Assembly: GCA_001774945.1 (NCBI GenBank)
Contig: MFBL01000058.1
Span: 1-34,370 of the forward strand
Source: Candidatus Curtissbacteria bacterium RIFCSPHIGHO2_12_FULL_41_17
GTDB lineage: Bacteria; Patescibacteriota; Microgenomatia; Curtissbacterales; GWA2-41-24
Length of the DNA stretch: 34,370 nucleotides
Direction of reading: 5' to 3'
Part shown: positions 1-34,370 of the stretch, piece by piece
Layout of the letters: each line of letters starts with the position of its first letter
How positions within the stretch are numbered: position 1 is the stretch's first letter
The notes under the pieces: generated by a model
Database searches by the model: none
What the model was told of the DNA's origin: nothing
Seen by the model: only the letters and a program-made list of their open reading frames with translations
Translations under genes and position numbers: made by a program

Positions 1-2
1 CA

Positions 3-878
3 CCGGGCCCTGACTGGGTGCAGGATGGGCAAGTTTTAGACACCTGGTTTTCGTCCGGTCTGTGGCCAATGTCAACACTTGGATGGCCAAATGATTGGAA
101 AATGGTAAATGGTAAATGGAAAATTGAAAATTCTTATTTTCCGTGGGATTTTGAAATATCGGCACCGGAAATTAAATACTTATGGATTGCGCGAATGATT
201 ATGTTTTCCGTTTACTTTACAGATCAAATTCCATTTAAAACTATGTTTTTCCATGGGATGCTTAGGGACTTGCAAGGACGCAAGTTTTCAAAATCACTCG
301 GCAATGGAATCGATCCTACCTACTTAATTAAAAACTGGGGGGTTGATACAACAAGAATGGCGCTTTATTCATACGCAATTCCTGGCCGCGATGGACGGGT
401 ATCAAAAGCAATATTAGATGAGAGGGGCAAAAATTTCCGTAATTTCGGGACAAAGCTGCGAAATATCACCAGATTTATACTCGAGCTGGCGCCCGAAAAA
501 ACAGATGGTTCACGGTTCGCAGTTGACGGTTCACAGTTTAAACACCCGGATGATAAATGGATTAAAAAGGAGTTAGACAGTCTGTGCGCTAGAGTGACTA
601 AGCACCTTGAACAAATCGAGCTTCATTTAGCAGTTGACCAACTATATGAGTTTGTCTGGCATCAATTTGCTGATGTTTACATCGAAAAATCCAAAAAGAG
701 AAGACTCCAGGCACAGTCAATATTAGAGTACGTTCTAAAAAACGTTTTAATTCTTCTTCATCCATTTATGCCTTTTGTCACAGAGGAACTCTACCAGAAG
801 TTTGACAATAGGGAAAAGTCTATTATGTTAGAGTCATGGCCATCCTTCGCTAAAGCTACGGATGGTAAACCTTCATAA
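3..878 (+). CDS. valS: Valyl-tRNA synthetase, C-terminal part (5'-truncated by window)
   Basis: Contains 'VLDTWFSSGLWP..TLGWP', a KMSKS-like 'KFSKSLGNGIDP' and anticodon-domain 'LLHPFMPFVTEELY'; frame is open from base 3. Confidence 0.95.
   Translation, partial: PGPDWVQDGQVLDTWFSSGLWPMSTLGWPNDWKMVNGKWKIENSYFPWDFEISAPEIKYLWIARMIMFSVYFTDQIPFKTMFFHGMLRDLQGRKFSKSLGNGIDPTYLIKNWGVDTTRMALYSYAIPGRDGRVSKAILDERGKNFRNFGTKLRNITRFILELAPEKTDGSRFAVDGSQFKHPDDKWIKKELDSLCARVTKHLEQIELHLAVDQLYEFVWHQFADVYIEKSKKRRLQAQSILEYVLKNVLILLHPFMPFVTEELYQKFDNREKSIMLESWPSFAKATDGKPS
97..131 (+). repeat. 5 x 7-nt tandem array (GGWAAAT) inside valS
   Basis: ggaaaat ggtaaat ggtaaat ggaaaat tgaaaat; encodes WKMVNGKWKIEN. Confidence 0.8.
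504..538 (+). repeat. 5 x 7-nt tandem array (consensus sAcrGTT) inside valS
   Basis: gatggtt cacggtt cgcagtt gacggtt cacagtt; encodes DGSRFAVDGSQF. Confidence 0.8.
840..865. repeat. REP-like hairpin, family B (TTCGCTAAAGCTWC core)
   Basis: ccatcc-ttcgctaaagctac-ggatgg; a related copy at 961-995 (cccgc..cttcgc..aaaagcttcg-gcggg). Confidence 0.65.
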
Positions 879-1481
879 ATGTATTTACCGCATAATTCTC
901 GCCCTTCGATAAACTCAGGGCTTCGAAATTTGCAATTCCCGCAAATTTCTCGCATTATTTCCCGCACTTCGCTTTTTATTAAAAGCTTCGGCGGGCAAGC
1001 CCGCGGCATTTCTATTTTTACTTTGCTTAGGATTCTAGGCGTAGCAATCGTTTGCGCTTCTTTTTTAATTTACTTTTCGAATCAAAACCAACAACAGGCA
1101 AGCAGAATCAATGCCTTGGAAAAAGCGGTTAGTCTTAAACCTTCTGATTTTAATAAGAGACTAAGGCTTGCTCTTTCATATGAGGAGGAATTTAAAAAAA
1201 CCAGCAATTTGCAAAATTTAGAAAAAGCCCTGGAAGAAGCTAAAGTCGCCCAGCAACTCGATCCTCAGAATTTAAATGCTCAAAGACTAATATTGCGGCT
1301 TAATAAGGAAAACTCTGCCGAAATTAAAAAGGAAATTCAACAGGTTGCGACGATTGTTAAAAATCGACCAGACTACCAGGCAGCGTGGTTGAAACTGGCA
1401 GCACTTTACGAAAAATTGGGAGATGAAAAGAATGCACATGATGCCAGGAACAGGGCAAAATTATTAAATCAAAACTTTTAA
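879..1481 (+). CDS. Membrane-anchored TPR-repeat protein; N-terminus built from repeats, true start uncertain
   Basis: One hydrophobic segment followed by TPR-like motifs (LEKAVSLKP, AQQLDPQN, PDYQAAWLKLAALYEKLG). Confidence 0.75.
   Translation: MYLPHNSRPSINSGLRNLQFPQISRIISRTSLFIKSFGGQARGISIFTLLRILGVAIVCASFLIYFSNQNQQQASRINALEKAVSLKPSDFNKRLRLALSYEEEFKKTSNLQNLEKALEEAKVAQQLDPQNLNAQRLILRLNKENSAEIKKEIQQVATIVKNRPDYQAAWLKLAALYEKLGDEKNAHDARNRAKLLNQNF
901..921. repeat. REP-like hairpin, family A (TTCGRYAARCTCA core)
   Basis: gccc-ttcgataaactca-gggc; the same core occurs at 6574, 7244 and 32828-32892. Confidence 0.7.
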
Positions 1482-1483
1482 AG

Positions 1484-2110
1484 CTAAATCTGATCTCTCC
1501 CTGAGAATTTGCCTTCGACAAACTTAAACCTGATTAAAACGATTGAGGGAAGCGAAAGATATAAACCATCGGCTTTCTGCAGGTAGGTCAAGTTAGGGCT
1601 ATAGACAAACATTTGATCGCTTCCGATAGGCGGTGTTTGTGCAAAAGTCAAATAACCGGCGTTTTCGGCATAAAGTTGAAGTGATTCAGCTATAGGCGAA
1701 ACTGAATCTATTGTCTTAGGTTCGCCTAGTGGTTTTGACTGAACATACCCGAGAGCTTTCTCCAAATCAAAACTAGGATCAAGAGGTACAAACCCGTTAG
1801 GCGAAGCCAAATTAGGGTTTGCTCTTCGCTCAGCCAGCGGAATCGGGAGAGCATTTTCAGCAAACTCGTGGTAAAGGTAGGTCACATCGGGAAGTGATGC
1901 TATTATCAGACTCTTGATTCCAACCTCAAAGGTCAATCTGCCATCAAGTCCAACCTTGACAACTGTTCCATCGTTAGGAATGACAATCTCTGGAATTTCT
2001 TTTGTCCTTTGAGGCTCTTTAGTAGAACAGCCAATCGTGAGTAAAATTAACTTTAATCCAGCTTCAATAAACCACTTATTAAATTCTCTACGGGAAATTA
2101 TTTCGACCAT
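1484..2110 (-). CDS. Hypothetical protein, probable lipoprotein
   Basis: 208-aa ORF; N-terminal SRREF, a hydrophobic stretch and lipobox-like TIGC. Confidence 0.6.
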   Translation of the reverse strand: MVEIISRREFNKWFIEAGLKLILLTIGCSTKEPQRTKEIPEIVIPNDGTVVKVGLDGRLTFEVGIKSLIIASLPDVTYLYHEFAENALPIPLAERRANPNLASPNGFVPLDPSFDLEKALGYVQSKPLGEPKTIDSVSPIAESLQLYAENAGYLTFAQTPPIGSDQMFVYSPNLTYLQKADGLYLSLPSIVLIRFKFVEGKFSGRDQI

Positions 2111-2133
2111 GATAAAGATGATAGGAGGGTGGA

Positions 2134-2880
2134 TTACTTCTTTGGTTCTGACTTTACCTCTTCCTCTGGTTCTCCTGCCGTTTCTTCTGCCTTTTCTGCG
2201 CCTTCGGCTTCAGGCACTTCTGCGACTTCGGCTTCCCCGACTTTTTCTTCGCCCTCTGCCGCCTGCGCGACAACTTCGGCTTGCTCTGCCTCAATCTCCG
2301 CTTCGACAGCCTCCATCTCTTTAGTAACAAGTTCACCTATCTGGGCAACGACAAGTTCGGCATCATGAAGAATCGTCACTTTATTTCTGTCAACGGCTAG
2401 ATCCTTGATCTTAATTTCGTCACCGATATTTTCCAGTTTGGAAACGTCAAGTGCTATTTTCTCCGGAATATCAGCCGGCAAGGCTTCGATCTCGACTTCC
2501 GAAACCGGAGTCAAAAGAAGACCAATTTTCTTTTCAACGGCTGGAGCCTCGCCGACAATCTCAATCGGCACGTTGACTTTTACTTTTTCCGTAAGGTTAA
2601 CCTGATAAAAATCGATATGCAAATGTTCACTTGTTACGGGATGAAGCTGGACGTTTCTTACCAGAACCGGCTTTTTTGAGCCGTCTACCGCCAGATTAAT
2701 GATTCCTGTTTCCCCTACCTTTTCAAAGACTTTGGAAAAGTCGCTGTTTTTTACCTGAACGTGAATGGTAGTTATTTTGTGGCCGAAAACATGCGCCGGA
2801 ATTATCCCTTCCCGCCTTAGGGTTTTAACTTTCCTTCCCAAAACATTTCTTTTTTGAGCAGTTAAAGGCACTTGTTCCAT
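2134..2880 (-). CDS. rplY: 50S ribosomal protein L25 (long Ctc form)
   Basis: 'LRREGIIPAHVFG', 'VQLHPVT..HLHIDFY', TL5 C-domain and an acidic tail. Confidence 0.95.
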   Translation of the reverse strand: MEQVPLTAQKRNVLGRKVKTLRREGIIPAHVFGHKITTIHVQVKNSDFSKVFEKVGETGIINLAVDGSKKPVLVRNVQLHPVTSEHLHIDFYQVNLTEKVKVNVPIEIVGEAPAVEKKIGLLLTPVSEVEIEALPADIPEKIALDVSKLENIGDEIKIKDLAVDRNKVTILHDAELVVAQIGELVTKEMEAVEAEIEAEQAEVVAQAAEGEEKVGEAEVAEVPEAEGAEKAEETAGEPEEEVKSEPKK

Positions 2881-2996
2881 GGTCGAATGATATTAACAAA
2901 ATAAACATGACAGGTCAACTAGATTTAGATGTCACCTCTTTACAACTTCAATCTTCAGACTATCTCTTAATTTTACATTCAATATCAAACGTTTCA

Positions 2997-3005
2997 TGGT
3001 ATAAT
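2997..3005 (+). promoter_or_regulatory. Extended -10 promoter (TGnTATAAT), probably near-leaderless transcript
   Basis: tggtataat 8 nt before the ATG at 3014. Confidence 0.5.
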
Positions 3006-3013
3006 CCGCAGCT

Positions 3014-3292
3014 ATGATTGAGAGAGGGTTTGAACTTTTAAGAAAACTTCCAGCAAAGGCCGAAGCGGTTATTGGGGCAGTTGGAACAACCGCTTACGGA
3101 GTAACTGCGGCTGCTCCGGCTGAAGTCCAAGATGTTTACGGAGAAGTTCCCATAAGCGGGTGGTTGATAAACATATTGTCAGCAGCCGATTTAAGAATAG
3201 CGGCAGGAGCTTTAGTAATTGTTTTTGGGGCTGTAGCTTTTGACGGTCTTAAGAGACTGCTGAGTGAGCGGCATGCCGCAGGTGATGAGTAA
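3014..3292 (+). CDS. Small hypothetical membrane protein
   Basis: 92-aa ORF with hydrophobic segments, divergent from rplY, with a promoter-like motif upstream. Confidence 0.55.
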   Translation: MIERGFELLRKLPAKAEAVIGAVGTTAYGVTAAAPAEVQDVYGEVPISGWLINILSAADLRIAAGALVIVFGAVAFDGLKRLLSERHAAGDE

Positions 3293-3294
3293 AA

Positions 3295-3369
3295 TTATCT
3301 TCTGGTCACTTCAATTGTAAACTGACGATCGACTGCCAAATCGGTTGGAATTTTGAGGTTTTGCTTATT
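3295..3369 (-). pseudogene. Remnant 3' end of a DUF4012-gene allele
   Basis: Translates NKQNLKIPTDLAVDRQFTIEVTRR*, versus NKQNLTVETDLAADRQFEIEVVKK* at 3664-3738 (16/24 identical); an in-frame stop lies just upstream. Confidence 0.8.
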
Positions 3370-3449
3370 TTGGCTTTATTTCTATCTTTTGCTTTGGCTT
3401 ATCAAAACAAACCTTGAAATTATCAAAAAAGCCTTTTTGGCCTAAGAGA

Positions 3450-3647
3450 CTATACGAATATTGGACCGACTAGAGGGACCACGGCTTGAGGGACTTTCGT
3501 TAGAATTGGCTCTTTAAAGCCTTTCTCGTGAGCTTCACGATAGACCTTTTTAGCCGTGTCTCCTGAGGAGATCACTCTCTTTTCGTCTGGCGTGAGAGCC
3601 ACCCGTTTGCCTTTATATTTTTTATGAATTTCTTTAAAACTAGCCAT
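3450..3647 (-). CDS. DUF5678-like small protein
   Basis: 'KYKGKRVAL...VISSG..AKKVY.EA...G...P' pattern; the ATG at 3647 is preceded by TGATATAAT (3666-3658). Confidence 0.65.
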   Translation of the reverse strand: MASFKEIHKKYKGKRVALTPDEKRVISSGDTAKKVYREAHEKGFKEPILTKVPQAVVPLVGPIFV

Positions 3648-3663
3648 AATTGTTCCAATTATA

Positions 3664-6555
3664 TCATTTCTTAACAACTTCGATTTCAAACTGGCGGTCG
3701 GCTGCTAAATCGGTTTCGACGGTGAGGTTTTGCTTATTTGAGTACTTTTCATCTCCATTGACAGATTTTGTCAGCAGGTAACCGGGCAGGTTAAATTTAA
3801 ATTCCAAAGGGTCATTTTCGGTTCCGGGCTGTTTTTGGATATACAAGTGATAAGTGGGGGCGCTTTCAAGTTTAATGTTTCTGGGTATGCGATAAGAAAA
3901 ACTTACTTGTTTAGTTGATTTAATAGGCACTTCTACATACGTTGCAAACGTGGCAAGAGGCCCTGTGGTGGTAACTTCAACGGATTTAAGGTCAGTGATG
4001 TCGCCGTTTTTAATCTCAAACAAATCACTTCCCGCGGGTACGTAAACGCGCAGGAAATTAACGTATTTGCCAGCCGGCCAGGTTTCTGCCTGGCTATTAT
4101 TTGTATAAGTAATTGTTAAGCGGCCGACCAGATCCGCATCGCGGCCCACAGTCATTTCGTATGAAATTTTCCTTTGCAAAAACCTATTGACTTTATTGGC
4201 GCCAAGATTAGCTTCGGAAATAGCCAAAAAATCTCTGGTTTGGGTACTGTTATCACTAACATCAAATTGTCTGGGAGGCAATGGGCTGTCCCATCCGTGA
4301 GTGGCTACATAGGAAGCAAGGGTCGGGTTGTCAAATGAGACCAAGATGTGTTTTTTCTCCAGGCTTTCTTTAAAAACTTGCACAAGGGGTAAAAGCGGGG
4401 AAGCTGTCTTTTCATTATCTTTTAAAGTAGTAATTTGGGCAATGTCAGCCAAAACCTGGCTGATCATCTTTCTGGATAAAGACCCAAAAAAATCCCTTTT
4501 TTGGGTGGAACCCGGGAAAAAGCCGACCTCGCTGTAATATTCTCCCCGTTCGAACAGATTCTGGGCAGAAATTTCCTCATTATAATCATCAAGTTTGACA
4601 GGCCCCATTTTCCCAAGAACATCCTGAATAAAAGTTAGGTCGAAAGCAATTACTCCATCGACATTTCGGCCCGTTTCCTTTTTGAAAAAGTCTCTGGCGG
4701 TAGCGGCATTAAGGGCAAAATCGCCGCTCCAGTTAGAATCGCGAAGAAAAAAATTGTCAATTCCTAATTTTTCCTTAAGTTGTTTTGGGGGCTGGATTTT
4801 TTCCTTAAGTTGGCCGTCAATTGTGTAAATATCATCAACATTAACAGCATTTAGTTTCCCGCCTTCAAACTCAAGAGTGCCGAAATTGCCGATAAAGCCT
4901 CCGCCAGGCCGCAGTTCACTATTGTTTTGCAAAAGGATTAGGTAGGTTTTTTGCCCACCGCCGGTGAAGTCATTTAAAAGTTGCGTTATTTCCAGAGCCG
5001 AGGAGGATAAGTTATGGAGTTTTTCGAATGAGTCCTTTAAGGATTCAATTTTTGCTGCAAATGGCGCCGATTTTTTAGCTTGTGAACTTAAGACGACTGC
5101 TTTTGAGGAAAAAAACAAGGCCCTCTTAAAATCAGCTGAGGGCGCCTCCAAATCAAACCCATCGCTACTTGTTTGTTTAGAGGTGATGAGCGCAAAGTCT
5201 TCTGAGAGTGTTTTTGCACCCAGGCTAAAATAGAATAACGATTGAGAACCTGCGCCAGCTGCCGCAAATGCCAGATTGGTGCTTTTTATCTTCTGGGAAA
5301 TTACTAAACTCAATGGGAAAGACAGAATATTAAACTTATTTTGTGCTGCTTTAAAAGAATTTTGGGCACCTTTGGCTTTACTTTCAGCTTTATCAAAGTT
5401 TGCCAACATTAAAGCTTTTTTGGCATCATTTAATTTACTTGCCCCCAAATAAACATCAAGCCCTGTTTTTAAAATAGAGCCAAAAAGAATTAAAAGCAGT
5501 AAGATAACCAAATTTTTAAAACGTAAATTTAAGGTAATTTTGGGGACTTTTAGCCTTAGTCTTTCGGAAAAAGACTGAGTATCTGCCTCTTGGGGGTGCA
5601 ACTTTTCCCAAGACGGGCTTTGGTAATTTGTCCTTTGATGTTCCCTTGGAACTTGGTTTGCGCTTGAAAAAAGGCCCTTATCTTTAAAATATTCAAAGGT
5701 TAGCTTTAGGCCTTCTGTGAGTTTAATATTGGGATTAAAACCTAAATGTGACGCGTTAACTAACGGTTGCGGCGTGATTTTGTTTTTTGCAGGTCCTCCT
5801 GCAAAAAACAAACCCAGCTGCTTTGCACCGACAAGTGAGGCAACATTTTGAATTTCATAAGCAACCGAAAGAGAAGAAATTGGCTCCTCGCAGACAATAA
5901 TCTGCACGTCTTTGGTTTTAGGCGAAAAGGCAAATTTATTAATAGCTTCAACTGCGTCACTGATATAAGTCGGGTAGATCATTTTCATGCCTTCTTCTTC
6001 AAGGATTACCTTGTCTGTTGCAACTGCTTGGGAAATAAGAGATGCCAACTCCTTTTGGACCGGCCCTAGGCTGATTTGAGAAGAAACTGGCATTTTAGGG
6101 CCATAAATGTCACCTACAAGAAATATCCTCAGCTTGGCGCAAGTTGCATCATCTTTTATCAAATAATCAAATGAATCTATCCTAAATGAAAGAGGGGCTA
6201 CCAAAACTACTTGCGTCTTGCCAGTTTGGGCGAGGGCAATTATCGATTTGGTCGCCTGCGAAAAATGATGGAGAGCCTCATACGAATCCTTAGCAACGCC
6301 TGCTTCATCAAGATGAAAGATAAGATCAAACTGTGGTAAATAAGAGGGTAAAGGCTGACCTAATTCAAGCTCAAGAAGCGTAAAATTTTCCTTTGAAAGA
6401 AAAGGACTAAGCAGGCGGGAATTGCCTACCCCAAAAACATCGCAATTTTCAAGTATCAGAGAATCGGTAAGAGATGCACCCAGGTATGAGCCTGCACCGG
6501 TTATGAGAACCTGAGTCCTGTTATTTGAAAGTTTCAAGCGGGCAGATTCTTCCAT
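3664..6555 (-). CDS. Degenerate NAD-dependent epimerase/SDR domain + TM + DUF4012 domain protein
   Basis: N-terminal 'VLITGAGSYLG' Rossmann motif, a central TM helix and the DUF4012 signature 'LLQNNSELRPGGGFIG'. Confidence 0.8.
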   Translation of the reverse strand: MEESARLKLSNNRTQVLITGAGSYLGASLTDSLILENCDVFGVGNSRLLSPFLSKENFTLLELELGQPLPSYLPQFDLIFHLDEAGVAKDSYEALHHFSQATKSIIALAQTGKTQVVLVAPLSFRIDSFDYLIKDDATCAKLRIFLVGDIYGPKMPVSSQISLGPVQKELASLISQAVATDKVILEEEGMKMIYPTYISDAVEAINKFAFSPKTKDVQIIVCEEPISSLSVAYEIQNVASLVGAKQLGLFFAGGPAKNKITPQPLVNASHLGFNPNIKLTEGLKLTFEYFKDKGLFSSANQVPREHQRTNYQSPSWEKLHPQEADTQSFSERLRLKVPKITLNLRFKNLVILLLLILFGSILKTGLDVYLGASKLNDAKKALMLANFDKAESKAKGAQNSFKAAQNKFNILSFPLSLVISQKIKSTNLAFAAAGAGSQSLFYFSLGAKTLSEDFALITSKQTSSDGFDLEAPSADFKRALFFSSKAVVLSSQAKKSAPFAAKIESLKDSFEKLHNLSSSALEITQLLNDFTGGGQKTYLILLQNNSELRPGGGFIGNFGTLEFEGGKLNAVNVDDIYTIDGQLKEKIQPPKQLKEKLGIDNFFLRDSNWSGDFALNAATARDFFKKETGRNVDGVIAFDLTFIQDVLGKMGPVKLDDYNEEISAQNLFERGEYYSEVGFFPGSTQKRDFFGSLSRKMISQVLADIAQITTLKDNEKTASPLLPLVQVFKESLEKKHILVSFDNPTLASYVATHGWDSPLPPRQFDVSDNSTQTRDFLAISEANLGANKVNRFLQRKISYEMTVGRDADLVGRLTITYTNNSQAETWPAGKYVNFLRVYVPAGSDLFEIKNGDITDLKSVEVTTTGPLATFATYVEVPIKSTKQVSFSYRIPRNIKLESAPTYHLYIQKQPGTENDPLEFKFNLPGYLLTKSVNGDEKYSNKQNLTVETDLAADRQFEIEVVKK

Positions 6556-6607
6556 ATTTCGATTTTACTCAATATGGAACCCTGAGTTTGCCGAAGGGTT
6601 CCATTTT
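6550..6607. repeat. 58-bp direct repeat, copy 1 (contains family A hairpin 6574-6604)
   Basis: 57/58 identical to 7220-7277. Confidence 0.9.
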
Positions 6608-7225
6608 CTAAACTTTAAAGTAAGTTTTAAAACCAATCGTTACAAGGGCAAAAACAAATCCTGCGATTGCCCCAAAGATGATAAGGGCTTTGGGTTGAGG
6701 TTGTGCAGTCACAGGCACAATAGCAGTACCAATCGGTTTAAGCTGAAATTCACTGTCCCCAGTCAAATCAACAATTTTTTGATTGAAGCGATCTTTTGTC
6801 TTGTTCATAGTTGATCTGGCACTGTCTAAATTTGCAGCATAGATTGAAAGCCGAATAAGTTGAGGGGCAATTTTTCTGGCAGATAAGGCAGTGGCTTGGG
6901 TTGTCACTTCATTTTTAAAATCAGGGCTTAGAATAATAGCAAGAGCAGTGTCCGTAAAATTCCTGGCTTTCTCGGTGGCGTAAAAGCCTTCAAAACGATA
7001 GACAGCATCTTGCGCTTCTTTGGTGGAAGCAATAGATTCCCCCGTTCTTTCGGCCGGGGTTCTTTCTTCTTCACTCACGCTCATAATAAAAAACAGCTGT
7101 TCATAGCGGGGACCTTTGTTGATTTTTGAGACAAAAACGAGGGCCAAAGCTATCCCTAAAACTGTAAAAAGGGCAACAAGATATGCGTTTTTTTTAAGTA
7201 TTTTGATGTATTCTGCAAGTTCCAT
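6608..7225 (-). CDS. Wzz/YveK-like polysaccharide co-polymerase
   Basis: 'MELAEYIKILKK' start, N- and C-terminal TM helices, Pro-rich segment before TM2; glycan-gene context. Confidence 0.6.
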   Translation of the reverse strand: MELAEYIKILKKNAYLVALFTVLGIALALVFVSKINKGPRYEQLFFIMSVSEEERTPAERTGESIASTKEAQDAVYRFEGFYATEKARNFTDTALAIILSPDFKNEVTTQATALSARKIAPQLIRLSIYAANLDSARSTMNKTKDRFNQKIVDLTGDSEFQLKPIGTAIVPVTAQPQPKALIIFGAIAGFVFALVTIGFKTYFKV

Positions 7226-7277
7226 ATTTCGATTTTAATCAATATGGAACCCTGAGTTTGCCGAAGGGTTCCATTTT
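7220..7277. repeat. 58-bp direct repeat, copy 2 (contains family A hairpin 7244-7274)
   Basis: 57/58 identical to 6550-6607. Confidence 0.9.
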
Positions 7278-7681
7278 TATGTTGCGCCATTTAGCGCGAT
7301 ATTTACCAGTCTATCTGCCTCCTTATTTTTAGCCCTTTCAATATGGCGATAAGAAATTTTACCAAAGTTTGCCTCAAGGCTTCGGACTTTAAAAATCAGT
7401 TCCCTAAGTTTGGCGTTTTTAACCTTATAGCGGCCAGCCATTTGTAAGACCACCAGCTGAGAATCAAGATAAATATTTAAATCGTAAGCTTTAAAGTTTT
7501 GCGATAACCACTTGAGGGCCTCAACCAGTGCAGTATACTCAGCAACATTATTGGTGGCAACACCAATGAAACCGGCCGCTTCTTTTTTTAAGGTACCGTT
7601 TTTTTTAACCACAAATCCCCAGGCAGCCGGCCCGGGATTGCCTCTTGCGCCACCATCGCAATATACGCTAAGTGTGCTCAT
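7277..7681 (-). CDS. rnhA: Ribonuclease HI family protein
   Basis: 'DGGARGNPGPA', 'TNNVAEY', 'DSQLVV', 'NKEADRL' motifs. Confidence 0.9.
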   Translation of the reverse strand: MSTLSVYCDGGARGNPGPAAWGFVVKKNGTLKKEAAGFIGVATNNVAEYTALVEALKWLSQNFKAYDLNIYLDSQLVVLQMAGRYKVKNAKLRELIFKVRSLEANFGKISYRHIERAKNKEADRLVNIALNGAT

Positions 7682-8940
7682 ATTTTAGATATTATATTCC
7701 TTTGGCTTTTTAATACCGCTACTACTAAAAGGAGCAGGATAAAAGCTTCTGAGACGACTGTCACAATTGCCGCCGCCATATATCCAAATTGGGGGATATA
7801 GATTAAGTTTAAAATTATATTAAATGCCGCACCCGAGAAATAAATAAGAGCCAGATATTTTTGTTTTTTTATGATTATTAACAAGTGCCAAAGCAAAGCA
7901 GAAATGAAAAAGAAAGGCATACCAAGTGCTAAAACCGCAAGAGCCGTTTGCGATCCTATAAATCTTGCATCATAAATAGCGGGGATTAAAAATGATACGG
8001 CAATTAAAAAACCGGTCAAAAATACTGAAAGGGATAGAAGAATCACCAGAGTGCGTTTAATATGCGATTTGAATTTTGAATAGCTTTTTTTTAGAAATTC
8101 TTCATTAAGTAAAGGATAAATGGCGTTGACCAAAAAAATAGGCAAAGCGAGCGCCGCTTCAAAAAACTGGTAGGCCAAACCATAAATTCCCACCTCGGAG
8201 CTTTCGCGAAAATTGGAAAGAATCAAGACATCGATTCGAAAGTAAATTAAGTTGAAAATTAAGGCAAGACCTATCGGCCAGGAGGCGGAAACGAGTCTTT
8301 GTGTGCTGTTTTTTTCAAATTTGGGAAGGATAAATTTTTTAATCCTTTTTGTAATAAGAAAGTAAGCAGCGCAAACTAAAACAAAACCTCCTAAAACATA
8401 GGAGGCGACGTAGCCTAGCAGATTGCCGCCGGAAAAAGTTATTGCAAGTGTACTTGTTAAAATAACCAAGTAACCGGCGATTGCTGCTATGGTCGACAGG
8501 TCATACCTCAGATTTCTTTGGAAATAAGCGTTAGCAGTGGTAAAAAGTGCCTGAGTTAAAATTGTTAATGATCCTATAAGAATACCCGCCTTTACAAGCG
8601 GTGAAAAACCTGTTTGTTTAACCAAATCATGTGGCAGTACAAATGAAATTGAGATAGCAGCAGCAAAAAGAATAAGCGCCAAAATAAGTCTTACACCGAC
8701 CAAGACCTTAAAAAGATTAAATTCAGATTTTTTATCGGCAGTTCTAACATAAATACTATTTAGTCCAAAATCCGCAAAAGTGTAAAAATAGCCGACAAAA
8801 ACAAAAATTTTGGTAAATTCTCCAAAGCCGGCCGGGCCAAGTGTTCTGGCAATTAAAAGAGTAATTATTAGGGTGATCGTTGCAGTGAATGCTTTGCCGA
8901 AGACCTGAAAAACGGTATTGTAAAATACTTTTTTATACAT
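7678..8940 (-). CDS. wzx: Wzx-type oligosaccharide flippase
   Basis: About 12 TM helices; 'ARTLGPAGFG', 'ADFGL', 'IYFRIDVLIL', 'VGIYGLAY'. ATG at 8940 preferred as start. Confidence 0.85.
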   Translation of the reverse strand: MYKKVFYNTVFQVFGKAFTATITLIITLLIARTLGPAGFGEFTKIFVFVGYFYTFADFGLNSIYVRTADKKSEFNLFKVLVGVRLILALILFAAAISISFVLPHDLVKQTGFSPLVKAGILIGSLTILTQALFTTANAYFQRNLRYDLSTIAAIAGYLVILTSTLAITFSGGNLLGYVASYVLGGFVLVCAAYFLITKRIKKFILPKFEKNSTQRLVSASWPIGLALIFNLIYFRIDVLILSNFRESSEVGIYGLAYQFFEAALALPIFLVNAIYPLLNEEFLKKSYSKFKSHIKRTLVILLSLSVFLTGFLIAVSFLIPAIYDARFIGSQTALAVLALGMPFFFISALLWHLLIIIKKQKYLALIYFSGAAFNIILNLIYIPQFGYMAAAIVTVVSEAFILLLLVVAVLKSQRNIISKI

Positions 8941-8962
8941 TGATAGCACCCAATATATCAGT

Positions 8963-10201
8963 TTAATTTTTTTTAGGCGAACTGATAATGTAGGCGCAAG
9001 CCAACCAGAATAGCAGTCTGCCCTGATTTAGGGTCCATAAAAAATGGTCAAAGCTGGCAAAAATCACAAGACTGATAAAAAGAAGGATTTTAGCTTTGGT
9101 TTTGGCCTTTTTAAGTACAAAAAGCAGCAAAAATGCAAAAATGATAAGCCCAAAAAAGCCATTTTCGGCAAGGATTAAAAGAAAAACATTATGAACAGGC
9201 TGCAGCAGACGGATTTGGTTGGCTGAAGTCAGATTTTGCAAAGCAAGCTGGGGAATAAAATTGAGACTCCCGACTCCAAACAGGGGATTTTTGGCAAAAA
9301 TATCAATTGCCGCACTAATTAAAACCAGTCTTTCCGAAAGTGAAGCAATCTGCGCTTCGGGCAAAAATCTTATGATAAACAGGACGAGTGCCGCAAGTGC
9401 CGCAACTCCTAAAATTTGAGGTAATTTTTTAAAAAGAGTCACTAAATATAAAAAGAGTAAGAATATGCCGGACTTGGAAGAGGTGGCGATCAGGGACAAG
9501 GGCAATAGAATCAAGGTGATGATTCTTGCTGCTTTTTTCTTTAATAATAATTTATGAGAATCAATGATAATAAAACTTATAAGCAGAAAAGCTGCCAGCA
9601 CATTCGGGTGAGGAAAAGTTCCGTAGGGCCTTAAAAATTGGCGGCCAAAAAGTTGGCCGTGGGCAATATTGACTGTTGAAGAATCAAAACTGCGCTCACC
9701 CAATATCCACAGCCCTAGGGATTTCTGCAAGGCAAACTGCCCTAAAGCAACTAGCGACTGCCAGATAGCCGAAAAGAGCAAGACAAAAATACTGATTCTT
9801 GCTAAATTGCGGTTTTTAAGAGTTTTTGCTGCGTAAATCCCAAATAAGGAAGCAGTTAAAAATCTAATAAAAAATATATAAGAAAGAGCAGTAATCCTTG
9901 CGAAAAAAATTGTATCGGCTAATAGGTAGAGAGTTAAAATTAACCAAATTAAAAGGAAACTCTTTTGAGTTTCGTAATCTTTTACTAAATTTTTAAGAGC
10001 CTGCCGGCCGGCAAGCAGGTTTTCCAGGCTAAATGTGGCTATATAGAAAAAAAGCGCAAAGTCTACCAAATAAAGACTAATGGCCAAATAATCAATAGGT
10101 ATTCCTAAGACGAAAGATTCGGGATGGAAAAAAAATTTACCAAGCTGAATGGGGATTAGCGCTAAAGTAAGAAGAAAAAATCCATCGGATGGGCGCATCA
10201 A
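8963..10201 (-). CDS. O-antigen ligase family (Wzy_C) membrane protein
   Basis: 'RPYGTFPHPNVLAAFL', 'NPLFGVG..NF', 'PVHNVFLLILAENG'. Confidence 0.85.
   Translation of the reverse strand: MMRPSDGFFLLTLALIPIQLGKFFFHPESFVLGIPIDYLAISLYLVDFALFFYIATFSLENLLAGRQALKNLVKDYETQKSFLLIWLILTLYLLADTIFFARITALSYIFFIRFLTASLFGIYAAKTLKNRNLARISIFVLLFSAIWQSLVALGQFALQKSLGLWILGERSFDSSTVNIAHGQLFGRQFLRPYGTFPHPNVLAAFLLISFIIIDSHKLLLKKKAARIITLILLPLSLIATSSKSGIFLLFLYLVTLFKKLPQILGVAALAALVLFIIRFLPEAQIASLSERLVLISAAIDIFAKNPLFGVGSLNFIPQLALQNLTSANQIRLLQPVHNVFLLILAENGFFGLIIFAFLLLFVLKKAKTKAKILLFISLVIFASFDHFLWTLNQGRLLFWLACAYIISSPKKN
10000..10019. repeat. CCTGCC-type palindrome, in frame in the ligase gene
   Basis: cctgccggccggcaagcagg (LLAGRQA); related to 25637-25657. 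Confidence 0.6.
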
Positions 10202-10668
10202 CTTTCGGCAGATTTAGGTTTAACTATCAGATGCCTGTCAGGACCTTCACCTTCGGAGACAGTAGAAACTTTTGGGTGTTCGGCCAGGACGGTGTGAATC
10301 ACTCTTCTCTCACTGCTTTTCAGATTATAAATCGGTTGTTCTTCGGCGCTTTGGGCAACTTGTTCGGCAATACTGATGGCCATTTTTTTAAGCTTCTCTT
10401 CTTTCTGCCTGCGCCAGTCATTTATATCTACAAAAACTTCAAAATCTTCATTGCCGGTCAGTGCTTTAATTCTAACTGCCAATATAAACTGGAGGCTTTC
10501 TAAATTAGCGCCATATTTGCCAATTAAAAGCGCACTATCCGGTGATGAAATATCCACAAAGAAAATTTCGCCTTCTTTTGATACCTCAACGGTTGCCGAT
10601 ACATCCAAGCCCTCAATGATCTGTCTGATATTTTCGGCTACGAAATTTTCGTCTAATTTATGTTTCAT
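10198..10668 (-). CDS. jag: Jag/KhpB (EloR) KH + R3H RNA-binding protein, short form
   Basis: 'LIGKYGANLESLQ' KH motif and 'ERRVIH' R3H motif; downstream of yidC. Confidence 0.9.
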   Translation of the reverse strand: MKHKLDENFVAENIRQIIEGLDVSATVEVSKEGEIFFVDISSPDSALLIGKYGANLESLQFILAVRIKALTGNEDFEVFVDINDWRRQKEEKLKKMAISIAEQVAQSAEEQPIYNLKSSERRVIHTVLAEHPKVSTVSEGEGPDRHLIVKPKSAES

Positions 10669-10686
10669 GCAAATTGACGCGAATTT

Positions 10687-11502
10687 TTATTTGCGCCACT
10701 TTTCCGGTAGATACTTATTAAGACCTCCAGCACCTGCAATTATATACTGCTGGATGATACCAATTATCGTAAAAGTGTTCCAGTAAAGAGAAAGGCCAAT
10801 CGGGAATCCATAAGAAAAAAAGGCGATCATTGCCGGCATGATCAAGATCATTTGAGACTGCATCTGGGCCATACTGTCTTCAAGGCCTTCCTTCCCTTCC
10901 TTTTTGACCGGTGCCGGGCTTTTAGCGGACGGGGACATCATTTTTGACTGGATATACTGTAAAATCCCTGTGACAATGGGAACAAGAAGAATCAGAAAAC
11001 CGACAGTGCGCCAATCCGAAGGTTTGGCTGCCAGGCTAACGCCAAGATATGAGGGGTCAGGGATTTTTTCGAGAAAAAGAAATGGGGAATAGAGTCTATC
11101 ATTAATATTAGTTAAAAAATCATTTTTGGAAAAATCCACAATCTTTAACAAAACCTGGTAAAGGGCTATAAAAACCGGCATCTGGATTATTAGAGGCAGA
11201 CAACCGGCCAGAGGATTGACTCCGTGTTCCTTATAAAGCTTGGAAACCTCCTGTTGGTGACGCGTTTTGTCATGCCCATGTTCGGACTTAATTCTATCCA
11301 AGTGCGGCTTTAATGCCGCCATTTTCTGGGTACTTTTTAGCTGGGCGGAAATTAAGGGCCAAAGGGCCAGCCGAATTACAACTGTTAAAAGAATAATGGC
11401 AAATCCTAAAGCACCAGGAATGGGAAGTAGGGCAAAACCTTTATAAAAAAGCAGGAGCAGATTAAGGATCGGGTTGATTAGAAAAGAATCAAAAGGGTTC
11501 AT
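10687..11502 (-). CDS. yidC: Membrane protein insertase YidC
   Basis: 'AIILLTVVIRL', 'LYKEHGVNPLAGCLP...QMPVFIALY', 'GLSLYW'. Confidence 0.95.
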   Translation of the reverse strand: MNPFDSFLINPILNLLLLFYKGFALLPIPGALGFAIILLTVVIRLALWPLISAQLKSTQKMAALKPHLDRIKSEHGHDKTRHQQEVSKLYKEHGVNPLAGCLPLIIQMPVFIALYQVLLKIVDFSKNDFLTNINDRLYSPFLFLEKIPDPSYLGVSLAAKPSDWRTVGFLILLVPIVTGILQYIQSKMMSPSAKSPAPVKKEGKEGLEDSMAQMQSQMILIMPAMIAFFSYGFPIGLSLYWNTFTIIGIIQQYIIAGAGGLNKYLPEKWRK

Positions 11503-11518
11503 AAATTTAGTTTAAAAT

Positions 11519-11725
11519 TCAAACCGGATCATAGAATGGCCGTTTGGAAAAAGGATGGCAGGCGCAAATTCTTTTCAAACCCATAACGCTGCCCTTCAAT
11601 ATGCCGTATTTTTCGATTGCCTGGCTCACATAAGCAGAGCAAGATGGCCTAAAACGGCAAGAAGGCAGGCTGCCGGCAAAAAGCACCTGGTAAATTTTAA
11701 TTAAGAATATGGCAATTTGCTTCAT
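11519..11725 (-). CDS. yidD: Membrane protein insertion efficiency factor YidD
   Basis: '[10 protein letters not shown]...AIEKYG...RICACHPF'. Confidence 0.93.
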
Positions 11726-11964
11726 TTAACTTTTCTAATCTTTTCAATTAACAATTTTTCGACCTGGTGCATTTTAAGATCTTTTATATTCTCTTTAACA
11801 ATTATAACCAGTTCCCCCGTAAGTTGGATCTTTCGGGCTGCCTCCATAAATAGCCTTCTAATTCGATTGCGGTCGACTGCTTTTGGTGCTACCTTTTTTG
11901 AAACGACCACCTTTATTTTAGAAAAAGGCAGGTTTTTTTTAAAAATTACAGAAAATTTGTCCAC
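11722..11964 (-). CDS. rnpA: Ribonuclease P protein component (short)
   Basis: RNR motif '[17 protein letters not shown]'; lies between rpmH and yidD. Confidence 0.85.
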
Positions 11965-12102
11965 CTAAACAGCCAGTTTCACGCGACCTCTTATTCTTCT
12001 TCTTGCCAAAACCCTGCGCCCGTCGGTAGTTCTCATACGTTTTCTAAAACCGTGGGTTTTGGCGCGCTTTCTCTTTTTGGGCTGGTAAGTTCTTTTCGGC
12101 AT
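11965..12102 (-). CDS. rpmH: 50S ribosomal protein L34 (not in ORF track)
   Basis: Manual translation [45 protein letters not shown]. Confidence 0.95.
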
Positions 12103-12123
12103 GAATACTCCCTTCGGTCGCTT

Positions 12124-12210
12124 AATTCAAAATTTAAAGTTCAAAATTAAAAATTTAAAAATTCTGACTTTTTACTTGAACTTTCGACCTTTGACTTTTA
12201 AGTTTTGAGT
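12124..12210. repeat. Pair of inverted 7-nt arrays with no gene between them
   Basis: aattcaa aatttaa agttcaa aattaaa aatttaa ... ttgaact ttcgacc tttgact tttaagt tttgagt. Confidence 0.7.
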
Positions 12211-12265
12211 TTATTGCTTAGGTTACTAGAAATTAAATGAGATATCAAGTCACAAAAATCTTAAG

Positions 12266-12305
12266 TTTTGCACAAAAATTTTAACCAGTTGACAACTGTT
12301 GATAA
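12266..12305. promoter_or_regulatory. DnaA-box cluster upstream of dnaA
   Basis: ttttgcaca (12266), agttgacaa (12287), tgttgataa (12297). Confidence 0.6.
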
Positions 12306-12434
12306 CTCTTGTAATCATAGATGTTGGCGCAATTATTTTTAAATTTCTTCAGCCTGATCTTCAATTAATATTTGTCTGCTAAATTTTGACTAACTTTGCG
12401 CCAAATTAATTTTTAAAATTCATTAAATACACAG

Positions 12435-13805
12435 GTGGAAGCAAAAAAAATCTGGGCTAAAATTCTATCGGAAATCAAAAGGCATGTTTCGGCCTCAACC
12501 TTCAAGACGTGGTTTGCCGGATCATTTATTGTGGAGTACAAAAAAACCGCCGTTAAAAGTGTTTTAATTATTGCCTTTAAAAATAATTTTTTGAAAGAAC
12601 AGGTCGAAAAAAGATATTTGCCGCAAGTTGCCAAAATCGCAAGCAGAGAGCTCGGCGAGCCAACAGAGATCCTCCTGATAGTTACCCAAAAACAAAATCA
12701 AATAAAAGAAAAAGGGCCGATTTTTTCCGGAGTTGCACCTTTGCAATTTTTAAAGACAAGGCAGGCAAATGATCTAAAAAGTGATCATACTTTTGATAAT
12801 TTTGTGGTGGGCAACTCCAATAATCTGGCTTATCTGGTTGCCAAACAAGTAAGTGAAAACCCCGGAACAAATTACAATCCTCTTTTGTTTTTTGGGCCGA
12901 CGGGCGTTGGCAAAACTCACCTTTTGCAGGCCATAGGCAATGCGATAAAAAAAAGGGCAATTGAAGCTAAAATCCTTTATGCGTCTGCAGAAAAATTTAC
13001 CAACGACTATTTAGAATCCTTATCTTTTAAAACTCAAGCTTCCTTTCGCGCAAGGTATCGCGGGTCTGACGTTCTTTTAGTTGACGACATTCAGTTTTTG
13101 GCCGGCAAGGAAAGCACACAAGAAGAATTTTTTTATACATTTAACGAACTGTATCTTGCAAATAGGCAAATTGTTATTGCCGCAGACAGGCACCCTAAAG
13201 AACTGGGCAAACTTAAAGAAAGACTTGTTAGCCGATTTCTGCAGGGGATGGTTGCCGATATTGCCCCTCCAGATTTTGAAATGAAGATGGCAATTTTAAA
13301 AACTAAATGCAAAGAGCGGGGAATGAGTCTTGACGATGAAAGCATCTCTTATATTGCCAATACCTGCTTTGGGAGTGCGCGGGAACTTGAAGGAGTTTTG
13401 ATATCCACATTTTCTCTTGCTAAATTGTCAGGCAACAAGGTTGATTTGGCAAAAATTAAATTAATTGTTGAAAGAAATCAGACAAACAACCAAAAAGCTA
13501 CCCCCCAAACCATTATTGAAGCTGTATGCAGTTATTTTAATGTCAAACCTTCCGATCTTTCGAGTCCTTCAAGAAAATCCAATTTAGTCTTTGCCAGACA
13601 AATACTCATGTATCTTTTGCGAAAAGAGCTGCAGCTTCCACTTTCTGCGATCGGCCAGTTCGTTGGCGGCAGAGACCATTCAACAATTATCCATGGTGTG
13701 GAAAAAGTTGAAAAAGATGTTCTTTCCAACCAACCGCGAAAGGATGAGGTTCTGAGGATTAGATCCCTTTTCAACAATTACCGGGAAGTTATCGGCAAGA
13801 CTTAG
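12435..13805 (+). CDS. dnaA: Chromosomal replication initiator DnaA
   Basis: 'YNPLLFFGPTGVGKTHLL', 'LLVDDIQF', 'GGRDHSTIIHG'. Confidence 0.98.
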   Translation: MEAKKIWAKILSEIKRHVSASTFKTWFAGSFIVEYKKTAVKSVLIIAFKNNFLKEQVEKRYLPQVAKIASRELGEPTEILLIVTQKQNQIKEKGPIFSGVAPLQFLKTRQANDLKSDHTFDNFVVGNSNNLAYLVAKQVSENPGTNYNPLLFFGPTGVGKTHLLQAIGNAIKKRAIEAKILYASAEKFTNDYLESLSFKTQASFRARYRGSDVLLVDDIQFLAGKESTQEEFFYTFNELYLANRQIVIAADRHPKELGKLKERLVSRFLQGMVADIAPPDFEMKMAILKTKCKERGMSLDDESISYIANTCFGSARELEGVLISTFSLAKLSGNKVDLAKIKLIVERNQTNNQKATPQTIIEAVCSYFNVKPSDLSSPSRKSNLVFARQILMYLLRKELQLPLSAIGQFVGGRDHSTIIHGVEKVEKDVLSNQPRKDEVLRIRSLFNNYREVIGKT

Positions 13806-13960
13806 ATGTCGGGTTTTTAGTTTGTCAACAAGTTATCAACAAAGAATATGCTTTTACGGGTTGGCTTTGCAGTTATCAACAAACCTAATAATACTAATAC
13901 TTTGTTTAATATAAAAGGATAGTAGTGGATGGTATTTTATAAATTGTTGATATATAATCA
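13768..13960. other. Probable oriC unwinding region: DnaA boxes, DnaA-trios and AT-rich tract
   Basis: ttttcaaca 13768, ttgtcaaca 13822, ttatcaaca 13833 and 13873, followed by aacc-taa taa tac taa tac (13886-13900). Confidence 0.75.
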
Positions 13961-14001
13961 AAAAACTTCTGCCGACCAAACCCTTTCCTTAGAAAGCTAA
14001 A

Positions 14002-15126
14002 ATGAAATGTAAAGTCGCCCAAAATGAACTAGCAAAAGCTTTAAAAGCATGCGAAAAATCGTTTCTAGTTCGTGCCAATTTACCGGTTTTATCAAACATT
14101 TTACTTACTATAAGCAAAAATGGCTTGGAAGCACTTTCGACAAACCTGGAAACAGCTACCAGGGTGGCTGTACCCTGTCAAGGGGAAATTGATGGACGTA
14201 TTACCCTTCCGGGAAGGGTTTTTATGGATTTTATCTGGCAGCTCCCGGAGCAAACACTGGCAATTGAATTACTTGGAGAGGAAGTGCTGGTGACAACAAA
14301 GGGTTATAGCGCAAGGTTTGCCTCAATGCCGGCTGAAGAGTTCCCAGCAATTCCCAAAATAGAAAGCGGTAAAAAAATCGAAATTGAAGCAAGTGTTTTT
14401 GCCAAAGCTTGCGCCCAGGTCGTTTTTTGTGCAGCACAGGACGAAGGCAGGCCTACCTTAAACGGGATTCTTTGCGAACTTAATAAACAGAATTTTTCGA
14501 TGGTGGCAACTGACGGCTACCGTTTGGGATTTGTAACGATTCCAATCGCCGGATCAGTAAGTTTAATAAAGATGATAATACCAGCAAAGACACTCGGGGA
14601 AGTGATTAAGCTGGCAAGTGAATTAGAACAGGAAGAAGACGGAAAATCACTGACAATTACAATAGCAGACACTTTAACCCAGGCTAATTTTAAACTGGGC
14701 AATATCGAGTTTACCTCAAGATTAATTGAGGGCGAATTTCCCAATTGGCAAAAAATAATTCCGGCGAATTTTGCCACCAGCGCCAAAATTTTGCGTGAAG
14801 AATTAACAAGAAGGGTAAGAATAGCAGCTGTTTTTGCCAGGGATAGCGGCAATATCGTCAGGCTTAAATTGGAGGGTAAAAAGCTGACAATTTTGGCAAC
14901 CACAGCTCAGGTGGGTTCAAACGAAACGGAAATGGAGGCGGAGATTAGCGGCAAAGGCGGGGAGATTGCTTTCAACTACCGTTACATTTTAGAGGCACTT
15001 TCTGCGATTGATAGTGAAGTTATTAATTTCCAGATGAGCGAGAGCTTAACCCCCGGGAGGATAACACCCGAAGATACCAAAAGCGGCCTCTTCCAGATCA
15101 TTATGCCGGTCCGACTTCAAGGCTGA
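14002..15126 (+). CDS. dnaN: DNA polymerase III beta clamp
   Basis: 'LPVLSNIL', 'MVATDGYRL', 'SRLIEGEFPNW', 'IIMPVR'. Confidence 0.97.
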   Translation: MKCKVAQNELAKALKACEKSFLVRANLPVLSNILLTISKNGLEALSTNLETATRVAVPCQGEIDGRITLPGRVFMDFIWQLPEQTLAIELLGEEVLVTTKGYSARFASMPAEEFPAIPKIESGKKIEIEASVFAKACAQVVFCAAQDEGRPTLNGILCELNKQNFSMVATDGYRLGFVTIPIAGSVSLIKMIIPAKTLGEVIKLASELEQEEDGKSLTITIADTLTQANFKLGNIEFTSRLIEGEFPNWQKIIPANFATSAKILREELTRRVRIAAVFARDSGNIVRLKLEGKKLTILATTAQVGSNETEMEAEISGKGGEIAFNYRYILEALSAIDSEVINFQMSESLTPGRITPEDTKSGLFQIIMPVRLQG

Positions 15127-15157
15127 CATTTGACAATTGACCATTAACATTTAACAT
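15124..15157 (+). repeat. Left 7-nt array flanking four-helix-bundle gene 1
   Basis: tgacatt tgacaat tgaccat taacatt taacat-ATG. Confidence 0.85.
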
Positions 15158-15532
15158 ATGCGCAAGTTCCGCTTTAGAAAATTTAAAGTTTACCAAGACG
15201 CCATCAGGTTTCGAATGCGCATTAAGGCTTTAACGAATAAGTATTTCCCAAAAGACGAGAAGTATTTAATTATAGATCAAATCATTAGGGCAGCAAACTC
15301 AATTGTTCTGGCAATTGCTGAGGGCGCGGATCGATCAACTGACAAAGACTTTGCTTTATTTCTCAATCGTGCCCACACCTCTTTAAACGAGGTTGTTGCT
15401 TGTTTAGATATTGCCCTTGCCGAGAAATTTATAAGCCTGCGGGTTTACTTGGAGTATGTTGCCGAAGCGGAGAATTTGGCAAACCAGATAACCGCATTTA
15501 GAAGAAAATTATTAATAAGCCCTTCTAAGTAG
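15158..15532 (+). CDS. Four helix bundle protein (23S rRNA IVP / Avd-like family)
   Basis: 'FRKFKVYQ...FPKDEKY..IDQIIRAANSIVLAIAEG..R...DF..FL..A..SLNE'. Confidence 0.9.
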   Translation: MRKFRFRKFKVYQDAIRFRMRIKALTNKYFPKDEKYLIIDQIIRAANSIVLAIAEGADRSTDKDFALFLNRAHTSLNEVVACLDIALAEKFISLRVYLEYVAEAENLANQITAFRRKLLISPSK

Positions 15533-15536
15533 TATT

Positions 15537-15571
15537 TTTGTCAATTGTCACCTGTCAAATGTCAATTGTAT
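15537..15571 (-). repeat. Right 7-nt array (inverted) flanking four-helix-bundle gene 1
   Basis: tttgtca attgtca cctgtca aatgtca attgtat, the reverse complement of TGACAww units. Confidence 0.85.
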
Positions 15572-15583
15572 ACTACTGTGGGA

Positions 15584-15886
15584 ATGTTTAACTCCATTGG
15601 TGATTTAATTCGCACAATACCCGTACGTTCACGCTCTCCACGGGCAATACTTGCCCTTCAGGTAAGAAATGCCGCTTTGGAATCATTGGCTTTGGTTTGC
15701 AGTGATTTACCAAAAGAAATAATAGAGGCGATCAAGCCCTCTGTTTTTAAAGGCGGAGTGCTGACAATAACTGCTCCTCAAATGGTGACAGGTGAGCTTC
15801 AGATGCGCTCTGAGGGGCTGATAAAGGAAATAAATAAGGTGTTGGGGAAAAGAATTGTTACGCGCTTAAGGTTTAGGGTTGGTTAA
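15584..15886 (+). CDS. dciA: DUF721/DciA family replicative helicase loader
   Basis: 'GVLTITAP.....ELQM....LIKEIN..LG...VTRLRFRVG'; downstream of dnaN; ATG at 15584. Confidence 0.75.
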   Translation: MFNSIGDLIRTIPVRSRSPRAILALQVRNAALESLALVCSDLPKEIIEAIKPSVFKGGVLTITAPQMVTGELQMRSEGLIKEINKVLGKRIVTRLRFRVG

Positions 15887-16939
15887 GAATTGACTTTTGA
15901 TTGCGGGTAAAATCATACTGATTTCGCCACCTTTTTTATCTTCAGTTACAACATTCCCTATAAATACATATACTGGTTGTAAAAAAGCTTGTTCGGGAAT
16001 AGGTAAGTAGTACCCGAGATTCACTTTGGTAATTGACAATGAACTGACTCTAATTATTTGGGTTTCCCCTTCACCTTGTATTGGCTCGCTTGGTTTAAAG
16101 CCAGCGATAACACCGCCTCCTGCTAAAATTTCTTTTACTGCTTCATCAACTGATTTAACTGGGTACTTTTCGAGGGGCTGGAGTTCGGGAATCAGCCTTA
16201 CTGATAGCGCGGTGACCTCCCCCTCTTTAGTGATGGTAAGAGACGCCAACATTTGGTCCGCATTATGGTCGAGAAGTGGATACTGACCCAGCTTTAGAGT
16301 TACTAAGACGTTTATTTTGTCTGCTTGGGAAATGTCGCTTACTTTCTGGGGTGCGGCACTGGGTGTATTTTTATAATAAGAAATCTTTTCGGCATTTATC
16401 TCTACGGTATCTTCGAGCAAGCCTTTTTGTTTAAGAAAAACCCTGATTGTTTGTTCCAGATCTTCCTCGGTAAAAATTTTCCTTACCGAATAGGCAATTG
16501 GGGTTTTGAGGGGTGAAGTTTTTTTATAGTTTAGCCTGAATCTATCAATTGAGAGTGAGATTTCCGGCAAATTCCAGCGATAAGTTTCGCCCAGAATGGC
16601 GTCTTGGGCTGTTTGGGGTTCTTGTGGAATTCCGAAATTGCTTGCGATTTGGATTGCCCTATTTTTATTTAGCGGTTTGTCATTCCACTGAAAAACAAGT
16701 ACAGGTGGTACTTTTTCTTGAGTTTGGCTGATGTTTTGGTTAATTCTCAGCGACCCAGACTTTTCTATTAGGGGGGTCTGTACGATGGCAGGGGGTGCGA
16801 TTTTAGTTTGGGGGGGCACGTTTTGTTGTTGCGCATGTTGACGTAGCCAGATTAAAAAAAATAGAGAGAGAATGATAACGGCTCCCAATATGGGAATTGA
16901 GATTTTTTTAAATATTTGGGAAAGACTCGTCAGGTTCAT
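15866..16939 (-). CDS. Hypothetical membrane-anchored extracytoplasmic protein
   Basis: 357 aa with a single N-terminal TM; last gene of the minus-strand secretion cluster. Confidence 0.7.
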   Translation of the reverse strand: MNLTSLSQIFKKISIPILGAVIILSLFFLIWLRQHAQQQNVPPQTKIAPPAIVQTPLIEKSGSLRINQNISQTQEKVPPVLVFQWNDKPLNKNRAIQIASNFGIPQEPQTAQDAILGETYRWNLPEISLSIDRFRLNYKKTSPLKTPIAYSVRKIFTEEDLEQTIRVFLKQKGLLEDTVEINAEKISYYKNTPSAAPQKVSDISQADKINVLVTLKLGQYPLLDHNADQMLASLTITKEGEVTALSVRLIPELQPLEKYPVKSVDEAVKEILAGGGVIAGFKPSEPIQGEGETQIIRVSSLSITKVNLGYYLPIPEQAFLQPVYVFIGNVVTEDKKGGEISMILPAIKSQFLTNPKP

Positions 16940-16942
16940 TCT

Positions 16943-19900
16943 TTAAGGGATACAACTTTGTAGATCATTTATTGAGAGACCTACTGTCGGTTCTGCTGGA
17001 ATATTAGGAGGTGCCATTGCCCCGCCTGATTTAAAATCATAGTGCAAGTGGCTACCACTAGGTTTATCATCAGGGTCTGTAAGACCGGAATAGCCCATCG
17101 TTCCGACCACTTGACCGCACGATACAGTTTGATTTTGGGACACGGAAAAAGATTGCATATGAGCATAGAGAATCCTAAAGTCATCCTTAACGATATTGAT
17201 AAAGTTGCCGGCTAATTCATTTGAATCACACTCGTGGTTGTCATACTCGGCCTCCGAGCAATCGTTAACACTCACCGTTACTTTACCGTTGTTGATTGTC
17301 GCATAGAGAGGTGTTCCGAGAGCGTTGGTAATGTCTATGGTCTCATTGTGGTATGGGGGGACGTGAGTTCCTTGGCTAATCGTTCCTGTCGTTGGCCAGC
17401 CGCATGGATGGGTCTCACATACTGGCGGATTGCCTATTTTGACACTTGCAGAATCACTGCCGGTGATTGTATCTGGTTGGCCTTCCGGTTTGGCTGTGAC
17501 GGTTACGGTATTGACTACCAATGTATCGGTGTAGTCGTTGTTAATAGAATTGATTTTAAAGCTGCAGCTCCAGGTTGCATGAGCGGTCAAGCTTGTAGGT
17601 GGGGCTGGGTTGCAATCGATAAGGAGGGGTTGGTGGCCCTGATCATTTTGCTTAATGTCGTAATGTTTATTTAGGCCATCTACCGTAATGTTATCGTCGG
17701 TTATTACGATTTCTGACAAGTTGGTATCCTTGACAGTTAAGGTAATCGTAAAAGTGATGTTGGTATCTGGGAGAATAAGCGTTGTAGGATTCGCACTTTT
17801 TTCGATTTTAAAATAGGCGTTATCCGCATTAGTGGGGCCACCAATTTCTTTATCCGTACTAAAAAAACTGGTGGCGGTGGTGATGCCGACGATTAAAGAG
17901 CCGATGGTAATCGCGCCGATTCCGCCGAATACCGGCACGGCGATTACAAAAGTAGGAATCGACAAAGACCCGAGCCCTCCGACTAAAAATCCCATGGCGC
18001 CGGATAAACCTGAGAAAGCTATTCCTACTCCGGCGGTAAGACCGCCCCAGATAGTTGAGGCCAGACCGGTGACAAAACCGGCAAGTCCCGTCGCCGCCCC
18101 AGCACCAACATTGCCGGCGCCGGTAAGAAAATCCTTCACCTGGGACCAGCCTCCGGCTAGTAACCAACCGATGCCGGCACCAATTAAAGCACCGGGCGGT
18201 CCGCCAAAGTAAAATCCAATGGCTGCTCCGGCTAGGGCTCCCGAAGCCGGTGCGCCGATTGTGCCAATGACGTATTTCCCAACTAGGTAACCAATAGCTG
18301 CTCCCACAAAAGTACCGACAACTGCTCCGATCGCTGCACCGGTAAATGCTCCCATAGCGGTAAAAACAGGAATTAATGGGGTTGCTAGGCCGCCGGTAAT
18401 GACAGCAAGACCAGTACCGATAGCGGTGCCAATGCTGGCGCCGACAACTGCTCCCGCGTAAGTGCCGATAACTCCGCCAATTGCCGCACCACCGCCCATG
18501 GAAACAGCCGTTGTGCTACCGGAGGTAAGTCCAAGTGCTATCAATCCACCAGCAACTCCACCTACAAACGCGCCAACAAATCCCCCGCCAAGTATCCCTA
18601 ACCCGGTAAATATTGGAATTGATAAGCCAAAAGTAAACGGAGCTAGCGCAACACCGATTTGAAAGCCGAGGAATCCACCGACTCCCATTCCGACAACCCC
18701 ACCCACACCTGCCCCAATAAGGGCTCCCATAAGCGCTGCCTTACCAAACATCATATAGAAGAAGAGCAGCATGCCTCCAACAAGGACAGCAGCCCCCTTC
18801 CAAATACGATTCATCAAATTACCTGCTGCGGAAGCAATACCCAAGCCTAAACTTTTAGTTGTAATTGTTTTTCCCATACCAAGTGTCGGCGACATAAAAC
18901 TTTCTCTAAGTGACCCGAAAAGATCACCCAGTCCCAGCTTTGGAGAAAGCAGGCTTAAGGTGTTGCGGGCCATAAATATGGGGTTGCCGGAAAGGCTTCT
19001 TGGAGCATAGACTCCGGGGAAGTTACCCATTGCCGCTTCTCGTGAGGTGATTGCGGCCTGATAGGCAAGCGTTAAATTATGTCCGCCGGCAGGCGCAGGT
19101 ATAGACTGCACCAAAGCCATCCAGTTTTTGGCACGCTGTTCGTTTTTAGCCCTGAATGTAAATGCCCTCCCTAAAGCTTGCAAATTTTTCTGGGCTAAAA
19201 GATAGGCTTTGCGGTCTTTGTAAGTTAGCGATCTTTGCTTTTTAAGTTTTTCGACTTGGGATCTTGCCCCGCTTAATTGTTTTTCCAGCCAGCCTCTGTC
19301 GTGGCTGATTAGGGCGTTGTCAAATTGCTCCTGACCCTTGTTTGAAGCAAGCATCATTCTCATCATGAAAGCGTTAACCCCTTTTGCCTGCCCGACAGAT
19401 GCAAACTGGGTGCTTTGCGGATCCAGTCCTAAAATGAAGCCAATTCTGTTGGTAATATCGGTCGGATCAATTCTGCCTTTGAACCTGACGTTTTTGGCAA
19501 ATTCTCCTGAAGCTTCACTGAATGCGGCCGATTTGGCAGTCTGATATGAGGCAAAATCGGGTATTTTACCCTGGGAAAGTTGCGGCTGTATGCGCGCATT
19601 TAAATTGCCAAGATAAGTCTGCAGAAAACCGGAGGTATTGCCGTATAAAGTTTGGTTTACATCGGGTTTGGCCAGAGGCATTCTTGTGGCAACCGCTTGA
19701 TCGACGGCTCCGACAACTAGGGTTCTTAATTGTTCGTCCGGTTTTTCGAGCCTGGCAATATTGACGATTGAGCCTAAAACAGCCGCTTTGGCCAAATCAT
19801 TTTGGTGAGCTTGGGCAACGTCTTGCGTCTGCTTGAGCAGCCCTGCAAATATTTTTCCTTCATTTATCTTCAATTTTCCGTCAAGTTCGGGATGGGCGAC

Positions 19901-20239
19901 GATTGACTGGGTGAGGCTGTCGGCAATCACGGTATTGGCCTCGTTAAAATTATTTATTTTGGCGATATTTTCCAAAATATCGCGGCTGCTTTCGGCGGCG
20001 ATTTCGGCGGCAAGCCGGCTAACAGTACTTTTATCAACGCCGGAAACTACTCTATTTAGAGTTTGGCTGATTTTTGCCTCAAGTGTTGCTGCCAGTTTTT
20101 GCGATACTTCACTTTGATGACTGGCTAAATCTTTCTGAAGAGTGGATATTTCAAGCCTGGAGGTACTATTTTGGGCAGGTTTGGCAGACGTTTGAGTTGG
20201 CATGACAGACTCCACGTTCATGTTAACTGAACGTGGCAA
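16943..20239 (-). CDS. Large Gly-zipper membrane protein with Ig-like domain and C-terminal M23 peptidase
   Basis: About 330 aa of GxxxG hydrophobic repeats; M23 motifs 'H...IDI', 'YAHM', 'GTMGYSG', 'HLHY'. Exact start uncertain. Confidence 0.8.
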   Translation of the reverse strand: MPRSVNMNVESVMPTQTSAKPAQNSTSRLEISTLQKDLASHQSEVSQKLAATLEAKISQTLNRVVSGVDKSTVSRLAAEIAAESSRDILENIAKINNFNEANTVIADSLTQSIVAHPELDGKLKINEGKIFAGLLKQTQDVAQAHQNDLAKAAVLGSIVNIARLEKPDEQLRTLVVGAVDQAVATRMPLAKPDVNQTLYGNTSGFLQTYLGNLNARIQPQLSQGKIPDFASYQTAKSAAFSEASGEFAKNVRFKGRIDPTDITNRIGFILGLDPQSTQFASVGQAKGVNAFMMRMMLASNKGQEQFDNALISHDRGWLEKQLSGARSQVEKLKKQRSLTYKDRKAYLLAQKNLQALGRAFTFRAKNEQRAKNWMALVQSIPAPAGGHNLTLAYQAAITSREAAMGNFPGVYAPRSLSGNPIFMARNTLSLLSPKLGLGDLFGSLRESFMSPTLGMGKTITTKSLGLGIASAAGNLMNRIWKGAAVLVGGMLLFFYMMFGKAALMGALIGAGVGGVVGMGVGGFLGFQIGVALAPFTFGLSIPIFTGLGILGGGFVGAFVGGVAGGLIALGLTSGSTTAVSMGGGAAIGGVIGTYAGAVVGASIGTAIGTGLAVITGGLATPLIPVFTAMGAFTGAAIGAVVGTFVGAAIGYLVGKYVIGTIGAPASGALAGAAIGFYFGGPPGALIGAGIGWLLAGGWSQVKDFLTGAGNVGAGAATGLAGFVTGLASTIWGGLTAGVGIAFSGLSGAMGFLVGGLGSLSIPTFVIAVPVFGGIGAITIGSLIVGITTATSFFSTDKEIGGPTNADNAYFKIEKSANPTTLILPDTNITFTITLTVKDTNLSEIVITDDNITVDGLNKHYDIKQNDQGHQPLLIDCNPAPPTSLTAHATWSCSFKINSINNDYTDTLVVNTVTVTAKPEGQPDTITGSDSASVKIGNPPVCETHPCGWPTTGTISQGTHVPPYHNETIDITNALGTPLYATINNGKVTVSVNDCSEAEYDNHECDSNELAGNFINIVKDDFRILYAHMQSFSVSQNQTVSCGQVVGTMGYSGLTDPDDKPSGSHLHYDFKSGGAMAPPNIPAEPTVGLSINDLQSCIP

Positions 20240-20276
20240 GGAAACTCCTAGCTAGATTAAATATATCACAGGGTGA

Positions 20277-20380
20277 CGTTAATCGGTTACGAAGCCCGTA
20301 TCGTAAAGCGTTTTTCGGTAACGTGATTAATACGCTTGACGTAACCGCTCAACGAAACGAGCATCGTTACCGTAAACCGA
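20277..20380 (+). mobile_element. Gene-less copy of the two arms that flank four-helix-bundle gene 2 (MITE-like)
   Basis: 20277-20304 matches revcomp 27049-27076 at 27/28; 20339-20380 matches revcomp 26580-26620 with 4 mismatches and 1 indel. Confidence 0.7.
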
Positions 20381-20395
20381 CCTACGCTCCAGTTG

Positions 20396-22246
20396 TCAGC
20401 CGCTTGGCGGATTCTGTGGCGTCTGGTCTTCGAATTCTTTAAGAATGGCTGCTGATTTTTTCTGCATCTCCAAAAGCTCTTCCGGGTTGGTGGTAACCAA
20501 GTAGTGTTCGTCTTCGGAGGCAACTACCCTGATTGCCACATGATTTGGGCCGGCAAAGAAAATACCCTCGCCGACATCTGCGGACAAAAGCAAATGTTTC
20601 TCGCCTTCTGAAAGATAAAAAACCTCGGAAACCTGATCGATTGCCGCAGGCGACTGTTTAAGAAGAATTTGGATGGAAGAGTTGGTGACAATGGCCTTAC
20701 CGTAATCTGTAGCTAAGAAATCCTGAACGTCTTGGGTGATAGTCGTTAATCCCAAATAATATTTTCTCGCTCTTTTGGCAATGGAATACATAAAAGTGGC
20801 GCTGTCCGGATACTGCATCAGGTACCAGGCTTCATCAACTATCAGGATTCTTTTCCTGATGTCGTTTTTGATGCGTGTCCAGATGTAGTCTAAAATCAGG
20901 TACATGGCAATCGGCCTAAGCTCGTCTTCCAGATCTTTAATCGAAAAGACAGTGAAGGTGTTTTTAATATCGATATTTGACTGCTGGTTAAAAATGCCAA
21001 TCAGGGAACCCTTAACAAATTTTTCTAAGCGATCGGCAAGACCTTTTGCCTGGGGTTCTTCCATTCCAAGAAGTGCCTTGTATAGATCTTCCATTAAGGG
21101 CGGTTCGTTTTTTTGCGTTGCCGGATCGGGAGTAATGCCTTTTGATTTATAAGTGGCAACCAAGGCTCTATCTAAAATCGCGTCTTCAGTCGGGGTAAGT
21201 TGGCCCATGATAACTCTAAGGAGTCCGTGCAGAGAAAGAATTTTAAGTCCAAGTTCATTTTCTCCTTCCTCATAAACCCCGGAAAGATCAAAGGGATTAA
21301 TTTTGGCAGCAGAGCTGAAATTAAATGAAATGTATTCTCCGCCTATCGCCTCACAAAGATTTTTATATTCCTCTTCGGGATCAATGACAATGATTTCCGT
21401 GCCGAACATTAAAGACCTTAAAGCTTCCAGTTTAACCAGATAAGATTTGCCGGCACCGGACTTGGCAAAAATGACGGCATTGGCATTTTCCTGGCTGAAT
21501 CTGTCAAAAATTACCAATGAGCCGTTATGCTCGTTGACTCCGTACATTACACCGGTATTGGATGAGAGGGTTGATGAGATAAAAGGGAAGGTGGTGGCCA
21601 GTGAGGTCGTATCCATATTTCGGGTAATATAAATATGGTCTGTTCCCTGGGGCAGAGTTGTTTTGAAAGCCTCCTCCTGCTGCAGGGTTGCGTGTTTGGG
21701 GACGAGCAAAAGAGCACCCAGGGTTGATTCTACTTGTTTGGAAATGGAGGCCAATTCTTCCAGCGAGTCTGCTGGAACCGTAACATAGAGTCCGAACTGG
21801 AAAAAGCGCTCTGCACCCTTAACTAATTCTTCCTGTAAAATCTGGGCATCTTCCAAAGCTGCCTGTACAGCCGGGTCGAGGACTTTGCCATGCTGAATAT
21901 CGGTAGCAATGGTTGCCTCCATTTCGGTCACCTTTCTTTTTAAATCGTCAAGCACACCCTTTGCCTCCACAGGGTAACAATACATGGCAATTTCCAGGGT
22001 ATGTTCAAAGTTAATTATAGGTGCGAGCCAGTTTGCCTGGACAAACCTTGGGTAGCCGACGACAAACAGGGTTCGAAAGAAAGTTGAGCCGACTTTTAAG
22101 TAGTCAAAATCGACCTCGATTGCCGGAGGGGCAACGATATCCTTAACAGAAACTATCCCGTTGGCTAGTGTCTGGGCCCACTTCTTTTCCCTCTCAGGAA
22201 GCTGTGTTTGGGTTTTTTTGGGTTTTAACAAATCAAATAAACTCAT
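20396..22246 (-). CDS. virB4: VirB4/ConE-like secretion ATPase
   Basis: Walker A 'AKSGAGKS', 'VIDPEEEY', 'KINPFD', Walker B 'LIVDEAW', 'RARKY..G...ITQ'. Confidence 0.9.
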   Translation of the reverse strand: MSLFDLLKPKKTQTQLPEREKKWAQTLANGIVSVKDIVAPPAIEVDFDYLKVGSTFFRTLFVVGYPRFVQANWLAPIINFEHTLEIAMYCYPVEAKGVLDDLKRKVTEMEATIATDIQHGKVLDPAVQAALEDAQILQEELVKGAERFFQFGLYVTVPADSLEELASISKQVESTLGALLLVPKHATLQQEEAFKTTLPQGTDHIYITRNMDTTSLATTFPFISSTLSSNTGVMYGVNEHNGSLVIFDRFSQENANAVIFAKSGAGKSYLVKLEALRSLMFGTEIIVIDPEEEYKNLCEAIGGEYISFNFSSAAKINPFDLSGVYEEGENELGLKILSLHGLLRVIMGQLTPTEDAILDRALVATYKSKGITPDPATQKNEPPLMEDLYKALLGMEEPQAKGLADRLEKFVKGSLIGIFNQQSNIDIKNTFTVFSIKDLEDELRPIAMYLILDYIWTRIKNDIRKRILIVDEAWYLMQYPDSATFMYSIAKRARKYYLGLTTITQDVQDFLATDYGKAIVTNSSIQILLKQSPAAIDQVSEVFYLSEGEKHLLLSADVGEGIFFAGPNHVAIRVVASEDEHYLVTTNPEELLEMQKKSAAILKEFEDQTPQNPPSG

Positions 22247-23439
22247 ATGCTTTGTTTAAGCTGCCCCTGGCCGTTTTGGCTGACAGCCTGAGTCTTTGTA
22301 CTCTTATTCGTAGAAAAGCTTTGCTTATCAACGAATTGGGCGACCTTGGCTGCGGCTGTTTGCAAATTGGCAAGGGCGGCTTTTTGGTCAGCGGTCAAAT
22401 CGGGACTGGGCTGTGGAGGCCCAGCTGGGACAGTTGTTGCCGGTTGTATCTGGGAAGCTATGCTTTGTTGGGGTGCAGGCCTTAGCTGTTCCTGGGCGGT
22501 TGGAGTTGGCAAGGGTTGATCTTTTGCCTGCGGAGCCGCGTTTGACGGCGGCGGGACGTCTAACGTCCCTGCTGCGTTTGACTGCAGCGGTAAGTCAGAC
22601 TTGCCAGCCACGTTTGACGGTGGCGGGGGTACCGGGATCAGGTTACTTGGAAAAGGCGTACCTGCCTGAGGAGAAGGCGGAGTTTGGTTTGACGGCTGCG
22701 AGGTTGGCTGTTCGGTGGTGGTAGGAACTTGCGGGGTACTAGCTGGTGGCGGGGCAGGGACAGGCTCTTCGATGGCTGGTTCAACTATTGGTATCGTGTA
22801 GGATGCTGAATCTAAAATTACCCTTTGAGTACCGGTTGGCGCGGGGTTGTAAATATCATAAAATAATTCGATTAATTCCTGGGATGAAAGCTGCCGGGCA
22901 GTAAGTCCTAACCTTGCCAGCTGTTTAATAATGTGATCTCTTTTAGGGGAAAGGGCGGCTTTGGCATCCTCAATAAGCGCTCTTTTGCTTTTTGTTTTTT
23001 CGACGTTTCTTTTACCTAAACCTTTAAAGCCCATCTCAAGCGGCGAAAAATTGATAATAATATAAAACCTTTTGTCCAGAACCGCCCTTTGCTGAACAAT
23101 TGACTGGATAAAATCCCGGTATTTTTGAATCTGCCTTTTGATATCCGGATTAACTTGCCCTTTTTCTGCTTCTTCCAGATTGTTAAAATAAGCGGTAATA
23201 TCGGCTTTTTTTGACCTGATTAAAATTTGTACGGGGAAGGTTATGGAATTTAAAAATGCCCCGTATGCATAGATTGTGGCGTCCTGCTCGGCTTCCGAAA
23301 GAAGATCAAAGTTGACGGCGGTGGTTGATAAGACTAAGCCGACCCAGCCAGTCTTAAAAATTATCAGATCGTCTGCGATATCATCAAAATCAAGGTGCTC
23401 TTGCGTTGAAGATTTGATTTTAGTTAGATTTTTGGCCAT
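22243..23439 (-). CDS. TraC-like/VirB4-associated protein with Pro-rich tail
   Basis: 'VNFDLLSEAEQDA....Y..FLNS..FPVQILIRS'; overlaps the virB4 start by 4 nt. Confidence 0.7.
   Translation of the reverse strand: MAKNLTKIKSSTQEHLDFDDIADDLIIFKTGWVGLVLSTTAVNFDLLSEAEQDATIYAYGAFLNSITFPVQILIRSKKADITAYFNNLEEAEKGQVNPDIKRQIQKYRDFIQSIVQQRAVLDKRFYIIINFSPLEMGFKGLGKRNVEKTKSKRALIEDAKAALSPKRDHIIKQLARLGLTARQLSSQELIELFYDIYNPAPTGTQRVILDSASYTIPIVEPAIEEPVPAPPPASTPQVPTTTEQPTSQPSNQTPPSPQAGTPFPSNLIPVPPPPSNVAGKSDLPLQSNAAGTLDVPPPSNAAPQAKDQPLPTPTAQEQLRPAPQQSIASQIQPATTVPAGPPQPSPDLTADQKAALANLQTAAAKVAQFVDKQSFSTNKSTKTQAVSQNGQGQLKQSI
22535..22624. repeat. Five tandem 17-18 bp palindromes with GTNNNAC cores
   Basis: gccgc-gtttgacg-gcggc, gggac-gtctaac-gtccc, gctgc-gtttgact-gcagc, ggtaa-gtcagac-ttgcc, gccac-gtttgacg-gtggc. 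Confidence 0.8.
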
Positions 23440-25051
23440 GAGATCCTCCTTTTTCTTTAATTGCCAACGGTGACAAGACCTCTCCAGTCAGGTTGAGCTT
23501 AATTGGTTCAAATAGTGCCTGGCGGCTTTCAACTTCCAGAATATATGTACCGTTTGGAAGTGACGTTGCCGAAAGAAACTGCCCAAGCTTATTTGTTTTG
23601 AGGGCACGTACAGGAATACCGTTTGTGTCTCTGACAGTAATAATTGCTCCAACAACCGGTGATTCGTCAAATTTTAAAACAAGACCGGAAAGGACATTAG
23701 GCCTGTTTGTTAAGGGGATAAGCTGGGCCCTATTTAAAGTTTCAGATGGGATAGTTATTGCCGGTGTTTTTTGGGCATTAATAGAAATTTTAGAATCAGT
23801 GGTGATTTGCTCCTGTGGTTTTAATGAAACTCCCTGAGCGGTTTGGAGTTTTACCTGGAAGGCAGGGATTATTTCTTGCGCCTTAAAGATACCAGCGTTG
23901 TCTACCTTTTTTTGATCGATAGCCATTGGCGCTGGTACCTGCGGTTTTAAAACATTTTCAGTCGGTAAAATAACGGGAGGGGCTTGGTCTGCTCCTGCCT
24001 CTATAAAAGAATCCTCAATATCATAGTGTTTTTTTAATTCTTCAGAGATTTCAAATCGCTTTTCTCCTCGAATTGGCAAGTTAGCGATATTAAAATTGGC
24101 AGGGGGCGCAAAGTGCAGTTTACGAACTCGGGTTTTACCGATTCCGGGAATAAATGTAATGGTTTCCTTGTGGCTTACCGGAATAAAGACATCGTAAAGG
24201 AAATTGTTTTCAGAGGCTAAGTGGGCCGCAGGTGTTATCGTAATTGGAGATTTGATAAGTTCCACAGGCTCAAAACCTGGTTCTTGCCCAACTTGTGATT
24301 TTTGCAGCTTTTTTTCGATCCCAGCAAGGGTATAGGGTTTAGCATGGTCTGAGATTTTGACTTTTTTTTGTGCCGGAGCCGCCTGCTCTTTTGGTATTTG
24401 GGGATGGACTTGGGGAAGGGCCTGGCCCATTTTGCCAAGATATTCTTCTTCCGGCTTCATTGCCCGAAAACCGGCCGGGTTATTTTGCTGTGGCAGTGAT
24501 GCTCCCAAATAAACAGGCGCCTGCGGATAAATTTGGGATGGAAAGATGATAGGCGGCGGAAGGATGCCCTGGCTGGTTACAACAGGCGTAAGATTAAGTC
24601 TCTCAATTGAAGTTTGCTCCTTGATATCAAGAGGTGTTTCTAAATTTTTCGGTAAGGAGCGCAGATAAGCGACTAATCTTTCGCGGCCCTGGGTTGTAAT
24701 TTCCTCAGGAGCATTTTGCGTATAACTTGGCGAAGTAACAACATTTAAAAATTCGGGGATTTTTTCCTCTTTTATCCAGATTCTTTGAGTTGGTGAAAGG
24801 ATAGCCTTGATAAAAGCGACGACCCATTTATCAAAAGGCCTGCCGCCTATGGGCACAAGAGCAGAAAAGATGCCGAATCCGCCAAAGAGTATAGCCAAAG
24901 GCAGCCGAATTATTGGATTTAAATTGGAGAAAAAGAAAATGGCCGCAAAGGACATAGGAATAGCCAGAGTGACAAACTGCCTGACTGTTAAGTTGCCGAA
25001 CAGCTTGAATTCAAACGAAGCGATATGTTGCGGGACAGGATGTTGTTCCAT
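23420..25051 (-). CDS. prgI: PrgI family protein with C-terminal carboxypeptidase-regulatory-like domain
   Basis: 'HPVPQ....EFKLFGNLTVRQF' plus 2 TM; C-terminal 'LSGLV...PVVGAIITVRD..G..VRALKTNKLGQF'. Confidence 0.75.
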   Translation of the reverse strand: MEQHPVPQHIASFEFKLFGNLTVRQFVTLAIPMSFAAIFFFSNLNPIIRLPLAILFGGFGIFSALVPIGGRPFDKWVVAFIKAILSPTQRIWIKEEKIPEFLNVVTSPSYTQNAPEEITTQGRERLVAYLRSLPKNLETPLDIKEQTSIERLNLTPVVTSQGILPPPIIFPSQIYPQAPVYLGASLPQQNNPAGFRAMKPEEEYLGKMGQALPQVHPQIPKEQAAPAQKKVKISDHAKPYTLAGIEKKLQKSQVGQEPGFEPVELIKSPITITPAAHLASENNFLYDVFIPVSHKETITFIPGIGKTRVRKLHFAPPANFNIANLPIRGEKRFEISEELKKHYDIEDSFIEAGADQAPPVILPTENVLKPQVPAPMAIDQKKVDNAGIFKAQEIIPAFQVKLQTAQGVSLKPQEQITTDSKISINAQKTPAITIPSETLNRAQLIPLTNRPNVLSGLVLKFDESPVVGAIITVRDTNGIPVRALKTNKLGQFLSATSLPNGTYILEVESRQALFEPIKLNLTGEVLSPLAIKEKGGSHGQKSN

Positions 25052-25061
25052 TTCCTTAGAA

Positions 25062-25154
25062 AATTTTCAATTTACAATTTTAAATTTTCAATCAATTTAT
25101 AATAATTTAATTTTTAAACATTTAGATTTCATTTCAAATTAAAAATTAAAAATT
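25062..25154. repeat. Inverted AT-rich 7-nt arrays upstream of prgI
   Basis: aattttc aatttac aatttta aattttc ... tcaaatt aaaaatt aaaaatt. Confidence 0.6.
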
Positions 25155-25254
25155 ATCCAGGCTTTGCCTAAAGCCACCATACCATATGAAACAAGGGGCG
25201 GAAAGTAGATCAAACAGCCTCAAAATAGGTGAATTTTCACAAAAACGGAAGCTT

Positions 25255-26565
25255 CTACGGATTAAAGCGGAAGCCCTGCCCTTTTACTGTTATTGTATGC
25301 TTAGGATTGTTGGGATCATCCTCGGTTTTTTTACGCAGGCGATAAATTAGCTGGTCAATTGCTTCGTCTGTGATACCCTCGGCGACTAGGGCTTGCGGCC
25401 AGACTGCTTTGATGATTTCATCGCGAGTTATAAGGCGGCCTTGATTTTCGATTAAAAACTGCAGCAGGCGATATTCTTGCGGCGAAAGCAGGTCAGTAAT
25501 CAGATTTTGCCCCCTCATTATCTCCTTTGTCTTCTCGTTAAAAGTAAATTTTTCCGAAATCAGAGTGGGAACAGTGCTTATTACAAATTCTTTTAACAAT
25601 GGGATAGTAAAAATATATTGTTGTATTGTTAAATTGCCTGCCTGCCGGCGAGGCAGGTTAGATTGTTCCAATTTCTTAAGCAAATCGAATTTAATAAGAT
25701 TCTCCAGGGTATCTTTCATCGGCTCTTTGTTTTGGGCAACTGACCTGAGAGCCTGTTGCTCCGGAGCAGTTAAGGCCAGCCAAATTTCGGAAAGGGTCGC
25801 TTGGACAATTTGTGTTTTAAGGAGAGTATCCATATCAAGCGAAATATTTTCCCTGAGATGTGATTCTGCCAAGACTTTAGTCAGTTTAATATGTCCGCCT
25901 GAAATATCTATGATTTTTTCTTTATCTTTTTGGGGAATTTTTTTGTCAAATACCCGTTCAATTTGCGAAAAGAGGAGATTAGTGGCAGCCTCGTCATGGA
26001 TTGCAAGATAGACAATATTGCCGGTAAAAAAATCATAGAAATCCTTCAAAATCTCCCCGTCAACAAGTTCTGTCAGATCTCTTCTGGTTGCAAAGGCTAC
26101 TGCAAATTTATATTTGGCGATACTTTTGAGGCTTCTTAACAGCTGAAAGAATGATCTGGGAATCCGGTTTTGATATTCGTCAAAGTGATCGAAAAGAAAA
26201 ATAATAGTTTGACCTTGTACAACAAGTTTATTGACAGCCTCGGTTAACTTTTTTGTCAGAACAAAGTAATCGCCAGTATTAGGCGCTTTTTCGTCGAGTG
26301 CTACAAGCAAAAACTTGGCGATCTGTTCCTCTTGATAGTTAGTATGTTCCAAATTTAAGTAGAGAAAACGGACAGCCTCCTCTTTTTCTTTAAGGTGGAA
26401 CTTTAGCAAATTGCGGTTATGGGAAAGAAGCCGAAGAATTGTGGCTTTGCCGGCACCGGGAATGCAGACAATTTGGCAGAATTTACCCGTAAGTACATAG
26501 TCTAATATTTGTTTGACTTCCCCCCGGCGGTAGTCGTTTGGGAATGTGGACTCGAAGATAAGCAT
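25255..26565 (-). CDS. P-loop (STAND/AAA-like) ATPase with C-terminal OmpR-type winged HTH
   Basis: 'IPGAGKAT', 'FLFDHFD'; C-terminal 'LSPQEYRLL..L..N.GR..TRDEI..AVW...IYRLRKK.EDDP..P....TVKGQGFRF'. Confidence 0.85.
   Translation of the reverse strand: MLIFESTFPNDYRRGEVKQILDYVLTGKFCQIVCIPGAGKATILRLLSHNRNLLKFHLKEKEEAVRFLYLNLEHTNYQEEQIAKFLLVALDEKAPNTGDYFVLTKKLTEAVNKLVVQGQTIIFLFDHFDEYQNRIPRSFFQLLRSLKSIAKYKFAVAFATRRDLTELVDGEILKDFYDFFTGNIVYLAIHDEAATNLLFSQIERVFDKKIPQKDKEKIIDISGGHIKLTKVLAESHLRENISLDMDTLLKTQIVQATLSEIWLALTAPEQQALRSVAQNKEPMKDTLENLIKFDLLKKLEQSNLPRRQAGNLTIQQYIFTIPLLKEFVISTVPTLISEKFTFNEKTKEIMRGQNLITDLLSPQEYRLLQFLIENQGRLITRDEIIKAVWPQALVAEGITDEAIDQLIYRLRKKTEDDPNNPKHTITVKGQGFRFNP
25613..25673. 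repeat. 8-nt array interrupted by a CCTGCC palindrome, in frame
   Basis: atatattg ttgtattg ttaaattg [cctgcctgccggcgaggcagg] ttagattg ttccaatt. Confidence 0.7.
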
Positions 26566-26579
26566 TCTAATAAGTTGTA

Positions 26580-26620
26580 TCGGTTACGGTAACGATGCCC
26601 GTTTCGTTTGTCGGTTACGT
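26580..26620 (-). repeat. 3' arm (inverted repeat) of four-helix-bundle cassette 2
   Basis: Imperfect inverted repeat of 27036-27070; includes the last codon and the stop. Confidence 0.8.
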
Positions 26621-27019
26621 GGTAAGTCTTTTGAACTTACTCCAAGCGATACTTAATTTGTAAAGCTGTCTTCCGGATTTATCGTAAATATCAACGAGTT
26701 GATCAATAATTTTCTTGTCTATGTTATATAGATCGCGAGCTTGCTCGAGGCTAACAATCGTCTCATTGCACTCGCCCATGGCATCGTCAAGGTACTTCTG
26801 AAAACCAGCCCTCTGATGCCGTTTAGCATAACCTTCTGCTATAAGCCTTGGAATTGCCTTTGCGGATCTTGCGAGTTGATCGTGAAGATCAAACTTCTCA
26901 CTGTTTGGTAGCTTGGGTAATACTTCTTTATAAACTATGATCATTGCTTTATAAGTATTTTGGTAGACTTCAAGATCTCTAAAGCTTTTTATAATAGTTT
27001 TGTTCCCTGAGCTGTTCAT
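26615..27019 (-). CDS. Four helix bundle protein (23S rRNA IVP / Avd-like family)
   Basis: 'IKSFRDLEVYQ...LPNSEKFDL.DQL.RSAKAIPRLIAEGY.KR....F.KYL..A.GE.NE'. Confidence 0.92.
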   Translation of the reverse strand: MNSSGNKTIIKSFRDLEVYQNTYKAMIIVYKEVLPKLPNSEKFDLHDQLARSAKAIPRLIAEGYAKRHQRAGFQKYLDDAMGECNETIVSLEQARDLYNIDKKIIDQLVDIYDKSGRQLYKLSIAWSKFKRLTT

Positions 27020-27035
27020 AATTCAGTACCCCTTA

Positions 27036-27076
27036 ACGTTACCCCTAAACGATACGGGCCTCGTAACCGATTAACG
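27036..27076 (-). repeat. 5' arm (inverted repeat) of four-helix-bundle cassette 2
   Basis: Coding strand reads cgttaatcggttacgaggcccgtatcgtttaggggtaacgt; a TATAAT lies just upstream (27095-27090). Confidence 0.8.
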
Positions 27077-27228
27077 CTAAACTAATCAAATTATAAGCGA
27101 AATATAAGGAACTTGTTACCCAGATATCAAGCGAAGCTGGAAGCACTTGTGTAGGATTTGGGGCTATGAATGAACATTCGGTTGCAATTGGAAGTCCGAG
27201 ATCTTATCCTATAAGTAGAGGCAATATT

Positions 27229-30200
27229 ATGGCCGAGCCTGCAGTTCGGGAAGAAACTTCCAGTCAAACTCCATCTGCCCAGAATGAAGAGGTCGAAAGA
27301 AATCTCCAAGATAGAGAGCGTGAGCGGGGGCGTAAGGCCAGAGCGGAGCAAACCCGAAGGAAAGAGATAGAAAAAAAAGCGGAAAAGTTCAAGCAAATAA
27401 AGCTCACGTTTGCCCAGCAAAAAAAAATTGCCGATGTAGTCAGTAGAGTTCAGGCAGAGAAACAAGCCGCAGTTTTTCCAAGACAATTAGCGGAGTTTAA
27501 AGCATTACTTGCCAAAACTAAGGCATACGGCAGAATTCACCTGTTGAGGATGAAGCCGCAAGAAATTGTGGCAGAAACCCAACTTCTTTTGCGTTATGCA
27601 CAAAGGGAGACACTAACCCCAAGCGATTTACCCGAGCTGTCGCGGGTTCCCTTAAAAAACAGAGAAGTGAAGCGAAAGTTAATTGAAAAAGAGGTAGAGA
27701 AAGCCGCAAGTCTCGATGAGGAAGAGTTAACTCCTGACAAAATAAAAGAGCATTTGCAGATAGCGGGAATCGAAGAGGCTGGTACAGAACTGCCAACTGC
27801 TTTGGATGAAGTGAAGTGGGTTGAGGCAGACGAGCACCTTGAAGAAATAACTGACAGGGAAAGAGCCGAAGAAATTTTGCGCCAACATGGGATAAAAGAT
27901 GAGCTCCCGAAAAAATGGGAAGAAATGACGCCACTTCAGAGAGTCGAGTGGCAGGAAGAACATTCAATATTTAGCCACGCAACAAATCGAGAGGAAGACG
28001 AGATTTTCTACACGGCTCCAGAAATCGATCTAGCTAAGCTCTCTGCTGCAGTAGGAGATGTCAAAAGCGAGGCACCCCTTGAAACGCTTCTAAGAGAAGA
28101 GGTTGCAGAGAAATTGAGGGTTGCAGAAGTTGGAGCTCAGATTCCAGAGGAATGGAATGATATGGATGTTGCACGCAGGTTAGATATTCTGGCGGGAACA
28201 GGTATTGTCAATGAGGTTGAGCCGCCTATAGAAACCGTGAAAATAGGAGAGAAGGAGTACCGTGTCTGGGAAGACAAAACCGGCAGAAAGGTAATATTCG
28301 GCTTTCAGACGCTTAGCAAGAAAGAGGTAGAAGCTGTTTTCAAAAAGCTTGGCGTCAAGGTTAAACTTCCGAGGGATTGGGATAATCCGGCAGTGATAAG
28401 GCCAGATGGTACTCGGATCAAAGGAAGAAAGAAAATTGGAGAGGCTGGAAGAGGAGTTTGGATGGACGAGAAGCAACTTTGGCTGGAGGCCAAAGGGGTG
28501 CAGACAATTCTTGCGTCTAAGGACAAAGGTGATTATTCACTTTTAGAACCAAGATCGTTGGGGTTAACATCTGGGCAAGTCAAAGAACTTTATGGCTTTG
28601 ATCCAGGGAGGGATTGGTATCTTTTGTCTGCTAGTGATCGGGCAAAAGTCTTTATGTCGCATGGTTATATACAGTCTGTGGGAGGAGGCGCATTTGAGCA
28701 TCCGGAATGGAACGATGTTGTTGGCGAAAAAAATCCTCTTGACCCAATTGATCCTGTGACAAATCCGGCGACACTTAATCCGGGTGCCAATGTCAGAATC
28801 CCCCTTGCTGAAATTATTAAAAGGCGGCTAAGACTTGTTACAGAAGGACGGGCAATTTCGGGGCCAGTTCCTGCGGGAGCTCTACCCCATGATTGGGATG
28901 AATTACATACCGCAATGCTTGCCCAGACAGCCAGAATGACAGCTGCCGATTATAAAAATTTCGGTGACATAATGGGTAACTGGGAGGAAATGAACAAGCT
29001 TGTTCGCTGGGTTTCTGCCTCTGGGGAACCTCATAATGAAATGATATTAGATTGGATCCTCCCGCAAACCATAAGATTGGATATTCAAACTAAAATAACT
29101 GCACTCGACGCAGAAATCACTGCAAGGGTGGCAGCATTGCCGCCTCAAGCACGCATGGCACTGTTTAACGATTTAAAAGATAAGAGTGTTGATTTGTTAA
29201 ATTCCCTAAAGAGCGGTTGGTACAGTGAGGAATATATTAGGGATGAGTTACTTAAGAAAGCCCGAGAAAGTACGCTTAATACATTTCCTGGCTACGAGGG
29301 TATAAGGGAATGGTTTGTTTGGCAAAGGGAATTCCCCAATGTTCAAGCAATTATGGAAGAATTCCGGGAGCTTAAAGCAGTTACGGATCCAGCAGAAATG
29401 GAAACGGTTGTCAGGCGCGGCTTAATGAAAGTTATGGCTACAGCACTTAATGCTCAAGATGTGCAAAATTACTACCAGAGAATTCTGTCGCTGCTGCAGG
29501 ACTATCCGCGTTTCCAAAGCAAAGAATTCTTGGAACAAGCAAATAGGCTTTACGGCATGGTGAATGCCCATTTAATGGTTACAAAAGAATACCTGACTTC
29601 CCAAGGAGACCAGGGCGACCCGGCCAAAGAACTTCAAGTTTATCAGGAAATTAACGATTATTTGGCAGAAAGGGGAATAAATACATGGGAACTGCTTTTA
29701 AAGTCCTTCAGGATGACCTATACAGACGGTCGAGCAATTGAGGGGGACGATAAGCTGCCGATTTTGGATGCTGCTGGTAACGAATATGATTTTAATCTGC
29801 TTTCCGATGCGCTTAATGTTTACTACTTTTGGTTGGCTCAGGAAAAGCTAATGTTTAACGAAATTGTAAGATTCCAGCGTGAGGGCGGTGCCTTAAATGC
29901 AGCAGTTTTTGCCGCCTGCGGAGTACCACCCCCTGCCGTTTTTTCACGAGATGGGCTTGAGGCCTGGGCTCGCAGAAACACCTTTTTGCAAGCGAACAAT
30001 GAGCCACGTATTTTGCCTGATGGCACACCCGGTACAAATTTCGAGTACCAGAATTTGATGATGAAAGAGCGCATAAAGGATTTTCTGCAAGATTTTAGAG
30101 GTATCGACCCGGCGATCTTGAACAGAGTCCCAGGAGTGAAAGGGCGAATGGAGCGGTTACTGGATTCTGTTAATTTGGCGGCCTTCAGGTGGGTGAGGGT

Positions 30201-31239
30201 TAAGGGCCTTTCGGAATATGACGGACTTCAGGTTTATGGCGCTGATAGGCATAGACAAAGCGTTCTTTATGGGGACCACACGCCTTTCTTTTGTCGGGAA
30301 ATAGACAATATCTGGTGGCATAATTCCAATGAGGAGAGAGGACGGGCAAGAGAGGTTAACGATATTATGGAAGAACAATTCAGGGGTTACCAGTTGCCCA
30401 CAGTCAGAAAGCTTGTGCGTTTTACCGATATTATGTTCTTTAAGGCAGCAAATTCTCCGCTTTTGCGTGACCCTGCAGGTTTTACTGCCGAATTTGGTGT
30501 TGCTCTGCCGGCTAACCCTACAATCAAAAATGCAGTAGATGGGCTAAAAGCCCAATATGTTGCCGGGCGTAAAACCAATGAGGCTAATGCCGAAGGCGAG
30601 GCAATCGCGGACATGATTGATCGAGGTTATATCCGCTTCGGATGGTTGCCAAATCCGGGAGAGAATCCTAACAACGTGTTGATTAACTGGGAAGAAGAGG
30701 TCGTAGACGCTACCCGCTTTAACTTTGTTGATTTTTCGGGTGACAGAGCAAAAGCTAAAAAAATGTTTGAGGAGTCAATGCAGAATTATATATTAAATCC
30801 GACATTCGAGAATTTAATGAAATGGTACAGAGAAGACTTTTATTCAAAGCGAACCAAGAGGATGTTCCCAAATTTTAAAATGGCGCTTAAGGCGCATTAT
30901 GAAGTTATGAGGAGAGTCAAGACGACGTTTAACCGCCAGGAGAATATTTCCGCTCCTGTAATGTGGGCAAATATCCAAACAGCCATGGAATCGGGAATGA
31001 TTACCATTGCTGATGCTGAAGACCTGAAAAGGGATATCTTGGGTATTGGTCCAAGGTGGCTGAGGATTCCGGGAATCGGGCCAGTCCGCTATGCAAGGAT
31101 GTGGGCAGATTTCAGCTATTATGTAGGCAAACAAGTCTATAGCCCAGCGGGTATTGCAGGCAATATATTCTCCGCACTTTTCCAGTTTTTCGCAGAAGCT
31201 TTTAAACAATCAGCACAACAATTCGGGGCAACTCGCTAG
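27229..31239 (+). CDS. Very large hypothetical protein (~1336 aa) with internal repeats
   Basis: Long uninterrupted ORF; ATG at 27229 follows AGAGG (ORF is open from 27166); no recognised domain. Confidence 0.8.
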   Translation: MAEPAVREETSSQTPSAQNEEVERNLQDRERERGRKARAEQTRRKEIEKKAEKFKQIKLTFAQQKKIADVVSRVQAEKQAAVFPRQLAEFKALLAKTKAYGRIHLLRMKPQEIVAETQLLLRYAQRETLTPSDLPELSRVPLKNREVKRKLIEKEVEKAASLDEEELTPDKIKEHLQIAGIEEAGTELPTALDEVKWVEADEHLEEITDRERAEEILRQHGIKDELPKKWEEMTPLQRVEWQEEHSIFSHATNREEDEIFYTAPEIDLAKLSAAVGDVKSEAPLETLLREEVAEKLRVAEVGAQIPEEWNDMDVARRLDILAGTGIVNEVEPPIETVKIGEKEYRVWEDKTGRKVIFGFQTLSKKEVEAVFKKLGVKVKLPRDWDNPAVIRPDGTRIKGRKKIGEAGRGVWMDEKQLWLEAKGVQTILASKDKGDYSLLEPRSLGLTSGQVKELYGFDPGRDWYLLSASDRAKVFMSHGYIQSVGGGAFEHPEWNDVVGEKNPLDPIDPVTNPATLNPGANVRIPLAEIIKRRLRLVTEGRAISGPVPAGALPHDWDELHTAMLAQTARMTAADYKNFGDIMGNWEEMNKLVRWVSASGEPHNEMILDWILPQTIRLDIQTKITALDAEITARVAALPPQARMALFNDLKDKSVDLLNSLKSGWYSEEYIRDELLKKARESTLNTFPGYEGIREWFVWQREFPNVQAIMEEFRELKAVTDPAEMETVVRRGLMKVMATALNAQDVQNYYQRILSLLQDYPRFQSKEFLEQANRLYGMVNAHLMVTKEYLTSQGDQGDPAKELQVYQEINDYLAERGINTWELLLKSFRMTYTDGRAIEGDDKLPILDAAGNEYDFNLLSDALNVYYFWLAQEKLMFNEIVRFQREGGALNAAVFAACGVPPPAVFSRDGLEAWARRNTFLQANNEPRILPDGTPGTNFEYQNLMMKERIKDFLQDFRGIDPAILNRVPGVKGRMERLLDSVNLAAFRWVRVKGLSEYDGLQVYGADRHRQSVLYGDHTPFFCREIDNIWWHNSNEERGRAREVNDIMEEQFRGYQLPTVRKLVRFTDIMFFKAANSPLLRDPAGFTAEFGVALPANPTIKNAVDGLKAQYVAGRKTNEANAEGEAIADMIDRGYIRFGWLPNPGENPNNVLINWEEEVVDATRFNFVDFSGDRAKAKKMFEESMQNYILNPTFENLMKWYREDFYSKRTKRMFPNFKMALKAHYEVMRRVKTTFNRQENISAPVMWANIQTAMESGMITIADAEDLKRDILGIGPRWLRIPGIGPVRYARMWADFSYYVGKQVYSPAGIAGNIFSALFQFFAEAFKQSAQQFGATR

Positions 31240-32828
31240 CCACCTGAGCCATCATCAGGAGGTCTTCTTCCGAGATACAATTCTCTTCTTTTTCTTGCGG
31301 CGCTTCCGAGGAAGCCTGGGAGTTTTGTTGCTCTGTCCTCTTGTGCTGCCTGACCGGCTGATTGGAATGCGCCCCTTACATGTCCCACAGCTGCCCTTGC
31401 GCCTGATCCTGTATAGGCTACTCCTGCACCTGCGCCGAGGGCGCCGCCGATTGCGCCTCCGACTCCTGCTCCGCCGCCAAGACCTTTTGCGCCGATTGCT
31501 TCTTTGATCATCTTTGCCGCCTCCGGAGTCATAAATAAGACTCCGAGTGCGATTATTTTACCAATTGCAGCCGGCTCAAATCCACCGACGAGTAAAGGGA
31601 ACTTGAGAGCCCCTGAATCTGCTCCACCAAATGCACCTTCACCCTTTCCGCCAAAGGCCTCGATGCCGCCTACAATGCCGGCGAAAATGATCATTAAGGC
31701 AACTGTCGGGAAAACAGAAAGGTTGGCAGCCATTTGCTTAAACCACTCTTTGGCGCCGTTGTTGCCCGGAAGCGCCTGGATTAAAAAATAAAAAGGGGAA
31801 GCTATAGTCATAATAAGAATCATCACATAGGCCATCAAAAGCATTAGAAAAACCCTGAACATGATAAAAAGGGCGGCAATACCGACTATCAGACCGGCTA
31901 GTCCGGCTAACGGCCATTTACCAAGAAATTTAATGATATCGATGAGTGTTCCCCCACTGTCAAATATTGTATCGAGAAAGCTTGCAATAGCTTGGGCGGT
32001 TGTCACAAAAATTTCACCCCAGGAGCTAGTAATAACGCCGAAGATGCTTTTATCAAAGGCCACACCTTTAGCTGTATCTGGATCGATCAGTGTACCTGGT
32101 AATGCGTTTATAATAACGTTTAAACCCAGAAACATTAAGTCGATCATTAGACCAGCAATGGCATAGCTAAAGGTGACAAGTATTAAAGCAACAACTATTC
32201 TTGGCAGAGAGTCCTGAACAGTAGCCACAGCTTGCGGTGAAATGTGGGCTCGAAACATTATCATAAAGCCCATGATCACAAAAATTATTACAAACCCAAG
32301 ATAAGCAATATTCCTGAAGGCTTCCCAGAGTGCTTTGACAGGCTCTAATGCTCCATAGCCAAAACCCTGCGCATAGGCAGGCTGAACAGGGTTAAATTTC
32401 TGGATTTGCTGGGCGAAATACTGGACGCCGGAGGCTGGCGGTTTTGAGTATAGGCTGGCAACAAGATTGGAAGTGGCGGCCAAAGCGCCGCGACCGGCTG
32501 TGACCTCGTCTGTTTCGGGGTGAAGCAGAGAGATGCCCAAAAGATGGGTATTGAGGCTGTCGATGGTACCGGCGATTTGGTTCAGGTTAAATACCTTGTC
32601 GTCAAAGGCGTTCTTCTTAATCGCGCATTTGTTTATTACGTCGATAGCTTGCTGGGCTGTTGCATCATCTGGAATTTGACATTCGGCTGTGGGGCTGGGG
32701 GATGGTCCGACGGCGTGGGCGGGGCGGGGGGCAACGATAAACAATAAACTAGAAACTAGAAACAAGAAACTTACGGCAAGAAGCGTTAAGCGTTTAGCGT
32801 TTAGCGTTAAGCAGGCAGCGATTCTCAT
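31236..32828 (-). CDS. VirB6/TrbL-like polytopic membrane protein with signal peptide
   Basis: 'LWEAFRNIAY', 'LPRIVVALILVTFSYAIAGLMID', 'SPFYFL...LPG....W', Gly-rich tail; ATG at 32828, AHA cleavage site. Confidence 0.7.
   Translation of the reverse strand: MRIAACLTLNAKRLTLLAVSFLFLVSSLLFIVAPRPAHAVGPSPSPTAECQIPDDATAQQAIDVINKCAIKKNAFDDKVFNLNQIAGTIDSLNTHLLGISLLHPETDEVTAGRGALAATSNLVASLYSKPPASGVQYFAQQIQKFNPVQPAYAQGFGYGALEPVKALWEAFRNIAYLGFVIIFVIMGFMIMFRAHISPQAVATVQDSLPRIVVALILVTFSYAIAGLMIDLMFLGLNVIINALPGTLIDPDTAKGVAFDKSIFGVITSSWGEIFVTTAQAIASFLDTIFDSGGTLIDIIKFLGKWPLAGLAGLIVGIAALFIMFRVFLMLLMAYVMILIMTIASPFYFLIQALPGNNGAKEWFKQMAANLSVFPTVALMIIFAGIVGGIEAFGGKGEGAFGGADSGALKFPLLVGGFEPAAIGKIIALGVLFMTPEAAKMIKEAIGAKGLGGGAGVGGAIGGALGAGAGVAYTGSGARAAVGHVRGAFQSAGQAAQEDRATKLPGFLGSAARKRRELYLGRRPPDDGSGG
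32736..32814. repeat. Two adjacent 5 x 7-nt arrays encoding a signal peptide
   Basis: gataaac aataaac tagaaac tagaaac aagaaac; gaagcgt taagcgt ttagcgt ttagcgt taagcag. Confidence 0.8.
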
Positions 32829-32892
32829 CCTTCGACCCTTCGGTAAGCTCAGGGCAAGCACTTCGATAAACTCAGTGCATGCAAGCTCAGGA
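32828..32892. repeat. Nested family A REP-like hairpins
   Basis: tccttcga[cccttcggtaagctcaggg]caa[gcacttcgataaactcagtgc]atgcaagctcagga. Confidence 0.75.
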
Positions 32893-32960
32893 CGAGTGCA
32901 GGCTATAAAGTCTGAAACTCGAACTAATTTAATCTTAAGTCTAAATATTTACTGCGTCAA

Positions 32961-33425
32961 CTACCGCGTAAAATCTTCCAGAATTATCGTTTTAATCTCT
33001 TTAACCTGGTGCCATCTGCGGTCGTTGCCGATGATTGCTTTTGCGCCGGATTCGATGGCTGTTGCAATATGAATAGCGTCCGGGGTTCGCAAGTTATACT
33101 TAGCGCGAATTTTGGCTGCTTCGGTGGCGATTTGTTCGTCAGTAGCAAAGAGAGAAAAATTGGGTAGAGCTTTTATTAAGGTTTTATAGGCGAGAGCTAA
33201 TTGGTGACGACCCAGCCTGTAGGGTTTAATAAGAATTTCAGTGATGATCATGGTTGAACCGCTGGCTTGAATATTACCATTTGGTAAAAGTTCTTTAAAA
33301 ATAATTCTGGTGAGCTCTAAATATTTCCGGTTTTTTTCAATATGGTAAATGAAGCAGGAGCTATCAAGAGAAACATTTTTGGATTTTTTAAGAGTTTGTT
33401 TGAAGTTTTTTAATCGCGGTCCCAC
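32961..33425 (-). CDS. vapC: PIN-domain toxin, VapC family
   Basis: 'LDSSCFIY', 'ITEIL', 'LRTPDAIHIATA', 'GND'. Confidence 0.88.
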   Translation of the reverse strand: MGPRLKNFKQTLKKSKNVSLDSSCFIYHIEKNRKYLELTRIIFKELLPNGNIQASGSTMIITEILIKPYRLGRHQLALAYKTLIKALPNFSLFATDEQIATEAAKIRAKYNLRTPDAIHIATAIESGAKAIIGNDRRWHQVKEIKTIILEDFTR

Positions 33426-33652
33426 GAGTTTCTTTCTTCTTCTAAGTATTTTTCGCCTTTACCACCCCAGATCTCTTTACCTAGGCCTTCCAGTAGCTGT
33501 CCGGCTTGTTTGGGATCTGCGACGATTACACCAAGGCCGTTTTCGTACAGAATAGTTGCTTTTGAGCCTACTTTAATGCCAATTGCCTCCCTCGCTTTTT
33601 TGGGAATGACTATTTGGGCTTTTTTACCGATAGTGATAGTAACTATTTGCAT
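33410..33652 (-). CDS. AbrB/MazE-type antitoxin
   Basis: 'IGKKAQIVIPKKAREAIGIKVG'; overlaps the vapC start. Confidence 0.88.
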   Translation of the reverse strand: MQIVTITIGKKAQIVIPKKAREAIGIKVGSKATILYENGLGVIVADPKQAGQLLEGLGKEIWGGKGEKYLEEERNSWDRD

Positions 33653-33661
33653 ATTTCCTAC

Positions 33662-33691
33662 AATTTACCAAAAATTCATACTTTTTGTCAA
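33662..33691 (-). promoter_or_regulatory. sigma70 promoter of the TA operon
   Basis: TTGACA, 18-nt spacer ending TGG, then TAAATT, 9 nt before the ATG. Confidence 0.6.
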
Positions 33692-34348
33692 TTAACATTT
33701 TGATCCGGCTTCCTCTTTGGTTAAACCGCAGTGCGGGCATTTGGTAATACCTTTTCCGCTTTCGATTTGGCTGCCGCAACCTGGGCAGTGGAAGTGATTT
33801 TCTGCTCCTTGGCAATCCGGGCAAGTGGAATTTCCGTACTCCGAAACGCTAAAAGGGAGCGAATTTGTATAAGATAAATAATTCGAATTTGAAAAATCCA
33901 GAGTTTGTGGACCACAGCCTCCTGCAACAAAACGAACAGGATGGGTAGAAAATTGCGGTATGACCCAAAAAGCTAGTTCAGAAGGTGTGTATAGACGCCG
34001 TGCAAGATGTTTTCTTGTTTGGGGATTTAGTACAAATTCATCTGCAACATTGAGGATTATCCTGTAGAGATCTTTACTTTCATCATCATCGCCTCTCTTT
34101 AAGACCTCAATATATTTATTTATTAACGGTGTTATCGCCAAAATCAATGTTTGATATTCATCGTAAGGCATCGTATCTTCTTGAGGGTGAAAAAGCTCAA
34201 TTATTTGTTCACGGGGTAAGCCGGTTACAATCGGATGGGAAAGGAAGAAAGCGTCGTTAAGTTTTTCTCCGTTTGGTTGTTCTAGACCTAAAATTTTTGC
34301 AGCTTCGCCAAAATCCTCAAGAGTCGATGAGGAAGTATATCTGGACAT
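33692..34348 (-). CDS. Hypothetical protein with C-terminal zinc ribbon(s)
   Basis: CPDC, HFHCPGC and CPHC motifs. Confidence 0.65.
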   Translation of the reverse strand: MSRYTSSSTLEDFGEAAKILGLEQPNGEKLNDAFFLSHPIVTGLPREQIIELFHPQEDTMPYDEYQTLILAITPLINKYIEVLKRGDDDESKDLYRIILNVADEFVLNPQTRKHLARRLYTPSELAFWVIPQFSTHPVRFVAGGCGPQTLDFSNSNYLSYTNSLPFSVSEYGNSTCPDCQGAENHFHCPGCGSQIESGKGITKCPHCGLTKEEAGSKC

Positions 34349-34370
34349 TTTGACCTTATCCGGTTCTATT

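Follow-up and report, generated by a model that had tools for sequence, protein, structure and literature searches.

Short tandem arrays with mostly 7-nt units recur along the window, by which we mean the whole 34,370-nucleotide stretch of DNA analyzed here, and two of them directly frame a gene for a four-helix-bundle protein of the IVP (23S rRNA intervening sequence protein) family. What ties such arrays to such a gene? We favor, with a probability of about 0.6, the reading that IVS-like IVP cassettes and dispersed heptad arrays make up one genome-wide repeat system tied to IVP genes. The original prediction, in which arrays of about five units are a code read by pentameric four-helix-bundle proteins, is partly confirmed as an observation and partly supported as an interpretation.

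Arrays and IVP cassettes in the window

Repeats were called with Tandem Repeats Finder (TRF) and with a separate lag-7 detector. TRF returned nine period-7 rows and the detector nine arrays at almost the same positions, and these are listed here with the IVP genes and the arms that flank them.

96..132, unstranded: heptad array TGGAAAA/TGGTAAA, about five units, in the ValRS coding sequence (lag-7 score 22.5; TRF 96-131, 5.1 copies)
504..538, unstranded: degenerate heptad array, GGTTCAC-type, in the ValRS variable linker (lag-7 self-match 19/28)
12124..12163, + strand: AT-rich heptads that make up the left arm of an imperfect hairpin located upstream of dnaA (TRF, 5.6 copies)
12180..12212, + strand: ACTTTTG-type heptad array, right arm of the hairpin upstream of dnaA (lag-7 score 11; TRF 12190-12212, 3.3 copies)
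15124..15157, + strand: IVP cassette 5' arm, TGACATT/TGACAAT heptads (TRF 15124-15149, 3.7 copies; flank comparison; fold)
15158..15532, + strand: IVP / four-helix-bundle gene in the dnaN-dciA spacer, 124 aa, pI 9.9 (PF05635 E 8.5e-26; TIGR02436 E 7.8e-23)
15538..15569, + strand: IVP cassette 3' arm, TTGTCAA heptads, reverse complement of the 5' arm (TRF, 4.6 copies)
25062..25092, unstranded: intergenic AATTTTC-type heptad array, one copy of a dispersed element (TRF, 4.4 copies)
25136..25155, unstranded: short AAATTAA heptad array, partner side of the 25062..25092 hairpin (TRF, 2.9 copies; fold)
26560..26614, - strand: second IVP cassette, 3' arm (flank comparison, arm pairing)
26615..27019, - strand: second IVP / four-helix-bundle gene, 134 aa, pI 9.4 (PF05635 E 3.7e-21; TIGR02436 E 6.9e-17)
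27020..27060, - strand: second IVP cassette, 5' arm, with period 13 rather than 7 (TRF 27027-27055, 2.2 copies)
32733..32770, unstranded: AGAAACT/ATAAACA heptad array (TRF 32739-32770, 4.6 copies; lag-7 score 21)
32781..32812, unstranded: AAGCGTT heptad array, 10 nt from the 32733..32770 array (TRF, 4.6 copies)

The heptad at 504-538 had been noted beforehand and is present in degenerate form, with TRF seeing 508-538 as period 14 in 2.2 copies. An 8-nt array claimed at 25613-25673 was called by neither TRF nor our own detector (lag-8 self-match 27/53) and is not confirmed.

The ORF bracketed by two arrays, 15158-15532, is a PF05635 member, as had been supposed. The first TGA of its 5' arm is the dnaN stop codon and the end of the arm abuts the IVP ATG. 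In the minimum-energy fold of 15118-15578 the 5' arm pairs with the 3' arm (z -3.37), with an arm duplex of -29.4 kcal/mol that is matched by 1 of 200 controls. The arms of the second cassette also pair (-35.1 kcal/mol, z -2.23), and its minimum-energy fold contains 30 long-range pairs between them. An Rfam search of the window and five cassette loci matched no family. That the bracketing arrays are inverted repeats pairing into a stem was absent from the original prediction, and it gives them a simpler role.

Pairing is also predicted for other arrays in the window. Upstream of dnaA, the + strand fold of 12118-12218 has a z of -3.10, with none of 200 shuffles as good; the complementary neighbor of the left array scores z -5.39, and the two arms form a duplex of -17.1 kcal/mol compared to -5.2 with non-cognate arms. 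A long hairpin is predicted for 25055-25160 on the - strand (z -2.24). The 32733..32770 array lies in the first 130 nt of a long ORF on the - strand, 31236-32861, and its in-frame translation is a hydrophobic N-terminal stretch of that ORF. Its complementarity to the 32781..32812 array is unconvincing, since 32728-32818 folds with z -1.32 (+) and -0.93 (-), yet the cognate duplex is still stronger than non-cognate ones (z -3.28).

The dnaN-dciA spacer can be compared across genomes. It contains an IVP ORF in the window's genome (G000), G039 (with an internal stop), G041 and G032, and arrays alone in G001, G008, G004 and G017, the ORF-less arms of G008 being similar to those of G000. Metagenome contigs from three runs lack the ORF: between 15150 and 15540 they have 29 other letters instead. 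No RNA run contains the stretch. The ORF-less arm pairs at this orthologous site agree with the suggestion, made beforehand, that orphan arrays are footprints of cassettes.

IVP genes and arrays across genomes and phyla

All eight canonical IVP genes (PF05635/TIGR02436) of the window's genome have inverted, internally periodic flanks that adjoin the start and stop codons and are predicted to pair as a stem around the ORF. A period-7 array is found on at least one side of five of them, the arm duplex reaches z <= -1.6 in six cassettes, and in five the minimum-energy fold contains 15 or more long-range pairs between the arms. Two cases count against the main reading: arm pairing is weak in one of the eight, C47 (z -0.8), and the C27:14350 cassette pairs only with its start codon moved further in. 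Two divergent IVP-like genes of the same genome (C24, C10) lack flanking arrays. The eight IVPs are all basic (pI 8.7-9.9) and share 19-33% pairwise identity.

This arrangement extends across phyla. We fetched 61 IVP loci from many phyla, 59 of them testable, and scored an array when it reached at least 9 within 80 nt of the gene. At least one side carries such an array at 44 of the 59 loci and both sides at 17, compared to 3.2% of 597 control windows; no array with this score is present at 15. Period-7 arrays make up 22 of the 31 found upstream and 26 of the 30 found downstream, and their units contain AG in 20/22 upstream and CT in 22/26 downstream.

Moreover, array number follows IVP gene number. 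Across 150 genomes of the window's phylum, IVP count and heptad-array count correlate with a Spearman coefficient of 0.64, the median rising from 0 array hits with no IVP to 36 with seven or more; 72 of 151 sampled genomes have no array match, mostly those lacking IVP genes. A second phylum, that of a Phocaeicola genome, gives 0.62-0.66 in 100 genomes, and 0.62 with genome size removed. Exceptions are G055 (11 hits, no IVP), G063 (11 IVPs, 2 hits) and G279 (11 IVPs, 1 hit). The correlation does not merely count cassette arms, because only 9 of the 139 arrays in the window's genome adjoin IVP genes, and its P values overstate the case, because related genomes are non-independent. Thus the proposed link between arrays and four-helix-bundle genes holds in the window's genome, across the cross-phylum loci and in two phyla.

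The cassette architecture is that of the 23S rRNA intervening sequence (IVS), but in protein-operon spacers such as dnaN-IVP-dciA. The 23S rRNA IVSs with an S23p/IVP ORF, in Leptospira, Coxiella and others, likewise hold a PF05635 ORF within stem-forming terminal inverted repeats. According to excerpts of one study, the Coxiella IVS has tandem GACAGAT heptamers directly upstream of the S23p ORF, in numbers that vary between strains, and a 28-bp terminal stem that RNase III cuts in vitro (PMC4990558). In contrast, the cassettes of the window's genome lie outside rRNA helices, both of their arms are built of repeats, and eight diverged paralogs and more than 100 orphan arrays share one genome.

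We take a cassette to be an IVP ORF set between two inverted short-unit arrays, mostly of 7 nt, at its start and stop codons; these arms are predicted to enclose the ORF in an imperfect stem some 25-40 bp long. In the transcript this stem could be an RNase III substrate, by analogy with the Coxiella IVS, and an RNase III gene is present in the window's genome; such cleavage would let the cassette sit harmlessly in an operon or rRNA. Arrays would probably grow and be homogenized by slippage in a 7-nt register, those in coding sequence being restricted to three-unit steps and short lengths. A basic protein that is pentameric in its solved relatives, the IVP may act on the arrays, either binding them or helping them to spread, and the parallel rise and fall in the numbers of arrays and IVP genes would then be accounted for. 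Counting against the main reading, the IVP has none of the nuclease or recombinase motifs tested, and a reverse transcriptase was not found in the 87%-complete genome.

Copy number and unit sequence

Where the window's genome (836 kb) has 139 lag-7 arrays, its three second-order Markov shuffles have 12, 21 and 15. Period 7 accounts for 176 of 647 rows in whole-genome TRF output (period 6 for 32, period 8 for 59), and AGT four times running occurs 53 times at period 7 and once each at periods 6 and 8. The more than 100 orphan arrays include some ORF-less arm pairs, most being single with 4-5 units. Because only 25 of 109 arrays have a complementary neighbor (z < -2; median z -0.38), the stem model accounts for the cassettes and some 20 pairs but not for most arrays.

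Rounded TRF copy numbers are two in 36 arrays, three in 37, four in 51, five in 41, six in 2, seven in 4, eight in 4 and nine in 1. The array length has its mode at 30-32 nt, and its distribution is not geometric. Arrays of about five 7-nt units do recur; more exactly, they comprise 4.3-4.6 units, or five cores over 31 nt. An AGT/ACT core is present in only 72 of the 139 arrays. Exact in-phase cores in 71 AGT/ACT arrays number five in 24, four in 20 and six in 3; with one mismatch allowed, 32 of the 71 have five. Of the 46 arrays measuring 27-36 nt, 23 have cores that span 31 nt exactly and 28 begin 0-1 nt from a core, array ends also tending onto cores. Since arrays often begin and end on a core, their length is 7n+3, most often 31 nt. 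Some genomes stop at five: 10 of the 31 array-rich ones in the phylum sample have at least three five-core runs and none of six or more, and the sample holds 74 runs of six or more compared to 264 expected under a geometric law. The copy-number check thus came out as anticipated, with a mode or ceiling near five.

This ceiling speaks for the pentamer code, in which IVP homopentamers would read arrays in the manner of TRAP, one 7-nt unit or AGT-type core per subunit, each paralog having its own unit and the orphan arrays being putative dispersed binding sites. TRAP (trp RNA-binding attenuation protein) is a ring-shaped homo-oligomer that reads triplet-repeat RNA. By analogy, a ring homo-oligomer could read short, evenly spaced cores with variable spacers between them, and the modal array has five cores. 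Family members were expected to be pentameric, and the solved relatives 2GSC (reached with the C38 paralog as query) and 2RLD are indeed deposited with five chains each. The frequency of five cores and of 31-nt, core-bounded spans, the basic IVPs and the strong array-IVP link all point the same way, as do the TGACA-type arms at five of five close homologs (at least 61% identity) of the window IVP 15158..15532.

We nevertheless consider the pentamer code improbable. Arrays flanking IVP genes measure anywhere between 19 and 80 nt (about 3-11 units), and periods 8, 9 and 13 also flank bona fide IVP genes, the window's second included. Long arrays dominate G097, G089, G130 and G160, and overall core runs fall from 515 (four) to 295 (five) and 116 (six or more). 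The ceiling could itself be set by a reading-frame and loop-size limit, because arrays above 35 nt are proportionally fewer in coding (10/88) than in intergenic DNA (11/36) and the gain in ValRS is exactly 21 nt; slippage between two microhomologies also yields core-bounded 7n+3 arrays. The expected covariation of unit sequence with IVP phylogeny holds only among close relatives and fails for two IVPs that are 74% identical over their full length, whose unrelated units have no more than 3 of 7 letters in common. Contrary to the notion of a unit for each paralog, orphan units do not fall into one family per paralog but grade into one another, and the core is limited to about half of the arrays. 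Unlike TRAP sites, IVP arrays have spacers that are themselves repeated, a variable copy number and either strand relative to transcription (18 versus 20, no bias).

A further relative is Avd, the DGR accessory protein, a basic pentameric barrel of the same fold superfamily. One paralog of the window's genome matches the Avd model weakly, at 21 bits, short of the 80-bit equivalog cut-off, and a reverse transcriptase (PF00078) was not found in this genome, which is 87% complete.

Dispersed copies, arrays within genes and known repeats

Imperfect arrays of 36, 34, 31 and 28 nt with the same irregularities recur at unrelated loci with sharp borders. A 36-nt stretch at the 25062..25092 array equals C17:3800 with unrelated flanks, a 31-nt near-copy of the 96..132 array with two mismatches lies at C38:4291, and about 32 nt upstream of dnaA (12124-12156) occur at about 25 times flank depth in metagenome contigs, again with unrelated flanks. 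No target-site duplication is visible at the dispersed copies.

By crude ORF calls, on which the in-ORF counts rest, the majority of arrays in the window's genome lie inside ORFs, in both orientations. Genes with arrays include LeuRS (four arrays), SecA, MiaA, GT2/GT4 glycosyltransferases and ValRS; in LeuRS, ValRS, SecA and MiaA the orphan arrays are in-frame insertions at variable loops of these essential genes. ValRS is ORF 3-878 of the window, which matches tRNA-synt_1 and Anticodon_1. Its 96..132 array translates in frame as WKMVNGKWKIEN; the orthologs in G039 and G008 lack an array at this site, that of G000 being 21 nt longer, and G004 and G017 have another heptad array there, so that different arrays fill one loop site in different genomes. 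The 504..538 region varies in length across orthologs. Variant units keep 24 of 66 deep-coding arrays open, and the identity of in-gene arrays could partly reflect convergent selection against stop codons.

Such copies invite comparison with REPIN/RAYT-like or MITE-like mobile DNA, arrays or arm pairs being copied by a trans-acting factor and the IVP cassette being the autonomous or "cognate gene" form. Rickettsia palindromic elements insert a short repeat in frame into conserved genes. In REPIN-RAYT systems, short repeats are dispersed and inverted copies flank a cognate gene, according to excerpts of one report (PMC3116915). Identical imperfect arrays at unrelated loci, the high-depth array, the inverted copies around the IVP gene, the way array abundance follows IVP presence and the varied occupants of one loop site would all fit. 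However, we think this origin unlikely. The IVP is a four-helix bundle of 120 aa that matches no transposase, nuclease or defense family, and the copies lack a visible target-site duplication. The 19-33% identity of the eight IVPs argues against a recent cassette burst, unit sequences form a continuum instead of a few element families, and the repeats are tandem heptads, not one conserved palindrome.

Heptanucleotide repeats are widespread, an example being the STRRs of heterocystous cyanobacteria. Among long simple repeats, heptamers are reportedly the commonest in most prokaryotic genomes, and polymerase slippage is the proposed cause (Mrazek 2007, as cited in excerpts of PMC4679880 and PMC4692102). 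Excerpted reports describe TAACTGA heptad repeats in Beggiatoaceae, Cyanobacteria and Bacteroidetes, with 2-6 copies in a Beggiatoaceae genome (PMC4679880), a GGGAATC repeat in Xanthomonas (PMC4692102) and elements of four or five heptanucleotides in Geobacter metallireducens (PMC2700814). As excerpted, these repeats share with ours the period of 7, the short length, the location between and within genes and sometimes inverted pairs; they involve one or a few units per genome, and the roles proposed are S1, Csp or CsrA, G-quadruplexes and "global regulators". In contrast, the units of the window's genome are very diverse but have an AGT/ACT-type core in common, and the arrays are linked to IVP genes. 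This link goes unmentioned in PMC4679880 ("helix bundle", "S23" and "intervening", 0 occurrences) and PMC2700814 ("S23", "intervening sequence" and "four helix", 0 occurrences), and it points to a partner for a long unexplained class of bacterial repeat.

Ordinary polymerase slippage, with the heptanucleotide excess a matter of replication mechanics and the nearness to IVP genes incidental, is very unlikely: it accords with the general abundance of heptamers and with 7n+3 lengths, but about half of the sampled genomes of the phylum are array-free, mostly those without IVP genes, array lengths are not geometric, imperfect arrays repeat identically at unrelated loci, and inverted periodic arrays stand on both sides of all eight IVP genes. 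We give hardly any weight to translational insulators, in which three successive stop-bearing 7-nt units would close every reading frame and the arms would block ribosomes from either side, with coupled re-initiation at the IVP ATG; orphan arrays within genes would be left unexplained, C47 and the downstream arm of C38 have period 9, and the sense stops in 18 of 22 upstream units and antisense stops in 18 of 26 downstream units exceed letter-shuffled units only marginally (18 versus 14.2, P 0.047; 18 versus 15.4, P 0.16), although the period (7, 8 or 13) is mostly not divisible by three and the window's 5' arm opens with the dnaN stop.

Heptad arrays in the window and at IVP genes

The window (34.4 kb, contig C58) belongs to an 836-kb genome of 58 contigs that has 40% G+C and is 87% complete. 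It carries the 3' part of valS, rplY, a gene for a DUF4012 protein, polysaccharide genes, yidC, dnaA, dnaN, a DciA-like gene, a TraG/PrgI-type secretion cluster, a PIN/MazE pair, and two genes of the IVP family of small four-helix-bundle proteins (PF05635, TIGR02436). Sequencing runs carrying its sequence come from groundwater and soil, and among the runs listed no RNA run matching 14800-15900 was found. Together with the DUF4012 protein and the small genome size, these runs suggest a member of the Patescibacteria (CPR). Features of the window are as follows, a heptad array being a tandem run of a 7-nt unit.

12100-12420, upstream of dnaA: heptad hairpin plus long AT-rich runs; this spacer could be a replication origin with DnaA-box-like sites
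12288-12311, in the same spacer: 10-nt repeat GTTGACAACT, 2.4 copies
15158-15532, dnaN-dciA spacer: IVP gene (PF05635, 90.7 bits, cut-off 33.8; TIGR02436, 80.8 bits, cut-off 24)
16943-25051: conjugation/type-IV-secretion-like cluster with an M23 peptidase (1098 aa), a TraG P-loop ATPase and a PrgI-family protein
25055-25160: intergenic heptad hairpin adjoining the secretion-like cluster
25636-25660: short G+C-rich inverted repeat (GCCTGCC ... GGCAGG) in the coding sequence of a Trans_reg_C protein
26615-27019: second IVP gene (PF05635, 75.8 bits; TIGR02436, 61.6 bits)
32961-33652, minus strand: PIN-domain toxin and MazE-type antitoxin pair

By TRF, the window has nine period-7 arrays, whose positions equal those in the original prediction or differ by a few bases, and our own lag-7 detector calls the same nine. 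The array at 504-538 does have heptad periodicity and is degenerate, with lag-7 matches at 19/28 positions. The 8-nt array once proposed at 25613-25673 is called neither by TRF nor by our detector (lag-8 matches, 27/53); the inverted repeat at 25636-25660 may be what suggested it. Genome-wide, 176 of 647 TRF rows have period 7, compared with 32 of period 6 and 59 of period 8, and our detector reports 139 lag-7 arrays versus 12-21 in three Markov shuffles, with lags 4, 5, 10, and 11 at background and lags 6, 8, 9, and 12 moderately raised. Four AGT triplets at a spacing of 7 occur 53 times, and once each at spacings of 6 and 8. Tandem head-to-tail 7-nt units are present above chance, as in repeats of the LSSR/STRR kind.

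PF05635 matches ten places in this genome, eight of which are canonical IVP genes. In all eight, a periodic array abuts the start codon and another the stop codon, the two sides being inverted, so that each gene forms a cassette with a 5' and a 3' arm; the two divergent IVP-like genes (contigs C24 and C10) have no such arrays. The arm period is 7 at the window gene 15158-15532, at the genes on C52 and C12, and at both genes on C27; it is 7 and then 9 on C38, 9 on C47, and 13 at the second window gene. Identity to the first of the eight proteins is only 19-33%, all eight are basic (pI 8.7 to 9.9), and they match the TIGR02436 "four helix bundle protein" model and not the Avd equivalog. The solved relatives 2GSC (E 2.3e-25 to the C38 paralogue) and 2RLD have five chains each as deposited. 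In predicted folds of the 15158-15532 cassette, the 5' arm pairs with the 3' arm at z -3.37, and none of 100 shuffles does as well. The predicted arm duplex reaches z -1.6 or lower in six of eight cassettes, and in five of eight the minimum-energy fold has 15 or more long-range pairs between the arms. The window and five other cassette loci have no match to known RNA families in Rfam.

The cassette architecture is found across phyla. Relatives of this genome's most typical paralogue were collected from named public genomes at 61 loci, 59 of them with enough flank, covering Aminicenantes, Lentisphaeria, Geobacter, Anaerolineae, Acidobacteria, Clostridia, Bacteroidota, Planctomycetes, Thiosymbion, Elusimicrobiota, Binatia, and many CPR groups. 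In this sample, which a single-paralogue query biases towards close relatives of that paralogue, a tandem array (score of at least 9, within 80 nt) lies on at least one side of the IVP gene at 44/59 loci and on both sides at 17/59, versus 3.2% of control windows from the same loci (n = 597), bearing out the enrichment that had been foreseen beside four-helix-bundle genes. Arm period is 7 in 22/31 upstream and 26/30 downstream arrays, period 8 coming next, and arm length has a median of 32 nt (range, 19-80 nt). Units contain AG in 20/22 upstream and CT in 22/26 downstream arms; therefore, the arms are complementary in kind, and the upstream/downstream duplex falls below z -2 at 20/59 loci.

Moreover, IVP genes and arrays rise together from genome to genome. 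PF05635 matches correlate with AGT-heptad hits at Spearman 0.64 in 150 genomes of the window's phylum and at 0.62-0.66 in 100 genomes of the phylum of a Phocaeicola genome (0.62 with genome size removed), correlations whose P values are too small because related genomes are not independent. Median hits are 0 without IVP genes and 36 with at least seven in the window's phylum (2x2 odds ratio, 13.7), and 1 without IVP genes and 93 with 7-10 in the other. Genomes without IVP genes are thus mostly array-free and IVP-rich ones carry dozens of arrays, with G055, G063, G279, G208, and G226 as exceptions. The correlation is not made by the arms themselves, since only 9 of the 139 arrays of the window's genome are located at IVP genes. 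We put the probability that arrays and IVP genes are truly linked, evolutionarily or functionally, at roughly 85%.

Array size, dispersal and insertion into genes

Rounded TRF copy numbers of the period-7 rows are 2 (36 rows), 3 (37), 4 (51), 5 (41), 6 (2), 7 (4), 8 (4), and 9 (1). Array length peaks at 30-32 nt, alike in coding, intergenic, and edge arrays, and falls sharply above 35 nt, with a longer tail beyond that length outside coding DNA (11/36 non-coding versus 10/88 coding arrays). An AGT or ACT core is present in 72/139 arrays, about three times the expectation. Among 71 AGT/ACT arrays, exact in-phase cores number five in 24, four in 20, and six in 3, and 32 have five cores when one mismatch is allowed. 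Of the 46 arrays of 27-36 nt, 28 have their first core at offset 0-1; a core span of 31 nt is seen in 23 of them and one of 24 nt in 16. Therefore, the modal object is AGT-N4 repeated to five cores.

We also ran pattern searches for four, five, six, and seven cores in this genome and 150 others of its phylum, where exact-core run lengths split degenerate arrays and pattern hits overlap within long arrays. Runs of exactly four, exactly five, and at least six cores number 21, 27, and 7 in this genome, and runs of four, five, and at least six number 515, 295, and 116 in the 78 other genomes with any match. At least three five-core runs and none longer are found in 10 of 31 array-rich genomes of the phylum, and four genomes (G097, G089, G130, and G160) have mostly long arrays. 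With a geometric law fitted per genome, 264 runs of at least six cores are expected and 74 are observed, and the length distribution is not the monotonic one of slippage drift. The copy number is thus not geometric and has a mode near five, as had been anticipated. In the window's genome and some relatives, "about five" is thus a true mode or ceiling, and it is not universal; arm lengths at IVP genes span 19-80 nt.

Orphan arrays are those away from IVP genes. Adjacent array pairs (gap of at most 60 nt) number 20, versus 2.05 expected and at most 7 in 1000 random placements, and cognate arms are predicted to pair better than non-cognate ones (mean z -1.26). Only 25/109 arrays of at least 24 nt have a complementary neighbour (z < -2; median z, -0.38), and therefore most orphans are single. 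The pair at 32733-32812 was considered as a hairpin and rejected, since it folds no better than shuffles. Arrays at unrelated loci can have their irregularities in common: a stretch of 36 nt is identical at C17:3800 and window 25062. Copies of 34 nt (C3:986 and C23:10589) and 28 nt (C6:229 and C57:21379) likewise keep their irregularities, and 31 nt with two mismatches are common to the unrelated loci C38:4291 and window 96. In metagenome contigs, array 12124-12156 is about 25 times as deep as the sequence on either side, and at its borders are many loose ends of unrelated sequence.

The dnaN-dciA spacer shows arrays with and without the gene. All eight genomes of the family examined have heptad arrays there, with an IVP ORF between them in the window's genome, G039 (with an internal stop), G041, and G032, and none in G001, G008, G004, and G017. 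In G008, TTAACA-type and TGTCA-type arms stand back to back, like the arms of the window minus the ORF; in G004 and G017, AATCCTA...TTTAGGA arms enclose a loop of about 50 nt. In metagenome DNA contigs from three runs, 29 other letters stand where the ORF would be between 15150 and 15540; the locus is uncertain because the sides are short (27-30 letters at 88% likeness), so that other loci or organisms are possible. In addition, IVP ORFs with one internal stop and arms kept are seen at L093 (G039:C28), L113 (G018:C4), and several further relatives. Thus, IVP genes degenerate where they stand, in keeping with the arm pairs that lack an ORF.

Arrays are also found within genes. A crude caller of our own, which takes the longest ORFs and covers 91% of the genome with 888 of them, places 88 arrays inside ORFs, 36 in intergenic DNA, and 15 on edges; intergenic DNA is about 4-fold enriched, though the majority of arrays are in ORFs. 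Host ORFs include LeuRS (four arrays), SecA, MiaA, and GT2/GT4 glycosyltransferases, and ValRS in the window, so the in-ORF arrays are no artefact of over-long ORFs. In an alignment of LeuRS from this genome and 11 relatives, the arrays fall in loops missing from more distant orthologues, and the same loops carry other heptad-derived peptides in relatives, LQTTNYKLPT being common to four genera. The ValRS site is empty in G039 and G008 and 21 nt (three units) longer in the window; G004 and G017 have a different heptad array there, likewise of +21 nt, and G001 has a third. Among deep-coding arrays (more than 150 nt from the ORF start), 24/66 have a sense-strand stop in the consensus unit, and variant units keep the frame open. 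Of the deep-coding arrays, 18 show AGT on the sense strand and 20 show ACT, and recognition of the sense strand, that is, of RNA only, was rejected on this count.

A small number of loop sites in LeuRS of the family (loci L016-L026) have taken up many lineage-specific insertions, which bring the protein to 840-1090 aa. Heptad-derived examples are KLKVKSE, NGKWKMEN, and LQTTNYKLPT; further insertions are longer, of low complexity, and common to distant genomes, e.g., GPVSSFPPVQGEAVHGEAAS...

Unit sequences, related systems and possible mechanism

Arms follow their ORF at short evolutionary range and are replaced at long range: the five closest homologues of the 15158-15532 protein (61-70% identity) all have TGACA-type arms, other loci included, and L102 and L116, 74% identical over 120 residues, have units sharing three of seven letters. 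The predicted covariation of unit with IVP phylogeny is confined to close pairs: units are common only to pairs with at least 55% identity, and to 40% of these. Overall, unit similarity and protein identity have a Spearman coefficient of 0.05 over 378 cassette pairs, a value reached by 123/500 label permutations. Orphan units match a resident arm unit at six or more of seven letters in 60/130 cases versus 31 expected. Single linkage joins 127/130 orphan units in one continuum; the idea of one unit family per paralogue was rejected on this result and on the coefficient of 0.05.

The record of heptanucleotide tandem repeats goes back to the cyanobacterial STRR sequences, and to our knowledge these repeats have no accepted cause or function. 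Likewise, we know of no function for the IVP/TIGR02436 family, which is widespread and has solved structures. Heptanucleotide repeats are described for Beggiatoaceae, Cyanobacteria, and Bacteroidetes (PMC4679880) and for Xanthomonas and Nostoc (PMC4692102), both accounts reporting them as the commonest long simple repeats in prokaryotes, and Geobacter metallireducens has 49 four-heptanucleotide elements, within and between genes, and 15 five-heptanucleotide sites (PMC2700814). The available portions of these three accounts do not mention IVP genes, and no published link between IVP, S23, or TIGR02436 and heptamers was found in the open-access literature.

One of the closest known systems is the intervening sequence (IVS) of 23S rRNA, in which an S23p/IVP-family ORF is enclosed by terminal inverted repeats that form a stem, as in the cassettes described here, whose stem is predicted. 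IVS insertion sites are helix 9, 25, or 45 of 23S rRNA, whereas in the window one cassette separates dnaN from dciA and the other also stands among protein genes, not in an rRNA helix. REPIN-RAYT systems have an HUH (IS200/IS605-like) transposase as the cognate gene, whereas the gene flanked here matches PF05635 only. A diversity-generating retroelement (DGR) was rejected, as this 87% complete genome has no reverse transcriptase (PF00078) match; the Avd equivalog score is 21.3 bits against a cut-off of 80. A defence system was also rejected, as none of four IVPs tested has a PADLOC match.

Original prediction and present data part at the code of one repeat unit per subunit of an IVP pentamer, as with TRAP: the non-geometric copy number and the enrichment at IVP genes stand, and the strict code is disfavoured. 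We favour an IVS-like cassette with satellite arrays, because the arms are inverted, periods and lengths at IVP genes are variable, and unit-protein covariation is weak. By analogy with rRNA IVS, the arms would pair in RNA and RNase III, whose gene is at C30, would cut the stem, which would make a cassette harmless in operons; such processing of the predicted mRNA stems has slightly less than an even chance of being right. Arrays may lengthen by slippage between flanking cores, which would give lengths of 7n+3, and in coding DNA they may be held to three-unit steps and short loops, which would sharpen the ceiling near five. The IVP protein might itself act on the arrays, and its putative direct binding to them is suggested only tentatively. 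A bolder version, which we consider unlikely, would cast IVPs as the trans-acting partner so far missing for heptanucleotide repeats, with a pentameric barrel of basic protein binding evenly spaced AGT-type cores in single strands, five cores or 31 nt per pentamer, and driving array birth, homogenisation, and spread, including into essential genes, with rRNA IVS as the first-seen special case of a cross-phylum cassette-plus-satellite system. The one-unit-per-subunit code is more doubtful still. That the arms are "insulators" bringing stops in all frames is a weak alternative, stop-bearing units being in only marginal excess over letter-shuffled units.

The data bring together two loose ends, the heptanucleotide repeats and the IVP family, through a testable link, the inverted heptad arrays that bracket IVP genes in many phyla. 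A causal link would single out a protein to examine for binding, RNA processing, and repeat instability. It would also account for the odd short insertions seen in conserved proteins of bacteria with small genomes, a matter that bears on annotation, alignment, and phylogeny of these lineages.

Two further observations concern repeated loci. The cassettes C38:267-635 and C52:6737-7099 (loci L011 and L005) have near-identical contexts, each directly 5' of an ORF starting MAKTKRIFIQFECPVC (L33-like) and with a similar conserved non-coding stretch upstream, which points to duplication of the locus or, alternatively, to two rpmG copies, both accompanied by an IVP of their own that has diverged. Just upstream of the heptad pair at 32733-32812, window 32838-32883 holds a 23-nt direct repeat (2.0 copies by TRF) with a GCTCAGG-type motif, and a 27-nt stretch with a similar motif is common to C8:38544 and C38:4232; this looks like a second family of dispersed short repeats.

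Follow-up and report, generated by a model that had tools for sequence, protein, structure and literature searches.

The window, a stretch of 34,370 nt from contig MFBL01000058.1 of Candidatus Curtissbacteria bacterium RIFCSPHIGHO2_12_FULL_41_17, contains a small gene between dnaN and dciA. The upstream neighbor, dnaN (14002 to 15126, plus strand; ORF list and Pfam PF00712, PF02767 and PF02768), encodes the beta clamp of DNA polymerase III. The downstream neighbor, dciA (DUF721; 15584 to 15886, plus strand; PF05258, E 1.3e-5), starts with an ATG at 15584, and its orthologs follow dnaN in all 22 family loci. Co-oriented with both genes, an ORF of 124 aa (15158 to 15532, plus strand) was assigned to PF05635 on the basis of Pfam, AlphaFold2, Foldseek and phmmer searches.

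Both flanks of this cassette ORF consist of tandem heptamers. The dnaN stop codon, TGA at 15124-15126, opens a 5′ arm (15124 to 15157, plus strand) of five TRACAWT-like units (TGACATT TGACAAT TGACCAT TAACATT TAACAT) that abuts the ATG at 15158; allowing at most one mismatch, the TRACAWT pattern gave five matches in this arm. The ORF stop, TAG at 15530-15532, is followed by a few T-rich bases and then by a 3′ arm (15536 to 15572, plus strand) of about five AWTGTYA-like units, TTTGTCA ATTGTCA CCTGTCA AATGTCA ATTGTAT (approximately 15536-15570), which are complementary to the 5′ arm. Tandem Repeats Finder (TRF) reported two arrays of period 7, one with unit TGACAAT (15124-15149) and one with unit TTGTCAA (15538-15569). 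Two overlapping inverted repeats were detected, one of 26 nt (15124-15149 with 15539-15564, 85% complementary) and one of 31 nt (15126-15156 with 15539-15569, 74% complementary), and either of them gives a predicted stem, roughly 20 bp long or longer, with the ORF enclosed. An earlier note on this DNA had described both arrays, and both descriptions were confirmed. It had also proposed a stem of about 35 bp; the arms are predicted to pair, but this length was generous and the pairing is imperfect. In the minimum-energy fold of 15100-15600 the arms close the ORF with approximately 22 pairs interrupted by bulges (z -2.1), and 2 of 100 shuffled sequences folded as well as the native one. No Rfam match was found between 14000 and 16500.

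A promoter-like site, TTGTCA-18-TATACT (15545 to 15574, plus strand), was found by a consensus scan and agrees with the consensus at 10 of 12 positions. Its -35-like part lies inside the 3′ arm, and its -10-like part overlaps the last unit, 9 nt before the dciA ATG. The site had been suggested to be a dciA promoter brought by the right arm. It is indeed present, but TATTCT, TAGACT or TATACT occurs at the matching place upstream of dciA in relatives whether the cassette is present or absent, which assigns the -10-like element to the leader of dciA itself.

The window protein matched PF05635 over model positions 1-105 of 106 with 90.7 bits (cut-off 33.8; E 8.5e-26). This family is also listed as 23S rRNA intervening-sequence protein and as 23S_rRNA_IVP, S23p or Avd-like; we know of no established function for it. 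AlphaFold2 predicted four helices (residues 10-29, 38-57, 62-88 and 94-120; pLDDT 91.8), and the model matched 2GSC (TM 0.82-0.90), 2RLD (0.73-0.88) and 4DWL (0.74/0.85) in Foldseek; 2GSC was also matched by phmmer (1.6e-6). The window protein is thus predicted to be an up-down four-helix bundle like Xcc0516 and BT_0352. The homologous entries 2GSC and 2RLD contain five chains each, and the portion of PMC4990558 consulted describes Xcc0516 as a homopentamer. A family motif, GxxRxxxSxxxNxxE, is given in a passage of PMC3936711; in the window protein it reads R44-x3-S48-x3-A52-x2-E55, with R, S and E present and N replaced by A, while the DNA of the G021 ortholog retains an N codon at the position of A52.

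The genome, 0.84 Mb in size, holds ten PF05635 copies, and the paralogs share just 19-33% identity with the window protein. On visual inspection, 7 of the 10 have complementary flanks that are copy-specific. For flank complementarity the window gene ranked third among 808 crude ORFs of the genome, and complementary flanks together with period 7 on both sides were found for only three of the 808, all three being PF05635 genes. Period-7 arrays at both gene ends occurred in 4 of 9 PF05635 genes versus 2 of 796 other ORFs (Fisher p 1.1e-7). By duplex energy the window gene ranked only 39th of 729 ORFs; because this statistic is governed largely by chance duplexes rich in GC and by other repeat families, an ungapped Watson-Crick score combined with periodicity was used in its place.

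The same anatomy recurs outside this genome. We surveyed 36 cassettes from 30 genomes, comprising those of 29 other genomes of the phylum and seven of the genome's own copies. In 29 of the 36, the matched 5′ and 3′ arms exceeded the 95th percentile calculated from mismatched pairs, the true partner arm was ranked first of 36 in 19 cassettes, and period 7 was best in 53 of 72 arms as compared with 13 of 144 control windows. Inverted arrays also bracketed the PF05635 gene at 6 of 10 plasmid loci inspected in other phyla, on plasmids of Anabaena, Nostoc, Picosynechococcus, Leptolyngbya, Stanieria and Azospirillum. A flank survey had been called for in the earlier note, which considered vertical conservation of the gene here, together with homologs generally without inverted arrays, as the outcome that would speak against its reading; homologs mostly have such arrays, and this outcome was not found. 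Heptamer-arm bracketing is therefore a family-wide architecture and not a product of chance. The cassettes are also oriented: the 5′ arm contained more G than C in 34 of 38 (p 6e-7), the window cassette being one of the four exceptions, and the upstream neighbor was co-oriented with the cassette gene in 31 of 34. None of the 47 other cassette loci scanned sits in rRNA.

At the dnaN-dciA site itself, presence of the gene is patchy. A PF05635 gene was found there in 4 of 22 family genomes, and in a DnaN tree these genomes have scattered positions (G023 was left out, its dnaN being interrupted by N's). The window gene has no ortholog anywhere in the sister species. The relative G008 has a hairpin without the gene that can be aligned to both arms; the alignment gap corresponds to the ORF, exactly at the apex. 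The G021 ortholog is 68% identical to the window protein, as compared with 49-55% for DnaA, DnaN and DciA. DNA contigs of four metagenomes yielded no cassette-less allele of this organism, and contigs span the cassette, e.g., a 3.7-kb record covering 14300-15822. At the joints 15150>15540 and 15157>15539 each side measures just 20-25 nt and additional letters intervene; their source is probably a different locus or organism. Depth spikes at the arms indicate that these arm sequences are common in the community.

Proteins 52-80% identical to that of the window occur in unrelated contexts, including atpG|IVP|atpD and yebC|IVP|ruvC (IVP being the PF05635 gene) and a position after pgk. More distant relatives (approximately 40-56% identical) are located between tRNAs or inside SSU rRNA genes, those in SSU rRNA genes being 39-44% identical by tblastn. 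Arms and proteins were compared in 51 cassettes, after removal of those that contained a stop or an X or were not 95-170 aa long (L056, L156 and L171 were among the rows dropped). At least three TRACAWT-like units in both arms were present in 8 of 10 cassettes whose proteins are at least 50% identical to the window protein versus 1 of 41 others, and the more alike two proteins were, the more similar were their arms (Mantel p 0.001). Each protein subfamily has its own type of arm.

So far, intervening sequences that carry an S23p ORF have been regarded as a curiosity of rRNA genes, one case of which is reportedly known from Leptospira. In the excerpts available of PMC4990558 and PMC11270868, such sequences in 23S or 16S rRNA are excised by RNase III. 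The former describes a 23S rRNA intervening sequence whose S23p ORF is enclosed by a 28-bp terminal inverted-repeat stem, cut by RNase III at mid-stem, and in which tandem GACAGAT heptamers reach the ATG of the ORF. The window cassette resembles these elements in its protein family, in the location of the ORF in the loop of a terminal-inverted-repeat stem, in the absence of a transposase, in heptamers of varying copy number that extend to the ATG, and in sporadic distribution. It differs in lying between protein-coding genes and not in an rRNA helix, in having heptamer arrays as both arms and in sharing a 0.84-Mb genome with nine other copies.

We consider it fairly probable that the cassette is an intervening-sequence-type, transposase-less element living in mRNA instead of rRNA. 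The earlier note had arrived at this reading, which is now supported by patchy presence, the flank survey, occurrence in unrelated contexts and the absence of an adjacent transposase. The unit consists of a PF05635 ORF at the tip of an extended, imperfect hairpin whose arms are inverted, subfamily-specific heptamer arrays. Lacking a promoter and transposase of its own, it would under this model be co-transcribed with dnaN, the co-oriented gene just upstream. The arms would then pair in the transcript and loop out the ORF, and by homology with rRNA intervening sequences RNase III, whose gene is encoded in the genome, would most likely cut the arm duplex. Cleavage would free the ORF RNA and part the dnaN section from the dciA section. 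Translation of dciA might then use either the processed RNA or start signals that dciA itself has at the 3′ arm. In the course of evolution, gains and losses of the unit or its ORF would take place at hairpin apices in spacers of housekeeping operons, in tRNA clusters and in rRNA genes, and one protein-plus-arm type would in this way recur at unrelated loci of different lineages. We infer co-transcription, RNA-level pairing, RNase III cleavage and this way of moving. A wobble test for selection at the RNA level on the sense strand was negative in 40 cassettes (53 G.U versus 44 A.C mismatches, p 0.42) and gives it no support. The energy difference between sense and antisense pairing was small (-37.0 versus -34.2 kcal/mol, p 0.009), and in the window cassette the antisense strand pairs slightly better than the sense strand (-33.5 versus -32.5 kcal/mol).

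Heptamer arrays are by no means confined to cassettes, and this bears on the alternatives. Period 7 is the commonest TRF period in the genome (176 rows); 111 of its 120 period-7 arrays of at least three units lie away from PF05635 genes, gene-less hairpins resembling those of the cassettes are common, and nearly every dnaN-dciA spacer of the family consists of heptamer arrays or hairpins, gene present or absent. These observations would fit an ordinary resident gene in hairpin-rich intergenic DNA, neither mobile nor functionally tied to the hairpins, which would then be generic spacer terminators, attenuators or RNA stabilizers. This explanation is already disfavored, and we regard it as highly improbable, given that bracketing by arrays is nearly exclusive to PF05635 genes in the genome, that arms persist around the gene in single-copy genomes whose samples contained no further arrays, that one protein-plus-arm type is found at unrelated loci, and that the gene is oriented non-randomly with respect to the arm rich in G. 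Very little probability is likewise left for arms that serve as terminal inverted repeats of a DNA transposon or MITE with its transposase encoded elsewhere in the genome, a role the earlier note had offered beside RNA pairing. An indel that is polymorphic at a single site, inverted arms and related cassettes at many loci would all be expected of such an element. However, the arms differ between paralogs of one genome, so that no single transposase could recognize all of them, and the arms of some copies extend into coding sequence. No target-site duplication was visible at the apex junction, near-identical copies are absent from the genome, and the ORF list shows no transposase adjacent to the cassette. 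With no shared arms, junction duplication or adjacent transposase, the DNA transposon or MITE was rejected as a class for this locus, and signs of recent transposition (target-site duplication, recombinase or identical copies) were not seen.

A different role for the protein deserves more weight, although we still think it rather unlikely: the arms may be putative protein-recognition arrays with the PF05635 protein as their trans-acting partner. The pentameric bundle of each subfamily would bind its own heptamer array, in DNA or RNA, and binding would drive insertion, copying or maintenance of hairpins, comparable to REP-associated transposases, which are located among the REP hairpins that they mobilize; gene-less hairpins would be non-autonomous derivatives and the RNA stem would be secondary. 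Subfamily-specific arms and the five chains of homologous crystal entries are consistent with this idea, as is the distribution of gene-less arrays, which follows the number of PF05635 copies across genomes. Within the initial 20 kb of contig 1, arrays were present in 1 of 17 genomes with no PF05635 copy versus 16 of 19 with at least five copies, without phylogenetic correction (samples shorter than 10 kb were listed and excluded from the count); all seven single-copy samples lacked arrays, and within-family contrasts agreed. Only 2 of 124 arrays in such samples were near a PF05635 gene. The placement of arrays as intergenic or coding was set aside as unreliable, because crude longest-ORF calls overrun arrays. 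An AGT/ACT core was shared by 71 of 118 array units (21% expected), and heptamer repeats are already recorded for Cyanobacteria, Bacteroidetes and Beggiatoaceae. Against this stand a small helical bundle without a known catalytic site, single-copy genomes that have arms and no other sampled arrays, and the uncorrected correlation itself, which could run in reverse with hairpins as landing sites. Solo arrays in this genome were not significantly nearer to resident than to foreign arms (9.05 versus 7.98 +/- 0.76; 15% of random sets equal).

The cyanobacterial STRR repeats are heptamer tandem repeats. TAACTGA repeats of Beggiatoaceae, Cyanobacteria and Bacteroidetes are described in PMC4679880, in which a text search gave no hit for 23S, S23 or four-helix. 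Both cassette arms qualify as arrays of this type: they share with TAACTGA/STRR repeats the range of 2-8 heptamers, the mostly intergenic location and the frequent ending at a start codon, and the AGT/ACT core enriched here is contained in TAACTGA. Those reports concern direct repeats of one unit and make no reference to PF05635, whereas the cassettes carry complementary array pairs around a gene, with units that vary by copy. We tentatively raise the possibility that PF05635 proteins are the missing partner of STRR/TAACTGA-type heptamer arrays of bacteria. A given subfamily would recognize a particular heptamer, its gene would move about enclosed in a hairpin built from that heptamer, and the system would seed gene-less heptamer hairpins through host intergenic regions. 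If so, PF05635 activity would leave its mark as array load in candidate-phyla bacteria, Cyanobacteria, Bacteroidetes and giant sulfur bacteria, and one module for the handling of nucleic acids would cover rRNA intervening sequences, cas-associated copies and Avd as special cases. As far as the literature searched shows, the association described here is the first link of a protein family to the long-unexplained heptamer repeat arrays of bacterial genomes.

Other systems resemble the cassette in part. REP/REPIN hairpins with REP-associated tyrosine transposases and attC cassettes of integrons likewise combine a gene with the kind of hairpin found in intergenic regions of the genome, and include promoter-less units that rely on host transcription. 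In contrast, the Y1 transposase or integrase is absent here, and the cassette arms are tandem heptamers, not a conserved palindrome, and bracket the gene on both sides; an integron was rejected. Avd, the accessory protein of diversity-generating retroelements (PDB 4DWL; PMC10053308, in part), has the same four-helix-bundle fold and superfamily, but its identity to the window protein is 6% and there is no template/variable repeat nearby. A diversity-generating retroelement was rejected, as RVT_1 was not found in the genome (87% complete) and the neighbors are dnaN and dciA.

Returning to the intervening-sequence reading, an ORF packaged at the apex of a heptamer stem is a general occupant of transcription units, and apparently a mobile one, and not a peculiarity of rRNA. 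Its sites include a spacer between replication genes, the ATP synthase operon, yebC/ruvC, tRNA clusters, 16S rRNA and, in cyanobacteria, cas and ribonucleotide-reductase operons. Genes annotated as "four helix bundle protein" in candidate-phyla bacteria and cyanobacteria thereby gain an anatomical definition, and the proposed stem excision at the RNA level offers a testable reason why such insertions are tolerated. "Cas-associated" 23S_rRNA_IVP genes are listed in the portion of PMC3936711 consulted. Cyanobacterial copies were located in either the cas6-cas4 or the cas10-cmr3 interval. Inverted heptamer arrays bracket the gene in two of three cas-operon copies, those on Anabaena and Picosynechococcus plasmids, suggesting a simple alternative in which the association may reflect insertion into operon spacers and not a CRISPR function; in the Pseudanabaena copy the arrays are in the same orientation.

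The genes dnaA, dnaN, a 124-aa ORF and dciA follow one another on the + strand of the window (12435-15886; ORF list and Pfam). The ORF (15158-15532, +) matched Pfam PF05635, '23S rRNA-intervening sequence protein' (S23p; E 8.5e-26), and its product was predicted to be a confident four-helix bundle (AlphaFold2, pLDDT 91.8). The top structural matches were Xcc0516 (2GSC, TM 0.82-0.90) and BT_0352 (2RLD), with the retroelement protein Avd (4DWL) as a more remote match; 2GSC was also a hit at sequence level (phmmer, 1.6e-6). As the earlier note had described, a run of five TRACAWT-like heptamers begins with the dnaN stop codon TGA and reaches the ATG of the ORF (5' arm, 15124-15157). On the other side, approximately five complementary heptamers come after the ORF stop, from which a short T-rich stretch separates them (3' arm, 15536-15572). 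An inverted-repeat search reported these arms as 26 nt with 85% complementarity and 31 nt with 74% complementarity, and Tandem Repeats Finder (TRF) identified both as period-7 arrays. The idea that the arms pair and loop out the ORF agreed with the predicted minimum-energy RNA fold of 15100-15600, in which they close the whole ORF (z -2.1). A plausible dciA promoter had also been noted in the right arm. The candidate TTGTCA-18-TATACT is indeed present before dciA (15545-15574, consensus scan); its -10-like TATACT, however, is located 9 nt from the dciA ATG and is conserved in relatives without the cassette, which argues that this part belongs to the leader of dciA itself and not to the cassette. 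At loci L013, L014, L016, L022 and L024 from other genomes, the 3' end of dnaN (its final 10-12 bases) pairs with the sequence immediately past the stop codon (for example, GTCCGACTTCAA / TTGAAGTCGGA), and the two form a small hairpin whose loop contains or adjoins the stop codon. This hairpin has the same position across several genera and is absent from the window.

The stem-bracketed gene between dnaN and dciA is real and far from chance. Ten PF05635 matches were detected in the source genome (836 kb, 40% G+C, 58 contigs). As judged by eye, seven of these copies had short-repeat flanks, whose unit varied from copy to copy and was complementary between the two sides of one copy. Of the 808 crude ORFs ranked by flank complementarity, the window gene came 3rd and 6 of the 9 scorable PF05635 genes were in the top 13. 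Complementary flanks that both also had period 7 were found for only three ORFs, all of them PF05635 genes. TRF arrays occurred at both ends of 4/9 PF05635 genes vs 2/796 other ORFs (Fisher p 1.1e-7). A second PF05635 gene in the window (26615-27019, - strand, E 3.6e-21; cassette 26560-27080), 4th of the 808 ORFs in flank complementarity, has complementary repeat-rich flanks whose unit is distinct and contains CG (CGGTTAC / GTAACCG type). Another repeat family, found at 32820-32900 of the window and in gene flanks on contigs C23, C35, C37 and C15 of the same genome, gives strong chance-like flank duplexes; examples are ...CTTCGATAAACTCAGGGCAAGCA... as 23-nt tandem copies and ...GCGGGCCTAA.... 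Two paralogous ORFs of ~210-220 aa elsewhere in this genome (C27, 9692-10363; C44, 2036-2659), each with its own inverted repeats, resemble REP-associated Y1 transposases when judged by eye.

Flanks of this kind were a common feature of the family. Of 151 genomes sampled from the phylum, 96 contained PF05635, and the highest count was 17 matches in 0.8 Mb. We analyzed 36 cassettes, consisting of the best locus from each of 29 other genomes and seven copies of the source genome. In 29 of them, the true 3' arm scored above 95% of the mismatched arm pairs; it ranked first of 36 in 19 and was in the top four in 30. The best period was 7 in 53 of the 72 arms (8 in eight and 9 in six), and in 13 of 144 control windows at the surveyed loci. 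Outside the phylum, inspection of ten plasmid loci from tblastn revealed inverted arrays around the gene in six (Anabaena sp. 90, Nostoc edaphicum, Picosynechococcus PCC 7003, Leptolyngbya, Stanieria and Azospirillum lipoferum), arrays of the same orientation on both sides in three and a one-sided array in one. Gene positions in plasmid records were cas6-cas4, cas10-cmr3 and between two ribonucleotide-reductase genes. A passage of PMC3936711 reports 18 23S_rRNA_IVP genes in cas loci; the published 'cas association' of PF05635 may represent incidental insertion into operon spacers. On three cyanobacterial plasmids (L070, L072 and L073), heptamer arrays flank four-helix-bundle genes at cas6-cas4 or cas10-cmr3.

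A search with the window protein against species-representative genomes yielded 20 loci. The ten closest (52-80% identical; labelled Curtissbacteria, Paceibacterota, Saccharibacteria, Nomurabacteria and similar groups) all had a TGACATT/TAACATT 5' arm, and all except L161 had an AATGTCA-type 3' arm. None of the ten was near dnaN, dciA or dnaA. When these loci were compared together with those of the source genome (G000) and G021, another genome of its family, clear shared neighbours were observed only for G000-G021 among 66 locus pairs; the neighbours of L155-L157 gave a weak 27-residue match. Contexts among the closest loci included positions between atpG and atpD, between yebC and ruvC, and after pgk. 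In L160, titled Candidatus Nomurabacteria, a single ATP synthase operon contained two cassettes (1002-1364 and 2887-3255), one of which separates atpG from atpD and the other of which follows atpD. Three of the 20 loci were between tRNA genes, and the phylum survey found one cassette within a co-oriented tRNA cluster. In the more distant L162, L163, L164 and L166, cassettes were situated within the 5' part of SSU rRNA genes; in L162 the same rRNA gene also contains a group I intron at a later position. At least three TRACAWT-like units in both arms were present in 8/10 cassettes whose protein was at least 50% identical to that of the window and in 1/41 of the remaining ones, and arm similarity increased with protein identity across the 51 cassettes (Mantel r 0.18 and 0.22, p 0.001). 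The same arms in unrelated contexts, together with this correlation, show that arm type belongs to the protein subfamily and not to the insertion site.

Presence of the cassette at dnaN-dciA was patchy. All 22 family genomes with the locus kept dnaN followed by dciA, and four (G000, G021, G022 and G023) had a PF05635 gene in between. In a DnaN tree, from which G023 was left out, carriers were scattered, with non-carriers beside each. The sister species G001 (DnaN 78% identical) had a 54-nt spacer of a different heptamer, and the best PF05635 match in its whole genome was just 32% identical to the window protein. The G021 copy (L015, 2666-3036) was orthologous to the window cassette across the ORF and both arms; the cassette proteins were 68% identical, and DnaA, DnaN and DciA of the same pair 49-55%. 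Its arms are intact, and a 1-nt deletion ~35 nt after the ATG reflects an assembly error or else a frameshift, in which case the gene may be a pseudogene. Heptamer arrays formed 16 of the 18 gene-less spacers, and about 8 of the 16 form hairpins by eye. The spacer of G008, also of this family, aligned with both arms of G000 and G021, and the gap was exactly the ORF at the apex (~15155-15537); the gain or loss, in either direction, thus occurred at the hairpin tip. No empty allele of the source organism was found in contigs of four metagenomes. Two separate dnaN matches were observed in G023 (C49, with N's in the gap) and in G012 (C13, open frame of 427 aa, where an insertion may be present).

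The best-supported reading of this analysis is an intervening-sequence-type cassette in mRNA. The cassette would be co-transcribed with dnaN, and its arms would pair in the transcript and then be cut by RNase III, so that under this proposal insertion would be tolerated in any transcription unit. A gene for RNase III is present in the source genome. The earlier note had inferred a transposase-less mRNA-intervening cassette, an idea supported by each of the tests that could be run (flank survey, patchy presence and unrelated contexts). Some results, besides the missing empty allele, weigh against the RNA-level reading or do not bear it out. Wobble pairs and A.C mismatches numbered 53 vs 44 (p 0.42), giving no sense-strand bias; the difference in pairing energy between strands was small across cassettes, and in the window cassette the antisense strand pairs slightly better than the sense strand. 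A role in a DGR is unlikely in the source genome because no RVT_1 reverse transcriptase was found there.

Precedent comes from rRNA. In a 23S rRNA intervening sequence described in a section of PMC4990558, the loop contains an S23p ORF, and the terminal inverted repeats pair as a 28-bp stem, which RNase III cuts in the middle. Tandem heptamers, three GACAGAT units and one further degenerate unit, reach the ATG of this ORF, and their copy number differs between strains. The window cassette shares with this intervening sequence the S23p ORF, the stem and the heptamers running to the ATG. According to passages of PMC11270868, rRNA insertions (16S and 23S) in candidate-phyla bacteria can carry 23S_rRNA_IVP ORFs, a domain that the paper terms functionally uncharacterised. 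The 23S rRNA gene is absent from the source assembly. This kind of element is therefore already known from rRNA. What is new is that such elements occur generally in transcription units of mRNA and tRNA, that each protein subfamily has heptamer arms of its own and, as a lead and not proof, that the family is linked genome-wide with heptamer arrays. In the portions of the literature retrieved by our search, no link was found between PF05635 outside rRNA and inverted heptamer arrays.

Orientation was also biased. Base composition was compared in 40 cassettes whose arms were clear. G outnumbered C in the 5' arm of 34 of the 38 that were informative (p 6e-7), the four exceptions including the window cassette, and this arm was purine-rich in 33 vs 5. 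The upstream neighbour was co-oriented in 31/34 cassettes and both neighbours in 22/36. The place of the gene in the hairpin is therefore non-random, and it normally lies downstream of a gene able to supply transcription.

Heptamer arrays extended well beyond these genes. Period 7 was the commonest tandem-repeat period in the source genome (176 TRF rows), and 111 of its 120 period-7 arrays of at least 3 units were away from PF05635 genes. In the window, gene-less arrays from this set of 120 were located at 96-131, 508-538, 12124-12212, 25062-25155 and 32739-32812, including the adjacent pairs 12124-12163 with 12190-12212 (rpmH-dnaA spacer) and 25062-25092 with 25136-25155. For 52 further genomes of this phylum (L081-L140), arrays were counted in a sample consisting of the first 20 kb of contig 1; they occurred in 1/17 genomes without PF05635 vs 16/19 with at least 5 matches (1 vs 123 arrays; Mann-Whitney p 2e-6, from small samples of related, non-independent genomes). 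None of seven single-copy genomes sampled had arrays, although single-copy PF05635 genes keep their own arms. In genomes with 2-5 copies the density was 1.0-12.6 arrays per 10 kb, and this comparison included within-family contrasts in three families. Only 2/124 arrays were within 120 nt of a PF05635 gene. The association between array density and PF05635 copy number should be taken as a lead and not as proof; it fits either hairpins left or seeded by cassettes or cassettes accumulating at existing hairpins. An AGT/ACT core was present in 71/118 array units vs 21% expected, and the TAACTGA repeat reported in a passage of PMC4679880 also holds this core.

Follow-up and report, generated by a model that had tools for sequence, protein, structure and literature searches.

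Among the closest described systems to the elements analyzed here are the intervening sequences (IVSs) of rRNA genes and their S23p ORFs, which to our knowledge have been without explanation since about 1990. PF05635 is the protein family encoded in 23S rRNA IVSs. The PF05635/TIGR02436 ORF family is common; we know of no function assigned to it outside diversity-generating retroelements, and of no catalytic activity of the four-helix-bundle proteins. Among dispersed palindromic repeats, the REP/REPIN elements are served by RAYT (Y1 HUH) transposases. The 23S IVS of Coxiella is described as a stem of 28-bp terminal inverted repeats with tandem heptamers and the S23p ORF in its loop (PMC4990558, in the part available to us). 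According to the accessible parts of PMC4990558 and PMC11270868, IVSs came under suspicion of being mobile 30 years ago, and this has never been shown; Table S4 of the latter lists IVP ORFs in rRNA insertions of CPR bacteria. PF05635/TIGR02436 ORFs also occur inside operons, e.g. in cas loci (PMC3936711, accessible part). Literature searches on the ORF family in such settings yielded no description of elements like the present ones outside rRNA, and the accessible part of a review covering MITEs (PMC10969869) contains 0 mentions of "four-helix" or "intervening sequence".

The window (the whole 34,370-nt stretch of Candidatus Curtissbacteria DNA analyzed here) contains at 20277-20380 a hairpin that we interpret, with a probability of about 75%, as one of the non-autonomous members, MITE-like and lacking an ORF, of an IVS-type family of selfish cassettes borne on hairpins (Table 1). 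A repeat search of the whole window found 20277-20304 complementary to 27049-27076 (28 nt, 96%, 27/28) and 20339-20375 complementary to 26584-26620 (37 nt, 89%, 33/37), which bears out the claim of the initial annotation that both arms match the flanks of a gene-bearing element ("cassette 2"); the 34 nt between the two arm matches, the opposite orientation, the distance of about 6.2-6.7 kb and the location between the virB4 and M23 genes are also as it described them. With up to 3 mismatches allowed, the 28-mer occurs nowhere else in the window (0/100 dinucleotide shuffles gave any match) and the 37-mer matches itself alone, because its partner differs at 4 positions. The initial annotation missed that the arms of 20277-20380 are inverted repeats of each other; the element is therefore one hairpin, though an imperfect one, and the cassette is a version of it whose loop contains a gene. 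In gene-bearing copies the ORF is at the position equivalent to the inner part and loop. The letters ACG TAA, which had been taken for the retained last codon and stop of the gene, are indeed present, but they are part of the inner CGTAACC heptad of the palindrome and not a relic codon.

Searched with an nhmmer profile of 68 family members, the hairpin scored 80.8 bits (E-value 4.5e-23). The folding energy predicted for the minus strand, which is the transcribed one, is -44.0 kcal/mol (z -2.9); for the plus strand it is -34.9 kcal/mol (z -1.3). A scan of 20100-20500 revealed neither a promoter nor a terminator, no terminator-like tail follows the stem, and Rfam, searched with the whole window at E-values up to 1, reported nothing for the hairpin, the sole weak match being an S15 leader elsewhere. 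A 2324-nt contig from an independent sequencing run covers positions 19900-20821 with 0 differences, so that the locus is not an assembly artefact, which the initial annotation had named as a possible refutation.

Table 1. Coordinates of the hairpin, the gene-bearing cassettes and their neighbours in the window.
Feature	Position	Strand	Remarks
ORF-less hairpin element	20277..20380	.	complete imperfect palindrome in the virB4/M23 intergenic spacer
Left 20-nt core arm GGTTACGAAGCCCGTATCGT	20285..20304	+	
Right 20-nt core arm GGTAACGATGCTCGTTTCGT (minus-strand reading)	20352..20371	-	core positions 4, 9, 12 and 16 mismatched between the two arms
Inner part and loop	20305..20351	.	heptad pair GGTAACG 20317-20323 / CGTAACC 20340-20346
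VirB4-like conjugal transfer ATPase gene	20396-22246	-	NF045971, E 1.3e-116; upstream neighbour of the hairpin
Gene for 1098-aa protein with C-terminal M23 peptidase domain	16943-20239	-	downstream neighbour; likely ATG 20220 or 20202
ORF-bearing family member (cassette 2)	26580..27078	-	
Cassette 2 5' core arm GGTTACGAGGCCCGTATCGT	27049..27068	-	
Cassette 2 3' core arm GGTAACGATGCCCGTTTCGT (plus-strand reading)	26588..26607	+	
Gene for 134-aa four-helix-bundle protein	26615..27019	-	PF05635 23S_rRNA_IVP, TIGR02436
TATAAT hexamer, putative promoter of the regulator gene	27090..27095	-	12 nt upstream of cassette 2
Gene for 436-aa regulator with OmpR/PhoB-type winged-helix C-terminus	25255..26565	-	ATG 14 nt downstream of 26580
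Cassette 1	15124..15564	+	PF05635 gene 15158-15532 inside its own TGACAAT-heptad inverted arms

In cassette 2 the inner heptad of the 3' arm, CGTAACC, contains the stop codon of the gene, position 26580 is the outermost copy of the 3'-arm repeat, and the arms pair in the 531-nt cassette RNA (z -3.8). A counterpart of the TATAAT hexamer is found upstream of the regulator ATG in the cassette-free relative G004 (the genome under study is denoted G000, with C58, C17 and C12 as its contigs; other G and L numbers refer to relatives and scanned loci, respectively); if the hexamer is the promoter, cassette 2 would sit in the leader of the regulator gene. The arms of cassette 1 are unrelated to those of cassette 2: the architecture is alike, the family different. 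The closest solved structures to the 134-aa protein are 2GSC and 2RLD (five chains listed for each), and none of the Avd chains matched it by sequence. A HEPN-type R-x(4-6)-H motif was not evident by eye in its conserved columns, and the HEPN literature offered nothing relevant. The ORF is under purifying selection (median pairwise dN/dS 0.119, with 0/77 usable pairs above 1), and 64 of the 69 ORFs in the same analysis are intact. The elements encode no enzyme of a known mobility class, the PF05635/TIGR02436 four-helix-bundle protein being their sole gene; the initial annotation, which saw no known transposase in the cargo, was right on this point.

The family is marked by a conserved 20-nt core, GGTWACGAWGCCCGTWTCGT. 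The profile search found only 3 ORF-less copies in this genome (C58:20277-20380, C17:6930-7037 and C12:3722-3808), in addition to the two ends of cassette 2, which is the only ORF-bearing copy. With up to 3 mismatches, the core is present in 9 of the 31 further genomes examined from this taxonomic family and in 0 of 29 outside that family within the same order or class, while a control with the reversed pattern gave 2 matches across 61 genomes; filled and empty copies, for which the initial annotation proposed a search of the genome and its relatives, do exist. When one genome per species was scanned for the exact core, at least 120 stretches were obtained. Among the 120 listed, 64 are paired with an inverted arm no more than 140 nt away, and 3 of the 120 hold the ORF; the 56 without a partner arm fit the ~70 single-arm matches that we expect by chance (our own arithmetic, from 17 specified bases and about 1.2e12 positions). 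Judging by record titles, the paired ones among the matches listed include Omnitrophota, Nitrospirota, Syntrophaceae, Desulfobacteraceae, Thermodesulfobacteriota, Patescibacteria, Planctomycetes, Ignavibacteriales and WOR-3. The ORF-less copies have a median length of 90 nt (among 85) and fuzzy ends, because the outer heptads vary. Proteins of other gene-bearing copies show 69% (G018), 75% (L169), 75% (L115) and 70% (L163) amino acid identity. Copies within one genome are 0.78 identical versus 0.76 between genomes, therefore there is no sign of a recent burst or of recent amplification within a genome. The filled and the empty copy of the window show 0.75 identity over 88 nt of their ends and copies from other phyla reach 0.81; the two are members of the family and neither recent twins nor nearest relatives, although the initial annotation had called the empty copy a twin.

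Among 80 loci with metagenomic homologues (proteins 66-82% identical), both arms flank the ORF in 68; the remaining 12 comprise five with the 3' arm and the 5' side off the contig, four with the 3' arm only, one with the 5' arm only and two with none. Neighbour genes differ among the 80 loci, the next largest protein cluster reaching 8/80, and no transposase, integrase or invertase recurs beside the elements in this set. Arms and ORF recur together in unrelated contexts, in agreement with the earlier proposal that the arms define a unit with and without cargo. Both within a genome and between genomes of several phyla, the elements are found at unrelated loci, mostly short spacers of co-directional genes and occasionally, in frame, the inside of genes, and the gene-bearing copies are almost always co-oriented with the host genes: 50/57 upstream and 43/50 downstream neighbours share the strand of the ORF, and among the 40 copies with both neighbours, both are co-directional with the ORF in 30 and both antisense in 2. 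The ORF-less copies exhibit no strand bias relative to transcription; 56 of 85 lie between co-directional ORFs, 9 between convergent and 6 between divergent ones, 8 overlap an ORF and 6 are at the edge of the locus. Rfam at the gathering threshold reported 0 matches, rRNA included, for 40 of the 80 cognate loci, and no rRNA genes are assembled in G000. Fourteen larger or intermediate arm pairs contain no recognisable ORF remnant, and L229 has one frameshifted full-length ORF. Nesting in other palindromes is weakly enriched (at least 12/16 complementary in 20/84 versus 19/246 controls), with three clear cases, G000:C17 among them. Joints at 26607->27035/27045 ("skips 427/437") in contigs of the sequencing runs have sides of 27-29 nt with other letters between them; we read these as probable other hairpin copies in the communities.

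Comparison of orthologous sites revealed that the virB4/M23 spacer has no such hairpin in G001, G025 and G005, other heptad hairpins in G004, G015 and G021, and, in G016, a gene-bearing cassette of another kind. At the regulator leader, G004, G011, G009 and G006 have no cassette, and G001/G013 and G016/G029 have other cassette families. In-frame copies of 87 nt were found inside LeuRS (G025) and Obg (G013), the two clear cases among the 85 copies, and the G000 orthologues have gaps of 27 aa (LeuRS) and 21 aa (Obg) at these insertions; the LeuRS site of G005 bears a different insertion. This presence and absence at orthologous sites, together with ORF-less copies far outnumbering ORF-bearing ones, supports the pairing of autonomous and MITE-like forms suggested in the initial annotation. 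No target-site duplication was definable at the virB4, regulator and LeuRS sites, the flanks of the intergenic empty sites being too diverged and the ends fuzzy, and such divergence of the intergenic flanks leaves no precise empty-versus-occupied junction or transposition event demonstrable in the relatives.

Of the 1020 cells in the comparison of arm pairs, 859 are Watson-Crick, whereas re-dealing the arms among the elements gave a mean of 807.6 (maximum 829), and 47 cells are compensatory: the arms co-vary. In the 68 ORF-less copies 93% of the cells are paired with 0 compensatory changes, a result that shuffles equal, and the long stem was not found by RNAalifold; this set was gathered by an exact core pattern and therefore cannot show covariation. 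The core sequence itself is conserved, not the pairing alone, which also fits a conserved motif with a function for the host.

For the selfish cassette family we propose the following scheme. Each element is an imperfect palindrome with the 20-bp core, extended by GGTWAC-type heptads, and a minority of copies carry one promoter-less PF05635 four-helix-bundle gene in the apical loop. The elements probably insert as DNA into tolerated, transcribed places, where the ORF would ride on host transcription, and the ORF-less copies could be either mobilised in trans or the residue after loss of the cargo. The copy at 20277-20380 would then be a passenger between the virB4 stop and the next gene's promoter-like motif, which is conserved, and in the operon transcript it would form a mismatched stem-loop of ~40 bp. 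The four-helix-bundle protein would be the only element-encoded candidate for a mobility factor. Tentatively, and at somewhat less than even odds, we speculate further that PF05635 proteins (S23p, Avd-like) serve as the trans-acting mobility or maintenance factor of an unrecognised superfamily of heptad-arm hairpin cassettes, which could colonise transcribed places that are safe for insertion (rRNA helices in the case of the classical IVSs, spacers in operons, leaders of genes, and loops on the surface of essential proteins) and spread between phyla, with the ORF-less hairpins as their MITEs. The W.W mismatches fixed at core positions 4, 9 and 16 of the stem may in that case mark strand or structure, to be read on the single-stranded hairpin, whether DNA or RNA, by the PF05635 protein or by a host enzyme that it recruits.

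Alternatively, though we consider it improbable, the hairpin could be a conserved cis-acting RNA element of host operons (an RNase III site, an mRNA stabiliser or an insulator) and not selfish DNA, with the four-helix-bundle gene merely borrowing the same stem for its own expression. The conservation of the core across phyla, ORF-less copies included, the 0 compensatory changes in the ORF-less set and the predominance of spacers between co-directional genes (56/85) would all be expected of such an element; RNase III is encoded in G000, and this enzyme acts on the stems of rRNA IVSs and on Correia elements (PMC4990558, PMC2649163, in their accessible parts). However, the copies are not at orthologous sites, the virB4/M23 spacer being devoid of this hairpin in a same-genus genome and in most relatives, and any copy at all is found in only 9/31 genomes of the family. 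Furthermore, ORF-less copies lie in either orientation to transcription, cleavage would be harmful at the two in-frame copies in essential genes, and the hairpin has neither an Rfam family match nor a terminator-like tail after its stem.

That the hairpins adjoin unrelated genes also makes it very unlikely that 20277-20380 is an operator by which the cassette's protein regulates the T4SS-like operon in trans, although the arm sequence is common to the protein's own flanks 6 kb off in the same locus, and although Avd proteins, the PF05635 relatives in diversity-generating retroelements, bind nucleic acid. The cognate gene is missing from 8 of 10 hairpin-bearing genomes of the family (best identity at most 35%), G004, G022 and G025 having many hairpins and no cognate gene, whereas G018 has the gene and unrelated sequence at the virB4 site; the same data lend no support to a trans-acting site in the T4SS mRNA, as had been suggested initially. 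Nor are the window's two copies closer to each other than the family average. We give the least credence, next to none, to the proposal that the T4SS-like block inverts, in a programmed or recombinational manner, between the arm pairs at 20.3 and 26.6-27.1 kb, an idea that was also raised in the initial annotation and that derives from the two inverted-repeat pairs (28 and 37 nt) about 6.2-6.7 kb apart: gene order is collinear in G004 and G001, where the order and relative orientation M23-virB4...regulator-big gene are the same with the arms missing at both sites, contigs from an independent run cover both junctions in the reference arrangement, with no opposite-strand joint between the two places, and no invertase recurs beside the elements. 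Neither excision nor inversion at the hairpin locus was seen in contigs of 4 of the 20 listed runs (85% likeness), a kind of data that cannot exclude rare variants.

Altogether, these results show that one PF05635 subfamily is obligately embedded in a conserved imperfect palindrome, which is far commoner without the gene, and this suggests that the rRNA "intervening sequences" belong to a larger class of selfish elements. The nature of IVSs thereby becomes testable, with regard to hairpin binding, movement and the cutting/joining factor. The repeat family can also confuse the annotation of small-genome groundwater bacteria, by adding peptides to essential proteins and causing intergenic ORFs to be called wrongly.

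Compared with known systems, the ORF-less copies resemble MITEs in being small, multi-copy and devoid of coding capacity, with terminal inverted repeats; unlike in MITEs, the gene-bearing element that shares their ends (68/80) encodes no transposase. With Correia/CREE, ERIC and RPE elements they share the size of ~100 nt, the inverted ends and the co-transcribed stem-loops (PMC10969869, PMC2649163, PMC2229807), and with RPE the in-frame insertion in essential genes (PMC10969869), as in the LeuRS and Obg copies, the window copy itself being intergenic; these likenesses refer to the accessible parts of the articles. The arm core is, however, conserved across phyla and not within one genus. Like REP/REPIN-RAYT, the elements are dispersed intergenic palindromic doublets, far commoner than the protein gene they flank, and imperfect hairpins with fixed mismatches, but the flanked gene encodes a four-helix-bundle protein and not a Y1 transposase, and the distribution crosses phyla; the palindromes beside the two Y1_Tnp-like genes of G000 are different ones, with no arm core nearby, and we rejected this identity. 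The PF05635-type four-helix bundle recalls the related superfamily of Avd of diversity-generating retroelements; such a retroelement was also rejected, given no RVT_1 match in G000, no template/variable repeat nearby and no recurring neighbour in the 80 loci. Promoter-less ORFs with imperfect palindromes, conserved mismatches and, in some genomes, cassette arrays (L115, L248) are reminiscent of integron cassettes with attC sites, an identity discarded on the grounds that the ORF lies inside the palindrome and not beside it, that the arms are without RYYYAAC/GTTRRRY core sites and that no integrase recurs. An rRNA IVS by location was discarded too, as the window copy lies between protein genes and no rRNA was detected in the 40 of 80 cognate loci scanned. 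With the rRNA IVSs of Leptospira, Coxiella and CPR bacteria the elements nonetheless share the terminal-inverted-repeat stem, the arm heptamers, the PF05635 ORF in the loop and the ORF-less short versions; unlike those IVSs, they reside in spacers, leaders and coding sequences of protein genes and not in rRNA helices, and they are multi-copy, with one arm core common across phyla.

The stretch 20277-20380 had been described in the initial annotation as an 'empty' twin with both arms of the nearby four-helix-bundle cassette (26580-27078, minus strand), and its sequence is as read there. Among the longest inverted repeats reported by a repeat search of the window are 20277-20304/27049-27076 (28 nt, 96%) and 20339-20375/26584-26620 (37 nt, 89%); at a limit of 3 mismatches, those two sites are the only matches of the 28-mer in the window, and 0 of 100 shuffles matched. 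A point overlooked earlier is that the 5' and 3' arms are mutual inverted repeats, thus the 104-nt stretch is a single imperfect hairpin, with a predicted fold of -44.0 kcal/mol (z -2.9) on the minus (transcribed) strand and -34.9 kcal/mol (z -1.3) on the plus strand. The triplets ACG TAA are present, but they belong to a CGTAACC heptad in the inner part of the palindrome and are not a retained last codon and stop. The suspicion of an assembly artefact can be dismissed, since an independent public run yielded a 2324-nt contig that spans 19900-20821 with 0 differences. A different 25-nt palindrome, CCACGTTCATGTTAACTGAACGTGG, lies at 20212-20236 at the start/leader of the M23 gene, and recurs with 96-100% identity in the source genome (G000:C12:451) and in genomes G017, G024, G005 and G011.

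Features of the hairpin, the cassette and their neighbours in the window
Feature	Position	Strand	Source
Left core GGTTACGAAGCCCGTATCGT	20285-20304	+	arm comparison
Right core GGTAACGATGCTCGTTTCGT, as read on the other strand	20352-20371	-	arm comparison
VirB4-like ATPase, neighbour of the short copy	20396-22246	-	domain search
1098-aa M23-domain protein, neighbour of the short copy	16943-20239	-	domain search
134-aa four-helix-bundle protein gene, PF05635 (23S_rRNA_IVP)/TIGR02436	26615-27019	-	domain search
Second PF05635 gene, in unrelated TGACAAT-type heptad inverted arms (15124-15564)	15158-15532	+	repeat and domain search

In the cassette, the gene occupies the loop of this same hairpin, and a 531-nt fold (z -3.8) has the arms paired. 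The nearest solved structures of the encoded protein by sequence are 2GSC and 2RLD (five chains listed for each). The ORF ends inside the 3' arm, and in many other gene-bearing copies too it ends within this arm or abuts it. A TATAAT (27090-27095, minus strand) is located 12 nt upstream of the cassette, and the ATG of the regulator gene 14 nt past the outermost 3'-arm repeat; in the cassette-free genome G004 a TATAAT lies ~25 nt upstream of the equivalent ATG. The ORF is probably promoter-less and reliant on host transcription. A protein-based search yielded homologs at 80 metagenomic loci (66-82% identity), 68 of which exhibit the 5' arm upstream and the 3' arm downstream (≤5 mismatches, an estimated ~2% false positives per side); among the remaining 12, five carry the 3' arm but run off the contig on the 5' side, four have the 3' arm only, one the 5' arm only and two neither. 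Gene-bearing elements are typically 464-485 nt long. Beyond the 80 loci, there is one at an unrelated locus of a different genus (G018, 69% amino acid identity), and others were found in locus L169 (75%), on an Ignavibacteriales contig (75%) and on a contig with the label Gammaproteobacteria (70%). Of 69 copies, 64 have an intact ORF, which is under purifying selection (median dN/dS 0.119; above 1 in none of 77 usable pairs). No neighbor gene recurs among the 80 loci, the largest protein cluster after the ORF covering 8 of them. Gene and arms are one unit. Four loci (L115 3926-5165, from the Ignavibacteriales contig, L248, L252 and L274) contain tandem arrays of hairpin units of ~124 nt (or ~66 nt); one unit of the L115 array holds the four-helix-bundle gene without its own 3' arm.

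A profile of 68 family members identified, besides both cassette ends, exactly three ORF-less copies in the source genome (836 kb in 58 contigs, the window being one entire contig): C58:20277-20380, C17:6930-7037 and C12:3722-3808. Of the other genomes in the family, 9 of 31 contain the 20-nt core (≤3 mismatches), nearly always as arm pairs 38-142 nt end to end, while none of the 29 genomes of the same order or class that fall outside the family gave a match; a reversed-pattern control gave 2 matches over all 61 genomes. An exact scan for GGTNACGANGCCCGTNTCGT, one genome per species, returned at least 120 stretches, where by our arithmetic chance alone would give ~70 single matches. For 64 of the 120 listed, an inverted partner arm lies no more than 140 nt away, which gives 70 hairpins (median 90 nt); the partner-less matches come mainly from GC-rich taxa, as expected from chance. 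Sources of the hairpins, among the 80 titles listed, comprise Omnitrophota, Nitrospirota, Syntrophaceae, Desulfobacteraceae, Thermodesulfobacteriota, Patescibacteria, Planctomycetes, Ignavibacteriales, Rikenellaceae and WOR-3 MAGs. As the four-helix-bundle ORF is present at just 3 of the 120 arm-selected loci listed, ORF-less copies are about twenty-fold commoner than gene-bearing ones there. The proposal that the arms delimit a unit existing with and without cargo is supported: a conserved hairpin, with or without a single gene, is scattered over loci, genomes and phyla.

Across 85 distinct ORF-less copies, the core is Watson-Crick paired at 17 of its 20 positions in 58-98% of cases (position 20 being the weakest), whereas at positions 4, 9 and 16 pairing is absent in 78-89% and T.T or A.A is found in 54-80%. 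Gene-bearing copies are alike (60-73% mismatched at these positions), and the outer flanks carry further GGTAAC heptads, the centre again mismatched. In the protein-ascertained set, arms within one element match better than arms swapped among elements, with 859 of 1020 Watson-Crick cells observed vs a mean of 807.6 (sd 6.8, maximum 829) for arms re-dealt in 1000 trials, a control that can be inflated by kinship among elements; 47 cells are compensatory.

Most ORF-less copies (56/85) have co-directional ORFs on either side, and many of them fill the spacer to within 10-60 nt; nine lie between convergent and six between divergent ORFs, six at locus edges, and eight overlap an ORF by crude ORF calling. 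They reveal no strand preference (sense-strand A.A vs T.T 19:12, 18:11 and 21:20). Gene-bearing copies share the strand of the upstream neighbor in 50 of 57 cases and of the downstream one in 43 of 50, and of 40 cases both neighbors are co-directional in 30 vs antisense in 2; orientation thus matters solely when the ORF is present. Two 87-nt copies sit in frame within essential genes, LeuRS of G025 (L011 1501-1587) and the Obg GTPase of G013 (L016 1434-1520), both translated as GNEARIV.GK.V....KRQTLNE..LVTD, i.e. similar peptides of ~29 aa; the source-genome orthologs (contigs C37 and C14) lack the segment, with gaps of 27 and 21 residues. In G005, a congener of G025, LeuRS contains a different ~45-aa insertion (C29, L302) at a site matching L011 1440-1650, which makes this linker a recurrent insertion spot.

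The VirB4-like gene is kept in 25 of 31 family genomes, and what follows its stop differs: the hairpin in the source genome, an unrelated AACAAT-type low-complexity stretch in G001 (same genus), other heptad-arm hairpins in G004, G015 and G021, a different PF05635 cassette in G016, and a short spacer only in G025, G005 and G019; a promoter-like TG-n-TATAT motif just downstream is common to all compared genomes. Likewise, the leader of the regulator gene contains no cassette in G004, G011, G009 and G006, a second cassette family in G001 and G013, and a third in G016 and G029. Presence and absence at orthologous sites, and tolerance within coding sequences, are direct observations.

Other repeat elements occur in the same genomes. 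The PF05635 genes examined in the source genome and its relatives each lie in their own heptad-periodic inverted arms (by eye 7 of 10 in the source genome, with more in the family), and these private arms in the source genome are stop-codon-rich. The C17 copy is nested in the loop of an AAGTACG-heptad hairpin (C17:6873-7093; L286 2066-2286), the composite folding at -79.5 kcal/mol (z -3.4). Two 58-nt direct repeats (6550-6607 and 7220-7277, 98% identical, two small palindromes apiece) flank a minus-strand ORF (6608-7225, 205 aa, weak Wzz-like match), after which comes an RNase H-like gene (7277-7681). AT-rich heptad-like repeats (AATTTTC, AATTTAC and similar) occupy 25061-25118, between a PrgI-like gene and the regulator stop; summed over contigs, their depth is very high in four metagenome runs, which shows that repeats like them abound in the communities sampled. 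Copies of a short GCCCTTCGnnnnnnCTCAGGGC-type motif lie at 901-921, 32835-32855 and 32858-32878 and at G000:C12:3596-3624, with related copies (93-100% identity) in many family genomes.

The elements probably insert as DNA at tolerated, transcribed sites, and the copy at 20277-20380 is probably a passenger lying after the virB4 stop and ahead of the promoter of the next gene, where it would be transcribed as a mismatched stem-loop. An alternative, which we consider unlikely, treats the hairpin as a conserved functional motif. It could draw on the fact that no insertion junction or target duplication is definable at the orthologous sites compared, where intergenic flanks have diverged, and that copies within one genome are no closer (0.78) than copies between genomes (0.76). 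It could equally draw on the facts that the window's empty and filled copies, described earlier as twins, are not each other's nearest relatives (0.75 identity over 88 nt vs 0.81 to a copy on an Omnitrophota contig), that no ORF remnants were found in hairpins of intermediate size, that the cognate gene is absent from 8 of 10 family genomes bearing hairpins, and that the ORF-less set is conserved in sequence with no compensatory change. Copies lying in frame, and ORF-less copies indifferent to orientation, speak against an obligatory role in RNA processing. The suggested operator and inversion-endpoint roles found no support, while an autonomous/MITE-like pair with a non-transposase cargo is in substance supported. 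As to the machinery of the putative insertion, no enzyme recurs, which leaves the four-helix-bundle protein as the sole element-encoded candidate factor. The source genome (87% complete) encodes RNase III and gave no match to the RVT_1 reverse transcriptase. Its two Y1_Tnp-like (IS200/RAYT-type) ORFs (G000:C44:2036-2659, 207 aa, and G000:C27:9692-10363, 223 aa) are not associated with the hairpin family, each lying between its own small palindromes of another kind.

Among known objects, rRNA intervening sequences (IVSs) come closest. The Coxiella IVS is described as a 28-bp inverted-repeat stem that has an S23p ORF in its loop and GACAGAT heptamers in tandem and is excised by RNase III, and its origin from a mobile element is presented there as proposed and never shown (PMC4990558). 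CPR bacteria are also reported to carry IVP ORFs in 16S and 23S insertions (PMC11270868), and such ORFs are known from cas operons (PMC3936711); our literature searches on the PF05635 ORF family turned up no gene-in-hairpin elements with ORF-less copies outside rRNA. The elements described here match no integron cassette or diversity-generating retroelement, nor any Rfam family in scans of the window and of 40 of the 80 cognate loci. They share the IVS architecture but not its defining location, and make the old IVS/S23p question directly testable. Their behavior resembles that of MITEs, REPINs and the Rickettsia palindromic elements (PMC10969869), to none of which they are assigned because they have no associated transposase or RAYT and no established target duplication; we classify them as a new variety of IVS-type, MITE-like palindromic element.
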